Counted from the stretch's first letter, positions 1 through 64,000 are shown. The stretch: DNA of 64,000 nucleotides from an uncultured Pseudomonadota bacterium (GCA_903959175.1 CAJBVW010000056.1:42478-106477), one strand, 5' to 3'. Numbers and translations are program-made. Notes: generated by a model from the sequence alone, not told the origin.

Positions 1-101
1 CACAGGTTCACGAGGATCCGAGAGTCATTCTGGGTCGTATTCGTGCTATCGAGAGCGACATTCTCGTCAGCCTCGACGAACTCGACGGGATGCTGCGATG
101 A
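1..101 (+). CDS. hsdM: Type I R-M methyltransferase subunit (HsdM-like); only the last 33 codons are present and the gene starts upstream of the window
   Basis: Frame 3 is open from the window edge (..QVHEDPRVILGRIRAIESDILVSLDELDGMLR*). Its TGA (99-101) overlaps the hsdS ATG (ATGA), the usual hsdM-hsdS junction. Identity is inferred mainly from position. Confidence 0.45.
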   Translation, partial: QVHEDPRVILGRIRAIESDILVSLDELDGMLR

Positions 102-1240
102 GTTTCGTCCGATCTCAGCTCGGCGCGACTCCCCCGGGGTGGCGAACTCTCTCGTTCGAAGAGGCATTCGAGGATGCCACCGGCGGCAACGCGAAGGTAC
201 AAACAAGCGAGTATCTAACTGCCGGATGCCTCCCGGTCATCGACCAGGGGCAATCCGAGATTGCCGGCTACGTAGACGGACCGGAGCTCGCCTGTAAGGC
301 AAAGCTGCCTTGTGTCATCTTCGGAGATCACACGCGCGCTCTGAAGTGGGTGAACACCCCATTCGTGCTCGGCGCGGATGGCGTCAAAGTGCTGGTCCCG
401 CGCGATGGTGTGGACCCGCGCTTCGCGTTTCACTACCTTCAGACGGTTCGGCTTCCGGAGGACTTGGGCTACAGCAGACACTTCAAGTACCTCAAGGAAA
501 TCGTCGTCCCTGCCCCCCCCCTCCCCGAGCAGCGCCGCATCGCCGCCATCCTCGACAAGGCCGACGCCATCCGCCGCAAGCGGCAGGAGGCCATCACGCT
601 GACCGATGAACTGCTGCGGTCGGCGTTCCTGGAGATGTTTGGGGATCCAGGCTCGAATCCGAGGGGGTGGCGGACGCCCACCATCGATGATTTCTGCGTG
701 ACGGGGAGCGGGGGAACGCCGTCAAGGACGAACCTGGACCGCTACTACGGGGGCTCAATCCCTTGGGTAAAATCCGGTGAACTGCGGGAGACGGTGATCC
801 TTTCCACAGAGGAGACCATTACAGAAGAGGCGATCCGCGAAAGCAGCGTCAAGTGGATTCCCAGCGGGGCACTGTTGGTGGCCATGTATGGAGCCACGGT
901 GGGAAGGATCGCGCAGCTGGGCATCAGGGCGACGAGCAATCAAGCCGTTTGCCACATCGTTCCCGACCCGACGGTAGCACACACCGACTTCATGTTTGTC
1001 GGACTTCAGGCTCAGGTTCCGGTGTGGCTTGGACAAGCCGTCGGCGGTGCCCAGCCCAACATCAGCCAAGGAATCATCAGGGCTACGACCATTCCGCTCC
1101 CGCCCCTGCGTGAACAGATGAAGTTCGTAGAATACGCAAAGAAGGCCCGCTTGCTCCTGAAGCATTTGAAGACGGCTGCGAACGAGGACGCTGCGCTGAG
1201 CGATTCTCTCACCCACCGCGCCTTCTCAGGGGAACTCTGA
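98..1240 (+). CDS. hsdS: Type I restriction-modification specificity subunit HsdS
   Basis: 380 aa. It has two target-recognition halves, each followed by the conserved HsdS helical spacer (..PAPPLPEQRRIAAILDKADAIRRKRQEAITLTDELLRSAFLEMFG.. and ..IPLPPLREQMKFVEYAKKARLLLKHLKTAANEDAALSDSLTHRAF). Confidence 0.9.
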   Translation: MSFVRSQLGATPPGWRTLSFEEAFEDATGGNAKVQTSEYLTAGCLPVIDQGQSEIAGYVDGPELACKAKLPCVIFGDHTRALKWVNTPFVLGADGVKVLVPRDGVDPRFAFHYLQTVRLPEDLGYSRHFKYLKEIVVPAPPLPEQRRIAAILDKADAIRRKRQEAITLTDELLRSAFLEMFGDPGSNPRGWRTPTIDDFCVTGSGGTPSRTNLDRYYGGSIPWVKSGELRETVILSTEETITEEAIRESSVKWIPSGALLVAMYGATVGRIAQLGIRATSNQAVCHIVPDPTVAHTDFMFVGLQAQVPVWLGQAVGGAQPNISQGIIRATTIPLPPLREQMKFVEYAKKARLLLKHLKTAANEDAALSDSLTHRAFSGEL

Positions 1241-1242
1241 TC

Positions 1243-2799
1243 ATGCTGCGCCGCATTGAACTGGAAAACTTCAAGGGCGTCGGTCCCCGGATCGACCTCG
1301 ACCTCAAGCCCGTCACGTTGCTGTTCGGCCCGAACAGCGCGGGCAAGAGCACGGTATTGCATGCCCTCCACCTCCTCCACGGGCTCCTGGAGCACGGCAG
1401 TCCAGACGTAGAGCACTCGCGGATCGGCGGGCGCGGGCTCGACCTGGGGGGCTTCCAGACCTTCGTGCACAACCGTGACACGAGCCGGCCCGTCCGGATC
1501 GCGCTGGAGTTCGACCCCGATGTTGGGGACGTGCTAAACGTCCTCGACGAGCCGATAGATACCGATGGCTACCCAGCGGTCGAGACCAGCCTGCACCTCG
1601 ACTACAGCGAGCATGTCCGGCACATCCGGGTCGAGATCGAGATCCGCTGGAGCGAGCTGGCCGAGGCGCCCATCGTGCTCCGCTACGCCTTGGGGATCGA
1701 CCATGAAACCCTGTGCGTCGTGGAGGCCACGGAGGATGGTGCGAGCACCTGGGTGACCGCGATCAACGGGGCGCATCCGTGCCTCGACACCGAGTCCGAC
1801 GAGCGCGGGCCAGAGGAGCAGGCCGATCACGAGGAGATGTTTAAACACCTCCGCCACATGCAGTTCCCCTGCCTGCCCGGACGTCGTTCGGCGCTCCCGT
1901 GGGGGAATCGTCTGCCGGGCTTCGACCTCGAGAGTTTCGGCGACGATCTCATGCAGCTCCGCGTCGGCCGCTTGCTCCAGGCCTCGGTAGCGCTGCTGAA
2001 GTTGTTGCTGGATCGGTTCCGGTACGTGGGGCCGATCCGGCAATGTCCGCCCAGGGCATACCAGCCCCCGCGCCGGCGGGACGAAGGCCGCTGGGCGGAC
2101 GGCCTGGGCGCCTGGGATGCCATGTCCGCGAACCCCACGCTTCGGGGGGAGGTCAGCGACTGGCTCCGCCTGCCGGAGCGGTGCGGCACCGGGTACCGCG
2201 TTGAGGAGTTCGAGTATCGAGAAGTTCCTAGCTATGCTTGGACTCATGTGTACGTCGCTTCGGCAATGGGTGAACTCGTCAAGACATTCCCAGACTTCGA
2301 TCGCGCGCCACGTAGGAGCCGCCTGGTGATGGTGGACGAGGCCAAGCAACTGGAACTCGCTCCATGTGAACTCGGCGAGGGCATCAGCCAGGTGGTCCCC
2401 GTGATTGCGGCGGCATTGGCGACCGAGAACGACGGCCCTGATGGCAAACGCATCGCCACCCGGCTGGTGGCCATCGAACAGCCGGAGCTGCACATCCACC
2501 CCCGCGTGCAGGTCGCGCTCGGCGACCTATTCCTCGCGAACATGGGCGAGCGTCAGTTCTTGCTGGAGACGCACAGCGAGCACCTCGTCCTGCGGATGCT
2601 CCGGCGCATCCGGGAGACGACCGAGGGCTCGCTTCCTCCCGAAGGGCAGCGGTGCACGGTGGATGACGTGGCGGTGCTGTACATCCACCAGCTGGAGGGG
2701 GCGGTCGCGGTGAAGAATCTCGGGATCTCGCCGGACGGGGACTTCCTTGAAGACTGGCCCGGAGGCTTCTTCGAGGAGCGCGCCAGGGAGATCTTCTAA
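1243..2799 (+). CDS. ABC/AAA_21-type ATPase with a DUF3696-like C-terminal tail
   Basis: 518 aa, starting 3 nt after the hsdS stop. Walker A FGPNSAGKST, signature-like LGEGISQ, Walker B RLVAIEQPELHIHP, H-loop LETHSEHL. The C-terminal ..DGDFLEDWPGGFFEERAREIF resembles the DUF3696 tail. Confidence 0.8.
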   Translation: MLRRIELENFKGVGPRIDLDLKPVTLLFGPNSAGKSTVLHALHLLHGLLEHGSPDVEHSRIGGRGLDLGGFQTFVHNRDTSRPVRIALEFDPDVGDVLNVLDEPIDTDGYPAVETSLHLDYSEHVRHIRVEIEIRWSELAEAPIVLRYALGIDHETLCVVEATEDGASTWVTAINGAHPCLDTESDERGPEEQADHEEMFKHLRHMQFPCLPGRRSALPWGNRLPGFDLESFGDDLMQLRVGRLLQASVALLKLLLDRFRYVGPIRQCPPRAYQPPRRRDEGRWADGLGAWDAMSANPTLRGEVSDWLRLPERCGTGYRVEEFEYREVPSYAWTHVYVASAMGELVKTFPDFDRAPRRSRLVMVDEAKQLELAPCELGEGISQVVPVIAAALATENDGPDGKRIATRLVAIEQPELHIHPRVQVALGDLFLANMGERQFLLETHSEHLVLRMLRRIRETTEGSLPPEGQRCTVDDVAVLYIHQLEGAVAVKNLGISPDGDFLEDWPGGFFEERAREIF

Positions 2800-2800
2800 G

Positions 2801-3706
2801 ATGCTCCGCGAGTACGCCGTCGAACCCAGACTCATCGCCGACTACGCCTCGGCCCGCTACTTCCTGGAGAAGTTCGGGTGCGACCGCGGACGGGTCCTGG
2901 CTCAGTTTCCGAAGAGTTGGCTGAGGATGGTCTACGACTCGCTCCGCTGCAAGCCGGTAGAAAAGGCCCGGGTTGAGGAGCTGCTGGCGCGGGTGAAGTC
3001 CACAGGACTGGCGAGAAGACCTGGTTCATCCTTCGACCCAAACCGCGGCTGGCTGGATCAGGCGGTGGAAGAGGATGCACGAGCGGCAAGCATGGCTTTC
3101 GAAGCGATCCTCGCTGACGGCGCGGAGAGACCACCGAAGGTGGTGAACGGCCACGTCTTCGACGAAACCGACCACCGCTGGGCGGTGGCCACCGACCGCA
3201 TCGTCGCCCGTACCGCGAAGGACATGGCCGACGCTATCCACCCGCTCCTCGACATCTCCACGCACGTGCGGTTCATCGATCCCTATTTCTATGGTGTCGG
3301 ACGGGATCGCACGCTGCCGATCCTGGAGTTCATCGCCCGGGCCACGTCGAACCCGCGGAGCCAACGCGCACCGCTGCTGGAGATCCATGCAGCGAACCCC
3401 AACGAGAGGTCTTCCGCGCTCGTCGAGGAGGCCCTTCGCCAGTTTTCGGCCAGACTTCCAGCCGATGTGTCCGTGACATTCACGCAGTGGGGGGAACGCC
3501 CAGGCGGCGACCAGTTCCACAACCGCTACGTGCTCACCGATGTCGGTGGGGTCGAGTTTGGCACCGGCCTTGACCAGAAGCCCGGGCAGGCCACGGACCG
3601 GGTCTCGCTGCTGTGGGAAGCGACGAGGAAGCTTCTCTGGGCGCGGTTCGACGCGACGAGCACGGCGTACGTGATGGACGGGCCCACGAGGGCGTTGAAG
3701 CGATGA
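2801..3706 (+). CDS. Hypothetical protein with a C-terminal PLD-fold-like (MIT_C-like) motif; putative effector partner of the ATPase
   Basis: Start taken at ATG 2801, 2 nt after the ATPase TAA; the track start at 2747 lies inside the ATPase gene. 301 aa. The C-terminal third reads VRFIDPYF..LLEIH..FHNRYVLTDVGGVEFGTGLD, which I interpret as a single H-x-(K/R)...D...GLD PLD-like motif. The N-terminal ~180 aa are unassigned. Confidence 0.55.
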   Translation: MLREYAVEPRLIADYASARYFLEKFGCDRGRVLAQFPKSWLRMVYDSLRCKPVEKARVEELLARVKSTGLARRPGSSFDPNRGWLDQAVEEDARAASMAFEAILADGAERPPKVVNGHVFDETDHRWAVATDRIVARTAKDMADAIHPLLDISTHVRFIDPYFYGVGRDRTLPILEFIARATSNPRSQRAPLLEIHAANPNERSSALVEEALRQFSARLPADVSVTFTQWGERPGGDQFHNRYVLTDVGGVEFGTGLDQKPGQATDRVSLLWEATRKLLWARFDATSTAYVMDGPTRALKR

Positions 3707-3860
3707 CCCGGCACCTTGGACGCGAAGACAGTCGCCCGACGCTGGGGATCGCGGAGGTGTCGTTGCCCCCGATCACCAGGACCAAGGGTCGCGGCGCCCG
3801 CAATCACATCAGCGACCGCCACCGAGCACATTCACCTTCCCCGTACGCGAGTTCCCAGAG

Positions 3861-5186
3861 ATGACCGCCCTTCCCCTCCCCATCATCTCCGCCTGGGATC
3901 CCCGCGCGACCTCGTCCGGGAGCCTCGACCCTCTCGGCGCTCTCCGCGCCTACACCGCCATCGCGACGACCCTCCTGCCGGGCGCGACAACGATCACCAC
4001 GCGGCCCCGGTACCTCTCGTGGGTCTGCGCGGGCCTCCGCCTTCTCGATGAGCTTCCGGATGCGCCCCGCGGGGGTCAGGCCGGGCGAGCGCGGCGTAAG
4101 CGAATCCTGCCCTGGGAGAGGCTCGTCGCGCTGGCCACGGGCTGGTACGCGAAGGCAGGAAAGGTGGGCATCGAGCACCCGTGCTGGCAGGCGCTGCGCG
4201 GGGTGAGCTACGTGCGTACCGCCGTCTCCGAGAAGAAGACCAGCTTCGACTTCGGGATGCTCAAAAACCAGGCAGGCGTCGGCGGGGTCGGCACCTACTG
4301 GGTCACGCTGGTCCAGGGCGGCCTCGTCGAGGACGCGTCTGCCCGCCTGACAGCCCGCGGCGAGGCGCTCGCCGACGCCTACCTGAGCACGAAGGGCACG
4401 CCACCGCCGGCGAAGCTGCTCGCGGCTCTGGCCGGCGTGAAGGGGGCGATGAGCGTCGAGGAGCTCACCGCGTGGGGCGCGGTTGGCAGCTTGGATGCCT
4501 CCGTCGCCGGAGGACCCGAGCGTCGCCACCTCCTCGATGCACTGCTCGAGTCGGAGACGCATCGTCGGATGGCGACGGCGCTGGGCGGGGCGCCGCGGGC
4601 GCACTCGCGGGACGACTGCTTCATGGAGCTGCAGGAGCGACTCGCTGCGAGCCACGACGAGCTCGCGGCGACGCTCGCGACCATCGTCGCCGTGACCCGT
4701 CCGTTCGAGGCGCTCCATGCGGCGCTGCTCGACCGTTTCGACCGGCTTCGGTCGGCGGACACGAACGGGCGCCCCGTTGCCAGCGATATCGCTGCGGGGC
4801 TGGCGGGCGCCCCCGGGGCGATCGGGGACCTTGCAGTGGCCCTGAGGGCGGCGCTGGACGAAAATCCAGGCTTACCGCGGGGGGTGGCGTCGCCGGTGCG
4901 CCAGTTCCTGGTCGCGGTGGAGCCTGTCTGTCAGGCGAAGGATGCACCCTCCCTGATGGTGGCGCTCTTGAAGCATCACGAGCGCGTGCAGAGCGGCAAG
5001 AGCGATCCTTCCCGACAGCCCAAGCTGCCATGGGTGGAGCTGCGACCGCGTGAAATCCTAGTTTCGCCCAGGTTTGCGCTCGACGCGCTCCCGGTGCCGC
5101 GCCCAGCTGGGGCGTTTACTCATCCCTATCGGGTGGAGCCCTTCGCCGGGATGCTCACCGAGCTCGACGGCTGGAGGACCGCTTGA
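3861..5186 (+). CDS. Hypothetical protein, 441 aa, no recognised family; first gene of a three-gene operon
   Basis: Long ORF with a protein-like, helical, Ala/Leu-rich composition. N-terminal motif WDPR..GSLDPLG..LLPGATTITTRPRYLSW. Its stop overlaps the next start (TTGA at 5183-5186). Confidence 0.7.
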   Translation: MTALPLPIISAWDPRATSSGSLDPLGALRAYTAIATTLLPGATTITTRPRYLSWVCAGLRLLDELPDAPRGGQAGRARRKRILPWERLVALATGWYAKAGKVGIEHPCWQALRGVSYVRTAVSEKKTSFDFGMLKNQAGVGGVGTYWVTLVQGGLVEDASARLTARGEALADAYLSTKGTPPPAKLLAALAGVKGAMSVEELTAWGAVGSLDASVAGGPERRHLLDALLESETHRRMATALGGAPRAHSRDDCFMELQERLAASHDELAATLATIVAVTRPFEALHAALLDRFDRLRSADTNGRPVASDIAAGLAGAPGAIGDLAVALRAALDENPGLPRGVASPVRQFLVAVEPVCQAKDAPSLMVALLKHHERVQSGKSDPSRQPKLPWVELRPREILVSPRFALDALPVPRPAGAFTHPYRVEPFAGMLTELDGWRTA

Positions 5187-7309
5187 AGCGCCTCCTGGAA
5201 CTCTGGGCGCCGCCCGCGGGCCACCGCCTCGCCAGCGTGATCGCCACCACGTACGAGTGCCAGGCGGATTTCGTCGAGGAGGAAATCCTCCCCGTCGCGC
5301 TCGACTTGAAGACGCCCCCCGCGCGTGGGCGTGACTTCCGCCTCGAGCTGGAGCGCGCACTCCAGGACGTCGAGGTCACGCTGTTCCTGCACCCGGACCG
5401 GTACACGCCCGGCCTGCGACGAAGCCCGCGAATCGACCTCGTGCCGCTCCCCGAGCGGCGGGTGGCGAAGCTGCACGCGAAGGTGTCTCTCCTCCGGTTC
5501 GTGCCAGACGGCACCGCGAACTACGAGAGCCAGATCGTTCGGCTCATCGTCGGCTCCGCGAACCTCACGAGCTCCGGCTACCGGAGCAACATCGAGGTCG
5601 CGATCGCGCTCGATGACGCGCCCGGTTCGGATGCGGTAGTGGCCACGGCGGTGCGGGACGCCGCTGCGTGGCTGTCGACCGCATTGGGCACCCTGCCGGA
5701 ACAGGCCACGCGCCAGCTGCGCGACATCGACGCGGTTTTCGCAGCCCGCCCGGGAACGGCCCGGCGCGACGGGCTTCGCTTTGTTGGGCTGCCCCGCCCC
5801 GGTGGGCTGATCGACGTGCTCCGCGAGGTCGCAACTGGTACCGCGCACACGCTGACCCTCGTGAGCCCATTCTGGCCGGCGGGCGACGAGCCGTCCGACG
5901 TCGTGACCTCGCTGGAACGCGCGGGCCGCGGAACCCCCAAGCGGGTTCGACTGGTTGGCGCTGCCAATGTGGATACCGAGGGGACCGTCCGACCGGTCAT
6001 GCCCGCAGCCTTCCTGTCCAGCTTCCTCGCCAAAGGGGTGGCTGTAGAGGTCGCTGCCGCCGATCCCGCGCACGGGTGCGCAGGTGAAGAGCCGGATGAC
6101 GACGACGAGTTCGGCGCCCTCGCTCCGAAGCGAGGTGTGCCGTTCGCGCACCGCGAACTGCACGCCAAGCTGCTCATCCTAGAGGGCGACGAGAGCGTGC
6201 GCCTCGCGATCGGCTCCTTCAACCTCACGCGGAAGGGCCTCGGGCTCCACGGCGGCGGCAACACTGAGGCAGGCCTCGTGTGGACCCTACCAGCCAGCCG
6301 CGCCGGCGCCCTCAACGAGCTGCTGAGCTACGCAACGACCTGGCGGAAGGTAACCGAATCGCCCGAGGCCTTCGTGGTGCCGCCACCACCGATGGATGGA
6401 GCGACGGGCGGCGGCTGGCCCGACTTCCTGCTCGCGGTGTCCGCGACGCGCGGGCTGTTGCGGCTCGATGGGGACGGCCGAACGTGGCCCGCAACCGTGA
6501 CCGTCCGAATGCGAGACATCCGGGGGCGGCTGGTCGGGGAGGAGCGATGGTTCGACGACTGGAGGGTGAGCGCGCTCGGCGAGGACACCTTCACCGCCGA
6601 GCTCCCATTGGTCGCGAGTTGGACATCCGCGCCGGAGATGAACCTGGGCGAGCGCTACCCCATGCTGCCGGATCTGGAGGTTCACCTGGCATGGGATGGC
6701 GGAGAGGCCATCGTTCCGGTCGTGTTCGACGAAAAGCACCTTTTCCCGGTGGCCGAGCGGGCCACCCGCGAGGACGAGCGTGCGCTGATTGACTGGTTCC
6801 TCGGACTCCGGCCCGAACTCGACTCCGACGCGGATGGCTTCGGCCACGGGATTGATCCGGTTGAAGGCGCCCCACCGGAGCGAGGCACCGGGAACGACAT
6901 CCTAAGCTACCTCGTGCGCGACTTCGTACACGCCCTCCCGGGCGTTCGGGCCGGCCTGACGGAGGCCTCGATGACCGAGACCGGCCTGCGCACGGCGCTT
7001 CTCGGTACCCGCTCGCCGGTCGCGCTGGCCAGGGAGATTGTGGAGGGGCTGCGGAAACCACGCCAAGGGACACCGAGAAAGACCGCTGTGGCGACCATCT
7101 TCGAGCTGGTCGAGCTCCTGCGGGTCGTGGAGGACGCGGTACTCCCCGAGCTTCCCGAAGGCGCCACACCAAGGATTCGCCTGGTAGCGGTGACCGAGAT
7201 CCGCTCGAAGCTGACCGAGGTCCTCACCAATCACCCCGCCGCCGCAACATCCCCCATGCTTCGGGGATTCCTTCTGACCTTCGGTGGAGGCATCCATGCG
7301 GCGACCTGA
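5183..7309 (+). CDS. Phospholipase D-family (double HKD) putative nuclease with a long unassigned C-terminal extension
   Basis: 708 aa. Two HKD-type motifs: RVAKLHAKVSLL..IVGSANLTSSGY and HRELHAKLLILEGDESVRLAIGSFNLTRKGL. About 340 aa after the second motif are unassigned. TTG start overlaps the upstream stop. Confidence 0.8.
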   Translation: MKRLLELWAPPAGHRLASVIATTYECQADFVEEEILPVALDLKTPPARGRDFRLELERALQDVEVTLFLHPDRYTPGLRRSPRIDLVPLPERRVAKLHAKVSLLRFVPDGTANYESQIVRLIVGSANLTSSGYRSNIEVAIALDDAPGSDAVVATAVRDAAAWLSTALGTLPEQATRQLRDIDAVFAARPGTARRDGLRFVGLPRPGGLIDVLREVATGTAHTLTLVSPFWPAGDEPSDVVTSLERAGRGTPKRVRLVGAANVDTEGTVRPVMPAAFLSSFLAKGVAVEVAAADPAHGCAGEEPDDDDEFGALAPKRGVPFAHRELHAKLLILEGDESVRLAIGSFNLTRKGLGLHGGGNTEAGLVWTLPASRAGALNELLSYATTWRKVTESPEAFVVPPPPMDGATGGGWPDFLLAVSATRGLLRLDGDGRTWPATVTVRMRDIRGRLVGEERWFDDWRVSALGEDTFTAELPLVASWTSAPEMNLGERYPMLPDLEVHLAWDGGEAIVPVVFDEKHLFPVAERATREDERALIDWFLGLRPELDSDADGFGHGIDPVEGAPPERGTGNDILSYLVRDFVHALPGVRAGLTEASMTETGLRTALLGTRSPVALAREIVEGLRKPRQGTPRKTAVATIFELVELLRVVEDAVLPELPEGATPRIRLVAVTEIRSKLTEVLTNHPAAATSPMLRGFLLTFGGGIHAAT

Positions 7310-10300
7310 CGGGCTCAACTACCGGGCCTCCCTCCGCGCCGCCCTGGGAGACGGCGACGAGGGGAGGGTCGCAGAGCTGGCGAACCGTCAAGAGCGGACG
7401 ATCGACGCCTTGCTGACGCGGATGTATGGGCCTGATGCGAGCCGGCGTGAGATCACCCTCCTGGCGGACGAGGTTGGGCTCGGAAAGACCTTCGTGGCCC
7501 TCGGGGTCGCCTGGTCAGTTCTCATGCAGCGTCAGGAGGCCGGACTCGCGGCGGGCCCCGTCCTTGTCGTAACGCCACACGCGCACGCGCTTTACAACAA
7601 GTGGGGGCGTGAGGCGGAGCGCTTCAACAGCCTGGTTGCCCCTCCGAACGGGGGCTTCGAGGTCGACTCGGTCCAGACCCCGCACGAGCTTGGCAATGCC
7701 TTGCGGGCGCGGAAACCCAAGCTGGTGATCGCGCGCATGCCCGCGTTGAGCGGCCGGTTGACCCACAGGAACACGTCGGACCTGGCGCTGCTCCACTGGC
7801 TCTTCCATCAACCGGGTTTCGAGCTCGATCTCGACGCGAGGGTGCGGCTGGTCTCAGCAAAGGAGAAGGAATTCCCACGTGAAGACCTGAATTTGAACCG
7901 CTCTGCCGCCGCGCTCGAGGCCGCGGAGGGGGCTTGGAGTCTGGGCTACACGGAGGCCCACATTGCCGGGGCGTGGGCGCGGCTGCTCCTCACTGACAAG
8001 TGGCTCCGCGGACGGATCGCTGAAGCCTTCAAGATCGCACGAGAAGGGGGAACGGCGAAAGGCTCCCTGTGGGACGATCTGCGCGAGTTCGGTCGAAGCG
8101 CCCTTGGCCAGCGGATCCCGCATCCCTTGCCGCTGGTCATCGTCGACGAGATCCACAACTGGAAGAACTCCCCGCAGAGCTGGTGGCGTTTCCAGCACAT
8201 GCTCGGCGGGCGGATCGAGCGGCTCCTCGGCCTCTCCGCCACGCCGTTTCAACTCGGCCCGCACGAACTGATGAGCGTCCTGGGGCTCCGCCGATGCCTA
8301 TCGATGTCTAAGGAACGAGCGAGTTTTCTTGATGCAAGAGTCATCGAGCTTCAAGGAGCCTTGGAGACCGCGGGCACGACGGGCGCGCGGCTGCGCGATG
8401 CCTGGGATCAGGTCGCTCCCGTCGACGAGCCGGCGATCGCAGCCGCCTGGGTCCAGGAAGGAGACGGACCGGCCCTCCCGCCGCGCCTCGAAGAGGCGAT
8501 CGCGGCTGCCCGGGCCGTGCGAACGGCTCATCGCTCGCTGATGGGCAGCCTGCGTGCCTTCCTGGTGCGCCACCGCCGCGAGCTGTCCCATCGTGCGTGG
8601 TGGGTGGGGCGAGAGTCGGCGCCGGAGCAGTCCGCCCCCAGCGCCTTGGGCGGCGCCTTCTGCTGGCGACCGGGCCTCGATGTCACAGGGGACGCCGAGC
8701 TCGTGCATTACCTCATGATGCGAGCCGTACAGGAGGACACGGGTGGTCGAGGTAGCACGACCATCGGGGCCGACCTCGGCGGCTCCTACGACTACTTCCG
8801 CGAGTCCGTGCTGACGGATCTCATGCCGGGGCGCACTCCCGCAGCATCGGCGTACGTGCGGCTGGTTGATCAGGCCACCAGAGGCAAGAATGGCCATGAG
8901 CACCCCAAGGTGGCAGTCACGGCCGACCGGACCTTCCGGGCCTGGCTACGCGGAGAAAAGACCCTCGTCTTCTGCTTCAACGTCAAGACGACCGAGGCCG
9001 TGCTCAACGCGATTCGGGCGAGGATCGAGTCCCATGAAAACGAGGTCCTGAGCCGGGCGTTGGATTGCACCCCGGATGCCGTGGCTCAGCGCCTCAAGAA
9101 CCTCCAGAGCCGTCTCTACAACTACCGGCAGGCACCGTTCCTGCTCTTCCAGGACCACCCGCTCGCGGGACCGACGGGACGGGTCCCCGACCGACTCCGG
9201 CTCACCGCCGCGTGTCTCCAGGACATCGCTCTCCGACTCGCACAGGTTGGGCCGCCGGAGGAGCGGGGTCGCTTCGATCGGCGGCGTGTACTCGCCGTCG
9301 TGGAGCGGCACCTCGCGACGCGCTGGCGGACCTCGTCGGAAGGCTTGGCGTGGCTGGGCCGCGTCGCGAGGGACTTGCGGATCGGGGTGGATGCTTCGGT
9401 CCTGTCCGATCCGGCGCAACTCCAAGTAGGCGTCGACGCGGCGTGGTTGGCGGACGCGCTGGCGGGGGGCGACTGGCCCGTACGGAGGCGGCGGGAGATC
9501 GAGGGGCTTCGTGGCCAGGAGCCGGAGCCACTGCCGGAGGATGCCGAGGTAGCGGACAGCGGTGACGCCGCCCACCCGGCGGATGTGCAGGCGTGGCGGG
9601 CGCTGCTCGACGGTCGGCCTGGCCGGGCCGTCCTTGCGCCGTACATCGACAACGAGCGCCTTCCCAGCCTGCTGTCTGCATTCCACTCGGAGTCGATGGC
9701 CAGGCTCCCGGCCGCACTGCGGGCGATCGCCGCCCGGATGCTTCGGCGAATGGTCCGATCCTCGGGGTTCATGGTGCGCTTCCTGCTGGATAATGCGTCG
9801 GATCGACCTGCGCTGGAGGAGGAGGGGGACGAGGCGGACGGCACCTGGACGCGCGTGCTGCATGAACGGTGGTCGGCCGCGCCGGCGGGCGGAGAGTCCG
9901 CCCGCGATCGCTTCGAGGCCTACCTCGAAGGGCTCCGGAAGGCGGCCGGTCTCGGCCTTCAGATCCAGGCCTTCGACGAGGCGACCCGGAATCTCCAGAC
10001 CGCGGCGCGGGTAACGGGCGCGGTCGCCAGCATCGAGCGGGACCGCCAGTTCACTGGGTTCAACACGCCGTTGATGCCCGAGGTGCTGGTCGTCACCACA
10101 GTCGGCCAGGAAGGCATCGACCTTCACCGCGAGTGCCGCCATGTGATCCACCATGATCTACCTTGGAACCCGGCGACGCTCGAGCAGCGGACTGGCCGTG
10201 TGGACCGCATCGCAAGCAAGGCCGAGCGCCTTCAGCGCCAGGGGGCCAACTCCCTCGACGTGGTGGTGCCGTACATCGCGGGCACCTACGACGAGCACCG

Positions 10301-10496
10301 CTTCCGGGTTGTGCAGGGGCGCGCCCATGTGTTCGAGGTGACCATGGGCGCCGACTACGCCGTTGACGGTCACCGGCAGCTCTCCGACGCCATGGACGAG
10401 GGGGCCGACGACGATCTCGGGACGGCGGGCGTGACCTGGGCCGCCCTTCCGGCGGCGATGGCGGATGACCTGCGGTTGCGGTTGGAGGCGGAGTGA
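7284..10496 (+). CDS. SNF2/DEAH-type superfamily-2 helicase-related protein
   Basis: 1070 aa. Motif I LLADEVGLGKTF, motif II LVIVDEIHNWKN, motif III LSATPFQL, C-terminal helicase motifs VTTVGQEGIDLH and LEQRTGRVDRIAS, with a large insertion between the two lobes. Start is either GTG 7284 or ATG 7296; both overlap the PLD gene end. Confidence 0.85.
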   Translation: MEASMRRPDGLNYRASLRAALGDGDEGRVAELANRQERTIDALLTRMYGPDASRREITLLADEVGLGKTFVALGVAWSVLMQRQEAGLAAGPVLVVTPHAHALYNKWGREAERFNSLVAPPNGGFEVDSVQTPHELGNALRARKPKLVIARMPALSGRLTHRNTSDLALLHWLFHQPGFELDLDARVRLVSAKEKEFPREDLNLNRSAAALEAAEGAWSLGYTEAHIAGAWARLLLTDKWLRGRIAEAFKIAREGGTAKGSLWDDLREFGRSALGQRIPHPLPLVIVDEIHNWKNSPQSWWRFQHMLGGRIERLLGLSATPFQLGPHELMSVLGLRRCLSMSKERASFLDARVIELQGALETAGTTGARLRDAWDQVAPVDEPAIAAAWVQEGDGPALPPRLEEAIAAARAVRTAHRSLMGSLRAFLVRHRRELSHRAWWVGRESAPEQSAPSALGGAFCWRPGLDVTGDAELVHYLMMRAVQEDTGGRGSTTIGADLGGSYDYFRESVLTDLMPGRTPAASAYVRLVDQATRGKNGHEHPKVAVTADRTFRAWLRGEKTLVFCFNVKTTEAVLNAIRARIESHENEVLSRALDCTPDAVAQRLKNLQSRLYNYRQAPFLLFQDHPLAGPTGRVPDRLRLTAACLQDIALRLAQVGPPEERGRFDRRRVLAVVERHLATRWRTSSEGLAWLGRVARDLRIGVDASVLSDPAQLQVGVDAAWLADALAGGDWPVRRRREIEGLRGQEPEPLPEDAEVADSGDAAHPADVQAWRALLDGRPGRAVLAPYIDNERLPSLLSAFHSESMARLPAALRAIAARMLRRMVRSSGFMVRFLLDNASDRPALEEEGDEADGTWTRVLHERWSAAPAGGESARDRFEAYLEGLRKAAGLGLQIQAFDEATRNLQTAARVTGAVASIERDRQFTGFNTPLMPEVLVVTTVGQEGIDLHRECRHVIHHDLPWNPATLEQRTGRVDRIASKAERLQRQGANSLDVVVPYIAGTYDEHRFRVVQGRAHVFEVTMGADYAVDGHRQLSDAMDEGADDDLGTAGVTWAALPAAMADDLRLRLEAE

Positions 10497-10566
10497 GGAT
10501 TGCTTCGCCAATGCCGGTGGACGTCTGCGTCTTCGTTTGCCGGGGCGCCCGGCTCCTCGGGGCAGC

Positions 10567-10884
10567 ATGACCACGTTCCGTATCGGCACCTGGAACCTGG
10601 AGTACGCGGCCGGACCGGACAAAAACCGCCAGCGCTTATCACATCTTCTTGGCGCGGGCGCGGGCGTCTGGGGCCTGATCGAGACCCACGACGACATCGA
10701 CCTCTCCTGGTCCCACTACGTTATGCACCTGCAACTTGCCGAGTGGCCGAGGCTCTGCGTGCGCTTTCCCGACGCGCCGCTCGTCGTAGCCGGTGACCTG
10801 AAGATGAGCCTCGGCGGCACGCACTCCTGCGGCGTGCGGTTGAGCGACCACAGCGAACTCGTGGTCGAGGTCACCCACCCATGA
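10567..10884 (+). pseudogene. Endonuclease/exonuclease/phosphatase (EEP) family remnant with an in-frame internal deletion (105 aa)
   Basis: It keeps the EEP N-terminal motif (FRIGTWNLEY, ..GLIETH) and the C-terminal motifs (VVAGDLKM in place of GDxN; LSDHSELVVEV). It lacks the ~150 central residues that carry catalytic His/Asn/Asp. Its stop overlaps the next ATG (ATGA 10881-10884). Confidence 0.5.
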
Positions 10885-11774
10885 GGATTACCGTGCTGGT
10901 GACGGCGAAGCGCAACCCCGATCTCGACGGCGCAGCCTGTGCCATCGCCTACGCCGAGCTCCTCCGGGAAGAGGGCTACGACGCGGCGCCCCTCGTAGAT
11001 GGCAATCCAGACGCCGAGGCCCGCTTCGCGCTCGATGAGACGGGCTGGGCGCGTCCAGCGGTCTCGATGTCGGCAAGCGAGATCGTGCTGGTCGATGCGA
11101 GCGATGTCGTGGGCCTGCCGGACGCCGTTTCCGCGGAGAGAGTTGTGGAGGTGATCGACCATCGCCAGCACCACGATGCCGAGCGGCTGTTCCCTCGGGC
11201 GCGCATCCAGATCGAGGCGGTCGGCGCAGCGGCGACCCTCGTGGCGGAGCGATGGCGCGCCGCGGCGAGACGGCCCCGCGGGTCTACCGCGCTGTTGCTG
11301 CAGGCGGCGATCCAGTCCAACACTCAACGGCTCCGGGGAAGCGTCACGACCCCGCGCGACCTCGATGCGGCAGCGTGGCTCGCTGGAATTGCAGAGCTCC
11401 CCGACGGCTTTGTCGAGGGCCAGTTTGCCGCTCGCGCCGCGGAGATCGTCGCCGACGTCGACGCGGCCCTCTCCCGAGAGTCGAAGCGATTCGACCACCC
11501 CGAGGGGTCCTACGTCGTCGCGCAGCTCGAGCTCCCGGGCGCCGTGGGGCTGGTCGACGCGGTCGCGGCAGCGGATCTCGCGCGCACGGAGCGCGTGATG
11601 GTCAACCTCGTGGATGTCGACAGCGCCCGCTCCCTCCTCCTGATCTGGGACTCGGCCTTTCGCCGGTGGGTGGCGGCTCGGTTGGGCGTGACGTTCACGG
11701 GCGCCGGCGCGGAGTGCTCTCCGGCCGTCCTGCGGAAGCAGATCGTCGCGCGGCTGCGGGGAGACGCCTCGTGA
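10881..11774 (+). CDS. DHH-family phosphoesterase, family II inorganic pyrophosphatase (PpaC)-like
   Basis: 297 aa, collinear with PpaC-type proteins. Matching segments: ..KRNPDLDGAACAIAYA.., ..EIVLVDASD.., ..VEVIDHRQHH.. (a variant DHH motif), and a DHHA2-like C-terminal half (..LLLQAAIQSNTQRLRGSVTTPRDLDAAAWL.., ..ESKRFDH..VVAQLEL). Confidence 0.7.
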   Translation: MRITVLVTAKRNPDLDGAACAIAYAELLREEGYDAAPLVDGNPDAEARFALDETGWARPAVSMSASEIVLVDASDVVGLPDAVSAERVVEVIDHRQHHDAERLFPRARIQIEAVGAAATLVAERWRAAARRPRGSTALLLQAAIQSNTQRLRGSVTTPRDLDAAAWLAGIAELPDGFVEGQFAARAAEIVADVDAALSRESKRFDHPEGSYVVAQLELPGAVGLVDAVAAADLARTERVMVNLVDVDSARSLLLIWDSAFRRWVAARLGVTFTGAGAECSPAVLRKQIVARLRGDAS

Positions 11775-12679
11775 CGCGCGCCGACTGGATGAGCGGCGGC
11801 CCGGGCGGCGTCCCGGTGCCGATCAACGTGTCGTGGCACCTCTGGCCCGACTGTAACCTGAAGTGCACGTATTGTTACGCCACCTTCCGTGACATCCCGG
11901 GGACGCTGCCGGAGGGGCAGGCCGTCGAGGTCCTGGACCGCCTGCGGGCCGCCGGCACCGAAAAGGTCACCTTCGTCGGTGGCGAGCCTCTTCTCTGTCC
12001 GCACATCGGCCGGCTCGTCCGTCACGCGAAGGACATCGGCCTGGTCACGATGCTGGTCACGAACGGGAGCAAGCTGGTGGGGAGGCTGCGCGACGAGCTC
12101 CTCCCGCACCTCGACTGGGTCTCGCTCAGCATCGATGCGAGCGACCCCGCCATCATGGAGGCGATGGGCCGTGGGAATCGGAAGTTCCTCGGCTACTGCG
12201 TTCGCTGTTGGGAAGACCTCGCCGAGGTGCCGCACCTGCGCCTGAAGGTGAACACCGTGGTGACGCGGCTGAACCTCGAGGACGACATGCGGCCCCTCAT
12301 GCGGCGTCTGCGTCCGAAACGCTGGAAGGTCTTCCAGGTGCTGCCGGTGCGCGGCCAGAACGACGGAGTCGTCGCGCCGCTGCTCATCTCGTCCGCGGAG
12401 TTCCAACGCTACGTGGAACGCCATCGCGAGCTCGACGCCGAAGGTCTCGGGCCCGTCGCCGAGGACAACCGCGACCTCACAGGGACCTACCTGATGCTCG
12501 ACGCGCTCGGCCGGTTCTTCAGCAACCGCACGGGCGAGCACGTCTACACGGAGTCGCTGCTCGACGTCGGGGTCTGGGAGGCCGTGAGACAGGTCGACTG
12601 GGACGTGTCGGGCTTCCTCGGCCGCCGCGGTGTCTACGCGTGGGGAGCCGAGTCAGATGCGGGTGATGGGAGCGGGTGA
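11771..12679 (+). CDS. pVip: Prokaryotic viperin (pVip), radical SAM enzyme
   Basis: Motifs parallel to viperin: radical SAM CNLKCTYCYA (viperin CNYKCGFCFH), VTFVGGEPLL, SIDASD, LKVNTVV, RWKVFQVLPVRGQND (viperin RWKVFQCLLIEGEN), and C-terminal GRRGVYAW. GTG 11771 overlaps the DHH stop (GTGA); alternative ATG at 11789. The track start at 11252 lies inside the DHH gene. Confidence 0.9.
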   Translation: MTRADWMSGGPGGVPVPINVSWHLWPDCNLKCTYCYATFRDIPGTLPEGQAVEVLDRLRAAGTEKVTFVGGEPLLCPHIGRLVRHAKDIGLVTMLVTNGSKLVGRLRDELLPHLDWVSLSIDASDPAIMEAMGRGNRKFLGYCVRCWEDLAEVPHLRLKVNTVVTRLNLEDDMRPLMRRLRPKRWKVFQVLPVRGQNDGVVAPLLISSAEFQRYVERHRELDAEGLGPVAEDNRDLTGTYLMLDALGRFFSNRTGEHVYTESLLDVGVWEAVRQVDWDVSGFLGRRGVYAWGAESDAGDGSG

Positions 12680-14464
12680 TCCGGGTCGTGTGTCCAGCAC
12701 GACGCGCTCGCCGTCCCGGAACGCGCTGGTGGCGCCGGGCATTACGAAGCCCGGAACCCCGCGCTCGCGCATCACCACCGCGAGGTGACAGAGGAGCGCC
12801 CCTCCGTCGCAGATGAAGCCGAGCGTCCCCGGCGCGGCCCGGTACACAAGCTCATCGAGGACGTGGAACGGACGTCGAACGACGAGAATCTCGGCCACGG
12901 CGCTGGAGGGATCCGATTCGGCGGGACGGGAGTGAATGTGGCGTTCGATGCTGCTCTCGATCGCGTCCGCTGGAACATCGAGAATGCGGATCCGACCCAC
13001 CACCCGCCCCTCGCTGAGCACGTCCCGCCGCTCGGGAGGGTTCACGGAGGCGCTCCGGTAGAGGTCTACGAGGAAGAACTGCCCGTCCGGGGTGTACCCG
13101 AACTCGATCCCCGCGTCGGGGTAGGTCGCCGCGAGCGACACCGCCGCGTGGCGCACCTCGGCGAGCTTCTCCGGCGAAAGCGTGGCCGGAACGGTGACGG
13201 GAACCCGCACCTTCTTCCCGGCGATCACCTGCATGGCGACCGTCTGGCTCCCTGGTGAGGAGCTGGCCACGCTCCCGTCGGCGGCGAGCCGGTAGGAGCG
13301 TGGCTCCTCGAAACCCTTGGTGATGAAGTGGCCGCAGATCACCTCGACGTGAACCCCCCCGTCCGGGAGACGTACGGCTACACCGGTCAGCGCCGTGTCC
13401 TGGAGCTCCTTGAGGAGGAACGCGAAGCCGCGGCCGAGTGAGCCGAGGGGCGCCATGAATCCCGCGAGGTCCGCGCCAGCCGTCGGTCCGGTGCCGAAGC
13501 TCCGGTGGATCTGCCCGTCGAGATCGAAGGGATCGAGCAACACGGCAATGAACTCCCCCCCGGGGGCCAGGCGTTCAGCCGCCGAGGCGAGATCCGCGGG
13601 TGCTGGCGCGTGCGCCAGCGCCACGAATCCGGCCGAGATGCCGATGCCGAGCCGCGCGGCGGTCAGCCGGAGTTCGACCTTGTCGTGCTGGAGGACCGCC
13701 GGTGGCAGGTGGCGCGCGGCGAGGTGGTCGACCGGATGAAGGACGAGCCCCTGCGCGAATGCCCGCCGCGTGGTGATCGGGCGTGCCTGCAAGACGATGA
13801 TTCGCCCGCCGACACTGGCCCACTCGATGTCGGCTGGGCCTCCCATCACCGCCTCCACGGCCGAGCAGAGGCCGAGCAAGGCTGCTCGCTCCGCGACGGG
13901 GAGAGCGGCCTCGTCGATGTCGCCGTCGGCGCCGAGGACCATCCGCACGGCGTCGGCGGAGCTCCCGTCGACGAGCGTTCGCAGGTGCCCGGATACGACC
14001 TCGACGACGGGCGCATCGTTCCCGGTCACCGGATCGCGTGTGAACAAGACCCCCGAGCGATTGGGGGCGAGCATCTCCTGTACCAGAACGCCGATCTCGG
14101 CCGTCTTGCCGAGCGCCGCGACCGCACGAGCCGAGCTGCCGGCGTCGCGGCATCGGCCGGCGGCTCGCACGATGTCGTCCACCTCGGCGGGCACGTCGAG
14201 CATCGAGTCGAACAGCCCGGCCAGCGCCGTCTCGGCGCCGTCTTCTCCGAGGCCCGAGGACCGCACCGCGACCAGCCTGGCCCCCGTTCTCCGTCGCAAC
14301 GTCGACAGCGCGGCTCCTACTGCATCCGCATCGGCGGCCGCTCCGGCGGGGATGCAGAAGCCGTCGGGCACCGGGATGCCGGCCGCGTGGAGGCGAACCC
14401 AGGCGTCGGCCTTGCCGCCGATCGCCGCGGGGGCAGGCCCCGAGCCGAGTAAATACACGTTCAC
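12653..14464 (-). CDS. PEP synthase / pyruvate-phosphate-dikinase-like phosphotransferase (PPDK_N ATP-grasp plus PEP-utilising swivel His domain)
   Basis: 603 aa from GTG 14464, which forms a GTGA overlap with the upstream gene; the track start at 14689 gives an Arg-rich extension. Motifs: IGGKADAWVRLHAAGIPVPDGF, VAVRSSGLGEDG..LAGLFDS, GVLVQEML..SGVLFTRDPVTG, DIEWA..IIVLQARPIT. C-terminal swivel motif GFICDGGALLCHLAVVMRERGVPGFV. Confidence 0.75.
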   Translation of the reverse strand: MNVYLLGSGPAPAAIGGKADAWVRLHAAGIPVPDGFCIPAGAAADADAVGAALSTLRRRTGARLVAVRSSGLGEDGAETALAGLFDSMLDVPAEVDDIVRAAGRCRDAGSSARAVAALGKTAEIGVLVQEMLAPNRSGVLFTRDPVTGNDAPVVEVVSGHLRTLVDGSSADAVRMVLGADGDIDEAALPVAERAALLGLCSAVEAVMGGPADIEWASVGGRIIVLQARPITTRRAFAQGLVLHPVDHLAARHLPPAVLQHDKVELRLTAARLGIGISAGFVALAHAPAPADLASAAERLAPGGEFIAVLLDPFDLDGQIHRSFGTGPTAGADLAGFMAPLGSLGRGFAFLLKELQDTALTGVAVRLPDGGVHVEVICGHFITKGFEEPRSYRLAADGSVASSSPGSQTVAMQVIAGKKVRVPVTVPATLSPEKLAEVRHAAVSLAATYPDAGIEFGYTPDGQFFLVDLYRSASVNPPERRDVLSEGRVVGRIRILDVPADAIESSIERHIHSRPAESDPSSAVAEILVVRRPFHVLDELVYRAAPGTLGFICDGGALLCHLAVVMRERGVPGFVMPGATSAFRDGERVVLDTRPGSPAPITRI

Positions 14465-15339
14465 GGGAGCCTCGCGGAGAGAAGGGCGCGGGCAGCGTCG
14501 TCGATGCTGCGTTGAAGGTCGGCGGGCCCGACGCCATCGCGCCGGAGCGCCACAATCCGTGTGGCGAGGGGTACCGCGAACTCGAACATATAGGCTCGGA
14601 TCTGCTCCGCGGACATCGTCGGTGCGCCGTCGAGTCCCTGGTCGTTCCCGCTCATCACGCACTGGAGCTGCCGCTCGCCCTCCCGCCATCCGTCACCGAG
14701 GAGCGTTTCGATCTCCGCATCGGTTCGGATCGCGTGGATGGGGAAATGGTGGTCGACGCCGTGCGCGGAGCTGAAGGCAGCGTACCCTTCCACCGCCGGG
14801 GCGGACTGATTCGCCTTGCGCTTTCGACCGTGGAGCTCCTTCTCGCCGGAGAGCAGCACGGACGCGCCGAGGGCCTGACCCAGGACAGCGCGCATCGCGT
14901 AGAAGTGCAGGTGGCAGCCGAGGCATGGCGTGAAGAACCCGAACGCCCGAATCAGCTCGTTGAGGTAGCGCCCGTTCAGAAGGCGCCAGAAGTCCACATC
15001 CTCGAGGACGAACCACGGCGCGACGAGCACGGCCGGGTGGCGGCCTCGGATGTGGTCGCGCATCCGCAGCCAGTTGTCTTCGTAGACGGACCAGTCGCCG
15101 TAGCGGGTGGGGACGACGTCCCCCACGGGGAGCAGGGTGCCGACCTCGTGCTCCGCGAGCCAGGCCATGGCCGCGGCGACGCTGTCCCGGCCGGCGAAGT
15201 CGGCGAGCGCGAGCGGGCGCGGGGCGGCCGCCAGGACGGCGCTCACCTCGGCGGGGAGGACGTCGAGCGCCGAGCGCCCGTCGGCGAGCGCGGCGCAGAG
15301 GTCCTCGAAGCGGACGCGGCGGGGGACGTGGTCGTACAT
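14461..15339 (-). CDS. PP-loop (adenine nucleotide alpha-hydrolase)-like protein, tentative
   Basis: 292 aa. Degenerate PP-loop ..LADFAGRDSVAAAMAW.. (compare SGGxDS) and ..FFTPCLGCHLHFYAMRAVLGQALGASVLLSGEK.. (compare TtuA/TtcA PCxxCxxxRR..L...GH). Translationally coupled to the PEP-synthase-like gene. Confidence 0.4.
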   Translation of the reverse strand: MYDHVPRRVRFEDLCAALADGRSALDVLPAEVSAVLAAAPRPLALADFAGRDSVAAAMAWLAEHEVGTLLPVGDVVPTRYGDWSVYEDNWLRMRDHIRGRHPAVLVAPWFVLEDVDFWRLLNGRYLNELIRAFGFFTPCLGCHLHFYAMRAVLGQALGASVLLSGEKELHGRKRKANQSAPAVEGYAAFSSAHGVDHHFPIHAIRTDAEIETLLGDGWREGERQLQCVMSGNDQGLDGAPTMSAEQIRAYMFEFAVPLATRIVALRRDGVGPADLQRSIDDAARALLSARLP

Positions 15340-15529
15340 CTGGGACGGCTCGGGGATGGCGGAGTCGGGACGGTCGAAGAGTTATCCGACCTCGTCATCG
15401 TACACGAAGGTGTCGAGGAGAAAGGCACGACCTTCTTAGATGAGGGCGCCGGGCCCGTGCGGAAACAGTTCGAGGTGCCGCAGCGTCGCCGCCCTTACCG
15501 CCGGCCTGCCGTCTCGCCCGACCCGGCCC

Positions 15530-16567
15530 TCAAAACACATCCTCCACGCTCCTCTCCTCCCCCGCCAGCTGTTCGGACCCCACGAGCTCCTGCGGGATCC
15601 GTCGCCCGGCGCGGAAATGCTCGCGCACCGGCCCACGCAAGCCCTCGGGCAACCAGTCGAGCCCCTCCTCGGGTTGGGCCGTGCCCGTAGGGAGCAGGAC
15701 GTCGTCAGCGCGCCGGAGCAGGAGCCGGTACCAGCGCGCCTCAGGGAGGATGCGGAGGCCGTGGGCGGGCGCAAACGACGTCGCCGCGCGCCAGGGGATC
15801 ACGAGCCCGTCGCGGTCGAGGTCCCCGAAATAGCCGACGTGCGGAGCGTCGAGCACGCGGCATCGCTCCGCAACGAACGCGACGGCGTCGCGTCCGAAGC
15901 CGCCCCCGGCGCCGTAGACCACGGCAGCGTAGTCGCCGACCCGCGCGTTCCAGCTGCAGAACGACCACCAGGTGTGGTGGTTCTCGATGACGAGCACGGG
16001 GCGCCCGTGTGAGCCGAGCGGGCCGTCCTCGTACACCAGCGGCGGCGCCATCGCGAAGCAGCGCAGCTTCGCGAGGTCGAGCCTTCCCTCACCGAAGATC
16101 GACGTGTAGAGCAGGCGCTCGAGGCGCTTCTCATCGCCGAAGAGCTGAACTGAGCGCTCACGCATTGGAACGATTGGGCGGGTACGGCCGCCGCTCGCGA
16201 AGAAGGCCTGAAGCGCGAGCAGGTCGGCCGGGCGGTCGATTCGCCCGAGCGAAGGCACAAAACCGAGCTCGGGTGCCCACGGCACCGTGAGCAGATCGAG
16301 CTCAATCGGGGTCTCCGGCGGCGAGGGCAGGCGCACCCACTCGGGGAGCGGCGGGCGCGCGCTGCGATCCCAGCCCGCGCCTGTGGGCGCGGGGAGCACG
16401 AGCCGACCTTCGGCCGCGAGGGCGCTCAATCGGACCACAAGCCGCTCGCGCGCCTCGCCCGAGGTGGCCTCGATCGGGTGCGCGGCCCGGAACGCTCGCC
16501 ATAGGGCGCTGCGGTCGAGCTTCCGGCGTCCGCCGGCCTCCAGGATCAGCCCGTCGAGCAAGGTCAC
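15530..16567 (-). CDS. jetD: Wadjet JetD (Toprim/DUF2220-type nuclease subunit)
   Basis: 345 aa from GTG 16567 (GTGA overlap with the jetC stop). The track start at 16864 adds an Arg/Pro-rich shadow extension inside jetC. Toprim-like VGYFGDLDRDGLVIPW. It is the last gene of a jetABCD-ordered operon. Confidence 0.8.
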   Translation of the reverse strand: MTLLDGLILEAGGRRKLDRSALWRAFRAAHPIEATSGEARERLVVRLSALAAEGRLVLPAPTGAGWDRSARPPLPEWVRLPSPPETPIELDLLTVPWAPELGFVPSLGRIDRPADLLALQAFFASGGRTRPIVPMRERSVQLFGDEKRLERLLYTSIFGEGRLDLAKLRCFAMAPPLVYEDGPLGSHGRPVLVIENHHTWWSFCSWNARVGDYAAVVYGAGGGFGRDAVAFVAERCRVLDAPHVGYFGDLDRDGLVIPWRAATSFAPAHGLRILPEARWYRLLLRRADDVLLPTGTAQPEEGLDWLPEGLRGPVREHFRAGRRIPQELVGSEQLAGEERSVEDVF

Positions 16568-19500
16568 GTCGCGACGATCCGCACGGACTCCACGCCGTCG
16601 AGCGTGACGTGTAGATCGCCCGTACTCTGCGCGCGGTGATGGTTGCGCAGTCGCACCGTGTTCGGGAAGGTCGCGACGGCATTGGGGTCGTTGACCCCCG
16701 TCGTGTAGACGAGCTGCACGCGCATCTGGCGCGCGACGGTGCGTTGGAGCTCGAGGAGGGGCACACTCGAGCAGGTGCCGACGGGGTTGTCTAGCAGGAG
16801 CACGCCGCCGTCGGCGCGCCCGCGATGGCCGCGCCGCCGGGCGCGGAGCTGGGCGAGCGTGCAATAGAGCAGGATCGCGACGGTGAGCTGCTGACCGCGG
16901 CTGAAGGTCTGCATCTCCACTACCGGTAGCCGGTCCCTACGCAGGAGCGCGTCGGGCTTGAGCAGCGTGGCCTCCACGCGCTGGCCGGCCAGCTCGAGCA
17001 CGGCGGCGAGTACGAGCTCGCGCCCCTCGGGAATGTGCCCCTTGGCCACGAGGCGATCCAGGAGCGGCTCCAGCCGCGCGCGTCGCTCGACCTGCCCCGT
17101 CGGCACCTCCGCCCGGATGCGCAGGAAGGGCTCGCCCTCCCAGGCGCCGAGGCCCGGCGGGAGGCGGCTCGCCCTTTCGGCCTCCTGCAAGAGACGCACG
17201 CCGTCCATCGCGATCTTTTCGAGCTCGGTCAGCACGAGGCGGCGATCCTCGTCGATCTCGCCGAGGGTGGCCCGCACCACGTCGAGCCGGGATTCGACGT
17301 CCGCGGCCAGCTCGGGGGCCGCGCGGGCCAGTTCTTCCGGGGGCGACTTCAACCGCTCCTTCACGCGGCTGCGGTGGGCATCGTGCTGGGGATCGGTCGC
17401 GACGGAGCGGAGCACTTCCGCGAGGTTCTCCGAATCCTTCCGAGCCTCGAAAGCGAGCCGGGTTGCGTCGCGGACGGCGAGGAGCCGGGCGTCGACCAGG
17501 GTGTCGACGGCGTCTCCCAGCTCGCACGGCGGCGCGCTTCGGGCGTCTCCGAGCTGGTCGACTAGGCGCTTGCGACGCTGTTCGCACCGGGCGGCCTCCG
17601 CGTCCGCGTCACGACGTTCGCGGTCGAGCGTCGCTGCACGTTCGGCTTCGCGTCGCGAGCGCTCCGTTGCATCGTCACGCTCGTTTCGACAACGGAGGGC
17701 GGTCGACCGAGCCGATTCGGCGGTGTCCGGCGGCGGGCCGGGGGGCAGGTCGTCTGCCTCGCGTCGGCGGGGCGCCGCTTGCGCGGCCTTGCGCGCGTCG
17801 GCGAGCCGGACGTCGGTGGTGGCCTTCCAAGTCTTCGCGGCTTCGTACTTGGGTGCGGCAGCGGCTCGGTGGCTCTCTCCTTCGCCGTCCGGCACCGCTG
17901 CCACGCCGGGTTCACGGCCGCGCGCGAGGGTGCGGGCCCGTCCGAGCTCGTCGCGCAGGCGCGCGTCGAGCTGCTCGAGCTCCCACTGCAGCCGGTCGTC
18001 GGACACCACCCGGTCCCAGCGGGCGCGCAGTGCGCTCCAGGCGGCGCGCGCGCGCACCAGCGTCTGCTCCTCCGGGGGGAGGGTGTCTGAGAGGTCGACG
18101 GCGTCCCGCTCGGCGAGAAGCTTGGTCCGGGTAGCCTCGTGTGCCTTCGCGCTGTCGCGCGCTTGGAGCCACGCGTCGTCGACGCCGGCCCGTTCGACGG
18201 CCAGCGTCGTGAGCTCGCGCACGATCACCTCGCGGCGCTCGGTTGCGGCGTCCTTGCGCTCTCGCTGCTCGTCGACACGGCGCTCGTACCGATCGACAAA
18301 GTCGGCCACACGGGCAGTGTTCCGCTCGGCCGTGATCGCTGCCTCCTCCGCGATCCGCCGCGCGACGTCCTCGTCGCGCTCGCGGGCGTCCTCGACGCGA
18401 ACCCGGAGGGCCGCGGCGTCCCGCTCGATCAAAGCACGATCACGGGCCGCGACGCGTTGATCGAGGTCGGAGCTCGCGAGCGCGAGCCGCCCGTCCCCCC
18501 ACTGTGCCCGCCACCGGGCGAGCGCACTGGCCGTCTCGCGCAACGCGCGCTCCCGTTCGGTTAGCTCCTGGCGCTCCTGCTCGCGGCGGCGCCCCAGCTT
18601 CTCGAGTTCCTCGGCCAGGCGGGCCCCGGCTGCGCTGTCCCAGTGCGCGGCGTGCCCTGGCAGGACGAGGCGGCCGTCTGTCGTGCTCGGGTCGAGCCGC
18701 GTGGGCGCCACCACGACCGGCTGCCGGGTGACGTGGGTTGCGAGCATGGCCCGTACTTTTTCTACGGCGTGGGCGTCCGGAACGACCACGCCGTGCCAAA
18801 GCGCCGGATCGCTCGCCACCAACTCCTCCCGCCGGCGCGGGTCCGGCTCGTTCTCCGCCAGCCATCCGGCCGCGGACCACGACGGAATCCCCGACGCGGC
18901 GAGGGTGGCGAGGGTGCGGGCCACGTCCGGCGCCGGAGGGAGACGCCCCGTCTGGGCGAGGGCACGGCTCGCGCGGTCGTCCTCGGCGCCGTCGACCGCG
19001 CCTACGAGCACGCGCTGGTGCGCCGCCTCCGCGCCCGCGAGCAGGCGGTCGTGGAGCCCAAGCGCGTCGAGATCAGGTGTATCTCCTTCGCTATCCCGCA
19101 CGATGGGCGAGGCGACGATTCGATCGCGCTCCTTTCGCGCCTCGCTGAGTCGCTTCCCCTCCGCCGCAATCTCCGCGTCCAGGCGGGCCGCTGTGGCGCT
19201 AGCGGTCCTTTCCTCGCCCGTCGCCACCCGACTGCGTTGGCGGGCCTCCTCCCGCTCCAGGCGGTGCCGCTCGGCGGCCTCCCTCCGCGCGACACCCTCC
19301 GCAGCCCAGCGCGACCGGGCCGCCTCGGCGTCCTCTCGAAGGTCCACTACGCCGTCCGCGCGCAGACGCTCGCGCTCCCGGCTCCGTTCTGCGAGCCAAT
19401 AGTCCACCTGCGCGACCGCCGCCGCGAGGCTGGCCGACTCTCCGTCCAGCGCGCGTTGACGTGTATCGCATTCGTCTCGACGCAGGCCAGCCTGGACGCC

Positions 19501-20850
19501 GGCACGACGCGCCTCTTCCGCCTGTTCGCCCTCGATGTCCGCCGCCTGGGCGAGCCGCGCCCGGAGCGTGGTCCCGGCGCGTGCCACCTCTCGCCGGAGC
19601 GGCTCCTGCTCGAGCTGCGCCGCTGCGAGCGCCTGCGCCTTCGCGTCGCGCTCTGCCTGGGTTTGCCCCGCCACGTCCCGCGCGCCCGCTGCCTCGCCGA
19701 CGTACACCGCCTCCTCGGCCGCGACCGCCGTGGCCTCCGCGCCCTTGGCCGCCGCCTCAGCCTCGGCGAGGTCGAGCTCGATCGCCCGGCGCTCCAGCCC
19801 GTTCGCCCACCGGCCCAGTTTTGCCGCCTCATTCTCGCCGTCCTTCGCGTCCTTTGCCGCGCGCTCCTTCGCCTCGCCCGCCAGGCGCGCATGGGTGGCG
19901 TGGCTCGCTCCGCGTGCAACCACCGCTGCGAGCACGGAGCGGCCTTCGCGCTCGGCCTCGGCCAGCCGGACTTCTCGCTCCTTAAGCCGGTCCAACGCCG
20001 CGATCAAGGGGAGTAGCGCCCCGCGCACGTCGAGGAGGAAGGCCTGCTCCGCCAACAAGCCCGGCCGGCGCTCCAGCTTTCCTCGGTAACCCTCGAGGTT
20101 CGCCGATACCTGATCCGCCTCCACCGTGTCGAAGGCGATATCCAAGTAGAACCGGATGAACTCGTCGGTGGTGCGGAAGCGGAAGGCCTCGTCGGCGCTC
20201 CCCTCTCGCGCGTTCATCTTGAGCTGGTAGCGGAACAGCTCGGGGTCAAGACCGATCTTCTCGAGGTGCTCCGCCCACTTGCGCGGGGTGTCCTCCGAGA
20301 AGGGCTCCAGCTCGGGATGGTCCTGGCGCAGGGTGTCCAGCCACTGCCGGAACGCGTCGTAGCTCCGTACCGGCGACGGGCCGAGGCCGTCCACCGGCAG
20401 CTCGTCGAGGCCCAGGGAGGGGCTCACCACGAACGAGAAGAATCGGCGTCTGAGCTTGGAGACATCCTGGCTCTTCTGGCGGTCCTTCCAGGAGAGCACT
20501 TGCCCGACCACGCGGCGGCGGCCCGGTCGGGCGCCGAAAAGTGTCTCTTCCGCGACCGGCTCCACGTCCCACTCGGTCACGACGAACGCGAGGTCGTCGG
20601 CCTTGACGTAGTCCTCGAGGTGCCGCGCGCGCCCTTCGGCGCTGGCGCCGAGGAACTCGCGGCGATCGGGGCGGAACAGCGAGTAGAACAGGTTGAGGAT
20701 CGTGCTCTTGCCGCCGCCGTTGCGGAGCCAAAGAACCGAGTCGGTGCCGGTACCTCCGGCGTCGCGCGCGCGCAGGTCCAGGGTGAGCGGCGCCAGCCGC
20801 GCGTCGGGGTGGCCCACGGACGCGAAGTGGACGCGGAGCAGGCGGGGCAT
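16564..20850 (-). CDS. jetC: Wadjet JetC (SMC-like ATPase, MksB family)
   Basis: 1428 aa. N-terminal Walker A WLRNGGGKSTILNLFYSLF, a very long Ala/Glu/Arg-rich coiled-coil middle, and a C-terminal head with VLLLDNPVGTCSS. Start overlaps the jetB stop. Confidence 0.85.
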   Translation of the reverse strand: MPRLLRVHFASVGHPDARLAPLTLDLRARDAGGTGTDSVLWLRNGGGKSTILNLFYSLFRPDRREFLGASAEGRARHLEDYVKADDLAFVVTEWDVEPVAEETLFGARPGRRRVVGQVLSWKDRQKSQDVSKLRRRFFSFVVSPSLGLDELPVDGLGPSPVRSYDAFRQWLDTLRQDHPELEPFSEDTPRKWAEHLEKIGLDPELFRYQLKMNAREGSADEAFRFRTTDEFIRFYLDIAFDTVEADQVSANLEGYRGKLERRPGLLAEQAFLLDVRGALLPLIAALDRLKEREVRLAEAEREGRSVLAAVVARGASHATHARLAGEAKERAAKDAKDGENEAAKLGRWANGLERRAIELDLAEAEAAAKGAEATAVAAEEAVYVGEAAGARDVAGQTQAERDAKAQALAAAQLEQEPLRREVARAGTTLRARLAQAADIEGEQAEEARRAGVQAGLRRDECDTRQRALDGESASLAAAVAQVDYWLAERSRERERLRADGVVDLREDAEAARSRWAAEGVARREAAERHRLEREEARQRSRVATGEERTASATAARLDAEIAAEGKRLSEARKERDRIVASPIVRDSEGDTPDLDALGLHDRLLAGAEAAHQRVLVGAVDGAEDDRASRALAQTGRLPPAPDVARTLATLAASGIPSWSAAGWLAENEPDPRRREELVASDPALWHGVVVPDAHAVEKVRAMLATHVTRQPVVVAPTRLDPSTTDGRLVLPGHAAHWDSAAGARLAEELEKLGRRREQERQELTERERALRETASALARWRAQWGDGRLALASSDLDQRVAARDRALIERDAAALRVRVEDARERDEDVARRIAEEAAITAERNTARVADFVDRYERRVDEQRERKDAATERREVIVRELTTLAVERAGVDDAWLQARDSAKAHEATRTKLLAERDAVDLSDTLPPEEQTLVRARAAWSALRARWDRVVSDDRLQWELEQLDARLRDELGRARTLARGREPGVAAVPDGEGESHRAAAAPKYEAAKTWKATTDVRLADARKAAQAAPRRREADDLPPGPPPDTAESARSTALRCRNERDDATERSRREAERAATLDRERRDADAEAARCEQRRKRLVDQLGDARSAPPCELGDAVDTLVDARLLAVRDATRLAFEARKDSENLAEVLRSVATDPQHDAHRSRVKERLKSPPEELARAAPELAADVESRLDVVRATLGEIDEDRRLVLTELEKIAMDGVRLLQEAERASRLPPGLGAWEGEPFLRIRAEVPTGQVERRARLEPLLDRLVAKGHIPEGRELVLAAVLELAGQRVEATLLKPDALLRRDRLPVVEMQTFSRGQQLTVAILLYCTLAQLRARRRGHRGRADGGVLLLDNPVGTCSSVPLLELQRTVARQMRVQLVYTTGVNDPNAVATFPNTVRLRNHHRAQSTGDLHVTLDGVESVRIVAT

Positions 20851-21554
20851 CAGGGATCTCCGCGCGAGATGGAGGACACGAGTCGGAAGGCTTCATGCGC
20901 GGCGAGGTCGCGCACCTGCACCCGCCAGGCCGGGCGGACGAGCCAGGTGCCTCCTCGCTCTTCGCCCTCTTTGCGCAGCAGGCCCTCCTGCCCGAGCCGG
21001 TCCAGCGCCCACCCCACCATGCCGGTGAGCGTGTGGGAGGCCCGGCGGCCGTCCCCCGTGTCGCGCGTCTCGGCGCGGGAGAGCACGACGCGCCATGCCT
21101 CCTGGAGCTCCGGCCTCGCGATTTCAGGATCCACGGTAGCGCGTCGCTGGAGCTCGATGCACGCAGCGCGCAGGTAGTCGACCACGTCCTGGACGCTCAC
21201 GCGGACGAGCCCGCGGTCCTCATCTTCGAGCGCCGCTGCGTTGGGGAAGCACCATGCGGCGATCGCCACCTGCACCAGGCCGTGGGCGAGGCGGTCCTCC
21301 ACCGTCAGGTTCAGCCGGTAGTCCGCCAAGCGGAAGGCGAAGGGAGACCCGGCCTCGGCTGCCAGCACGAGCCCCTGGTCGAGCGCGTCGAGCACCCGCA
21401 CTCCGAGCCCCCGGGTGAACGCCTCGAACTGTCCGCGGAACGCGCCGTCCACGCGGAAGCGGCGCAGGAGCTCCCGGTGCTCCGCGTCCATCCCTCGACT
21501 CTTCTCCAGGCTGTAGGCCAGGAGCCGCCCACAGGTCTCCGCGTCCGTACTCAT
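20850..21554 (-). CDS. jetB: Wadjet JetB (MksE-like, DUF4194-type)
   Basis: 234 aa from ATG 21554 (ATGA overlap with the jetA stop). Its size and its position between the kleisin-like and SMC-like genes fit JetB. Confidence 0.7.
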   Translation of the reverse strand: MSTDAETCGRLLAYSLEKSRGMDAEHRELLRRFRVDGAFRGQFEAFTRGLGVRVLDALDQGLVLAAEAGSPFAFRLADYRLNLTVEDRLAHGLVQVAIAAWCFPNAAALEDEDRGLVRVSVQDVVDYLRAACIELQRRATVDPEIARPELQEAWRVVLSRAETRDTGDGRRASHTLTGMVGWALDRLGQEGLLRKEGEERGGTWLVRPAWRVQVRDLAAHEAFRLVSSISRGDP

Positions 21555-22933
21555 GTGCTCACCGTGAAGTCCTGGCCCTCGTACTCGGGATCCCGCAGCG
21601 ATCCGCCCGACGCGACGCGCAGGGTGTCTCCCCCGTCGGGATCCCAGGCCCACAGCGCCCGCAGCACGAGGAGGCGGCGCACCTCGGCCGGGTCGCCCGC
21701 CGCGCGCGAGGTGGCGAGCAGGTGTCCGAGCGTGCCTGCACTGGCGAGGAGGGCGGCAACGCGGACCCGGTGTGCCTCATCGAAGCGTGCCTCAATCGTA
21801 CGGATGTCCTCGAGGATGTCGTCCGCTGCGGTCAACGGCACGTCCCCGGGCGCGCGCCTCGGGGCGAGCAGGGCGTCTACGAGGGACGCGAGGCCGAACA
21901 CGGGGGGCGGCGCCGGGGCGTGGAGGGGGAGGAGCAGGGAGTCCACGAGGGGCTCGACCACGCCGCGCAGCTCGGCGACCAGAGGTTGGAGAACGTCTCT
22001 TTCGAGGTCAGGGAGCGCGCTCGCTCGCCCGCGTCGAAATCGCTGTCGCTCCTGCTCGGCGAGCCAGGTCTCGTTGGCACCGATGAGGTCCTGGTGGAGC
22101 CGCAGGTGGCGCTGACGGCAATCGACGAGGGCGTCGGCAAGCTGCACCAGCGCGGCTGCATCGCCCGCGTCTGCCTCGCCCACGCGCTCGCGAACGGTGT
22201 CGAGCAGCCCACGTTCCACCTCGATCCGCTCGCCGAGGTGCCGCCGCGCCGCGCCGATCGTCCCCAACATCTGCTTCGTGTCGACCTGGGAGACGTCGCG
22301 ACGTGCGCGCCTCAGGGTGTCGCGGATCGTCTCGGCGTACTCAATGCTTCGGAGGCGCGCTTGCCGCGCCGTCGCCACCGCTGCGCCGATCGCGCCGCGC
22401 GCGAGCTGAGCTTTCAACACGGCCTCCGCGGCGGTCTGCGCGTCCTCCACGTCGATGTCGAGCATGCCGGCGTAGAGGTTGATCGCCTCCGTCGTGGCTT
22501 TCAGCACGATCGTGTCGTCGTCCGCTTCTTCCTCGCGGAGCAGATGGAAGGACACGGAGCGCCGGATCGCGCCTTCGGCCTCGTACGAGAGGTAGGGCTC
22601 CTCGAACGCCAATCTACGGTTGGGTTCGTTGAGCAGGCTGTCGATGACCACGTCGGAGATCTCGGCGATGTCCGATGCGGAGAGCCCGGGCTCCGCCGTT
22701 GTCAGGAGCGGCGTCAGCGCCTCGTACAGGTCGGCTCGGCGAGCACCGTAGCCGAGGCCCATGTGTTCGATCGCGCTGTCGATGACGCGGAGCGCCAGCC
22801 CGCGGAGGTCGTGCGGGCCGAGGTCACGGCCGCGGCTCGCCTTGCTCGCCTCCACACGGTGGACCGGCGCAGTGCGGACGAGCGACCGGAGGCGACGGGT
22901 GAGCGTGTGTTCCCAGCGTTCGGCTTCGGGCAT
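21551..22933 (-). CDS. jetA: Wadjet JetA (MksF/kleisin-like, DUF3375-type)
   Basis: 460 aa. It is the first gene of the four-gene minus-strand operon. The protein looks helical. Assignment rests mostly on operon order and size. Confidence 0.7.
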   Translation of the reverse strand: MPEAERWEHTLTRRLRSLVRTAPVHRVEASKASRGRDLGPHDLRGLALRVIDSAIEHMGLGYGARRADLYEALTPLLTTAEPGLSASDIAEISDVVIDSLLNEPNRRLAFEEPYLSYEAEGAIRRSVSFHLLREEEADDDTIVLKATTEAINLYAGMLDIDVEDAQTAAEAVLKAQLARGAIGAAVATARQARLRSIEYAETIRDTLRRARRDVSQVDTKQMLGTIGAARRHLGERIEVERGLLDTVRERVGEADAGDAAALVQLADALVDCRQRHLRLHQDLIGANETWLAEQERQRFRRGRASALPDLERDVLQPLVAELRGVVEPLVDSLLLPLHAPAPPPVFGLASLVDALLAPRRAPGDVPLTAADDILEDIRTIEARFDEAHRVRVAALLASAGTLGHLLATSRAAGDPAEVRRLLVLRALWAWDPDGGDTLRVASGGSLRDPEYEGQDFTVST

Positions 22934-23047
22934 GGCGTCGGTCAGGTATCCCGAGGGGGCGCCTCGGTGGAGGTGGGACGGGAACTACATCAACTTGCGC
23001 TCCGCGCTCGTTGCCCGCGGCGCCAGAGCTTCTTGCCGGCGCGCGCC

Positions 23048-23069
23048 ACCCGGGACACACCCGGGACAC
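23048..23069. repeat. 11-bp perfect tandem duplication (ACCCGGGACAC x2) upstream of jetA
   Basis: Read directly: acccgggacac at 23048-23058 and again at 23059-23069. It contains the palindrome CCCGGG. Confidence 0.9.
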
Positions 23070-23186
23070 ACCGACCCCCGTTCTGCTCCCTCCTCGCCCC
23101 CGCTCGTCCCTCACCATCCTCCGCTACTCCCCGCCTTCCTCCTCACTTCCCGGCCCCGGAGGCCGAACCTCACGATCCCCCGGCAC

Positions 23187-23205
23187 ACTCCCGCCGCCTC
23201 CACCA
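23187..23205 (+). repeat. Left copy of a 19-bp direct repeat ACTCCCGCCGCCTCCACCA (putative att core, tRNA/tmRNA 3'-end-like)
   Basis: Identical 19-mer at 54386-54404. It lies 36 nt from the 3' end of the integrase gene. Confidence 0.85.
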
Positions 23206-23240
23206 TTTTTTCCTCAATGATTCCGGTGGCTTAGTCATGG

Positions 23241-24380
23241 CTAAGCCCCCTCTCCAGGGCCCGCGTGCCGCAAAAGTGCCGCGGAGTCCTCGGGGGGATC
23301 GAGGACCATCACTGCGTCCGCCTGGGCCTCGGGGCTCAGGTGGGCGTAGCGCTGGGTCATCTCGACGGTGCTGTGGCCCAGCAGCCGCTGCAGCACGTAG
23401 ATGCTCCCGCTCGCCATCACGAACTGTGAGGCGAAGCTGTGCCGCAGGTCGTGGATGCGGATGAGCCGCACGCCCGAGGCCTCGATCCCGCGCCGGAAGG
23501 GGTGCTTGACGCGGTTCGAGTCGAGGATCAGCCCCTCGTCCGACAGGAACACCCGCTCCTGCGTGGCGTACGCGAGCTTGTGCTCCGCCAACGCGGTGTA
23601 GAGCACCGGGCTCATCGGCACCGAACGGCCCTTGCCGCTCTTCGGCGTCGTCTCCGTCCCGTGGCTGTAGCTCCGCCGGACGTGGACCTTCCGGCTGGTC
23701 AGGTCCACGTCCGCCCAGCGCAGCGCCGCCAGCTCGCCCATGCGGAGCCCGGTGCGGAGCGCCGTGAGGAAGAACGGGTACCACCGCGGCCGCACCTCCT
23801 GGATCGCCTTGAGGAACCTCTCCGACTCCTCCGCGGTCCAGAAGCCGAAGTCCTCGTCCAGCCGGTCCACCCGGCAGGGCTTGACCTGCCGCGCCGGGTT
23901 CTCGGGGGCGTAGCGCCACTTCACGGCGTCCTCGAACATCGCGCCGAGCACGCCGAGGTGGTTGTTCACCGTCTTGGGGGAGAGGTCGCTCTTCGCGACC
24001 TTGTCGCTCTTGTACTTCTGGATGTCCTCGACCGTGATCGTGCGGATGGTCTTGGCCTTGAACGCGGGCAGGAGGTGGACCCGGAGGATCTGCTCGTAGC
24101 CGCGGTACGCGGTGGGCTTCCAGTCACCGCGCCGCGTGTCCTTCCAGTGCCCGGCGAAGTCGGCGAAGGGCGCGTCCTTCTTGACCTCCTCCGGCTTCGG
24201 CGGGGGCGTCGTCATCTTGTCGTGCAGGGCGCGCTCGTGGGCCAGCGCGTCGCGCTTGAGGGTCACCTCCTTCGGTGCGGCTTCGCGGTGCCGCTTCTTC
24301 TCCCCGGTGACGGGATGGTTGTAGGTGAAGTCGATCATCCAGCTCGTACTTCCCTTGTTCTCACGCTTGTACACGGACAT
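23241..24380 (-). CDS. int: Tyrosine recombinase / phage-type integrase
   Basis: 379 aa. C-terminal catalytic motifs ..GLRMGELAALRWADVDL.., ..IRIHDLRHSFASQ.., ..LLGHSTVEMTQRYAHL. Confidence 0.9.
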   Translation of the reverse strand: MSVYKRENKGSTSWMIDFTYNHPVTGEKKRHREAAPKEVTLKRDALAHERALHDKMTTPPPKPEEVKKDAPFADFAGHWKDTRRGDWKPTAYRGYEQILRVHLLPAFKAKTIRTITVEDIQKYKSDKVAKSDLSPKTVNNHLGVLGAMFEDAVKWRYAPENPARQVKPCRVDRLDEDFGFWTAEESERFLKAIQEVRPRWYPFFLTALRTGLRMGELAALRWADVDLTSRKVHVRRSYSHGTETTPKSGKGRSVPMSPVLYTALAEHKLAYATQERVFLSDEGLILDSNRVKHPFRRGIEASGVRLIRIHDLRHSFASQFVMASGSIYVLQRLLGHSTVEMTQRYAHLSPEAQADAVMVLDPPEDSAALLRHAGPGEGA

Positions 24381-24739
24381 CAGGACGCTCCCGAGCCGCG
24401 ACGGTCTGCCGAGGGAAGCGTAGCATCGGGCGGCGGGGACGTGGACCAGTTGTAGGCGGGGAGGTCGGAGAGGAGCGCCGGTGCGACGCGGGGGACCGGG
24501 CGAGGGCGCGGTGCCGCGGGGGGAGGCTCCGGGGCGTTCCGGCCGAGGGCGGCGAGCACGTTCGCGAGGTCGTAGCGGACGGTGCGATGGCCGAGCTTGT
24601 GAGACGGGATCTTGCCCTCGCAGGTCATGCGGCGGATCAGGCCGACGGTGACGTTGAGGAGGCGAGCGAGCTCGTGGGCGTCGATGAGGGCGGGGAGGGG
24701 GAGGTTGCGGGTCGGGGAGGGGGCGGTGGTGGTCGGCAT
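24380..24739 (-). CDS. xis: Excisionase-like / MerR-type HTH DNA-binding protein
   Basis: Start taken at the internal ATG 24739 (119 aa). HTH ..IDAHELARLLNVTVGLIRRMTCEGKIPSHKLGHRTVRYDLANVLAAL. The stop overlaps the int start (TGATG). Confidence 0.65.
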   Translation of the reverse strand: MPTTTAPSPTRNLPLPALIDAHELARLLNVTVGLIRRMTCEGKIPSHKLGHRTVRYDLANVLAALGRNAPEPPPAAPRPRPVPRVAPALLSDLPAYNWSTSPPPDATLPSADRRGSGAS

Positions 24740-24835
24740 GGTGCGGGCTCGTGGGACGGGAGGTATGTTCCGCACGTCAACATGAGGTACGGTGCTTGTC
24801 TGATACACCCATTAACATTAGTTGTCGAGGCGAAG

Positions 24836-25318
24836 ATGCCTGATCGTCCCCAGCGCAGCCCCCCCATCGTCGATACCGCGACGCTCTTCGGCCGTTGTGT
24901 CGCCGTGATGCGGAAGGACATCGGCCTTTCCCAGGGAGCCTTCGCCGAGCAGCTCGGCATCTCGCGGCCCTCGCTCACCCACATCGAGACCGGAAGGACG
25001 CCGCCGACGTTCTTCTTGCTTCTCAAGTTTGGCCAACACGTCGGCCGCCAGCGGCTCGACCGCGATGCGACCGCGCTGCTCGCCCTGCTTCACATGACGG
25101 CCACGGCGCTCCGTGCCGAGGGCATTCGGGTCAAGAACCGACCTCGCCGTGACACGGACGAGATCGTCGACGCCGCACGCATCGATCGCGTGGTCGGCCG
25201 AATCTACGACGGGGAGTTCAGGGAGGTCATCCCTGTGCGGGTCGTGACCTTCGACGGTGACGACGATGACGACGACGGACCCGTCCGGATCGTGAGGCCC
25301 GACTCCGATGCCGAGTGA
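24836..25318 (+). CDS. XRE-family HTH transcriptional regulator
   Basis: Start taken at ATG 24836 (160 aa). HTH ..MRKDIGLSQGAFAEQLGISRPSLTHIETGRTPP. Divergent from xis/int across a lower-GC 96-nt intergenic region. Confidence 0.75.
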   Translation: MPDRPQRSPPIVDTATLFGRCVAVMRKDIGLSQGAFAEQLGISRPSLTHIETGRTPPTFFLLLKFGQHVGRQRLDRDATALLALLHMTATALRAEGIRVKNRPRRDTDEIVDAARIDRVVGRIYDGEFREVIPVRVVTFDGDDDDDDGPVRIVRPDSDAE

Positions 25319-25417
25319 CCCTCAAGTGCCCTTGGCCACCTGCGCAGCCCACCAGACCCATCACCGAGGGCGCCGTTTCTGCGCCGGACGCCCCGGTCCC
25401 ACCCTGAAGGAGCCCCC

Positions 25418-25723
25418 ATGGCACACGCATACGACGAGGAAGAGGACGAGGACGTAGTCGAGGAGGAAGACGAAGAGGAGGAAGGCGAGGACCCCGACGT
25501 GGTGCTCGCCCGGATCGAGAAGGCGTTTCGTACGGAGCGCGCGCGCATTCGCGCCTCCGTGGACATGGGCGAGCTGCGTGCGCTCCGGTCGGAGTACCAG
25601 GCGCTGGAATCGAACGCGCGGATGCCGCAGGCCGCGCGCATCCGCGCGCGTGACCTCGTCGAGCTCATCGATGACCGCGTGACCGACATCAAGGCGAAGC
25701 GGCTCGCCGACCGGCGGGGCTGA
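25418..25723 (+). CDS. Small acidic hypothetical protein (101 aa)
   Basis: SD-like GAAGGAG lies 6 nt upstream of the ATG. The N-terminus is poly-acidic (EEEDEDVVEEEDEEEEGED). The helical C-terminus is paralogous to the N-terminus of the next ORF. Confidence 0.6.
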   Translation: MAHAYDEEEDEDVVEEEDEEEEGEDPDVVLARIEKAFRTERARIRASVDMGELRALRSEYQALESNARMPQAARIRARDLVELIDDRVTDIKAKRLADRRG

Positions 25724-26592
25724 TGGACGCCATCGACCGGGCCTTTCACGAGGAGAGTGCGTTCATCGCGCGGTGTGCCGACGTGCATGCGCTGCTCGAC
25801 CGCATGGCCGACTACCGGCACGACGGGCGTGCGGCGGCCCAGAAGGGTTGGACCAAGGCGCGGCTGCGCGCGGAGGACCTCATCGAGCTCGCCCAGGCGC
25901 GCGTGGTCGTGCTCAAGGCGGAGGCCATGCGGGTCAAGGCGAGACGCCCCGAGCCGGCGCGGGTGAACACGTCGCCCCCGCCGCGAGCGGAGCTTCCCTC
26001 GCCGCCGGTTCGCGCGTCGGTCGCGCCACCGGCGCGGCGTGAGCGTCCCGTGGTGCAGGTCGCGCCTGTGCGATCGCGCGAGTCCGAGGCGACCGAGCGA
26101 CGGATGAAGATGCTCGAGGCGCAGCTCGCCGAGGCGCAAGCGGCCGAGCTCCGCGCGAAGCGGGAGCGGACCCAGGCGGAGGAGCGTGAGCGGCTCGCTG
26201 TCGCGAAGGAGCTGGAGCGGGAGAAGGAGGCAGCGGCGCGGAAGGAGAGGGCCAAGGCCGAGGCGCGGACGGAGCTGGAGGGGCCGGCGGAGCGGACGGT
26301 GGTGGCGGTGCAGTGCGCGCCTGTGATCCCTGCCCCCCTCGACGAGGACCCCCTCTACGCCGATCTCTTCGCGCGCGCGGTGGAGCCGGCGCCTGTCGCG
26401 GCGTCCGCGCCCGCGGTGGTCTACACGGGGGGCGACCTGGCGAAGTACCGCGCGGAGACCGGCTTGACGCAGCGGCTTGCCGCGGTTCGGTTCGGGGTCG
26501 CGCACGGGACGATCGCGAAGGCGGAGATGGACGCGACGAAGGTGCTGGGTGCGCAGCTTCAGGCGGGGATGCGGAACGTGCGGGGGCGGTGA
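25723..26592 (+). CDS. Coiled-coil protein with a C-terminal XRE-like HTH
   Basis: 289 aa with a TGATG junction to the upstream ORF. Charged coiled-coil (..EAQLAEAQAAELRAKRERTQAEERERLAVAKELEREKEAAARKERAKAEA..). C-terminal HTH ..LAKYRAETGLTQRLAAVRFGVAHGTIAKAEM. Confidence 0.6.
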   Translation: MDAIDRAFHEESAFIARCADVHALLDRMADYRHDGRAAAQKGWTKARLRAEDLIELAQARVVVLKAEAMRVKARRPEPARVNTSPPPRAELPSPPVRASVAPPARRERPVVQVAPVRSRESEATERRMKMLEAQLAEAQAAELRAKRERTQAEERERLAVAKELEREKEAAARKERAKAEARTELEGPAERTVVAVQCAPVIPAPLDEDPLYADLFARAVEPAPVAASAPAVVYTGGDLAKYRAETGLTQRLAAVRFGVAHGTIAKAEMDATKVLGAQLQAGMRNVRGR

Positions 26593-26819
26593 GCGGGACC
26601 GGCGCGGCTAGCCGTGCTTCCGTGGTTCCATTGGGGAGCATTGCGCTTTCCGGGAAGCGAGCGGCCCCTGATGACGGTTCCGGAGGCATGGAAGCAAAGC
26701 GGGAAGCGCAAGCAGGAGGCAGAGACTAGTCGCGCGGCGCAAGGCGACCTGGAGGCCGGTGGCGGAAACCCGTCGGGAGCGGTATTCACTGTGTCGACGC
26801 GCAGACCGGGGGCTCGGAT

Positions 26820-27386
26820 ATGATCAACGCCAAGAATCAGATCAAGGAGCTACTCGAGGGGCTCGGCCTATCGCAGGAGCTGGCCGTGTACAGCAGCTCG
26901 CAGGCCGGGGCGGGCGCGTGGACAAGCGTCGTCAGAATCACGCTCCCTGAACGTCCGCCGATCTCTGGCACCGGCACATCGTCCAGAAGGGCGCAGGCGG
27001 ACGTCGCGGCCGCGGAGGACGCCCTCGCCAAGCTCAACGCCGAGCCCGGGATGAAGCCGGAGGACTGGGAGCCCATCTACGCGGAGGCTCAGGCCGGCGA
27101 CGCACTCCTGAAGCTGGCGGGGTACCTCGCGACGAGCCTCGCTACGAGGGAGGAACGGTCTTGGTGGCTGCAAGTCCACGAGTCCGACGGGGCACTGGCT
27201 CGGGTGTTCGACCGCTGGTTCGACGAGGGCATCCCGGAGCTGGCGATGTACGGGCGTGGACTCGGCGAGAAGCACAAGTCAACGCTCGTGGAGGCCCTGA
27301 TCTGGCGGCGCTACGGGGCGCGCGTCCTCGGACCCGGGGCGGTCAATGCGCTCGGGGAGCTGCGCGACATGCTTTCCCGGGGGTAG
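26820..27386 (+). CDS. dsRNA-binding-domain protein with a degenerate RNase III-like C-terminal region
   Basis: 188 aa. Residues 1-75 align with the RNase III dsRBD (AKNQIKELLEG...ISGTGTSSRRAQADVAAAEDALAKLN versus E. coli Rnc ..[24 protein letters not shown]). The C-terminal part has weak RNase III-domain signatures (..AEAQAGDALLKLAGYL.., ..KSTLVEALIWRRYG). Confidence 0.6.
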   Translation: MINAKNQIKELLEGLGLSQELAVYSSSQAGAGAWTSVVRITLPERPPISGTGTSSRRAQADVAAAEDALAKLNAEPGMKPEDWEPIYAEAQAGDALLKLAGYLATSLATREERSWWLQVHESDGALARVFDRWFDEGIPELAMYGRGLGEKHKSTLVEALIWRRYGARVLGPGAVNALGELRDMLSRG

Positions 27387-27587
27387 ACGCTGCGTGATCG
27401 CGCCGCGCGGCAGCGAGAGTAGTCCTGGTCGAGCTGGACCATGAACACCGCCACCACGCAGCCGCGGCTCCAGCGCACGGTCGACGTACACGGGTTCACA
27501 TGCGCGCCACCGGTATGACCGCGCCTGCGGTATGCTCCCCACCCCCGGGACCTCCGGGCCTCAGCTCTACGCCGTTCGGGGGCACAA

Positions 27588-30500
27588 GTGAACCGCAACA
27601 CGATGGACGTCTTCACCCTCCGCGATTCCGTCGTCCGGGAGTACGAGCAGTTCGCCACGTCGTTCACGACCATCCACGCTGACGACATCCGCGCGCAGGT
27701 GGACGCGATCTACGCGCAGAAGCGGTACTGGCCCGAGCCGCTCATCCAGATCAATCCCCACTACAAGCGCACTACGACGATCGCCGAGCTCGTGGCCGGG
27801 GGCGCCCTCGACGCCGGCTGCGCGGAGATCTTCCTCTCCCCGCCGCCTGGGGAGGCGCCGGGCGGCGTGCCCATGACGGTCTACAAGCACCAGGAGGAGG
27901 CGATCGCGCTCGCCGGCGACGGCGAGAGCTATGTCGTCACCACCGGCACAGGGTCGGGGAAGTCGCTCTGCTTCTTCATCCCGATCGTGAACGCCGTCCT
28001 CGCCGAGAAGCGGCGCTCGGCCTTGAAGCGCACGCGCGCCATCGTGATTTACCCGATGAACGCGCTCGCCAACAGCCAGCTCGAGGAGCTTGCCAAGTAC
28101 ATTCCGGATCGGCCGGGCGGCCGGCCCGTGACCTTCGCGCGCTACACCGGACAGGAGAGCACCGAGGAGCGGTCCCTTATCGCGGAGAGCCCGCCCGATA
28201 TCCTGCTCACCAACTTCATGATGCTCGAACTGCTGATGACTCGGCAGGATGTCATCGATCGGCAGGTGATCGGGAACTGCGTGGGGCTGCGCTTCCTAGT
28301 TCTGGACGAGCTTCACACGTACCGAGGGCGCCAGGGCGCCGACGTCGCGCTCCTCGTGCGGCGCGTCCGCGAGCGGCTGTCCAATGATCTGCAGTGCATC
28401 GGCACCTCCGCCACCATGAAGAGCGACGGCACGGCCGAGGAGCGGGGCCGTGTCGTCGCCCAGGTGGCATCGAAGCTGTTCGCCGCAAAGATCGCGGAGA
28501 GCAGCGTCATCGGGGAGACACTCGAGCGGGTCACCGATCCGGCATCGACGCTCGAAACGGTGCGGCCACTGCTTATGCCTGCGATCGAGGCAGGGATCTC
28601 GGCAACGGTTACCGATGCCGAGCTGCGCGTCCACCCGCTCGCGGTCTGGGTGGAGACGAGCCTCGGCGTGACGCGCTCGGACGCGGACCCGAAGTGGCGC
28701 CGTGCGCCCCCGCTGACGGTCACGGAGGCGAGAGATCTCCTGAGCCGGGATTCCGGGTGTAGCGTAGACGCCTGTGGACGCGCGCTCCGCGAGCTACTCC
28801 TCGTCTCCAGCGTGCCTGAACGCGATCGGGTGCTCGGCTCGACGAAGTCCCAAAGCTTCTTCGCGTTCAAGCTGCATCAGTTCATCTCGGGCGCAGGCCA
28901 TGCGTTCGCGACGTTGGAGCCGCTCGGTCGGCGAAGCGTGACGGTGGAAGGCCAGCAGTTCTACCCGGAGCCGCCTGGGGACAAGCGGCTGTATTCGACG
29001 CACTTCTGTCGTGAGTGCGGGCAGGAGTACCACCCGGTTCGTCTGGTCACGGACGACGGACGGCGGATGGCCCTCGCGCGGACAATCGACGATGCGGCAA
29101 TGCCACCGAAGGACGACGCCGCGGAGGACCCGGATCCCGGCACGGAAGCCGAGGAGTTTGGCTTCCTCACCGTCGCGCCGACGGACATCGACTTCAGGTT
29201 CCAGGATGAGCCCGAGGACTACCCGGAGACTTGGCGCGAGTCGGACGCCGGCGGCAATGCCCGCGTGAAGCGCGAGTACCGGAACGCGCGCGCCAGGGGG
29301 CTGCGCGTAGAGCCCGATGGGCGCATCGGCACTGGCACGCCCGTCTGGTTCTTGCCGGGGAAGTTCCGCTTCTGCCTGCGGTGCGGAGAAACCCACAGCG
29401 GCTCGTCCCGCGATCGCAACCGGCTCGCATCCCTCTCCGCGGAGGGCCGCAGCTCCGCCACCACGGTGCTCGTCGCGAGCGTGCTCAAGTGGATGCACGG
29501 CGGCGACTCGGGGCTGGACGCATACACCCGCAAGCTCCTCGGGTTTACGGACAACCGCCAGGATGCCGCGCTGCAGGCGGGCCACTTCAACGACTTTCTC
29601 TTCGTCAGCCTGGTTCGCGCCGGATTCCTCGGCGCGTTGACGGCGGCGGGCGAGGCCGGGCTTAGCGCCGAGCAGCTCGGCATCGCGCAGCAGAAGGCCC
29701 TCGGCTTCGATCAGAGCACGCCCGAGATCAAGGCCGAGTGGCTCAACGAGCCCGATCTGGTGGGCTTCAACCTCATGGAAGCGGGCAAGACCCTGCGCGA
29801 GGTGCTCGCCTACCGCGCTTGGTTCGATCAGCGCCGCGGCTGGCGCTACACCAACCCCAATCTCGAGCAGCTCGGTCTCCTCTCGGTTCGGTACGAGGGG
29901 CTCGCTGAGCTCGCGGCTGACGACGCCCGCTTTGCCGGCGGACCTGACATCCTCCGCTTCGCGTCGGCGGAAGTTCGAGCCGCAATCTACACGACGCTGT
30001 TCGACCACCTTCGCACGGGGATGGCGATCCGGAGCCAGGTGCTCGACCCGCTCTCTGTGGAGCAAATCCACCAGCGGTCGACCAGCCGCCTCCGCGCGCC
30101 CTGGGGATTCGGATCGGACGAACGTCCTCGCCCTGGCCGCTGGCTGGTAGTCAAGGCGCCTCCTCGTCGCGCCTCGCGGGATGAGGACCTCTTCGTGCGT
30201 GGCGGCGCTCGGAGCGGGCTCGGCAAGAAGCTTCGCTCGTCCGAGCTCTGGAAGACGGATGCCATCCGCCAGCTCAAGACGGCCGAGTCCGACGAGCTCA
30301 TCCTCAAGCTCCTTGAGGTCGCGACTGTCCACGGACAGGTCACCCAGGAGTCCACCCCGTTCGACGTGCCCGGGTGGAAGCTCACCGATGCGTCCGTGGT
30401 GTTCAAGCTCGGCGACCCCACGGATCGCTCCGAACGTAAGAACGACAATGTTTTCTTCCGCGGCTTCTATCAAAGCCTCGCGACGATGCTCGTCAACCGC

Positions 30501-32891
30501 GACCACCCCCTGTTCGGGTTCGAGGCCCGCGAGCACACCGCGCAGGTGGAGCAGGAGAAGCGCCAGGTCCGGGAGAAGCGCTTCCGCTACGGGCAGAAGG
30601 AGCAGGAGGAGCTGGTTACGAGGGCCAAGGAGAATCGGGACATTGGGGAGAGCAGCCGCTTCCTGCCGGTGCTCTTCTGTTCCCCGACAATGGAGCTCGG
30701 CGTCGACATCTCCGCGCTCAACGCGGTCTACCTTCGCAATGTCCCGCCCACGCCCGCCAATTACGCGCAGCGCAGCGGCCGCGCGGGGCGAAGCGGACAG
30801 GCCGCGCTCGTCCTCACCTACGCCTCGGCCCAGGGCCCCCACGACCAGTACTTTTTCCGGGATCCGAAGGCAATGGTCCACGGCGAGGTGCGGGCTCCGA
30901 TGCTCGATCTGGCGAATCGGGACCTCGTGGACAGCCACCTGCACGCCGTCTGGTTGGCCTGTACCGAGAAGCCGCTGGACTCCGCTATCTCCGAGCTGCT
31001 CGTGCTCCCCGACCCCCATCGCCCGGTCTGCTCGGACGTGCGTGTACCGATGCAGGAGCCCCGGGTGGCCGTCGAGGCCGCCGCACGGATGGGCCGGGTG
31101 CTCGACCTCGTGGCGGAGTACCTCACCCCCGCGCTTGCACCCTGGTACGAAGGGCGTAATGAGCACGCACGCCTCGTCGCAGAAGGAGCGTTGGCGAACT
31201 TCGAGAAGGCGTTCAACCGCTGGCGCGAGCTGTTCCGAGCCGCCGAGCAGCAGCGCGATGCCGCGCGCCGCACCATGGACGACCACGCTGCGCCGCCCGC
31301 CGAGAAGCGCGCGGCGAAGACCCGTCACGACCAGGCCATCGACCAGCTCAATCTGCTTCAGCAGGGCGACAGTAGCCGCACCGCGAGCGACTTCTACACC
31401 TACCGCTACCTCGCCACCGAGGGATTCCTCCCGGGGTACAACTTCCCGCGCCTCCCGCTGATGGCGTACGTCCCCAAGGCCGACCCGCGTGGCCGGCAGA
31501 CCTACCTCCAGCGTCCGCGCTTCCTGGCGCTCTCCGAGTTCGGCCCGCGCAGCCTCGTCTACCACGAGGGCCGGGCGTTTCGGGTCGTTCGCGCCATGCT
31601 CTCCTTGGGTCACCGCGACGGCGCCACGGCGGACACCAAGCTCCCGACGGAGACGATCCGCATCTGCAAGAGCTGCGGGGCGGGACACTTCGAGGAGGTC
31701 TCCGTCTGCCATGCCTGCCAGCAGCCGCTCGGAACCGCGGAGATCGTGAACAACGTACATCGCATCGAGAACGTGGCGACTCACCCCGCCGAGCGCATCA
31801 CTGCCAACGACGAGGAGCGCCAACGCCAGGGCTTCGACCTGCAGACCACCTTCCAGTGGGCGATCCGCGACGGCGTAGTCGACGCGCGGCCGGGGGCGGC
31901 GGCCGACGCCCACGGCGAGATCGTGCGGCTCTCCTACGGCCCGGGGGCGCGGATCACGCGCTTGAACAAGGGTTTGCGTCGCCGCGCGAACAAGACCGAG
32001 CTCGGCTTCTGGATCGACCCCGTCTCCGGCTACTGGTCCAAAAACACCGACGAGGAGGACCAGACCCCCGACCCCACCGTGGCCCCCGCGCAGCTCATCG
32101 TCCCCATCGTGCGCGACCACAAGAACGCGCTCCTCGTACAGCCCGTCGGCGTCAACCTTGCCGACCGCACCCTCACCACGGTTCAACACGCGCTCCTGCG
32201 CGGGGTCGAGACGGTGTACCAACTCGAACAGGGCGAGATCCTCGCCGAGCCGATGCCCTCGCGGGACGCCCGGAACGGGTTCCTGCTCTACGAGGCCACC
32301 GAGGGCGGCGCCGGCGTGCTCACCCGCATCGTTTCGGAGTCCGACTCGCTGGCGAAGGTGGCCCGCAAGGCGCTGCAGGTCATGCATTACGACGTTCCGG
32401 AGGCGGGGCCGCTCCCGGGTCACGAATCCGCCTTATCCGACGTCGCAGACACCCGCTGCGTGGCCGGCTGCTACCGCTGCCTGCTCTCCTACTACAACCA
32501 GCCCGACCAGGAGTTCATCGATCGTCGGGACCCGCGCGCGAAGGAGATGTTGCTCCGCTTGGCGGGCGCCACGACGACTGGACTTCAGCGGGCCGCAGCG
32601 AGCGCTCCAGCGACCCCGCCGTCTGCGGCCGACCCGACGCTGGTGCGGTGGCACGCTGCGGCGAGAATGCTCGCGCTGCCCCCGCACGATGCCGAGCCGA
32701 AGATCGTGGGAGAGGACAGCGTGCCGTTCATCTGGCGCGCGCACTACGTTGCCGCCGTGCTGCCTGATACCGACCCCGCCACGCTGGCCGCCCTCGAAGC
32801 AAGCGGCTTCGACGTGGTGGTCTTCAGCGACGAACCCACTTGGCCGGAGGCGTTCACGCGCCTGGCCCGCTTCCTCGGACGCCCCCAATGA
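27588..32891 (+). CDS. drmA: DISARM-type DEAD/DEAH helicase fused to a DUF1998/MrfA-type Zn-binding domain (DrmA-DrmB fusion)
   Basis: 1767 aa. Helicase motifs VVTTGTGSGKSLCF, LVLDELHTYRGRQG, GTSATM, GVDISALNAVYLRNVPPTPANYAQRSGRAGR. C-terminal Cys clusters CKSCGAGHF..CHACQQPL and RCVAGCYRCLLSYYNQPDQEFIDRR are typical of DUF1998. GTG 27588 or ATG 27603. Confidence 0.8.
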   Translation: MNRNTMDVFTLRDSVVREYEQFATSFTTIHADDIRAQVDAIYAQKRYWPEPLIQINPHYKRTTTIAELVAGGALDAGCAEIFLSPPPGEAPGGVPMTVYKHQEEAIALAGDGESYVVTTGTGSGKSLCFFIPIVNAVLAEKRRSALKRTRAIVIYPMNALANSQLEELAKYIPDRPGGRPVTFARYTGQESTEERSLIAESPPDILLTNFMMLELLMTRQDVIDRQVIGNCVGLRFLVLDELHTYRGRQGADVALLVRRVRERLSNDLQCIGTSATMKSDGTAEERGRVVAQVASKLFAAKIAESSVIGETLERVTDPASTLETVRPLLMPAIEAGISATVTDAELRVHPLAVWVETSLGVTRSDADPKWRRAPPLTVTEARDLLSRDSGCSVDACGRALRELLLVSSVPERDRVLGSTKSQSFFAFKLHQFISGAGHAFATLEPLGRRSVTVEGQQFYPEPPGDKRLYSTHFCRECGQEYHPVRLVTDDGRRMALARTIDDAAMPPKDDAAEDPDPGTEAEEFGFLTVAPTDIDFRFQDEPEDYPETWRESDAGGNARVKREYRNARARGLRVEPDGRIGTGTPVWFLPGKFRFCLRCGETHSGSSRDRNRLASLSAEGRSSATTVLVASVLKWMHGGDSGLDAYTRKLLGFTDNRQDAALQAGHFNDFLFVSLVRAGFLGALTAAGEAGLSAEQLGIAQQKALGFDQSTPEIKAEWLNEPDLVGFNLMEAGKTLREVLAYRAWFDQRRGWRYTNPNLEQLGLLSVRYEGLAELAADDARFAGGPDILRFASAEVRAAIYTTLFDHLRTGMAIRSQVLDPLSVEQIHQRSTSRLRAPWGFGSDERPRPGRWLVVKAPPRRASRDEDLFVRGGARSGLGKKLRSSELWKTDAIRQLKTAESDELILKLLEVATVHGQVTQESTPFDVPGWKLTDASVVFKLGDPTDRSERKNDNVFFRGFYQSLATMLVNRDHPLFGFEAREHTAQVEQEKRQVREKRFRYGQKEQEELVTRAKENRDIGESSRFLPVLFCSPTMELGVDISALNAVYLRNVPPTPANYAQRSGRAGRSGQAALVLTYASAQGPHDQYFFRDPKAMVHGEVRAPMLDLANRDLVDSHLHAVWLACTEKPLDSAISELLVLPDPHRPVCSDVRVPMQEPRVAVEAAARMGRVLDLVAEYLTPALAPWYEGRNEHARLVAEGALANFEKAFNRWRELFRAAEQQRDAARRTMDDHAAPPAEKRAAKTRHDQAIDQLNLLQQGDSSRTASDFYTYRYLATEGFLPGYNFPRLPLMAYVPKADPRGRQTYLQRPRFLALSEFGPRSLVYHEGRAFRVVRAMLSLGHRDGATADTKLPTETIRICKSCGAGHFEEVSVCHACQQPLGTAEIVNNVHRIENVATHPAERITANDEERQRQGFDLQTTFQWAIRDGVVDARPGAAADAHGEIVRLSYGPGARITRLNKGLRRRANKTELGFWIDPVSGYWSKNTDEEDQTPDPTVAPAQLIVPIVRDHKNALLVQPVGVNLADRTLTTVQHALLRGVETVYQLEQGEILAEPMPSRDARNGFLLYEATEGGAGVLTRIVSESDSLAKVARKALQVMHYDVPEAGPLPGHESALSDVADTRCVAGCYRCLLSYYNQPDQEFIDRRDPRAKEMLLRLAGATTTGLQRAAASAPATPPSAADPTLVRWHAAARMLALPPHDAEPKIVGEDSVPFIWRAHYVAAVLPDTDPATLAALEASGFDVVVFSDEPTWPEAFTRLARFLGRPQ

Positions 32892-35683
32892 ACCAGACCG
32901 TCTACAGCCCCGGAAGCCTCGTGAGCGCCCGGGGTCGCGAGTGGATCGTACTCGCCGGGAGCGACGCCGAGATCCTACACGTGCGGCCCGTCTCCGGCTC
33001 CGAGGAAGACAGCACTCTCATCCATCTCGCTCTCGAAGCCGAACCCGTGCGGGATGCCCGTTTCCCGCTCCCGGTCGCCGAGCAGCGTGCGAGCCACGAC
33101 GCCGCCCTGCTCCTCCGCGACGCGCTCCTCCTCTCACTGCGTCGCGGCGCCGGGCCCTTCCGCAGCTTTGGGCAAATCTCCGTGGAGCCGCGGGCCTATC
33201 AGCTCGTCCCGCTGCTCATGGCGCTCAAGCTCGATCCGGTGCGGCTCCTCATCGCGGATGACGTCGGCGTCGGCAAGACCATCGAGGCCGCCCTCATCGC
33301 GCGGGAGCTCATCGACCGGGGGGACGTCGACCGCACCACCGTGCTCTGCCCGCCTCATCTCGTCGAACAGTGGGTCACCGAGCTCGAGGAGCGCTTTCAC
33401 ATCCACGCCGTGGCGGTCACGTCCGCGTCCGCCAGCCGGCTCGAACGCGATCTCCCCCCCAGCGTGAGCGTCTTCTCCGCCTACCCCCACACTGTCGTCA
33501 GCCTCGACTACATCAAGAGCGACAAGCGACGGGCCGACTTCCTTCGTGCCTGCCCGAACTTCGTCATCGTGGACGAGGCCCACACCTGCGCCGCCGCGGG
33601 CCAGGGCCGCCACCAGCGATATGAGCTCCTCAAGGGCCTGACCGAGTCCCCCGATCGACACCTCGTGCTGCTCACGGCCACGCCCCACAGCGGGGACGAG
33701 GCCGCGTTCTACCGGCTCCTCGGCCTGTTGGATCGTGACTTCCAGGGCATCCCCGATACGTCCGAAGCCGAGCGCACCCGCCTCCGCGACCGCCTCTCGC
33801 GCCACTTCGTCCAGCGCCGCCGTCCCGACATCGCCGAGTGGAACGAAGGGGATCTCTTCCCCCGGCGTGAAACGGCCGAGGTGACCTACCGCCTCACGGG
33901 CGCGTGGGAGCGGTTCTTCGCGTCCGTACTCGCGTACTGCAGGGGCATCGTGGAGCGGGCAGGGGAGGACGAGCGCCGCCAGCGCATGAGCTTCTGGAGC
34001 ACGCTCGCCCTCATGCGGTGCGTTGGCTCGAGCCCGGCCGCCGCCGTGATGGCGCTCCGCACACGCGCCGGCCTCCAGGAGGATCAAGAGGCCGAGGACC
34101 TGCGGGAGCGGGTGTTCGACGGCGCATCCGACGCGCTCTCGGACGACGACGTCGAGCCCTCCGTGGGGGTCGATGCCGCCGAGGTGCTCTCGCTGATTCT
34201 CCAGGCCGAGGAGCTCGTCTCGAAGTCAGGAGATCCCAAGCTCGACGAGCTCACCAAGCACCTCCAGGCGCTGATCAACGAGGGCTTCAACCCCGTCGTG
34301 TTCTGCCGATACATCGCGACCGCGCACTACATCGGACGGCACCTTTCCACGCGCTTCAAGGGGGTCACGGTTGGGGTCATCACCGGTGACATCACGTCGG
34401 AGGAGCGCCGCGAGAAGGTGGACAGGCTCGTCGAGGACGCCGATCGACGCCTGCTCGTCGCCACCGACTGCCTCTCCGAGGGCGTGAACCTCCAGGCCGG
34501 CTTCGACGCCGTCGTTCACTACGACCTCTCGTGGAACCCCACCCGCCACGAACAGCGCGAGGGTCGCGTTGACCGCTTCGGCCAGAAGAGCAAGAAGGTA
34601 CGCGCCACGCTGATGTACGGGGCGAACAACCCGGTAGACGGCGCCGTGCTGGACGTCATCCTCCGCAAGGCCGAAAAGATCCGCCTGGAGCTCGGTGTGC
34701 CGGTGCCTCTCCCGGACGATGGCCACACGCTCACCCAAGCGCTCCTCAAGGCAGTGCTCCTCAAGCAGCCCACCGAGGCTACGGGGCAGCAGCCCCTCTT
34801 CATGAACCTCTCGCCCGCCCGGAAGATCGACGAAATCTGGACCGACGCCGCTGAGCGCGCGAAGCGGAACCGAACGGTGTTCGCGCAGCGCCGACTGAAG
34901 CCGGAGGACGTGCTCCCCGAGTGGCGCAAGACGCTCGCGGTGGTGGGTGGCGAGCGCGAGGTGCATCGCTTCATGGACCGCGCGCTCGCGCGCCTCGGGT
35001 CCGGCCTGGAGCCGCTCAAGCGCGGCTTCAAGGCGCCGCTCGCTCCGCTGCCCGACGACGTCCAGGAGCGGCTGGAGGCCGAAGGTCTCTCTGGCACCCT
35101 GCTGGTCGACTTCGCGTACCCCCCGTTTGGCCGTTGCCGCCCTGTCCAGCGCAGCCACCCCCTCGTCTCCGTGCTCGCAGAGACGTTGCTCGAGCGCACC
35201 CTTTCGAGCCCGACCCACGACACCGACCCCAACCAGGGCGTGCTCGGGCGCGTGGGATGTTGGGTGTCTGACGCCGTTACGTCCCGCACCACAGTCGCCT
35301 TGCTGCGCTGCCGCCACCAGCTCCTGGCGCAGAGGGGGCGCCGCGCCACCACGCTACTCGTGGAGGAAGCGACGGGAATCGCGTGGGGCGGCCCTGCGGG
35401 GACGCTCATCGCCGAGGGCGACGATGCTCTTGAGCTGCTCGCACCCCCTCCCGTGGGGGACCCCCCCGAACATGTGCGGGCGCGTGTCGTCGCCGCCGCC
35501 CTGGAACAGCTCGGCGCGCGCCTGGCCGACGTTGATGCCCTCGCCGAGCGGCGGGCGCAGGCCCTCCTCGCCGACCACGAGCGGGTGCGGGCGTCCGCGC
35601 GCGCCGCGGGGGCGACCACCGTCCAAGCGCTCCTGCCCCCGGATGTGATCGCCCTCTTCGTGCTGCTCCCGCGGGTCGGCTGA
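32888..35683 (+). CDS. drmD: SNF2-family helicase (DISARM DrmD-like)
   Basis: Start ATG 32888 (ATGA overlap with the upstream stop); 931 aa. Motifs LIADDVGVGKTIEAAL, FVIVDEAHTCA, LLTATPHSGD, LVATDCLSEGVNLQ, HEQREGRVDRFGQ. Confidence 0.8.
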   Translation: MNQTVYSPGSLVSARGREWIVLAGSDAEILHVRPVSGSEEDSTLIHLALEAEPVRDARFPLPVAEQRASHDAALLLRDALLLSLRRGAGPFRSFGQISVEPRAYQLVPLLMALKLDPVRLLIADDVGVGKTIEAALIARELIDRGDVDRTTVLCPPHLVEQWVTELEERFHIHAVAVTSASASRLERDLPPSVSVFSAYPHTVVSLDYIKSDKRRADFLRACPNFVIVDEAHTCAAAGQGRHQRYELLKGLTESPDRHLVLLTATPHSGDEAAFYRLLGLLDRDFQGIPDTSEAERTRLRDRLSRHFVQRRRPDIAEWNEGDLFPRRETAEVTYRLTGAWERFFASVLAYCRGIVERAGEDERRQRMSFWSTLALMRCVGSSPAAAVMALRTRAGLQEDQEAEDLRERVFDGASDALSDDDVEPSVGVDAAEVLSLILQAEELVSKSGDPKLDELTKHLQALINEGFNPVVFCRYIATAHYIGRHLSTRFKGVTVGVITGDITSEERREKVDRLVEDADRRLLVATDCLSEGVNLQAGFDAVVHYDLSWNPTRHEQREGRVDRFGQKSKKVRATLMYGANNPVDGAVLDVILRKAEKIRLELGVPVPLPDDGHTLTQALLKAVLLKQPTEATGQQPLFMNLSPARKIDEIWTDAAERAKRNRTVFAQRRLKPEDVLPEWRKTLAVVGGEREVHRFMDRALARLGSGLEPLKRGFKAPLAPLPDDVQERLEAEGLSGTLLVDFAYPPFGRCRPVQRSHPLVSVLAETLLERTLSSPTHDTDPNQGVLGRVGCWVSDAVTSRTTVALLRCRHQLLAQRGRRATTLLVEEATGIAWGGPAGTLIAEGDDALELLAPPPVGDPPEHVRARVVAAALEQLGARLADVDALAERRAQALLADHERVRASARAAGATTVQALLPPDVIALFVLLPRVG

Positions 35684-35717
35684 TGCTTCATGCCCCTGCA
35701 TTCCCCAGAGCGCGCGC

Positions 35718-38700
35718 GTGACCGCCTACCCCCGGCGCGCAACGCGCGGTATCGAGCACGGCTTCGAGTCCCTCTCAATCGAGGGCGGGCTCCTGGCGCC
35801 CGCGTGGCTCGCCCGCGTGGCGCAGCTTTCGGCGGACGCCCAGCGGGAAGCCGACTACCGCGTTCCGAAGGGGCTGCAGCTCCGCGACGAGATCGGGCGG
35901 TACTGGCGCATCGCCCAGGCGCACTGGTTCGAGTTCACGGCGGGCCGGTCTGGCAAGGGGGATGCCCGCGCCCTTTCCGAGCGCTTCGTCCTTGGGTTGT
36001 TGAGGGATGCCTTCGGCTTCGGCACGCTCGTCCCGATCGAGCCCGCTGCTCTTGGGGCAGGGGGCTGGCCGCCCCCCGCAACGCCCCCCGCTCCCTCCGC
36101 GCGGCCCTTTCCGGTCGCCCACGCCGCCCTCTCCGGGCGAGTCCCCGTTGTGATCGCCCCCGCGGGAAGTGGGCTCGATGCGCTCTCTCCGGCATTCGGC
36201 GACGGCGTCCGGCGCCGGAGCGCGTTCGGCCTCGCACAGGAGTTCCTCAACGAGCGGGATGGCACACTGTGGGGCGTCGTCAGCGACGGCCTCACGCTCC
36301 GCCTCGTGCGGGACAACGCCAGCCTCACTCGCCCGGCGTGGATCGAGGCCGACCTCGCGCGGCTGTTCACGGAGGAGCGCTACGCCGACTTCGCGGCCCT
36401 CTGGTTGCTTGCACACGAGTCGCGCTTCGGTCGAGCCGACCAGCCGGTTGCCGACTGTGCGCTCGAGGTCTGGCGCAACGCCGGCCGGGAGCAGGGCACT
36501 CGCGCGCGCGAGCAACTCCGCCGCGGCGTGGAGGAAGCGGTAGCGGCGCTCGGGCAGGGGTTCGTCGCACACCCGCAAAACGCCGCGTTGCGCGCCGCGC
36601 TGGAGCGCGGTGACCTCTCCAGCGAGGGCTTGTTCCAACAGCTCCTGCGGTTGGTGTACCGGCTCATCTTCCTGATCACCGTCGAGGAGCGCGAGCTGCT
36701 CCATGCCCCGGCGGTCGCTGGCCCGGTGCGGCGGCTCTATGCCGACGGCTACGGACTTCGCCGCTTGCGGGAGCGGGCCGTGCGACGGAGCGCCCACGAC
36801 CGGCACGCGGACCTTTGGGAGGGCGTCAAGGTCGTGCTCTGCGGGCTCGCGGGCGGCGAGCCGCGCCTCGGGTTGCCCGCACTGGCAGGTATATTCGCGC
36901 CTGAGGAAACCCCCGCTCTGGATGGGGCGAAGCTGGAGAATCGCGCGCTCCTCCTCGCGCTCTTCAAGCTCTGCTGGCTCAAGGAGAGCGCCGGCCTTGC
37001 GCGCGTGAACTGGCGAGACATGGGCCCCGAGGAACTCGGAAGCGTCTACGAGAGCCTTTTGGAGCTGCTTCCGGTCGTGTCGCTCGCCACCCGCACGTTC
37101 GGCTTCGCCGCGCAGGACGACGCGCGGGGAAACGCCAGGAAGAACACCGGCAGCTACTACACGCCCGACAGCCTCGTGCAGGCCCTGCTCGACACGGCGC
37201 TGGAGCCCCTGGTGCGAGAAACAGTTGCCGCAAACCCGGGGAAACCCGCGGCCGCTCTCCTTGAACTCGCCATCATCGACCCAGCCTGCGGCTCGGGCCA
37301 TTTCCTGCTCGCGGCCGCGCGCCGGTTGGCGGCGCATGTGGCGCGCCTCGAGGCCGACGGAACGCCCTCTGCCGCCGAGTACCGGCGCGCGCTTCGGAAG
37401 GTGGTCGGGAGCTGCATCTACGGCGTCGACCTCAACCCCATGGCTGTCGAGCTCTGCAAGGTGGCGCTGTGGATGGAGGCCGTCGAGCCCGGCCTGCCGC
37501 TCACGTTCCTCGACGCGCACGTCCGGCACGGGAATGCGCTGCTCGGCGCCACGCCGGACCTCCTCGTCCGCGGCATCCCCGACGAGGCGTGGGAGCCGCT
37601 CGAAGGGGACGACAAGCAGGTCGCAAGAACGCTCAAGAAGCGCAACAACCTGGAAGCGAGCGGGCAGACGACCCTCTCTGCGCTGTGGGGCGCCGCGGCC
37701 GCCGAAGACGACGCCATCAGCCGCGGGATGCATGCGGTGGAAGCCGCCGGAGACGAGGACCGGGAGGCCCTGGCCACCAAGCAGCGCCGTTGGGCGGGGT
37801 TCCTGGAGTCCAGTGAGTACCAGCGCGCGCGCCGACTGGCGGACGCCTGGTGCGCCGCGTTTGTCTGGCCGAAGCAGGCCGGGGAGGAGGCGGAGGCCGC
37901 GCCCACGATGGCGGTCTGGCGCGGGCTCCGGGACGCGAAACGGCCAGTTCCAGCCACCACCGCCACCATCGTGGAGCGGCTCCGCGAGCAGTACCAGTTC
38001 TTTCACTGGCACCTCGCATTTCCGCGCGTTTTCGCCCGCGGCGGCTTCGACGTCGTCCTTGGCAACCCCCCCTACCTCAACCAGCTTGAGACGGACACGG
38101 CAGTAGGGCGCGGGGTCCGCCGGCTCCTCTCGGTGAAGTTCGGCGAGGTCAAGCAGCCCTACACCGATCTCGCGACGCTCTTCATGGTCGCGGGGCAGTC
38201 CCTGCTTCGCCCCGGCGGACGCGAGGCCCTCGTCCACCCGCTCGCGCTCTTCGCCGCGCAGGACGCCGGCCCCGCGCGCCGCCGCCTCGCCCAGAACGGT
38301 TCGATCGAGAGCATCTGGCTCACCACCGAGCACATCTTCCCGTCGGCTTCCGTCTTCGTGTGCGCGGTCTGCATTCGGAAGGGCGGCCCGCGCAGCGGTG
38401 CCGCCGTTCGCAAGCACTCGAACGCCTTCATCTCCGCCGAGCCGATCCCGGTCGACATGGACCACCTCGCCGACGAGCCCACCTGGGGAGAGCTCATCGC
38501 CGACCTCATCGGGGTGCCCCGCGTGCGCCTTCCGGGCACGCAGCGGGTGCGGGATCTCGCGGGGGTCACCGCCGACTTCCGCGATCAGTTCTATGGCCTC
38601 ATCCCATATGTGGTCGAAGACGGGCCGGGCACCGCGGACGCCGAGTATCCGCCGCTCGTCATCACCGGGCTCATCGATCCTGCCGTGTGCCTCTGGGGCA

Positions 38701-39254
38701 GCCGAAGCTGCAAGTTCGGGAAGAAGAAGTGGGAGCGGCCGCGCGTCGACCTCCGCCGCCTTGTTGCGGAGAGCCCCCTCGCGGCATGGGCAAGCGGACG
38801 ACTTACACCCAAGATTGTGGTCGCGACGCAATCCAAGGTGATCGAGGCGTTCGCCGACCCCACCGGGCGCGTCATCAACACGGTCCCGACGCTGACGGTC
38901 ACGCCGAAGCGGAGTGAGGATCTCTGGCGGCTGCTGGCCGTGCTCTTGGCTCCCCCGGTGTCCGCGTGGGCGCTCGGCCGCTACGCGGGCACAGCGTTGT
39001 CGATCAGCGCCATCAAGCTCAGCGCGGAGCAGGCCGGGCTCGTGCCGCTCCCGACGGCAACCGGCCCTTGGGAACGCGCGGCGGCGTCTGTCCAGCGGGC
39101 GTCGGAGACAGCGGACGATGCAGCCCGGGAGGCGCACCTGTTCAAAGCGGGCGCGCTCATGTGCGACGCCTATGAGGTGGCGCGCGAGCCGGTATTGTCG
39201 TGGTGGCGGGAACGGTACGCGGGAACGCCCGCCGATACAGAGGAGGGGACATGA
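35718..39254 (+). CDS. drmMI: N6-adenine DNA methyltransferase, Eco57I/type IIG-like (DISARM DrmMI-like), paralog 1
   Basis: 1178 aa. Motifs GSYYTPDSLV, SAM-binding IIDPACGSGHFLL, IYGVDLNPMAVELCKVALW, catalytic VVLGNPPYLNQ. Confidence 0.8.
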   Translation: MTAYPRRATRGIEHGFESLSIEGGLLAPAWLARVAQLSADAQREADYRVPKGLQLRDEIGRYWRIAQAHWFEFTAGRSGKGDARALSERFVLGLLRDAFGFGTLVPIEPAALGAGGWPPPATPPAPSARPFPVAHAALSGRVPVVIAPAGSGLDALSPAFGDGVRRRSAFGLAQEFLNERDGTLWGVVSDGLTLRLVRDNASLTRPAWIEADLARLFTEERYADFAALWLLAHESRFGRADQPVADCALEVWRNAGREQGTRAREQLRRGVEEAVAALGQGFVAHPQNAALRAALERGDLSSEGLFQQLLRLVYRLIFLITVEERELLHAPAVAGPVRRLYADGYGLRRLRERAVRRSAHDRHADLWEGVKVVLCGLAGGEPRLGLPALAGIFAPEETPALDGAKLENRALLLALFKLCWLKESAGLARVNWRDMGPEELGSVYESLLELLPVVSLATRTFGFAAQDDARGNARKNTGSYYTPDSLVQALLDTALEPLVRETVAANPGKPAAALLELAIIDPACGSGHFLLAAARRLAAHVARLEADGTPSAAEYRRALRKVVGSCIYGVDLNPMAVELCKVALWMEAVEPGLPLTFLDAHVRHGNALLGATPDLLVRGIPDEAWEPLEGDDKQVARTLKKRNNLEASGQTTLSALWGAAAAEDDAISRGMHAVEAAGDEDREALATKQRRWAGFLESSEYQRARRLADAWCAAFVWPKQAGEEAEAAPTMAVWRGLRDAKRPVPATTATIVERLREQYQFFHWHLAFPRVFARGGFDVVLGNPPYLNQLETDTAVGRGVRRLLSVKFGEVKQPYTDLATLFMVAGQSLLRPGGREALVHPLALFAAQDAGPARRRLAQNGSIESIWLTTEHIFPSASVFVCAVCIRKGGPRSGAAVRKHSNAFISAEPIPVDMDHLADEPTWGELIADLIGVPRVRLPGTQRVRDLAGVTADFRDQFYGLIPYVVEDGPGTADAEYPPLVITGLIDPAVCLWGSRSCKFGKKKWERPRVDLRRLVAESPLAAWASGRLTPKIVVATQSKVIEAFADPTGRVINTVPTLTVTPKRSEDLWRLLAVLLAPPVSAWALGRYAGTALSISAIKLSAEQAGLVPLPTATGPWERAAASVQRASETADDAAREAHLFKAGALMCDAYEVAREPVLSWWRERYAGTPADTEEGT
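35763..38075 (+). repeat. Copy 1 of a ~2.3-kb diverged direct repeat (shared 5' parts of the two methyltransferase genes)
   Basis: Protein and DNA are collinear with 39296-41566. Similarity is highest up to about 37617 (for example ggagctgcatctacgg..gtggcgctgtggatggagg in both copies). Confidence 0.8.
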
Positions 39255-42200
39255 CGGCGAAGCGCTCGACTCGCAGGAAGGAAGCCCAGCTCGCCTTCGA
39301 AGCCCTCTCCATCGAGGGCGCCCTACTCGCCCCCGAGTGGCTCGCCCGCGTCTCCCAGCTCGCCGTGGCCGGCCAGGGCGAGTCCGACTACCGCGTACCG
39401 AAGGGTCTCAACCTCCGCGACGAGATTGGCCGCTACTGGCGCGTGGCCCAGGCGCACTGGTCCGAGTTCGCCGCCGGGCGCGCCGCGAAGGGGGACGCAC
39501 GCGCCCTGTCCGAGCGGTTCGTGCTCGGGTTATTGAAGGATGCCCTGGGCTTCGGCTCGTTGGTGTTGGTAGATTCTCAGGCTCATGGGGCAGGGGGCTC
39601 GCCGCCCGCCGCTCCCTCCGAGCGGCTTTTTCCCGTCGGTCACACCGCCATCGGCGGGCGCGTCCCCGTCGTGATCGCGCCCGCCGGCAGCGGCCTCGAC
39701 ACGCTCGCGCCAGCGTTCGGCGACGGCGTGCGGCGCCGCAGCGCCTTCGGCCTCGCCCAGGAATTCCTCAACGCCCAGGATGGCGCCTTGTGGGGCGTCG
39801 CGTCCGACGGTGTCACGCTCCGCATCCTGCGCGACAACGCGAGCCTCACCCGCCCCGCATGGATCGAGGCCGACCTGGCGCGTTTGTTCACCGAGGAGCT
39901 CTACGCCGACTTCGCCGCGCTCTGGCTCCTTGCACATGAGTCGCGGTTCGGACGGCCGGACCAGCCTGTGGCCGAGTGCGCGCTCGAGGCTTGGCGCCTC
40001 GCGGGCCAGGAGCAGGGCACCCGCGCCCGCGATCACCTCCGTCGGGGCGTGGAGGATGCCGTTCGTGCGCTCGGGCAGGGCTTCGTCGCGCACCCGCAGA
40101 ACACCGCGCTCCGGGCCGCGCTGGAGAGCGGGGAGCTCACCAAGGAGCAGCTCTTCCAGCAGCTCCTGCGGCTGGTGTACCGGCTCATCTTCCTGCTCAC
40201 GGTGGAGGAGCGCGAGCTCCTCCATCCGCCCGGCGTCCTCGACGCCACGCGTCGCTTGTACGCCGAGGGCTACAGCCTCCGACGCCTGCGCGAGCGCGCG
40301 GTGCGTCGCAGCGCGCACGACCGGCACGCCGACCTCTGGGAAGGAGCGAAGATCGTGCTCGGGGGCCTCGCCGCGGGTGAGCCGCGCCTCGGCCTCCCCG
40401 CGCTCGCCGGGATCTACACGGAGGACCAGTGCCCCGCGCTCGACGCCGCGAAGCTGGAGAATCGCGCGCTTCTACTCGCGATGTTCAAGCTCTCCTGGCT
40501 CAAGGAGAGCACTGGGCTCTCCCGCGTCAATTGGCGCGACATGGGCCCGGAGGAGCTCGGGAGCGTCTACGAGAGCCTTTTGGAGCTGGTGCCCGTGGTG
40601 TCCCTCGCCACGCGGTCGTTCGGGTTCGCTACCGGCGGAGAGACGAAGGGAAACGCGCGGAAGACCACCGGAAGCTACTACACCCCCGACAGCCTCGTCC
40701 AGGTGCTGCTCGAGAGCGCCCTCGAGCCCGTCGTGCGCGACACCATCGCCGCCAACCCCGCCCGGCCCGCGGCCGCGCTGCTCAAGCTCGCCATCGTGGA
40801 CCCCGCGTGCGGGTCGGGGCACTTCCTGCTCTCCGCAGCACGCCGCCTCGCCGCGCATGTGGCACGGCTCGAAGTGAACGGCACGCCCTCGGCCGCCGAG
40901 TACCGCCGCGCGCTCCGCAAGGTGGTCGGGAGCTGCATCTACGGGGTCGATCTGAACCCGATGGCGGTCGAGCTGTGCAAGGTGGCGCTGTGGATGGAGG
41001 CGGTGGAGCCCGGGCTCCCGCTCACCTTCCTCGACGCGCATGTGCGGCACGGCAACGCTCTGCTTGGCGCCACGCCCGACCTCATCGCCAAGGGCATCCC
41101 GGATGAGGCCTGGAACCCCATCGAGGGCGACGACAAGGCGGTGGCGAAGGATCTGAAGAAGCGCAACAAAACCGGCCAGATGCCGCTCTTTGGCACCGCG
41201 GCCGCGGCGTTGTTGGAGGCGCCCTCCGCCGCGTTCGAGGCCGAGGACGACGGCACGCTCGACGGGCTCTCGCGCAAGGAGCGGCGTTACCGCGAGTGGC
41301 TCGCGGAGTCGCAGGACGCCCGCCTGATCGCGGACGTGTGGTGCGCGGCGTTCGTGTGGCCGAAGCAGCCGGGCGAGGCCGAGCAGGCGGCGCCGGTGAA
41401 GGCGCTCTGGCGCGTTATCCGCGACAACCCGTGCAGCATCCCCGACGCGACGAGGCGGATCACGTCGGACCTGGTCGAGCAGTACCGGTTCTTCCACTGG
41501 CAGGTGGAGTTTCCGGAGGTGTTCAAGCGGGGCGGGTTCGACGTGGTGTTGGGGAACCCTCCTTGGGAGCGGGTGAAGTTGCAGGAGCAGGAGTTCTTCG
41601 CGCCTCGCAGCGAGGAGATCGCGAAGGCCGCGAACGCAGCGGCGCGAAAGAAGCTCATCGCGAAGCTTCCCGATCTCGATCCGCCGCTCTGGCGGGAGTG
41701 GTGCGAGGCGAGCCGGGAGGCAGAGGGGCAGAGCTTCTTCGTGCGGGAGAGCGGGCGGTATCCGTTGTGCGGGAAGGGGGACGTGAACACGTATGCCTTG
41801 TTCGCGGAGCACAATCGGAACGTCCTCGGGCAGAACGGACGTGCGGGGTTCCTTACTCCTCCCGGACTCGCAACCGACGACACTACCAAGGCCTATTTCC
41901 AGGCGATCACTGCGGGCGCTGCCTTGGTGAGTCTGTATGAATTTGAGAACGAGGAGTTTCTCTTCCCAGGCATCGATCATCGCGTGCGATTCATCGTAAT
42001 CACGGTCACAGGCGCGGCCGGAATCGTCTCGGCCGCGGACTTGGCGTTCGGGTTGCGGCGCGTGACCGCCCTTGCAGATTCGGCGCGGCATGTGAGCTTG
42101 TCGCCGCCCGACTTCGCGCTGGTAAATCCCAATACTCGTACTTGCCCCACGTTTCGGTCTCGCCGCGACGCGGACATCAACCTCGCAATCTACCGCCGCT

Positions 42201-43210
42201 CCGGGGTGTTGTGGCGGGAGGACACGCCTGGCGGCAATGCATGGGGCCTGAAGTTCATGGCCATGTTGCACATGGCCAACGACTCCGGAGTATTTCGCAA
42301 GCGTGGCGAGTTCGAAGGCGGAGCGCAGCTTCCGCTCGTAGAGGCCAAGATGGTCCACCACTTTGACCATCGCTTCGGGACCTACGAGGGACAGTCCACG
42401 GGGGGCGCGAACCAGGGCAAGCTCCCTGAGTTTGACGACGCCGCCCACACCGACCCTGATCGGCTCACACTCCCCGACTATTGGGTTCCCGAGTACGAGG
42501 TCGCCGACCGGCTATCTGGGCGCTGGTCTCGTGGCTGGCTGCTGGGTTGGCGGGACATCTGCAGGAGCACGGATCAACGCACCGTCATCGCGTCCTTGCT
42601 CCCACGCGCTGCGGTCGGCCACACCACCCCGTTGATGTTCCCAGACGCGGCTCCGCGAACCATCGCGTGTTTGTACGGAAATCTCTGTGGCTTGGCGCTC
42701 GACTACACTGCGCGGCAGAAAGTGGGTGGAACCCATCTCACCTACGGCTACCTCAAGCAACTCCCCGTCCTCTTCCCCGACACCTACGCGGCCCCCACCC
42801 CCTGGCACCGCGGCGTCACCCTCCTCGACTGGATCCTCCTCCGCGTCCTCGAGCTAACCTACACAGCTTGGGATCTCGAGCCCTTCGGCAAGGACGTGGG
42901 CTACGACGGCCCGCCGTTCCGATGGGATCCCGCTCGGAGGTTCCTTCTCCGCGCCGAGCTCGACGCCGCGTTCTTCCACCTCTACGGACTCTCCCGCGAC
43001 GACACCGACTACATCCTCGACACCTTCCCCATCGTCCGCAAGCACGACGAGAAGGCCCACGGCGAGTACCGCACCAAGCGCGTGATCCTGGAGGTGTACG
43101 ACGCCATGGCCGAGGCCACCCGATCCGGCACGCCCTACGTGACCCGCCTCGATCCCCCGCCCGCCGATCCGCGCGTCGCCCATCCGCCGCGCCCCGAGCC
43201 CGCGTCATGA
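39251..43210 (+). CDS. N6-adenine DNA methyltransferase paralog 2 (NPPW type, different C-terminal region)
   Basis: Start ATG 39251 (ATGA overlap; SD AGGAGGGG at 39241-39248); 1319 aa. It shares the N-terminal ~785 aa with paralog 1. After VVLGNPPWERVKLQEQEFF the sequence is unrelated to paralog 1. Confidence 0.8.
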   Translation: MTAKRSTRRKEAQLAFEALSIEGALLAPEWLARVSQLAVAGQGESDYRVPKGLNLRDEIGRYWRVAQAHWSEFAAGRAAKGDARALSERFVLGLLKDALGFGSLVLVDSQAHGAGGSPPAAPSERLFPVGHTAIGGRVPVVIAPAGSGLDTLAPAFGDGVRRRSAFGLAQEFLNAQDGALWGVASDGVTLRILRDNASLTRPAWIEADLARLFTEELYADFAALWLLAHESRFGRPDQPVAECALEAWRLAGQEQGTRARDHLRRGVEDAVRALGQGFVAHPQNTALRAALESGELTKEQLFQQLLRLVYRLIFLLTVEERELLHPPGVLDATRRLYAEGYSLRRLRERAVRRSAHDRHADLWEGAKIVLGGLAAGEPRLGLPALAGIYTEDQCPALDAAKLENRALLLAMFKLSWLKESTGLSRVNWRDMGPEELGSVYESLLELVPVVSLATRSFGFATGGETKGNARKTTGSYYTPDSLVQVLLESALEPVVRDTIAANPARPAAALLKLAIVDPACGSGHFLLSAARRLAAHVARLEVNGTPSAAEYRRALRKVVGSCIYGVDLNPMAVELCKVALWMEAVEPGLPLTFLDAHVRHGNALLGATPDLIAKGIPDEAWNPIEGDDKAVAKDLKKRNKTGQMPLFGTAAAALLEAPSAAFEAEDDGTLDGLSRKERRYREWLAESQDARLIADVWCAAFVWPKQPGEAEQAAPVKALWRVIRDNPCSIPDATRRITSDLVEQYRFFHWQVEFPEVFKRGGFDVVLGNPPWERVKLQEQEFFAPRSEEIAKAANAAARKKLIAKLPDLDPPLWREWCEASREAEGQSFFVRESGRYPLCGKGDVNTYALFAEHNRNVLGQNGRAGFLTPPGLATDDTTKAYFQAITAGAALVSLYEFENEEFLFPGIDHRVRFIVITVTGAAGIVSAADLAFGLRRVTALADSARHVSLSPPDFALVNPNTRTCPTFRSRRDADINLAIYRRSGVLWREDTPGGNAWGLKFMAMLHMANDSGVFRKRGEFEGGAQLPLVEAKMVHHFDHRFGTYEGQSTGGANQGKLPEFDDAAHTDPDRLTLPDYWVPEYEVADRLSGRWSRGWLLGWRDICRSTDQRTVIASLLPRAAVGHTTPLMFPDAAPRTIACLYGNLCGLALDYTARQKVGGTHLTYGYLKQLPVLFPDTYAAPTPWHRGVTLLDWILLRVLELTYTAWDLEPFGKDVGYDGPPFRWDPARRFLLRAELDAAFFHLYGLSRDDTDYILDTFPIVRKHDEKAHGEYRTKRVILEVYDAMAEATRSGTPYVTRLDPPPADPRVAHPPRPEPAS
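39296..41566 (+). repeat. Copy 2 of the ~2.3-kb diverged direct repeat
   Basis: See copy 1. The repeat ends at the NPP(Y/W) codons (41555-41566 versus 38064-38075). Confidence 0.8.
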
Positions 43211-44883
43211 GCGAGAGCGACAACGGCGAGGGCCGCCACCTCGACTACAAGTCGCTCCGCAAGGTCACGGGCACCTCGGCGGACTTCCCGAGCCTCGCTC
43301 AGGACTGCGTATGCTTCGCCAACGCCGCGGGCGGGCGCATCCTCGTGGGGATCGAGGACGACGGGTCTCCTCCCGACGCGTCCCAGCGCATCGACCCCGC
43401 GCTCCCCGATCGCCTCCAGAAGCGCATCGGCGAGCTCACGGTCAACGTGCGCGTCCTCACCGAGGTCGCGCGGCACGCCAACGGCGGCGAGTACGTTGTC
43501 CTCACCGTCCTCCGCGCGGGCGGCGTGGCCTCCACCAGCGACGGGCGCTTTTTCGTCCGCATCGGCGACACCTGCCGCCCCGTTGTCGGCGACGAGGTGG
43601 TGCGGCTCCTCGATGAACGCCCCACCGAGCCCTGGGAGACCCTCGCCACGCTGGATGTGCCCCGCGCCCAGGCCGATCCTACCGTGCTCGCGCGCCTCGT
43701 GGCGGGCCTGCGCGCGTCCGACCGCGTGAAGTCCTCCGTAAAGGAGAAGTCGGACGACGAGCTCCTCGCCCACTACACGCTCGTCCGGGCCGGCCGCCTC
43801 ACCAACCTCGGCGTGCTGCTCGTCGGCACCTCCGCGGATCGCGCCCGGCTCGGCACCGCCCCCGTGGTCCAGGCCATCAAGTACGACGAGCGCGGCGCGA
43901 AGGTCGCCAAGTACGTCTGGGACGACCACACGCGCTCCCCGATCGAGCTCGTGGACGCCATCTGGCAGGAGATCGCCGACTTCCGCGAGGCCTACGAGCT
44001 CCCGGTCGGCATGTTCCGCGCCACCATCCCGGCATTCGACGAGGCCGTCATCCGCGAGCTGCTGGTCAACGCGCTCGTCCACCGCCCCTACACCCAGCGC
44101 GGCGACATCTTCTTGAACCTCCACCCGGATCGTCTCGAGGTCGCGAACCCAGGGCGCCTCCCGCTCGGGGTGACGCCCCGGAACGTGCTCCATGCGAGCC
44201 GCCGCCGCAACGACGGCCTGGCCCGCGTCTTCCACGATCTCGGCCTGATGGAGCGGGAGGGGAGCGGGTTCGACCTGATGTACGAGCTGCTCCTTGCGAG
44301 CGGACGTGCGGTGCCCACCGTCACCGAGGGTGTCGACTCCGTGCATGTCACGGTGCCGCGCCGCGTCATGCAGCCCGGCGTCATCCGCCTCCTCGCCGAC
44401 GCGGACCAGCGCCACCAGCTCACCCAGCGGGAGCGCATCACGCTCGCGCTCCTGGCGCAGACCGAGGGGCTCACCGCCCCCGATCTGGTCGAGCGGCTCG
44501 CGCTCGACGACGCCCGCGCGCTCCGCGGCTGGATCGCGCGCCTCTGCGACCTCGGGCTCGTGGCGCAGTCCGGCCGCACCAAGGGCACGCGCTACCATGT
44601 GCCGCCTGAGCTCCTGCGCTCCGTCGGCCTCGACCATGCGACCACGCTCGCCCGCGTCCAGCCGCACCGCCTCCGCGCCCTGGTGCTCGAAGACCTCGAG
44701 CGCTTCCCGGACTCCGGCCGCGGAGACATCCACCGGCGCATCGGCAAGGAGATCCACGAAAAGGCGCTTAGCCGTGCCCTCGAGGAGCTCGTCGTAGGCG
44801 GGCAGGTGCTCGCCGAGGGCGAGCGCCGGTGGCGTCGGTACCGTCTCGCGGCCCCGACCGCTAAAGGACACGAACCGAGCTGA
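43207..44883 (+). CDS. AlbA_2 (Schlafen-like) domain protein with an HATPase_c_4/wHTH C-terminal part ('RecG-like' putative regulator)
   Basis: Start ATG 43207 (ATGA overlap with the MTase-2 stop); 558 aa. AlbA_2 motifs EGRHLDYKS..CFANAAGGRILVGIEDDG. C-terminal motifs IRELLVNALVHRPY..IFLNLHPDRLEVANPGRL, RRRNDGLARVFHDLGLMEREGSGFD, and wHTH-like repeats. Confidence 0.8.
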   Translation: MSESDNGEGRHLDYKSLRKVTGTSADFPSLAQDCVCFANAAGGRILVGIEDDGSPPDASQRIDPALPDRLQKRIGELTVNVRVLTEVARHANGGEYVVLTVLRAGGVASTSDGRFFVRIGDTCRPVVGDEVVRLLDERPTEPWETLATLDVPRAQADPTVLARLVAGLRASDRVKSSVKEKSDDELLAHYTLVRAGRLTNLGVLLVGTSADRARLGTAPVVQAIKYDERGAKVAKYVWDDHTRSPIELVDAIWQEIADFREAYELPVGMFRATIPAFDEAVIRELLVNALVHRPYTQRGDIFLNLHPDRLEVANPGRLPLGVTPRNVLHASRRRNDGLARVFHDLGLMEREGSGFDLMYELLLASGRAVPTVTEGVDSVHVTVPRRVMQPGVIRLLADADQRHQLTQRERITLALLAQTEGLTAPDLVERLALDDARALRGWIARLCDLGLVAQSGRTKGTRYHVPPELLRSVGLDHATTLARVQPHRLRALVLEDLERFPDSGRGDIHRRIGKEIHEKALSRALEELVVGGQVLAEGERRWRRYRLAAPTAKGHEPS

Positions 44884-44989
44884 ATCGAGCCGGTCGATAT
44901 GCGGTCAAGGAAAGCCTTGATTTCACAACAGCGATTTCAAGGACACTGAACACCGATGTCCTTTACCGATCCCTGGCGTGTCCTTTAGC
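44860..44989. promoter_or_regulatory. Cluster of four A(A)AGGACAC motifs (two direct, two inverted) plus small hairpins between the AlbA_2 gene and pycC; candidate operator region
   Basis: gctaaaggacac at 44860-44871 is the perfect reverse complement of gtgtcctttagc at 44978-44989. aaggaca at 44939-44945 pairs with tgtcctt at 44957-44963. There is also a hairpin tcaagg-aaag-ccttga followed by ttt (44905-44923) and a direct repeat gatttca (44919-44925 and 44933-44939). Confidence 0.6.
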
Positions 44990-45045
44990 CACCCGAGAGC
45001 CGACGTGACGCCGACGCGCTGGCTCTGCTATGTTCGGCGCTCGGA

Positions 45046-45786
45046 ATGCTTCAACCACCGGAGGACGCCATGGGGATGAAGAGGGACATCAAGGACCAGG
45101 TCGTGCAGCTGCTCGCGCCAGGGGAGTACGAAACCCAGTTGTCCGACACCCCTCCAGGGCCTGGCGACAACCGGCTCACGTTCAAGAACAGCGGCGTCCG
45201 CTTCAAGGCCGTGGTCCTTTACATCGACATGCGGGGCTCCACGGCGGTCCTCAACGCCCACAAGCCGCACAGCGTCGCGAAGATCCACAAGGCCTACCTG
45301 TTCCTCGCCACCAAGCTGATCGTGGAGCGGGGCGGGCAGGTCCGCAGCTACAACGGCGACAGCATCCTGGCGTTCTTCCCGGGCAGCTCGAAGGAGGTCG
45401 TCACGCGGGCGGTTCGCGCGGCCATGGAGATCAAGTACATGCTGGCCACCGAGTGTCGGGCGGAGTTCGACCGGTTCAGCGGACTCGACTTCGGAATCGG
45501 CATCGACGTTGGCGAAATCCTCTGCGTGAAGGCGGGGATTGCTCGGAACGACAACCACAACGACCTCGTGTGGCTCGGGAACGCGGTCAATCGGGCAACG
45601 TGTCTGAGTGACGCCGCCAAGCACCCGTTCCAGGTGTGGGCGTCGCAGGAGGTGCGCGACCTGATGGAGGAGCCCATTCGAGTCCAGGGGCCATACCGGG
45701 TAGAGCGCTGGACCCACGCTCGGTTCGAGTACAACAGCCGATACGAGTGGGGTTGGTCCACCGCCAGCGAGTGGGCCGTGGAGTGA
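45046..45786 (+). CDS. pycC: Class III nucleotidyl cyclase, Pycsar PycC-like
   Basis: 246 aa. Cyclase motifs AVVLYIDMRGSTAV (metal Asp), RSYNGDSILAFF (second Asp), GIGIDVGEILCVKAGI, VWLGNAVNRATCLSD. Possible alternative starts at ATG 45070/45076, downstream of GGAGGA (45060-45065). Confidence 0.8.
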   Translation: MLQPPEDAMGMKRDIKDQVVQLLAPGEYETQLSDTPPGPGDNRLTFKNSGVRFKAVVLYIDMRGSTAVLNAHKPHSVAKIHKAYLFLATKLIVERGGQVRSYNGDSILAFFPGSSKEVVTRAVRAAMEIKYMLATECRAEFDRFSGLDFGIGIDVGEILCVKAGIARNDNHNDLVWLGNAVNRATCLSDAAKHPFQVWASQEVRDLMEEPIRVQGPYRVERWTHARFEYNSRYEWGWSTASEWAVE

Positions 45787-46679
45787 AGTCTCGCTTTGAA
45801 GGAGAAGAAGGGCGCCGCCGCGCCCTCGACGTGCTGCTCGACAACTCTGCCGTCCGCGGACACCGGCCGTTGGCGGAGGCCTTGCTCGCTGCGGCGGACC
45901 TCCGCGAGCACGCCGCGGGCGAGGCGTTATTGACCCAGGATCGGCCGGGCAGCGAGCTCGCCTTCCTGCTCGCCGGCGAGGTGGAGGTGCGGGTGAACCG
46001 GCGACTCGTGGCGATCCGCTCGGCCCCCGCGCACGTCGGAGAGATGGCGGCGATCGATCCGAAGGCGGATCGCGCCGCGACGGTCCTCGCCCGCAGGCCG
46101 ACCGTCGCCGCCTGGGTCGCGGAGCCCGAGCTGACGCGCATCGCCATGGAGTTCCCGGAGCTCTGGCGAGGCTTCGCCCGGGTGCTCGCGGATCGGCTCC
46201 GCGAGCGCCGTGCCTTCCACCGCGCCCCCAATGATCGGCCCCGAGCCTTCATCGGCTCCTCGGTAGAGGGGCTGCCCGCCGCTCGTGCCCTGCGGGTCGA
46301 GATGGACCGCGATCCCATCGCCCTCCACGCCTGGCCCGAGCGCACCTTCCGCCCCTCGCACTACACCCTCCCCGACCTCCTCGCGGAGGTGGATGCCTGC
46401 GACTTCGCCATCTTCTGCCTCACCGGCGACGACGTGCTCACGAGCCGGGGGGGCACGGCATCCGCGCCTCGAGACAACGTGGTGCTCGAGATCGGCCTGT
46501 TCCTTGGCCGCCTCGGTCAGGAGCGCGTACTACTGTTGCGTCCCCGAGGCGTGGCCCTCAAGCTACCCAGCGACCTCGACGGGCTCGGAACGATCGACTT
46601 CGTGGCTGGAGAACCCCCCGATCTCGCTGTAGCCGCAGAGCGGGTACGCCGGGTCGTGGTGAAGCTCGGTGTGCGATGA
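45783..46679 (+). CDS. pycTIR: cNMP-binding domain fused to a TIR-like domain (Pycsar effector, PycTIR-like)
   Basis: Start GTG 45783 (GTGA overlap with the cyclase stop); 298 aa. The N-terminal half is CAP_ED-like (..[44 protein letters not shown]). The C-terminal half is TIR-like (..[17 protein letters not shown].., ..[12 protein letters not shown].., ..[24 protein letters not shown]). Confidence 0.8.
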
Positions 46680-46749
46680 TGCGCCGCACGCCCCCCAATC
46701 GAATCGCCCTCCTCGCAACGCGCACGATCCGTGCGTCTGGAACAGCCGA

Positions 46750-49245
46750 ATGAGCTACTCCTGGATCCCCCTGTACGAGGACCTCGCCACCCGAATCCTG
46801 AAGTGGGAAGGGCGCCAACCCGAGCTCCTCGCCATGCTCGCCGGCATCAAGGCCACCGGCCTACCGATGGTGAAGCTGGACGACAAGGGGCCGAACGGCG
46901 AGGTGCCTCTCGCCGCAATCGATCCCTTCACGTTCTTCGCTTCGTTCAACCGACATACCACGTTGGACAAGCGCCTCGAGATCCTCAAGCGAGTCCGCGA
47001 CGGTCTCGGGTCCACGCTGCCGCTCCCGACGGACTTCGACGGGCTGCCGCTCACCGACAACCAGCAGTCGTGGTTCTTCGGCTGGGCGAACGAGCGAAAG
47101 CCCGACGACATCCCCTCTTTGTGGGCGCTCCTGCGGCAGGCGATCGACGGCGGCCGCGCGGGCATCGTACCGGCCACCTTCGACCGGTGCCTCACGGTGA
47201 AGTCGGTCAAGATCGCCAAGTTGACGATGGGGCTGTTCTGGGTGCGCCCCACGGAGTTCATGCCGTTGGAGGGGCAATCGCAGGCCTATCTGCGCAGGTG
47301 CGGCGTGGCGCTCCCCGCCGTTGTCGGCAGTTGGGCGCAGTACGGGCAGGTGCTCGACACGACCATCGCGAGTCAGGGGGCCGACTTTCCGGCCCTCTCG
47401 CACGCCGCCTTCCTCAAGCAGGGGGAGGGGCAGCGGTATTGGGCAGGTGGCCACCAGTTCGGGGAGGAGTCCAAGCTCCAGGAATTCCTCGACCAGCGGG
47501 TCTGGTACATCGGGCATCTGAAGGCCTCCGAGAAACGGGGAGGCCAGGCGGCGTGGAAGCGCTTCCCCTCCATCCAGCCGGGTGATCTCTTCGCGCTCAA
47601 GGGCTTCGGCGGGCAGAACGTGCTGAAGATTCATGCCCTCGGGCGCGTGGACACGGTCGATGCGGAGGAGGGCCACCTCACGTGGACGCCGGTGGAGGGT
47701 ACGCCCCTTTTCCACGGAAAGCCGCCGGCAGGGCCGGGCGGGGGCACATGGTTCGAGACGCTGTGCGAGGTCACGGAAGCCGCCTGCCGCAAGGCGGTGT
47801 TCGGTGTCGGGGAAGCGGAGAAGAAGCAGGGGGTGTCCGCCCCGTCCAAGGAGAAGCCCGCCGCCGCGAAGGAGAAGCAAGTGGTGTTCACGCCGCCGAA
47901 GCACCCCCTCAACCTCATCTTCCACGGTCCGCCGGGGACGGGCAAGACCTGGCGCATGCGCCGGATGCGGGCGGATTTCACGCTGAAGATCACGGGCCCG
48001 ACGGCTCCTGTTCCCGTCCTCGACGTGGCGGACCTCACCTGGTTCGAAGTCGTGGCCCTCGCCCTCCACGACATGAAGGTGCCGAGTTCCACGCCTGCGA
48101 TCGTAGAGCACCCCCTGGTGCAGGCCAAGTATGTGGAGCGCGCACCGCAGACGCGATTGAGTCCCTTCGTCTGGAACCAGCTCCAGACGCACACGGTCAA
48201 GGCATCCACCACCGTGAAGTATGAGTTCCGGACCGGGCTCCTCGTGTTCGATCGGAATGCAGAGGGGCATTGGTTCCTCCCGGCCGGCTTGCCCGAGGAG
48301 CTCCTCGCCAAGGCGAGCCTCGGGAAGCAGGACGTGCCCGTGGCGGACGCCCCGCCCGACAACCAGTTCCTCATCACGTTCCACCCGTCGTTCACCTACG
48401 AGGACTTCGTGGAGGGCATCCGGCCGGAGAGCGGGGAGCAGGAGACGGACCCGGTTCGCTATCCTCTCGTCCCGGGCATCTTCAAGCGGGCCTGCGAGCG
48501 CGCGGTGCAGCTCGCGGGGTTTACGGCGGGCCTCGCGGCGTTCTGCGAACTGGCCCCGGCGGAGCGGAAGAAGCTGCTCGCGACCGCGGCGCCGACCGTC
48601 CTGTTCATTGACGAGATCAACCGTGGCAACGTTGCCAGGATCTTCGGCGAGCTCATCACGCTCATCGAGCCCGACAAGCGCCTGGGCGCCGAGGAGGAGT
48701 TGATCGTCACCCTCCCCGGCTCGCGAAAGCCGTTCGGTGTGCCGTCCAACCTGTGGATCGTGGGGACGATGAATACGGCGGATCGGAGCGTCGTGGCGCT
48801 CGATGTGGCGCTCCGGCGGCGGTTCGCGTTCCAGGAGTGCACGCCCGAGTCGACGGAGCTCGCGGGCGTGACGGTCGACGGGGTCGATCTCGGCGCGCTC
48901 CTCCGCACCGTCAATCAGCGTCTCGCCGTGCTCCGGGACCGCGATCACCTCATCGGCCACGCCTTCTTCTGGCCGATGAAGGCCCATGAGGAGCGGCGCA
49001 CCCTCGACGAGCTCCGGCGCGTGTTTCGGGAGAGCATTGTGCCGCTGCTCTTAGAGTACTTCCACGACGACCTCGGGCGGGTCGGGCTTGTCCTGGGCAA
49101 GGCCTTCGTGTCACGCCAGGCCGCCGCGACGTCCTTTGCCGACTTCGCGCACGAGCACAAGGAGGACCTCGCCGAACGCCCCGTGTGGGTCCTCGCGGAT
49201 CCGAGCACGCTGCCGATCGAGGCGTTCAAGAAGATCTATGCGTAG
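46750..49245 (+). CDS. mcrB: McrB-family AAA+ (GTPase) restriction subunit with a long N-terminal region
   Basis: Start taken at ATG 46750 (831 aa). AAA_5/McrB motifs [70 protein letters not shown]. Confidence 0.85.
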
Positions 49246-50593
49246 CGTGCGCTTTGTCGTTCATGAGCATCAACGCCTCGTCGTGGGCGTGGGGTACGAC
49301 GACGGGCGTGGCGGGCTCGCGACGTTCGAGGACCATCACTTCGACGCGCTCGCGAAGTATCGGGAACGCACGGAGTCGCAGGCGTTCACGCTCGGGCACC
49401 GGAGCATCCGCCTGTGCCAGCACGTCGGGTACCTCCGCGTCGGCTCCGTTTCCCTGGAGATCTACCCTAAATTGAGCCAGGACCGGCCCGAACAGGAATG
49501 GCGGGGCCTGTTGTTTCACATGCTCCGTGTCGTGAGTGGCGTGCGGCTCGCGCCGCAGGACCAGGCGCCGCTCATGCATCGCGCGGGTGACCTTTTCGAG
49601 ATGTTGCTCGCGCGCTTCGTGGAACTCACCCGTGCACTCGTGCGGGAGGGGCTCGCGCGGACGTACCGGGAGGTCCAGGAGAACGGCACCGTCTTCAGGG
49701 GCCGGCTGGTCGTGGGCGCACACCTCCGGGAGAACATTGTCCGGAAGGAACGGCTGTATGTGGCCTACGAGGTGCATGACGCCGACAACCTTCCGAACCG
49801 CATCCTCCACCGCGCCCTCGACCGGGTGCTCAAGACCACGGGCTCGCCCGATCTGGCACGGCAGGCCGAGGCCGCGCTCGCCGACTTCCCGGATGTCTCC
49901 CTCGCGCCGATCCGAGACTCAGAGTGGAGCACCCTCCGCTTTGACCGGCGCACCGAGCGGTACCGGGAGGCGCTGGTCCTCGCGCGGATGATCCTCCGGG
50001 ACGAGCGCCCCGATTTCCGCTGGGGGGATCAGCGGGTGATCGCTTTGCTCTTCGACATGAACGCGCTCTTCGAGTCCTACCTCTACGAGGCGCTTCGGGG
50101 CCTGTCCGGCGTCAGCGTGCGTTCCCAATCGCCGCACCGTTTCTGGAGGCCCGCCACGGGCGCTGCCGCGTGGCTGAAGCCAGACCTCCTCGTCTCGGTG
50201 CATGGCTCTTCGGCGCCGATCGTGCTCGACGCCAAGTGGAAGATCCCTAAGAAGGGGCGCCCTGCCGACGACGATCTCCGCCAACTGTTTGCGTACCTCC
50301 ACGCTTTCGGTAGCGCGGAGGGCGCGCTCGTGTATCCCCGCGCCAACGGTACGCAGACCGATACCAGTGGCGACTTCCTCGCCGGCCCCCACAGCGGACG
50401 AGTCGTACACCTCGACCTCTTCGCCGGGGGCGCGCCGAACCTCGTGGCGTTCCGCGAGTCGGCGCGGGACGCGCTCGGGCTACCCGGCGCGCCTACCGTC
50501 GCGGAGCCTGACCCGGACACGGCGGTCCCATCCGTCCCGTTCGCGTTCGCCAGCGCGGATCCGCGGCCGCCTGTTCAGGAGCAGTGGTCGTAG
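49238..50593 (+). CDS. mcrC: McrC-like nuclease subunit
   Basis: Start ATG 49238 (8-nt overlap with mcrB); 451 aa. Motifs [17 protein letters not shown] and a PD-(D/E)xK-like core [13 protein letters not shown]. Confidence 0.8.
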
Positions 50594-51355
50594 ATGATGC
50601 TGTCTCCCTCGCTCCCTACCCGACTCGCGAAGGCCGCCGAGGACAACGGCTTCGATCTCGACCGCGTCGTTGACGGAATGTGGCTCGGCTTCGCGAGCAG
50701 CCACGTTCCGCTGCGCGTCTGGTTGACGGCCTACGGAGACGTCGTCGTGGTCGCCTTTTCCCACGCCAACGTGTGGCGATCCCTCGCCGGCCTCGGAGCT
50801 TCGTTCTCGAGCCCGTTGCCGGAGGGCGCGTGCGGCGCGCGTGGGGTCACCAGCTACGACCAGCTGCACCACCTGCTTCGCCGCGCCTTCCTCCTGTCGC
50901 GGGCGCTCCCCGACGAGCTCTGGAAGGCGTTCGCCGACAAGACCGCGACCCTCCCGCGCACCACCGAGGCCGAGCGACTGGTTGTCCAACGCGTCGGCCA
51001 GGACATGTTCCGCGGGGGCCTTCTCGACTTCTGGGACGGCCGCTGCGCGATCACCGGGCTCGCCGTCCCCGCGCTCCTTCGTGCGAGCCACATCAAGCCG
51101 TGGGCGGCCTGCGACCTCGACGCCGAGCGGCTCGACGTGTTCAACGGCTTCCTGCTGGCGGTGCACCTCGACGCGGCGTTCGACGCCGGCCTGATCACCG
51201 TCGCGGACGACGGTGCGGTCGTGGTGTCGGAGGAGCTCGACGGGGACGCGCGGGCGCTGCTGGCCCTCGACCGGCCCGTGAGGGTGAGGGGGCTCGCCGA
51301 CGGGCATCGGCGGTATCTGGAATGGCATCGGAAACGGGAGTTCGGGGCCCGGTAG
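50594..51355 (+). CDS. HNH_2-type endonuclease (putative restriction endonuclease)
   Basis: 253 aa; the ATG follows the mcrC TAG directly. Motif RCAITGLAVPALLRASHIKPWAACDLDAERLDVFNGFLLAVHLDAAFDAGLITV. Confidence 0.8.
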   Translation: MMLSPSLPTRLAKAAEDNGFDLDRVVDGMWLGFASSHVPLRVWLTAYGDVVVVAFSHANVWRSLAGLGASFSSPLPEGACGARGVTSYDQLHHLLRRAFLLSRALPDELWKAFADKTATLPRTTEAERLVVQRVGQDMFRGGLLDFWDGRCAITGLAVPALLRASHIKPWAACDLDAERLDVFNGFLLAVHLDAAFDAGLITVADDGAVVVSEELDGDARALLALDRPVRVRGLADGHRRYLEWHRKREFGAR

Positions 51356-51433
51356 AACGAAGTGCGCTGGGAGCGCTCGGAAACAACCGCTTAGGCTCCT
51401 GCACGGCTATACTGAGCGGAAGCACGTCGGGAG

Positions 51434-54109
51434 TCAGCGATGTCGGGACGAGGGCAGCATCAGGCCACTGCGAACGCGATCGAAGAGCTGTTGGCAGCAG
51501 AACTCCGAGGCGACGCCGCCGCCGCATCGCGGCAGGTGAGTACACTTCGTACTCTCCGTGCACGGACACTGTGCGGAGTTTCGCCCCGCCGCATTCAGGC
51601 TGACATCCAAGCGCTGGTCGCACGACTCGCTCTTTCGGTTAGGACCGCCAGTAGGGTTCCTCCCGTTCCTCCAGGCGACCTGGGGGACGTTCGCGCTGAC
51701 CTCACGAACGGGCGCACGGTGTGGTTCGAGGTGAAGGCACAGACCTTCAAGTGGGGCTTCGATGAGGTAGTCCAGGGCGATTGGGTCCGTGACGAGACGA
51801 GCTTCCTTGCCCGCGTCTACGCCAACGACGCCTCGTTTCGGCGCCACATGGTTGGGCGGCCTGGGGCAGCCACACTGGGAAGCTTCGTGAGCACCGGGGT
51901 TCTCGGGCTTTCCGAGGAAGACCTTTGGCTCGCTGACGTTGCGCTGCTCCGGACGCCCGCTCACTTGAGCGCGGCTGGCGTGCAAACGCGGGCCGACCTT
52001 GGGCGCTGGATGCAGGACAAGTACATGGTGCAACTTACGCAGTCCGGAATCAGGTGTATCCGCCTCGCGGATCTCCCGATCGTTATTGCAGTTTTGAACG
52101 GGGCACCCATCGTCCGGCGTACAGCGGTTCTCCGGCGCTCTGTCGCCAACTACATTACTGTGCCGTCGTGTCTGGCAAAGACTGTGTTCACCTATTACTG
52201 CGGCTATCGGAGGCTTGGGGTGGTTGGACGGCACAAGGCTAATGCTCCGGCGTTCCACGGCGCGGTTCCGATCTTCCAGCGCTGACAATAGGCGTGAACG
52301 GCCCGGCCGTTTGTCGAAATTCACGCCGGGGCAGCGATCGCAGCGACCACGGAAGTGGCAGAGCCGCTCCTCACGCTGCTCACCGCGCTCGTCGGGGAGA
52401 TGAGCGGGGAGGAGCTGCAGGACGCGCTGTGCCTCCTGCACGGCGAGCACTTCCGGGTTGGGTGGTTGGCCCCCGCCCTCCGGGACGGGTTGATCGAGCT
52501 CGCGTTCGCCGACAAGCTCCGAAGCAGCAAGTAGCGGCACCGACGGCCCGCCAAGGGCGAGGCTCGGCTCGCTGCACACCCGCAGAACGTGTGAGCCCGA
52601 CGGCGACGGCGGGTGGCCTGAAGCTTTAGGCACGCGCCCAGGGATCGCGTCGATCCCCGCGGACGACCCCGCCTGTGTCGTCGGCAACCCCAGCCGCCCC
52701 GCCAACCCCTCCGCCTGCCGCACGGCGTGCACGAGCATGGCCTCTCCGGCCGGTTGAAGCCGCTGCCGAAGATGATCGACGGCGGCGCCAGCGAGGGCGC
52801 GCTGCGTGGCGGAGAGGTCCGCTCCGTCGCGCGCCAAGGCACCCTCAAGGGCGGCGAGTAGCGCCCCGGCCCTTGCCCGCAGCTCCTCGGGCGTGGCGAG
52901 GCGCGTTGCCGACGCTGCCACCGCCGGCCGGCCTGTCCCGAACCGGGCGGGAAGTGCCAGCGCGGGCTGGCCCTCCTCCACGGCGGCCGCCGGCATCACC
53001 AAGGGCTCCGCCGCAGCGACCTCGACCAGCCTCTCCACCGGCTCGGCCTCGGGCTCCGCAGCCCGCACCCGGTTTTCGGCCGCAGCCCTCAACCGCCCCT
53101 CCGCCAACGCCACCAGCGCCTCGGCGACCTCCAGCTCCTCCAGCTTTCCCGCCGCAACACGCCCGACCGCCGCCTCGGCCTCGGCGTCGTCCGGACCCGT
53201 GCCACCGCCCTCCTGCACCCGCTTCCACCGGACCAGCACGGAGGATGCCAGGTGCACCCAGTCCTCCGCGGCCCGCTTAGCCTCCATTCGCTCCTCCTCG
53301 TCGCGATCCCGACGCCGAAGCTCCCGAACGTCCACCGCCAACCCGATCGCGAGCCGGAACCGGTCCAACGACCACCCCTCCGCCCCCGTGAACGCCCTCT
53401 GCACCAGCTCCCGCACCTGCGTCGCCACGTTCGTCGGCACCTTCTCCCAGCCATCAAGCTCGATTTCCTCCCATGCCGGGAACAGCTCATCCAGCGCCTT
53501 CGCGACCGCTTCGTGGAGCTGGAAGCTCTCCCGCCCACGCTTCACGTAGAAGCGAGCCGGATCGCGCTGCGAATCCTCTCTGGTCCTGTTCTTCCTGAAG
53601 GGGAGAGAGGCCCGCGCGTGAGTGTCCCGCTCAGCCGGGACGCGGTCAGCGCCATTGGGGACAACCTGGGGACCACCCCGAGCGAGGCGAAGCAGCGGCC
53701 GCTCCCACCCGCGCTGCACGTCCGGCGGCAGCGCCTCCAGCTCCGAGGCCTCCCAGCTCTCGCCCGGCCACCACGCCGGGTGGACCACCTGGTAGCGATA
53801 GGCGTTCCGCCGTTCGCCGTCCGCGAGGCGCACGACGAGGCCGCGCTCGACGAGCCCGCGCACGCCGCGGTCGACCGCGGACTTGGTCAACCCGCAGCGG
53901 TCGGCGAACACCCGCACGGCGAAGGGCACGCCCACACGGCGATACCGCTCGTCCGGGCCGAGCACCGAGCCGAGGAGCTCGTCGAGCACCGCACGCTCCA
54001 TCGGCGCGAGGCGCGCGCGGGCAATCGCCCGCAACACCGATCGCGGGACGCGCGCGAAGTAGACACTCCCGGTCGGGGAGCGCCGGGGCTCAGCCGCGCC
54101 CACGGCCAC
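51434..54109 (-). CDS. Winged-helix DNA-binding (replication/regulatory-like) protein; only the ~490 N-terminal codons look genuine, and the 3' end runs as an antisense shadow through two plus-strand genes
   Basis: N-terminal wHTH ..FADRCGLTKSAVDRGVRGLVERGLVVRLADGERRNAYRYQV.., followed by a plausible helical region. Downstream of about 52640 the translation is low-complexity and antisense to 51440-52534. No in-frame stop occurs until 51434. Confidence 0.4.
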   Translation of the reverse strand: MAVGAAEPRRSPTGSVYFARVPRSVLRAIARARLAPMERAVLDELLGSVLGPDERYRRVGVPFAVRVFADRCGLTKSAVDRGVRGLVERGLVVRLADGERRNAYRYQVVHPAWWPGESWEASELEALPPDVQRGWERPLLRLARGGPQVVPNGADRVPAERDTHARASLPFRKNRTREDSQRDPARFYVKRGRESFQLHEAVAKALDELFPAWEEIELDGWEKVPTNVATQVRELVQRAFTGAEGWSLDRFRLAIGLAVDVRELRRRDRDEEERMEAKRAAEDWVHLASSVLVRWKRVQEGGGTGPDDAEAEAAVGRVAAGKLEELEVAEALVALAEGRLRAAAENRVRAAEPEAEPVERLVEVAAAEPLVMPAAAVEEGQPALALPARFGTGRPAVAASATRLATPEELRARAGALLAALEGALARDGADLSATQRALAGAAVDHLRQRLQPAGEAMLVHAVRQAEGLAGRLGLPTTQAGSSAGIDAIPGRVPKASGHPPSPSGSHVLRVCSEPSLALGGPSVPLLAASELVGERELDQPVPEGGGQPPNPEVLAVQEAQRVLQLLPAHLPDERGEQREERLCHFRGRCDRCPGVNFDKRPGRSRLLSALEDRNRAVERRSISLVPSNHPKPPIAAVIGEHSLCQTRRHSNVVGDRAPENRCTPDDGCPVQNCNNDREIREADTPDSGLRKLHHVLVLHPAPKVGPRLHASRAQVSGRPEQRNVSEPKVFLGKPENPGAHEASQCGCPRPPNHVAPKRGVVGVDAGKEARLVTDPIALDYLIEAPLEGLCLHLEPHRAPVREVSANVPQVAWRNGRNPTGGPNRKSESCDQRLDVSLNAAGRNSAQCPCTESTKCTHLPRCGGGVASEFCCQQLFDRVRSGLMLPSSRHR
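51440..52285 (+). CDS. Hypothetical protein, possible PD-(D/E)xK nuclease fold; lower-GC gene
   Basis: 281 aa with protein-like composition, unlike the overlapping antisense ORF. Candidate motif ..GDVRADLTNGRTVWFEVKAQ.. The region is visibly less GC-rich than its flanks. Confidence 0.5.
   Translation: MSGRGQHQATANAIEELLAAELRGDAAAASRQVSTLRTLRARTLCGVSPRRIQADIQALVARLALSVRTASRVPPVPPGDLGDVRADLTNGRTVWFEVKAQTFKWGFDEVVQGDWVRDETSFLARVYANDASFRRHMVGRPGAATLGSFVSTGVLGLSEEDLWLADVALLRTPAHLSAAGVQTRADLGRWMQDKYMVQLTQSGIRCIRLADLPIVIAVLNGAPIVRRTAVLRRSVANYITVPSCLAKTVFTYYCGYRRLGVVGRHKANAPAFHGAVPIFQR
52298..52534 (+). pseudogene. C-terminal fragment of a Fic/AlbA_2-type regulator tail
   Basis: A frame open for only 78 codons. 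..EELQDALCLLHGEHFRVGWLAPALRDGLIELAFADKLRSSK* matches the conserved C-terminal tail (..hFR..YL.P.l..GliE...PdkP.S..Q.Y) seen in such proteins. It has no N-terminal domains and no ATG before the motif. Confidence 0.45.
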
Positions 54110-54385
54110 CCCCCGCGGGGGGCGCTCGCCACGTCGACCCGATCCGGATCCGAGCGCCGCTGGGGACCAGCGAACACTTCAGATTTACGACGACCGAGTC
54201 CGACGCCGGCGAGCGCCCCCACCCAAGTGGGGCGCTTCCCGCGTGCCGCAGCCGTGCCGCGGACACCGGAAAGCAACCCCGGCCACCGGCAATCACGAGA
54301 AGAAAGGGGAGGGGCGAAAGCCCACGTCCTACGGGGCAGACCGCCGCGACAACCTTGGTTTTGGTTGACCGCGAAGACGTCTTCG

Positions 54386-54404
54386 ACTCCCGCCGCCTCC
54401 ACCA
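54386..54404 (+). repeat. Right copy of the 19-bp direct repeat ACTCCCGCCGCCTCCACCA (putative attR core)
   Basis: Identical to 23187-23205. It is preceded by the T-loop-like cTTCGact and followed by a terminator. Confidence 0.85.
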
Positions 54405-54410
54405 CTACTT

Positions 54411-54455
54411 GAACGCCCGCTTCTCGAGAGAGGGGCGGGCGTTCTTGGGTTTTTT
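54411..54455 (+). terminator. Rho-independent terminator with no adjacent plus-strand gene (orphan)
   Basis: GAACGCCCGC (54411-54420) pairs with GCGGGCGTTC (54435-54444). The inner stem can extend to a GAGA tetraloop. It is followed by ttgggTTTTTT (T-run 54450-54455). Confidence 0.8.
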
Positions 54456-54633
54456 GGGGGGTGACGGCCGCCTCATCTGCAGGTCACACCCACGGCGCCG
54501 CGACAGTCACAGGCCGAGGCCGTCCGCCCGTTGCGGATGGGCCCGGGCCTCCCCCGGCTCGCGGGAGCGCACCCCGCGCGGATGCCACAGGTGCGGCCTC
54601 CCCGGCCGATCCGGAACAGAAGTGCGAGACCGC

Positions 54634-55353
54634 CTACTCCAGCCACCCTGATGGTGCGGACTTCGGCGGGACGCTTCGGCCCCTAAAGAAGCTCGGGTTA
54701 GCGCACGGCTTCTGGTACGTCACGTCCATGAGCTTGTAGGGTGGGACCGCCCGGGGGTTCTTCGAGGCCTCCCACCGCCCCGTCACGGTGACCTCCTGCC
54801 CGTCGCAAGCGCAGCCGAAACGTCGGTGGCGCTCGAAGCTCGGCTCATCGCTGCCGGAGAACAGCGGCACGGGCCGCCCGTCCACGAGAAGCACGATGCC
54901 GTAGCGCACCGCGTCGGTGGCGGGCTCCGCGCCGTAGCCGGGGGCGAGGAACCACCACCAGCGGCGAAGGGTGCCGGTCAGGGTAGCGGTTTCTCCGTAC
55001 GTCGGCAGCCAGGTCGCAGCCGGGGTGCACGAGAGGATCCGAGCGCCAGTCAACGTGCCGCCCGACCACGCGGAGTCGCCCGGCACGAAGACGGCCTCGA
55101 CAACAACCCGCCCGCCCAGGCACGCGGCCGCGTCGGCGGTCATCGTCAGCTTCTCCGCGTCACCGCTCGAGTACATCACGTACTCCAAGCCGTCTTTGGG
55201 GGTGTCGAGGCGCAGGACCGGCCCGACGAACATCTTGTCCGTAGCCTCCTCGCCGAACCCAGGCTGCGTCGGCCACCAGTGGGGCTCGAGCGTCCCGGAG
55301 AATCGCTCTGTGGCAGATGAGGTGGTGACGCAGGCGAGAAGGAGCAGCAGCAT
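54634..55353 (-). CDS. Putative lipoprotein with an internal two-domain duplication
   Basis: 239 aa. N-terminal MLLLLLACVTT is lipobox-like (LLAC). Two similar halves (..GTLEPHWWPTQPGFGEEATD.. and ..GTLRRWWWFLAPGYGAEPATD..). Confidence 0.65.
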   Translation of the reverse strand: MLLLLLACVTTSSATERFSGTLEPHWWPTQPGFGEEATDKMFVGPVLRLDTPKDGLEYVMYSSGDAEKLTMTADAAACLGGRVVVEAVFVPGDSAWSGGTLTGARILSCTPAATWLPTYGETATLTGTLRRWWWFLAPGYGAEPATDAVRYGIVLLVDGRPVPLFSGSDEPSFERHRRFGCACDGQEVTVTGRWEASKNPRAVPPYKLMDVTYQKPCANPSFFRGRSVPPKSAPSGWLE

Positions 55354-56084
55354 CAGTACCCCTCCTCATCCAGTTCGCGAAGCACGCGCGCCGTCTCTGA
55401 CTGCGGGTTCCTCAGGCCGTGCGCCGTGCCATAGTTGTCTCGCACGAAGGTGAACAGCCTGGTCTCGCCGAACAGCTTGACGAAGGTCGCGAAGGGCTTC
55501 AGGACGGGGCCCCACAACCCGCCGCGATCGGCGAGCTCTTCGCCGACTGCGCCGAGGGTCGCACACCACCTGTCGAAGGTGCCTGCCGCTTCCGGAGACC
55601 GCAGGTCCACCTCGACCACCGCGAGGGTCGTGGCCAGCAGTTGCTCCACCAAGGCGATCTTCTCGGCATCCTCCATCAGGCCCGTCAATTCGTCAGCGAG
55701 GCCCGAGGGTGTTGCGAGCTTCTTGGCGGCCTCGTCCAGCCGTACAGCAGCGTCGGACAGCCCGTGCTCCCGCGCGTGCCCGGCGAGCTCGCCCAACTTT
55801 TCCTGCGCGGAGGAGAGGTTGCTCGCAGTCTGCTTGGCGAGCGCCAAGGCATCCTCCGTTTCACTGTCATCCAGCCCAAGCAGGTCCTTGGTCGCCGCCC
55901 ATGCCCGTCCCAGCCCGCCGCTGATGTCCCCGTTGAGCTCGGCAGCGTCGACACGTCCGATACCGGCGCGCTCGACGGCGGCGGCGTTGCCTTCCGGCAG
56001 CCGCACCGACGGCGCGGAAGTGTCCGTACTCGTCCCAACGCCTCTGGTCGAAGGGCTGGTTGTCTGATTTGACTTAGATGGCAT
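55353..56084 (-). CDS. Hypothetical protein (243 aa) co-transcribed with the lipoprotein
   Basis: Start taken at ATG 56084 (MPSKSNQTTSPS..). Disordered Ser/Thr-rich N-terminus, then a helical region. TGATG junction with the lipoprotein gene. Confidence 0.55.
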   Translation of the reverse strand: MPSKSNQTTSPSTRGVGTSTDTSAPSVRLPEGNAAAVERAGIGRVDAAELNGDISGGLGRAWAATKDLLGLDDSETEDALALAKQTASNLSSAQEKLGELAGHAREHGLSDAAVRLDEAAKKLATPSGLADELTGLMEDAEKIALVEQLLATTLAVVEVDLRSPEAAGTFDRWCATLGAVGEELADRGGLWGPVLKPFATFVKLFGETRLFTFVRDNYGTAHGLRNPQSETARVLRELDEEGY

Positions 56085-56379
56085 ACTGGCTCCTGTAGGC
56101 TCGCTGTGGTGCAGCCTCAAGCTTACGACGACACGCGGGTTGTCTGTCAAGTGGTGCTCACGACGATCTCGCGTCCGCACGCGTCGCCGCAGGCGGTTCG
56201 GCCTGTTCGCCAGTTCAGCGCCTCCCTCCCATGTCCCTGCTGCTAGCATCGACCCCCTCCACGAAGTCAGCGACGCACAGCCGACCGCAGAGGTCGGCGC
56301 CGCGCCTGCTCACCGGCGCTCCGACCCGCCGAGGGCTCTACCCCCCTCCCCAAACCCCTCCGCCCAGCCGCACCTCCCC

Positions 56380-56679
56380 TCAGCGAATCCACACCGCAAA
56401 GCCGCTGCCGAGCGCACTCTCCAGCCCGTCCGCGACCTCGTCGAAGATGCGCGCCTTCCGCGTGCGCCGCTTCTTGCGGGAGTGGTTCGCCTCGCCAGCG
56501 ACCCAGCCCGCGAGGCTCTCGAGGTCGAACCGCATGCCCGTCAAGCGGATGCCGTCCTCGGTGACGGTCGCGGTGGCAAGGACCTCCTCGGAGCAGGGGA
56601 AGCGGAACTCGTGGAGGAGCGCGAGCCCCTCCTCGGTGATGTAGGCGGTGATGGTCTCGTGGGAGTCGCGGGTTGGCAT
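56380..56679 (-). CDS. Small hypothetical protein (99 aa)
   Basis: Internal ATG 56679 (MPTRDSHETITAYITEEGLALLHEFRFPCSEEVLATATVTEDGIRLTGMRFDLESLAGW..) gives a normal-looking composition. The longer track ORFs add Arg-rich extensions. Confidence 0.45.
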   Translation of the reverse strand: MPTRDSHETITAYITEEGLALLHEFRFPCSEEVLATATVTEDGIRLTGMRFDLESLAGWVAGEANHSRKKRRTRKARIFDEVADGLESALGSGFAVWIR

Positions 56680-56792
56680 CGCCAGGGATTCTACCTTCGC
56701 GCGCGTGAACGTCACCACCCGCGCCCTCCCGACCCTTCGCTGTCCGCCACACCACGCGCGGGGCGTCTCCCTCCGCAAACCCCAGCATCGGA

Positions 56793-57672
56793 GTGCAGAT
56801 GTACGAGGAGCGGTCCCGGACGATCGACTGGAAGGCGCGGGCGGAGCGCGTCCGCGCCGAACGCGAAGAGGTCGCCGCGCTGGCGATCAAGTGGGGCGTG
56901 CCGGTTCTCTGGGGGCCCTACCGGGCGGCCGCCCGATCCTGCTTCAAGTGTGGCGAGCGCATCGTGGTCTACACCTGGCGCGGTCAAGGACCGGAACGCG
57001 CCACGAACGGCGCGGGCGGCCTGGGCCCTCGACGACGCTGCGCGCGTCGACGCCGCGCTCCGGGCGTCGTGCGCCGACCCGATGGCGGTGTCGGTCGCCG
57101 CCAGCCGCGTGTTGCTGGCGGCCCCGGAGCTGGTTGACGCGTCGGTGGTCCGCGCCGCGTTGCGGAGCGACGTGCTGGAGGCGGTTCGCCGCCTGTTGGC
57201 CCGCGGTGATCACGGCGCCGCGGCCACCCTGGCAGCCGCGCTGCCGGCGCCGCCTGAGGCGCGGGTGCTCGTCTGCCTGGCGGGCGCCGACATCGACGGC
57301 GCGCGGGCTGCGGCCCGGGACTGCGCCGCGGCGGGTGCCTGGAGCCCCGCGGTCGCGGTCCTCGTGCTTGGAGACTCCCAAGTCGAGGAGGCCACGCGAT
57401 CCGAGGCGGCGCGCATCACGGTGGAAAGTCTGCGGCCTGCCCCGACCGAACGCGACGCCCAGGAGGCCCTCGGCGCGCTCGCGTGCAACCGGACGGCGGC
57501 TACGTGGGCGCGCGTTGCCGTCGCCCTCACCGGCGTGGGGCGAATCGACGTGTTGCTCGAAGCTGTCGGGCGTTCCGAGCGCATGGTCGGCCCGTGGCGC
57601 CTGCTCGTGGCCGAGCGGCGCATGCCGCTCTGGGGGACCTCCTCGACGTCCAGCCCGTGGGGAGCTTCGTGA
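56793..57672 (+). pseudogene. Possible frameshifted gene: Zn-ribbon-like N-terminus in frame 3 continuing as an Ala-rich region in frame 1
   Basis: ORF 56793 reads well (MQMYEERSRTIDWKARAERVRAEREEVAALAIKWGVPVLWGPYRAAARSCFKCGERIVVYTWRGQGPE) and then degenerates. From about 57000 the plausible reading (..AAWALDDAARVDAALRASCADPMAVSVAASRVLLAAPELVDASVV..) is in the frame of ORF 56140-57672. Confidence 0.3.
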
Positions 57673-58583
57673 GCAGCGCCCGGGCGGACGAGTTCGCCTG
57701 CGTCGTGGTCGACCCGGGCAACACGACGGACCTCTGGGTAGACGGGATCGAGGTCCTCCCGTCGAACAGCGCCATCGCCCACCACGCGCTCGTGTACACG
57801 GACCCCGCCCGCAGCGCCGAGGCCCTGGCGAACGACGCCGGGTGGTACGAGTGCGCCGGCGGGATGGGCCTCACCGACAGCACCTTCCTGTCCACCTGGG
57901 TGCCCGGCTCCGGGCCGACGGTGGCGCCCGAGGGCACCGGGCTCCGCATCCCGGCCAACTCCCTGATCGTGCTGCAGATGCACTACCACCCGTCCGGCAG
58001 CGCCGGGCTCGAGGACCGCACGACGCTGCGCCTCCAACAGATGGCCGACACGCCCTCCGCCGAGCTGCACAACACGCTCCTCGGCAACGCCTACGACGAG
58101 GCCTCCGGCCTGCTCCCCGGCCCGAACGATGACGGCGCCGCGGAGTTCCGCATCCCGGCGAACGTGGCCGGGCACACGGAGGAGATGTTCACCACGATCG
58201 AGGGGTCGTTCCCGAACCTCCCCATCGCCAACGTCGGCGCGCACATGCACCTCATCGGCACGCAGATGGAGCTCTGGATCGAGCGGAGCGACCCCGACGC
58301 GGGCGAGCCCGACACGGAGTGCCTGCTCCCGGTCTCCCGCTACGACTACGATTGGCAGCAGCTCTACCGCTACGACGCGCCCCTCGCGGAGATGCCCGCC
58401 ATCTCCGGCGGCGACTCCATCCGGATGCGCTGCACCTACGACAACACGCTCGACAACCCCGGCACGCGACGCGCGCTCGAGGACGCGCTCGAGGACGCGG
58501 GCGAGGACGCGCCGGTCGACATTCACCTCGGCGAAGGCACGCTGGACGAGATGTGCATCGCGATGGTGGGCGTGGTGTACTGA
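57483..58583 (+). CDS. Copper type II ascorbate-dependent monooxygenase (PHM/DBH)-like protein; start uncertain, possibly 5'-truncated
   Basis: His motifs in the typical order: SAIAHHALVY, LQMHYHPSG, GAHMHLIGTQME, and a C-terminal ..DEMCIAMVGVVY. Recognisable similarity starts at about 57640. No signal peptide is visible and the N-terminal ~50 codons are Arg-rich. Confidence 0.6.
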   Translation: MQPDGGYVGARCRRPHRRGANRRVARSCRAFRAHGRPVAPARGRAAHAALGDLLDVQPVGSFVSSARADEFACVVVDPGNTTDLWVDGIEVLPSNSAIAHHALVYTDPARSAEALANDAGWYECAGGMGLTDSTFLSTWVPGSGPTVAPEGTGLRIPANSLIVLQMHYHPSGSAGLEDRTTLRLQQMADTPSAELHNTLLGNAYDEASGLLPGPNDDGAAEFRIPANVAGHTEEMFTTIEGSFPNLPIANVGAHMHLIGTQMELWIERSDPDAGEPDTECLLPVSRYDYDWQQLYRYDAPLAEMPAISGGDSIRMRCTYDNTLDNPGTRRALEDALEDAGEDAPVDIHLGEGTLDEMCIAMVGVVY

Positions 58584-58598
58584 GGTACGGCCGACGCA

Positions 58599-58608
58599 GG
58601 GGGGGGGG
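58599..58608 (+). repeat. G10 homopolymer tract in the intergenic region upstream of the Mks operon
   Basis: Read directly: ..cgacgcaGGGGGGGGGGcgcgcg.. C-rich runs follow at about 58640-58665. Confidence 0.9.
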
Positions 58609-58697
58609 CGCGCGCGACTCGGGGCTCCCTGAACAGGGCCCCCAAAATCCCACCCCCCCACTGTCCGCCCCTCCAAAGGTGGTACGTCTACGCCCGC

Positions 58698-59972
58698 ATG
58701 GACATCGACCGCGACTTCGCCCGCCTCCGCACCCAGAACGTGTCGCTCGCGCTCTCCACGGCAGACCTCTGCTGCCTGCTGGTGCTCCGCGTGCGGGAGG
58801 CCGACGCCGCCGCGCTCCTCGAGCGGGACGTGCTCGACCTGCTCGCCAGCGTGCACGAGCAGTTCCCCGAGGCCGACAACCCCCGGAAGCGCGCCACGCA
58901 CGGGCTGCAACGCCTGCGGGAGCAGCGCCTCGTCACGCTGGTGAGCCTCGGCGGGCTCGCACGGGAAGGGGAGTACAGCCTCTCGGGGCTCGGGCGCGGC
59001 ATCGTGGACTTCTTCGTGGACGACGCGAAGCTCACGAAGGAGAGCCTGAAGGTCCTCACCGCGACGCTCGGGGCGCAGCTCACGCGGGTGCGGGACGAGG
59101 CGCGCGCGGCAGGCACGCCCGAGCAGTGGGAGGAGCGCGTGGTGGTGCCGATCTCGGTGGCGTCGCGCTCGCTGCTGGAGGGGATCGAGCGACGGACGCG
59201 CGGGCTCGACGAGGACCAGGCGGCGGTCCGGGCCGACATCGCGCGGCTGCTCACGGAGCGGTGGCTCGAGGCGATGGAGCAGACGCAGGGCCTCCTCGAA
59301 GCGACCACGGCGCGGCTGGAGGAGCTGCGGGACGTGATCCTGGAGGAGCAGAAGGGGCTGGAGGCCATCCTCGACGACATCGAGGGGCTCGCGCAGGCGG
59401 CCGGCGCGGCGCGGGCCGAGCGGGCGGTGGCAGAGTTGGTCGCCGACCTCGCGCGGCTGTCGGGCTGGGCGGTGAAGCGGCACGACGAGTGGTCGGCGTA
59501 CTACCAGTCGATGTTACAGACACTCCGCTCGTTGGTCCGGCTCGACCCCGACCGCGCGTTGACACAGCGCCTGCGAGACTCGCTCCAGGCGTGGCCGGAT
59601 CGGCCGTGGAGCCTCGTGGTGTCACCGAGGCTGCGGATTCGCGTGCTTCGCCCCGTCGAGCACGCGGTCGACCGCCCGCTGGTCGAGCGGGAACACCGCG
59701 CCGAAGAGGCGATCACGCGGGTCGCCCCGACGACGGCCGTGCCGCTGGAGGTGCGGGTGCTCGCCGCGGTGGACGCCGGCGCGCGCACGCTGACGGAGGT
59801 GCTCCGGGTGGTGCTCCCCGAGGTGCCCGAGGAGGCGCGGTTCCGGGACGCCGGGAGGGTGGCGGAGATCGTCGCGAGCAAGACGCTGCTCCAGACCCCG
59901 CTCGAACGCGCGTGGACGCATGTGCGGGACGGGCTGACCGTCGAAGAATGGCAGATCGGGGGGCGGCGATGA
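58698..59972 (+). CDS. mksF: MukF-like kleisin (MksF)
   Basis: 424 aa. It is the first gene of a three-gene operon with ATGA junctions. The N-terminal wHTH-like region and helical middle are in MukF-like order. Assignment is supported by the clear MukE and MukB homologs downstream. Confidence 0.7.
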   Translation: MDIDRDFARLRTQNVSLALSTADLCCLLVLRVREADAAALLERDVLDLLASVHEQFPEADNPRKRATHGLQRLREQRLVTLVSLGGLAREGEYSLSGLGRGIVDFFVDDAKLTKESLKVLTATLGAQLTRVRDEARAAGTPEQWEERVVVPISVASRSLLEGIERRTRGLDEDQAAVRADIARLLTERWLEAMEQTQGLLEATTARLEELRDVILEEQKGLEAILDDIEGLAQAAGAARAERAVAELVADLARLSGWAVKRHDEWSAYYQSMLQTLRSLVRLDPDRALTQRLRDSLQAWPDRPWSLVVSPRLRIRVLRPVEHAVDRPLVEREHRAEEAITRVAPTTAVPLEVRVLAAVDAGARTLTEVLRVVLPEVPEEARFRDAGRVAEIVASKTLLQTPLERAWTHVRDGLTVEEWQIGGRR

Positions 59973-60601
59973 GCGGCGTGTACGCGAGCCTGGAGGCGGT
60001 CATCGAGGACCGCCTGTTCCCGACGGTAGACGTGCGGCTCCGGGAGGGGTGTCACCTCTGCGGAGAGGATCGCGAGGCCTTCGCGTTCGTCACCACCGCG
60101 TACCCCTTCCTCGAGCGCCTCTACGAGCGCTACGGCTACGACCTCGTGCGCGCCGAGGCGGGGTACGTCTTCCTCAAGCCCAACGCCGGGGTGCGCCAAT
60201 CCAAGCTCTCGGCCGCGTGCATGCTCGTCGGGCAGGCCCTGGCCTCGCTCCTCCTCGACCCCGCGATCTTCGCGCTGGACCGCCGGGTGTCACGCGGGCG
60301 CCTGATCGACACGCTGCAGCAGGTCGTCGGAGAGGAGCGGCTGCTTAAGGCGCTGAAGCTCGCAAAACGCAGCCGCAACGCGTCGGTGGAGGCCCAGAAC
60401 CTGCGCCGGGAGGTCGACGCCGCGCTGCGCGTGCTGGAGCAGCTCGGGTTCGTGCGGCAGCTCGACGACAGCATCGAGCTGCGCGCGCCGCTCTACCGCT
60501 TCGTCGAGGCGGTGAAGGGGGCAGGGGACGAGCGCGCGGCGCTCGACGACCTGCTCGCGGGCGGCCCGGACGAGCCCGAAGCGGACGAGGAGGGCGAATG
60601 A
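59969..60601 (+). CDS. mksE: MukE-like protein (MksE)
   Basis: 210 aa; ATG 59969 overlaps the mksF stop. ..FPTVDVRLREGCHLCGEDREAFAFVTTAYPFLERLYERYGYDLVRAEAGYVFLKPNAG..LSAACMLVGQALASLLLDPA is collinear with E. coli MukE ([47 protein letters not shown]..). Confidence 0.8.
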   Translation: MSGVYASLEAVIEDRLFPTVDVRLREGCHLCGEDREAFAFVTTAYPFLERLYERYGYDLVRAEAGYVFLKPNAGVRQSKLSAACMLVGQALASLLLDPAIFALDRRVSRGRLIDTLQQVVGEERLLKALKLAKRSRNASVEAQNLRREVDAALRVLEQLGFVRQLDDSIELRAPLYRFVEAVKGAGDERAALDDLLAGGPDEPEADEEGE

Positions 60602-63600
60602 GCCGCGCACGGATCGAGGCGCTGGCCCTGGTCAATTGGAAGGGCGTCTTCTACGAACGCTACCAGTTCGACCGGGCCGTCACCGCGCTCGAAGGTGCCA
60701 ACGGGGCGGGCAAGACCACGGTGATGATCGCCGCGTACGTGGCGCTCTTCCCGGAGATCGGGAAGCTCCGGTTCACCAACCTCGGGGAGCACGAGGCGAC
60801 CAAGGGCGACCGCGGGATCTACGGCCGCCTCGGCCGGGAAGGGTGGCCGTCGTTCACGGTGCTCGACCTCCGCTACGGGCGGAACGAGCGCATCCTCGCC
60901 GGGGTGAAGATCGACCGCAAGAACGAGCCGGTGGTCGAGCTGGAGCCGTTCATCGTCCGCGGGCTCGCCGAGGACGTGCGGCTCCAGGACGTGTTGCTCG
61001 ACATCCGCCAGGAAGACGATCGCACGGTGGACCGCCTCCTCGACAAGACCCGGCTCGTCCAGCGCGTGGCCCGCGCGGGCGGCACGCTCCGCTGGTACGA
61101 ACCCCGGCAGTACTTCCGCGAGCTCTTCGACTTGGGTCTGACACCCCTGCGGCTCGACTCGGAAGACGAGCGCGCCCGCTTCAACGACATGCTCCGCACC
61201 AGCATGATCGGGGGCATCTCCCGCACGCTCTCCGGCGGCCTGCGGGACTTCGTGCTGCAGGAGGACTCCAACCTCGCCGAGAGCCTGCGCGCGATGCGCG
61301 ACAACCTCGCGGCCTGCCAGGTCACCCGCCGTGAGGTCGAGGAGTCGGGCGTCGCACAGAAGGAGATCAGCGAGGTCTACCGCACGGCGGAGACGATGTT
61401 CAGCCGCGCGGTGCACGCGGCCCGGATGCGCGCGGAGGAGCAGGCCCTCGCGCTCCAGGCGGCGCGGACGCGCAGGGAAGACGCGGCGCAGCAGGCGCGG
61501 CGCGCGGGGGAGCTGCTCGAGGCGAAGGACGGCGAGGTCGCGCGGAGCGAGGAGGGTGAGGGCGCGGCCGAGGGGGAGGCGCGTCGGACGGGGGAGTGGC
61601 GCGAGCGGGTGGAGCAGGCGGGCCGGCTCCTGGCGCAGCGCCGGGACGGGGAGGCGACGCGGGGGAATCGTCGGGAACGTTGGGTGCTCGAACGCGACGC
61701 TGAGGCCGCGGCGACGGGCTCCCTGGAGGCGTCGCGGGCGGCGCGCGACGGAGCCGTGACGGAGCGTGACGGGCTGTCGCGCGCGCTCGCCGACTCGCGC
61801 AGCTCGTGGGCCGAGCTGTCGCGCCGGGCAGGGTTGCACGAGGAGGCCCTGCGTCGGCACGCGACGCTGATGGAGCGGCTGGGCGAGGCCGTCCGCGCTC
61901 GCTCCGCCTTCGAGCCGCTGCGCCTCGCGAAGCTGGCCCGCACCGGCGTCCTGGACGCGGCGCTGGCCGAGGCGCGCCGCACGATCGCGGGCGCCGAGAC
62001 CGCGCGCCGGGAGTTCGGGGAGGTCGCCACCGCGCTGGACGAGGTGGTCACGGCCTTGGCGGGGGTCGGCGAGGCCGCGCCCGGGCCGGTGCCGCCCACC
62101 GAGGCCTGGGAGCGCGGGCAGGCGGCCGACGCGCTCCTGCGGGACCTGCGCGTCGCGGTGGGGGAGCGCGAGGCGCTGGGGCGAGGCGTGCGGGCCGCCA
62201 CGCTGCGCGCCGAACAGCAGGGGGCGCTCGCCGCCCGCCTCGGAGAGCTCGGCCTCGCCCCCGACTCGGCGGACGCCCTGGTGGCCCTCGCCCGAGCGGC
62301 CCGAGAGGCGCGCGAGGCCGGCGCCGCGCGGGTCGTAGAGGCGGCGCGCGGAGACCAGGACGCCCAGGCGCGGCTCCGCGCGGCGCGGGACCGGCTGCTG
62401 GAGCTGGACAACGAGGTGCCGCGCTGGCGCGCCGTCCAGGGGCTCGCGCGCGCCCTCGCCGAGCGGATCGGGGCGTTGCCGCCAGACGCGCCGGGCCTGC
62501 TCGCCGCCGACGACGCGCAGCGCACCCTCGAGCACCAGCTCCGGAGCGCGTCCGAGGCCGCGCGGGCCCGTGCGCGGGAGCTTCGCCGGGAGGCCGATCG
62601 CCTCGCTTCGTCGGAGGGCGGGCTCGCCGCGGAGCTCGTCGAGGCCTGCGACGTCGTCGACGGCGAGCTCGTCGTCCGCCGCTTCGACGAGGTCCCGCTC
62701 GCGGAGGCCGCTGCCACGGAGGCGCTGCTCGGGCCGCTGCGGCGGGGCATCCTCGTCCGCGACCCCGCCGAAGCCGCCGCGCGGCTGCTCGCGCACGGCG
62801 CGCTCCCGGACGAGGTGTGGCTCGTCACTGAGGTGCCCGGCGCCCTGCCTGGCGAACGCCACGCCGACGGGGTGGTGGTCCGCGAGGGCGGCGCCGTCCG
62901 CGTCACGCGCCACCCGGAGCGCCCGGTGCTCGGTGCGGAGGCCCGCCGGCGCCAGGTGGCCGAGCTTCGGGAGGCGGCCGTCGCGGCCGACGCCGACGCC
63001 GAGCGCCTGGTCCGGGACGCGAACGCCGCGGCCCACACCGCCGCGCGCCTCCGGGAGCTCGCCGCGGACGCCCGGCGGTGGCTGGCCCCCGACCCGGCGG
63101 TCGAGCTCGAGCGGGGGCGTCGTGAAGCGGCGATGCTGGCAGCCGAGGCCGAGCAGGCCGCGGAGGCCCACGCCAACGCCATCGCGGCGCAGGCACGCCT
63201 CGCCGACCGCGACGCGCGGCTCTCCCGGCTCGTGCCGGACGCGCACCTCCTCGACGCGGGGGACGTGCGGGCGGAGCGCGATCGGCTCAAGGCGCGTCTG
63301 GACCGCGTGCTCCGCGTGGCCCCCGCGCTCGAGCGCTGCGCCGAGGCCGCCGCGCGGCTCACCCGACGCCTGCCCGTGCTGCGGGTCGTCCCGCCCTCGG
63401 TGGCGGAGGTCGTCCGGTTGCGCGGCCGTCAGGCCGACCTCGAGGCGGAGCGGGACCGCGAGGACGCCGACGCCCGCGCGCTCGAGTGGCTCCACACCAA
63501 CGCGGACGCGCTGGGCTGGACCGACGCCCCGGACCTCCTGCGCAGCGCCACGAGGGGCGAGCAGTCCCTCGTCGACCGACACGCGGTCGCGTCGGCCCGC

Positions 63601-64000
63601 GCGAAGGACGCCGAAGCCGCGTGGGGCGACGCGGACGAGGTCGCCGCGAACGCGCGGCTGGCGGTCGGCGACGCACGGAACAAGCTGGATGCCGCGGAGG
63701 CGGAGGTGCGCCGGATCGACCACGCCGTCGCGGAGCTCGGGGTGGGCGAGCCCGACCCTTCGGAGGTCGCGCGCGCGCGGGACGCGGAGGTCCGCGCTAC
63801 CAACGCGCTCCATGCGGCGCGGCGGGCCGCGATCGACGCGAGGGAGGCGCGCATCCGGGCCGACATGGCGCGCACGGCCGCCGCGCAGGCGGAGTCGGAC
63901 GCGAACGACGCGTTCGGGAAGGCGGAGGTGCAGGCCCGCCCGGCGCAGGACGCGTGGATGGCCCAGCGCGCCGAGATCGAGGCCCAGGGGCTCGCCGGCG
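60598..64000 (+). CDS. mksB: MukB-like SMC ATPase (MksB), 5' part; the ORF runs off the window end
   Basis: Not in the ORF track because no stop falls inside the window. I translated it by hand. ATG 60598 (ATGA overlap) gives MSRARIEALALVNWKGVFYERYQFDRAVTALEGANGAGKTTVMIAAYVALFPE.. (MukB-type N-terminus and Walker A). Frame 1 reads as Ala/Glu/Arg coiled-coil in the two end-of-window segments I translated (63901-64000); the stretch from about 60780 to 63900 was not translated and is inferred to be open only from the absence of frame-1 ORFs in the track. Confidence 0.8.
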   Translation, partial: MSRARIEALALVNWKGVFYERYQFDRAVTALEGANGAGKTTVMIAAYVALFPEIGKLRFTNLGEHEATKGDRGIYGRLGREGWPSFTVLDLRYGRNERILAGVKIDRKNEPVVELEPFIVRGLAEDVRLQDVLLDIRQEDDRTVDRLLDKTRLVQRVARAGGTLRWYEPRQYFRELFDLGLTPLRLDSEDERARFNDMLRTSMIGGISRTLSGGLRDFVLQEDSNLAESLRAMRDNLAACQVTRREVEESGVAQKEISEVYRTAETMFSRAVHAARMRAEEQALALQAARTRREDAAQQARRAGELLEAKDGEVARSEEGEGAAEGEARRTGEWRERVEQAGRLLAQRRDGEATRGNRRERWVLERDAEAAATGSLEASRAARDGAVTERDGLSRALADSRSSWAELSRRAGLHEEALRRHATLMERLGEAVRARSAFEPLRLAKLARTGVLDAALAEARRTIAGAETARREFGEVATALDEVVTALAGVGEAAPGPVPPTEAWERGQAADALLRDLRVAVGEREALGRGVRAATLRAEQQGALAARLGELGLAPDSADALVALARAAREAREAGAARVVEAARGDQDAQARLRAARDRLLELDNEVPRWRAVQGLARALAERIGALPPDAPGLLAADDAQRTLEHQLRSASEAARARARELRREADRLASSEGGLAAELVEACDVVDGELVVRRFDEVPLAEAAATEALLGPLRRGILVRDPAEAAARLLAHGALPDEVWLVTEVPGALPGERHADGVVVREGGAVRVTRHPERPVLGAEARRRQVAELREAAVAADADAERLVRDANAAAHTAARLRELAADARRWLAPDPAVELERGRREAAMLAAEAEQAAEAHANAIAAQARLADRDARLSRLVPDAHLLDAGDVRAERDRLKARLDRVLRVAPALERCAEAAARLTRRLPVLRVVPPSVAEVVRLRGRQADLEAERDREDADARALEWLHTNADALGWTDAPDLLRSATRGEQSLVDRHAVASARAKDAEAAWGDADEVAANARLAVGDARNKLDAAEAEVRRIDHAVAELGVGEPDPSEVARARDAEVRATNALHAARRAAIDAREARIRADMARTAAAQAESDANDAFGKAEVQARPAQDAWMAQRAEIEAQGLAG

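Follow-up and report, generated by a model that had tools for sequence, protein, structure and literature searches.

The two 19-nt direct repeats that bracket a 31.2-kb segment of this DNA are very probably the att cores of an integrative island, island B, which is the distal one of two tandem islands lodged in the 3' end of the tmRNA gene (ssrA). The window, by which we mean the whole analysed stretch of 64,000 nucleotides from an uncultured Pseudomonadota bacterium, has a G+C content of about 70% and holds all of island B together with most of its neighbor, island A. The order along the chromosome is the tmRNA gene, island A, a core copy, island B, a further core copy and the native terminator. 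Island A measures 33,377 bp from core to core (33.4 kb) and island B 31,199 bp. An intact tmRNA gene stands at the proximal end of the array, a direct-orientation fragment of the tmRNA 3' end closes the distal end of each island (19 nt for A, 23 nt for B), each island carries its own integrase at its tDNA-proximal end (int458 and int379, respectively), and the clades of both integrases are consistently tied to a tmRNA target. Islander defines islands and tandem arrays by such an arrangement, and the tmRNA gene is its most enriched target (Hudson et al. 2015, PMC4383910). Conceptually, the array is ordinary and represents a textbook arrangement.

The window has two exact copies of the repeat, ACTCCCGCCGCCTCCACCA, one at 23187-23205 and the other at 54386-54404, in the same orientation (plus strand) and 31,199 bp apart, as an earlier reading of the sequence alone had reported. 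No third copy was found in the window, even with up to three mismatches allowed. The length of 19 nt was rejected as evidence, since an exhaustive exact-repeat search of the same window returned two further, unrelated exact 19-nt direct repeats (36348/59442 and 24943/29666). The pair is non-random because it equals the tmRNA 3' end: the organism's tmRNA gene ends in exactly these 19 nt. The left copy is identical to the tmRNA over these 19 nt (23187-23205), and the right copy over 23 nt (54382-54404), running from the TTCG of the T-loop through CCA; the T-loop-like sequence that had been noticed before the right copy is this TTCG, which extends the identity. The proposal of an RNA gene whose 3' end is the repeat and whose acceptor stem has a G3:U70 pair agrees with a tmRNA that starts with GGGGGCG and ends with CGCCTCCACCA. 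The target had been described as of tRNA-Ala or tmRNA type, of which the tmRNA half stood, as it is a tmRNA gene that ends in the 19-mer, and the tRNA-Ala half did not. ARAGORN and Rfam detect no tRNA or tmRNA body in the window, so that neither copy is preceded by one, again as first read. The view that chance alone, in G+C-rich DNA, produced the two 19-mers, which would bound nothing, could appeal to the two other repeats of the same length, but it is already refuted and keeps practically no probability. It is opposed by the match to the tmRNA 3' end, 23 nt long at the right copy, by an integrase that adjoins the left copy at a 35-nt spacing common to four other genomes, by the displaced terminator beyond the right copy, and by the paired arm motifs in island B.

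The intact gene lies to the left of the window, which was extended leftward via contigs encoding exactly the same proteins. Contig L001 is 100% identical to window positions 1-8540 and reaches 9,903 nt further left, where a second integrase gene (458 aa, minus strand) runs off the contig end. Contigs L046-L048 (100% identity) and L045 (99.99% identity to L001) carry the exact int458 along with a 369-nt tmRNA detected by ARAGORN, and the near-identical tmRNA of L004 and L005 scores 95-97 bits, full length, with Rfam RF00023. Coordinate transfer from the identical contigs places the tmRNA gene at about window -10540 to -10172, on the plus strand, and its terminal core at -10190 to -10172, on the same strand. 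The sequence-only reading had predicted an intact RNA gene left of the window and had suggested running ARAGORN there; the gene found, a tmRNA ending in the 19-mer, lies about 10.2 kb away, beside the second integrase. The tag peptide of this tmRNA reads AANNSNHFSEALAA, starting from GCU GCC, and is canonical-looking. The tags given by ARAGORN for the tmRNA of L005 (4735-5103) and L004 (11270-11638), EVPEA and ATTSARPSRLS, each followed by a stop, look wrong, the reading being AANNSNHFSEALAA and a stop instead.

The int458 ORF (L045 6731-8107) crosses the attL core and continues about 80 nt into the antisense of the tmRNA (L045 8008-8376), an overlap that falls outside the window on its left, at about -10290 to -10172. 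Its read-through C-terminus is ...KNGGGGGSRTRVRSPFK, and the same GGGGGSRT read-through is seen in the homologues P0001, P0003 and P0006. Since the ORF reads into the tmRNA, the C-terminus of the integrase would differ between the integrated and the excised state. An Mx8-like nature of int458, after the Myxococcus phage with attP inside int, was considered and rejected, as int458 has no similarity to any phage record.

At the left junction of island A, the tmRNA sequence ...GCGGGTTCG runs into the core and then into TTTTTTCGGAAAG on the int458 side. At the A/B junction, ...CCCCCGGCAC at the right end of A is followed by the core and by TTTTTTCCTCAATG on the int379 side of B, and at the right junction of island B, ...GACGTCTTCG at the right end of B is followed by the core and by CTACTTGAACGCCCGC... 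of the chromosome. The native right-hand side of the junction, after the core, reads CTACTTGAACGCC. The core copy at 23187..23205 (plus strand) is attR for island A and also attL for island B, and the attR of island B at 54382..54404 (plus strand) is the displaced 23-nt tmRNA 3' fragment, TTCG followed by the core at 54386-54404. With a complete tmRNA and int458 further left and int379 to the right, the left copy is indeed the junction of two tandem islands that had been proposed.

Beyond the right core, after a gap of 6 nt, begins an intrinsic terminator (54411..54454, plus strand), whose 15-bp stem and T run occupy 54411-54444 and which stands 64.6 kb from the tmRNA gene. In the nearest island-free relative, L040, a related MAG of the Myxococcota, the 3' half of the tmRNA is identical and no integrase lies within 6.6 kb; its tmRNA is directly followed by a similar AACGCCCGC...GCGGGCGTT hairpin. 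This supports the hairpin at 54411 as the displaced native terminator of the tmRNA gene, in keeping with the earlier claim that the terminator right after the right copy marks the displaced flank of an RNA gene (attR). As a putative empty site, L040 lends only partial support, its region downstream of the tmRNA not being syntenic with the right flank of the window; tblastx matches between L040 and this flank were discarded as compositional noise. Straight after the CCA of the regenerated tmRNA, a T-rich run, TTTTTTC, occurs at window 23206-23212, in the attL of L045 and L005, and in the attL of L058-L062, where the native site has its hairpin terminator 6 nt further on. This run may act as a substitute termination or processing signal.

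Just inside the left core, a spacer starting TTTTTTCCTCAATGAT... (23206..23240, plus strand) separates the core by 35 nt from the stop codon of int379 (23241..24380, minus strand). The product is a tyrosine integrase with a Pfam Phage_integrase match (1.4e-26) and a SAM-like N domain; it matches the PHROG 1 integrase at 1.9e-74, and its catalytic R, HxxR, H and Y are all present. Adjacent to it, an excisionase-like HTH protein of 119 aa (24380..24739, minus strand) is a candidate Xis/RDF, matching PHROG 66 excisionase at 8.4e-7 and Pfam HTH_17 at 1.9e-5, the latter under the gathering score, and an Xis-like gene also adjoins the int379 homologues in relatives. The int/xis pair first noticed inside the left copy is thereby recovered. 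Divergent from xis-int, a HTH_31/HTH_3 regulator is encoded at 24587..25318 (plus strand), with an uncertain start codon. An apparent sequence divergence of contig L017 at window position ~24760 was rejected as strain variation; the first 70 nt of L017 are an Illumina TruSeq adapter, an assembly artefact at the contig end. No virion or packaging genes and no relaxase or T4SS genes were found among the ORFs of island B with Pfam and PHROG, and each island amounts to a minimal mobility module (int, xis or HTH regulator) with a load of anti-phage systems. The identity between int379 and int458 is only 28%, and only in the catalytic domain; the two are therefore independent solutions to the same target, in line with what is known of tmRNA targeting, which has evolved independently (PMC10121019).

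The link between each integrase and the tmRNA gene recurs in other genomes. Homologues of int379 with 93% (L058), 67% (L060, L061) and 59% identity (L062, an Alphaproteobacteria MAG), in three other genomes, end at a distance of 35-36 nt from the same 19-mer, and in all of them this closes a complete tmRNA. The attL of L058 is identical to that of the window for about 60 nt, and a gapless alignment of six related attL sequences shows the core and TCAATGAT to be invariant, with a repeat, CGTGCC...GTGCC, at a constant offset. In L019, from the JGI metagenomes, an identical tmRNA likewise bears a B-like island, and int458 homologues adjoin a tmRNA with the same 19-mer in L004 and L005. The homologue in L059 (78% to int379) sits at a core copy that no tmRNA body precedes, and this is therefore another internal tandem junction; there, in L059 1-7194, the int379 homologue stands beside a second integrase with a 2027-aa DEAD/MZB helicase nearby, a cargo similar to that of island B.

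These relatives also bear on an account in which the 64.6-kb array is a single composite element gained in one acquisition, with the internal 19-mer as a relic of accretion in a previous host. Tandem islands can move jointly via their outermost sites, accretion has been discussed (PMC3146451), and the order of events is unreadable from the junction sequences. However, a B-type island occurs alone at the tmRNA gene in the related genome L058, an A-type island with different cargo occupies the tmRNA gene in L004, and the two islands of the window differ in arm sites and have unrelated integrases. We consider a single acquisition quite improbable.

Heterobivalent integrase/Xis systems of the lambda type use a core-type site, phased arm-type sites on both arms and a small HTH excisionase. 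In island B, a candidate P' arm-type site, CCCGCGTGCCGCAAAAGTGCCGCGGA (23260..23285, plus strand), is contained in the 3' end of int379, 54 nt in from the left core, and a candidate P arm-type site, CCCGCGTGCCGCAGCCGTGCCGCGGA (54238..54263, plus strand), lies 122 nt inside the right core. The underlying 26-nt motif CCCGCGTGCCGCAnnnGTGCCGCGGA, two GTGCCGC units spaced 11 nt apart, has only these 2 matches in the window against 0 expected, and the position of the P' site is conserved in relatives. For island A, a candidate arm-type site of the form GGGACAC-N4-GGGACAC is located at 23052-23069 (plus strand), 117 nt from the right core (1 match in the window, 0.02 expected), and the GGGACAC pair recurs on the int458 side, 54 nt away from the core (L005, L004). 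The right, distal arm of island A (22985..23186, plus strand) is non-coding and pyrimidine-rich, with a strong C/T tract on the plus strand at 23090-23170, between the GGGACAC repeats and the core. Near both ends of both islands the sites are phased at 11 bp, and the two islands have one arm geometry in common: the tandem site is some 55-60 nt away from the core toward the integrase and some 120 nt away at the opposite end. Judging by their position, phasing and conservation, we infer that the GTGCCGC and GGGACAC pairs are arm-type integrase sites. The core with phased arm-type sites on both arms and the HTH excisionase gene beside int are shared with lambda-type systems; unlike in those systems, arm-site binding is here presumed, and the target lies inside an RNA gene.

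The following course of recombination would account for this anatomy. In the circular island, attP would contain the tmRNA 3' segment, 23 nt for B and 19 nt for A. Int would bind the core and the flanking arm-type sites (GTGCCGC pairs for B, GGGACAC pairs for A) and would recombine attP with the tmRNA 3' end, as established for tyrosine integrases. The island-borne copy would complete the tmRNA, while the original 3' fragment and its terminator would be pushed to the far end, and Xis would direct the reverse reaction, excision. Island B may have inserted first, followed by A into the regenerated gene, or island A may have inserted first, followed by B into the attR of A; the junction sequences alone do not tell the insertion order.

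Whether the islands would still move bears on a further reading, in which the scars are genuine but B, and perhaps A, is fixed, making this a fossil array and the 64.6-kb region a stable chromosomal defence locus. The right-flank gene retrieved nine contigs with DNA; in all of them (9/9) attR bears the right end of island B, and none shows an empty site, an excised circle or a B-less variant. These contigs are 99.9-100% identical and probably sample one population, and since they may be clonal, the lack of variation among them says little. The junction scans recovered neither a circle (GACGTCTTCG-core-TTTTTTCCTCAATG) nor a restored or empty junction (A right end-core-CTACTTGAAC). A degenerate scan of all nine left/right junction combinations in the JGI metagenomes returned only the tmRNA genes of other organisms and L019; the window's own junctions are absent from this set as well, so the source population is not there and the negative is uninformative. 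The exact attR junction had 0 matches in the genome contig collection, and viral contigs gave no junction matches, containing only distant relatives of int379. As the source population is apparently missing from these collections, their negatives weigh little. Fixation is opposed by the state of island B itself, in which both cores are exact, int379 retains all its catalytic residues and an xis partner, and the arm motifs are intact at both ends. Additionally, one 73.8-kb contig (ERZ1426768), available as gene coordinates only, carries xis and int379 followed by the housekeeping genes of the tmRNA side, spaced exactly as int379, 35 nt and core/tmRNA would predict, which suggests an arrangement without island A. 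This contig is suggestive of a B-only state or of a product of island A excision. On balance, we regard fixation as rather unlikely.

As the unrelated integrases have the same core and arm geometry, the stacked islands could act as a platform. A combinatorial platform for defence cassettes, built on two integrase lineages, one core and one arm geometry, in which any pair of the three cores recombines and moves A, B or A+B, is a speculative extension that we think improbable. On the same reading, the ERZ1426768 contig could have caught island A in the course of excision within a natural population, and the T6 run that both islands supply directly after CCA may have been selected to replace the displaced tmRNA terminator.

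The cargo of island A comprises a type I R-M system, an AAA_15 ATPase, a PLD and SNF2 pair, pVip, a PPDK_N protein and Wadjet. The upstream island with R-M, pVip and Wadjet that had been read from the sequence is therefore real, with pVip matching at 8e-75 and JetD of Wadjet at 6.5e-75 beside the type I R-M genes. The pVip gene lies at 11252-12679, and its surroundings (10881-15339) include a DHH-family ORF (10881-11774), an opposite-strand PPDK_N/PEP-utilizer protein (12653-14689) and an unassigned 292-aa ORF; these genes may be accessory to pVip or form a separate system.

Island B carries a DEAD/Helicase_C helicase of 1767 aa with a C-terminal DUF1998 (MZB) domain (27588..32891, plus strand; Pfam, PADLOC). 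In PADLOC, this protein scores 298 bits with DruE and 63 bits with DrmA, and by sequence it resembles DruE or a DrmA-DrmB fusion; DUF1998/MZB occurs in island B only as this C-terminal domain (1.1e-8), with no separate DrmB gene. It is followed on the same strand by a SNF2 helicase of DpdE/DrmD-like type (32840..35683; PADLOC DpdE 596 bits, DrmD 266 bits) and by two tandem DrmMI or type IIG-like N6-adenine methyltransferases (35718-39254 and 39200-43210; Pfam, PADLOC 245 and 217 bits). The two methyltransferase genes are paralogous, sharing exact repeats up to 27 nt and stretches with 74-82% nucleotide identity, and the pair looks like a duplication with diverged regions. The DrmD SNF2 helicase and the DrmMI adenine methylase are the genes that DISARM calls for, although DpdE outscores DrmD. 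DrmC, the PLD nuclease that forms the core triplet of class 1 DISARM together with DrmA and DrmB, is missing, as no PLD domain was found in any scanned ORF of island B and the sole PLD protein (5183-7309) belongs to island A, so the DISARM label fails a defining feature. The earlier naming of DISARM thus held in part, for the DrmD and DrmMI matches, and failed where the DruE and DpdE profiles score above DrmA and DrmD and where PLD is absent; judged on these profiles, the helicase/methylase module should best be called DISARM/Druantia-like.

Downstream, still on the plus strand, lie a Schlafen AlbA_2 and HATPase_c_4 protein identified by domain matches (43207..44883) and then Pycsar, with the PycC cyclase at 45046-45786 and a cNMP-binding TIR effector extending to 46679 (PADLOC PycC 3.8e-56, PycTIR 4.8e-90; effector domains cNMP_binding and CAP12-PCTIR_TIR). 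A McrB-like AAA_5 protein, McrC and a HNH_2 endonuclease complete the series (46669..51355, plus strand; Pfam AAA_5 3e-13, PF10117 McrBC 5.8e-61, HNH_2 4e-12). Both the Pycsar and the McrBC cargo had been named correctly, with PycC beside a cNMP-sensing TIR effector and the McrB-like protein beside McrC. Between 51434 and 54412 the coding is ambiguous, with either one 851-aa ORF on the minus strand or ORFs of 281 aa, 59 aa (Fic-like_C) and 386 aa on the plus strand; none of the ORFs of this region has a convincing family match, and the 386-aa plus-strand ORF, which crosses the attR core, is probably spurious.

Williams reportedly described tandem islands lying in genes for tRNA and tmRNA in 2002 and 2003 ('Traffic at the tmRNA gene'). 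The present array shares with the tandem islands of Islander/TIGER the intact tDNA at one end, the direct 3' fragment at the far end of each island and one tyrosine integrase per island in the tDNA-proximal position; there is no difference in principle, and the host lineage (uncultured, probably Myxococcota), both integrase clades and the cargo are new instances. In Dehalococcoides, tandem ssrA islands are bounded by 20-bp repeats (McMurdie et al. 2011, PMC3146451). These also have the integration module on the reverse strand beside attL and lack conjugation genes, but their recombinase is of the serine type (DsiB), with reductive dehalogenase genes as cargo, whereas here tyrosine integrases with Xis and a defence cargo are found. 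The E. coli tmRNA locus is defence-island hotspot #9, and several integrase subfamilies target tmRNA independently (Hochhauser et al. 2023, PMC10121019). Both cases have the tmRNA gene as a landing pad for diverse elements with anti-phage systems; in contrast to the E. coli hotspot, two stacked islands, neither phage nor conjugative, are present here, in what is probably a different phylum, with pVip, Wadjet, type I R-M, DISARM/Druantia-like, Pycsar and McrBC as cargo.

The concepts are unchanged, given that no landing pad for islands of this kind is better known than the tmRNA gene and that tandem arrays are documented. The gain lies in the precise limits now set for the two mobile defence islands of an uncultured high-G+C lineage (33.4 and 31.2 kb) and in the identification of two integrase clades whose tmRNA target, of 19-23 bp, is defined; these provide two enzyme-target pairs for integrase bioprospecting. 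For annotation, the uncharacterised genes of both islands become candidate defence genes, and the array offers a worked example for island-finding pipelines.

The chromosomal flank to the right of the array (57483-64000) contains a protein with weak copper monooxygenase matches, both under the Pfam gathering scores (E about 1e-3 to 2e-4). It also encodes MukF, MukE and MukB-like proteins (MukB_N 2.3e-61), and the G+C content climbs to about 80% in the MukB gene.
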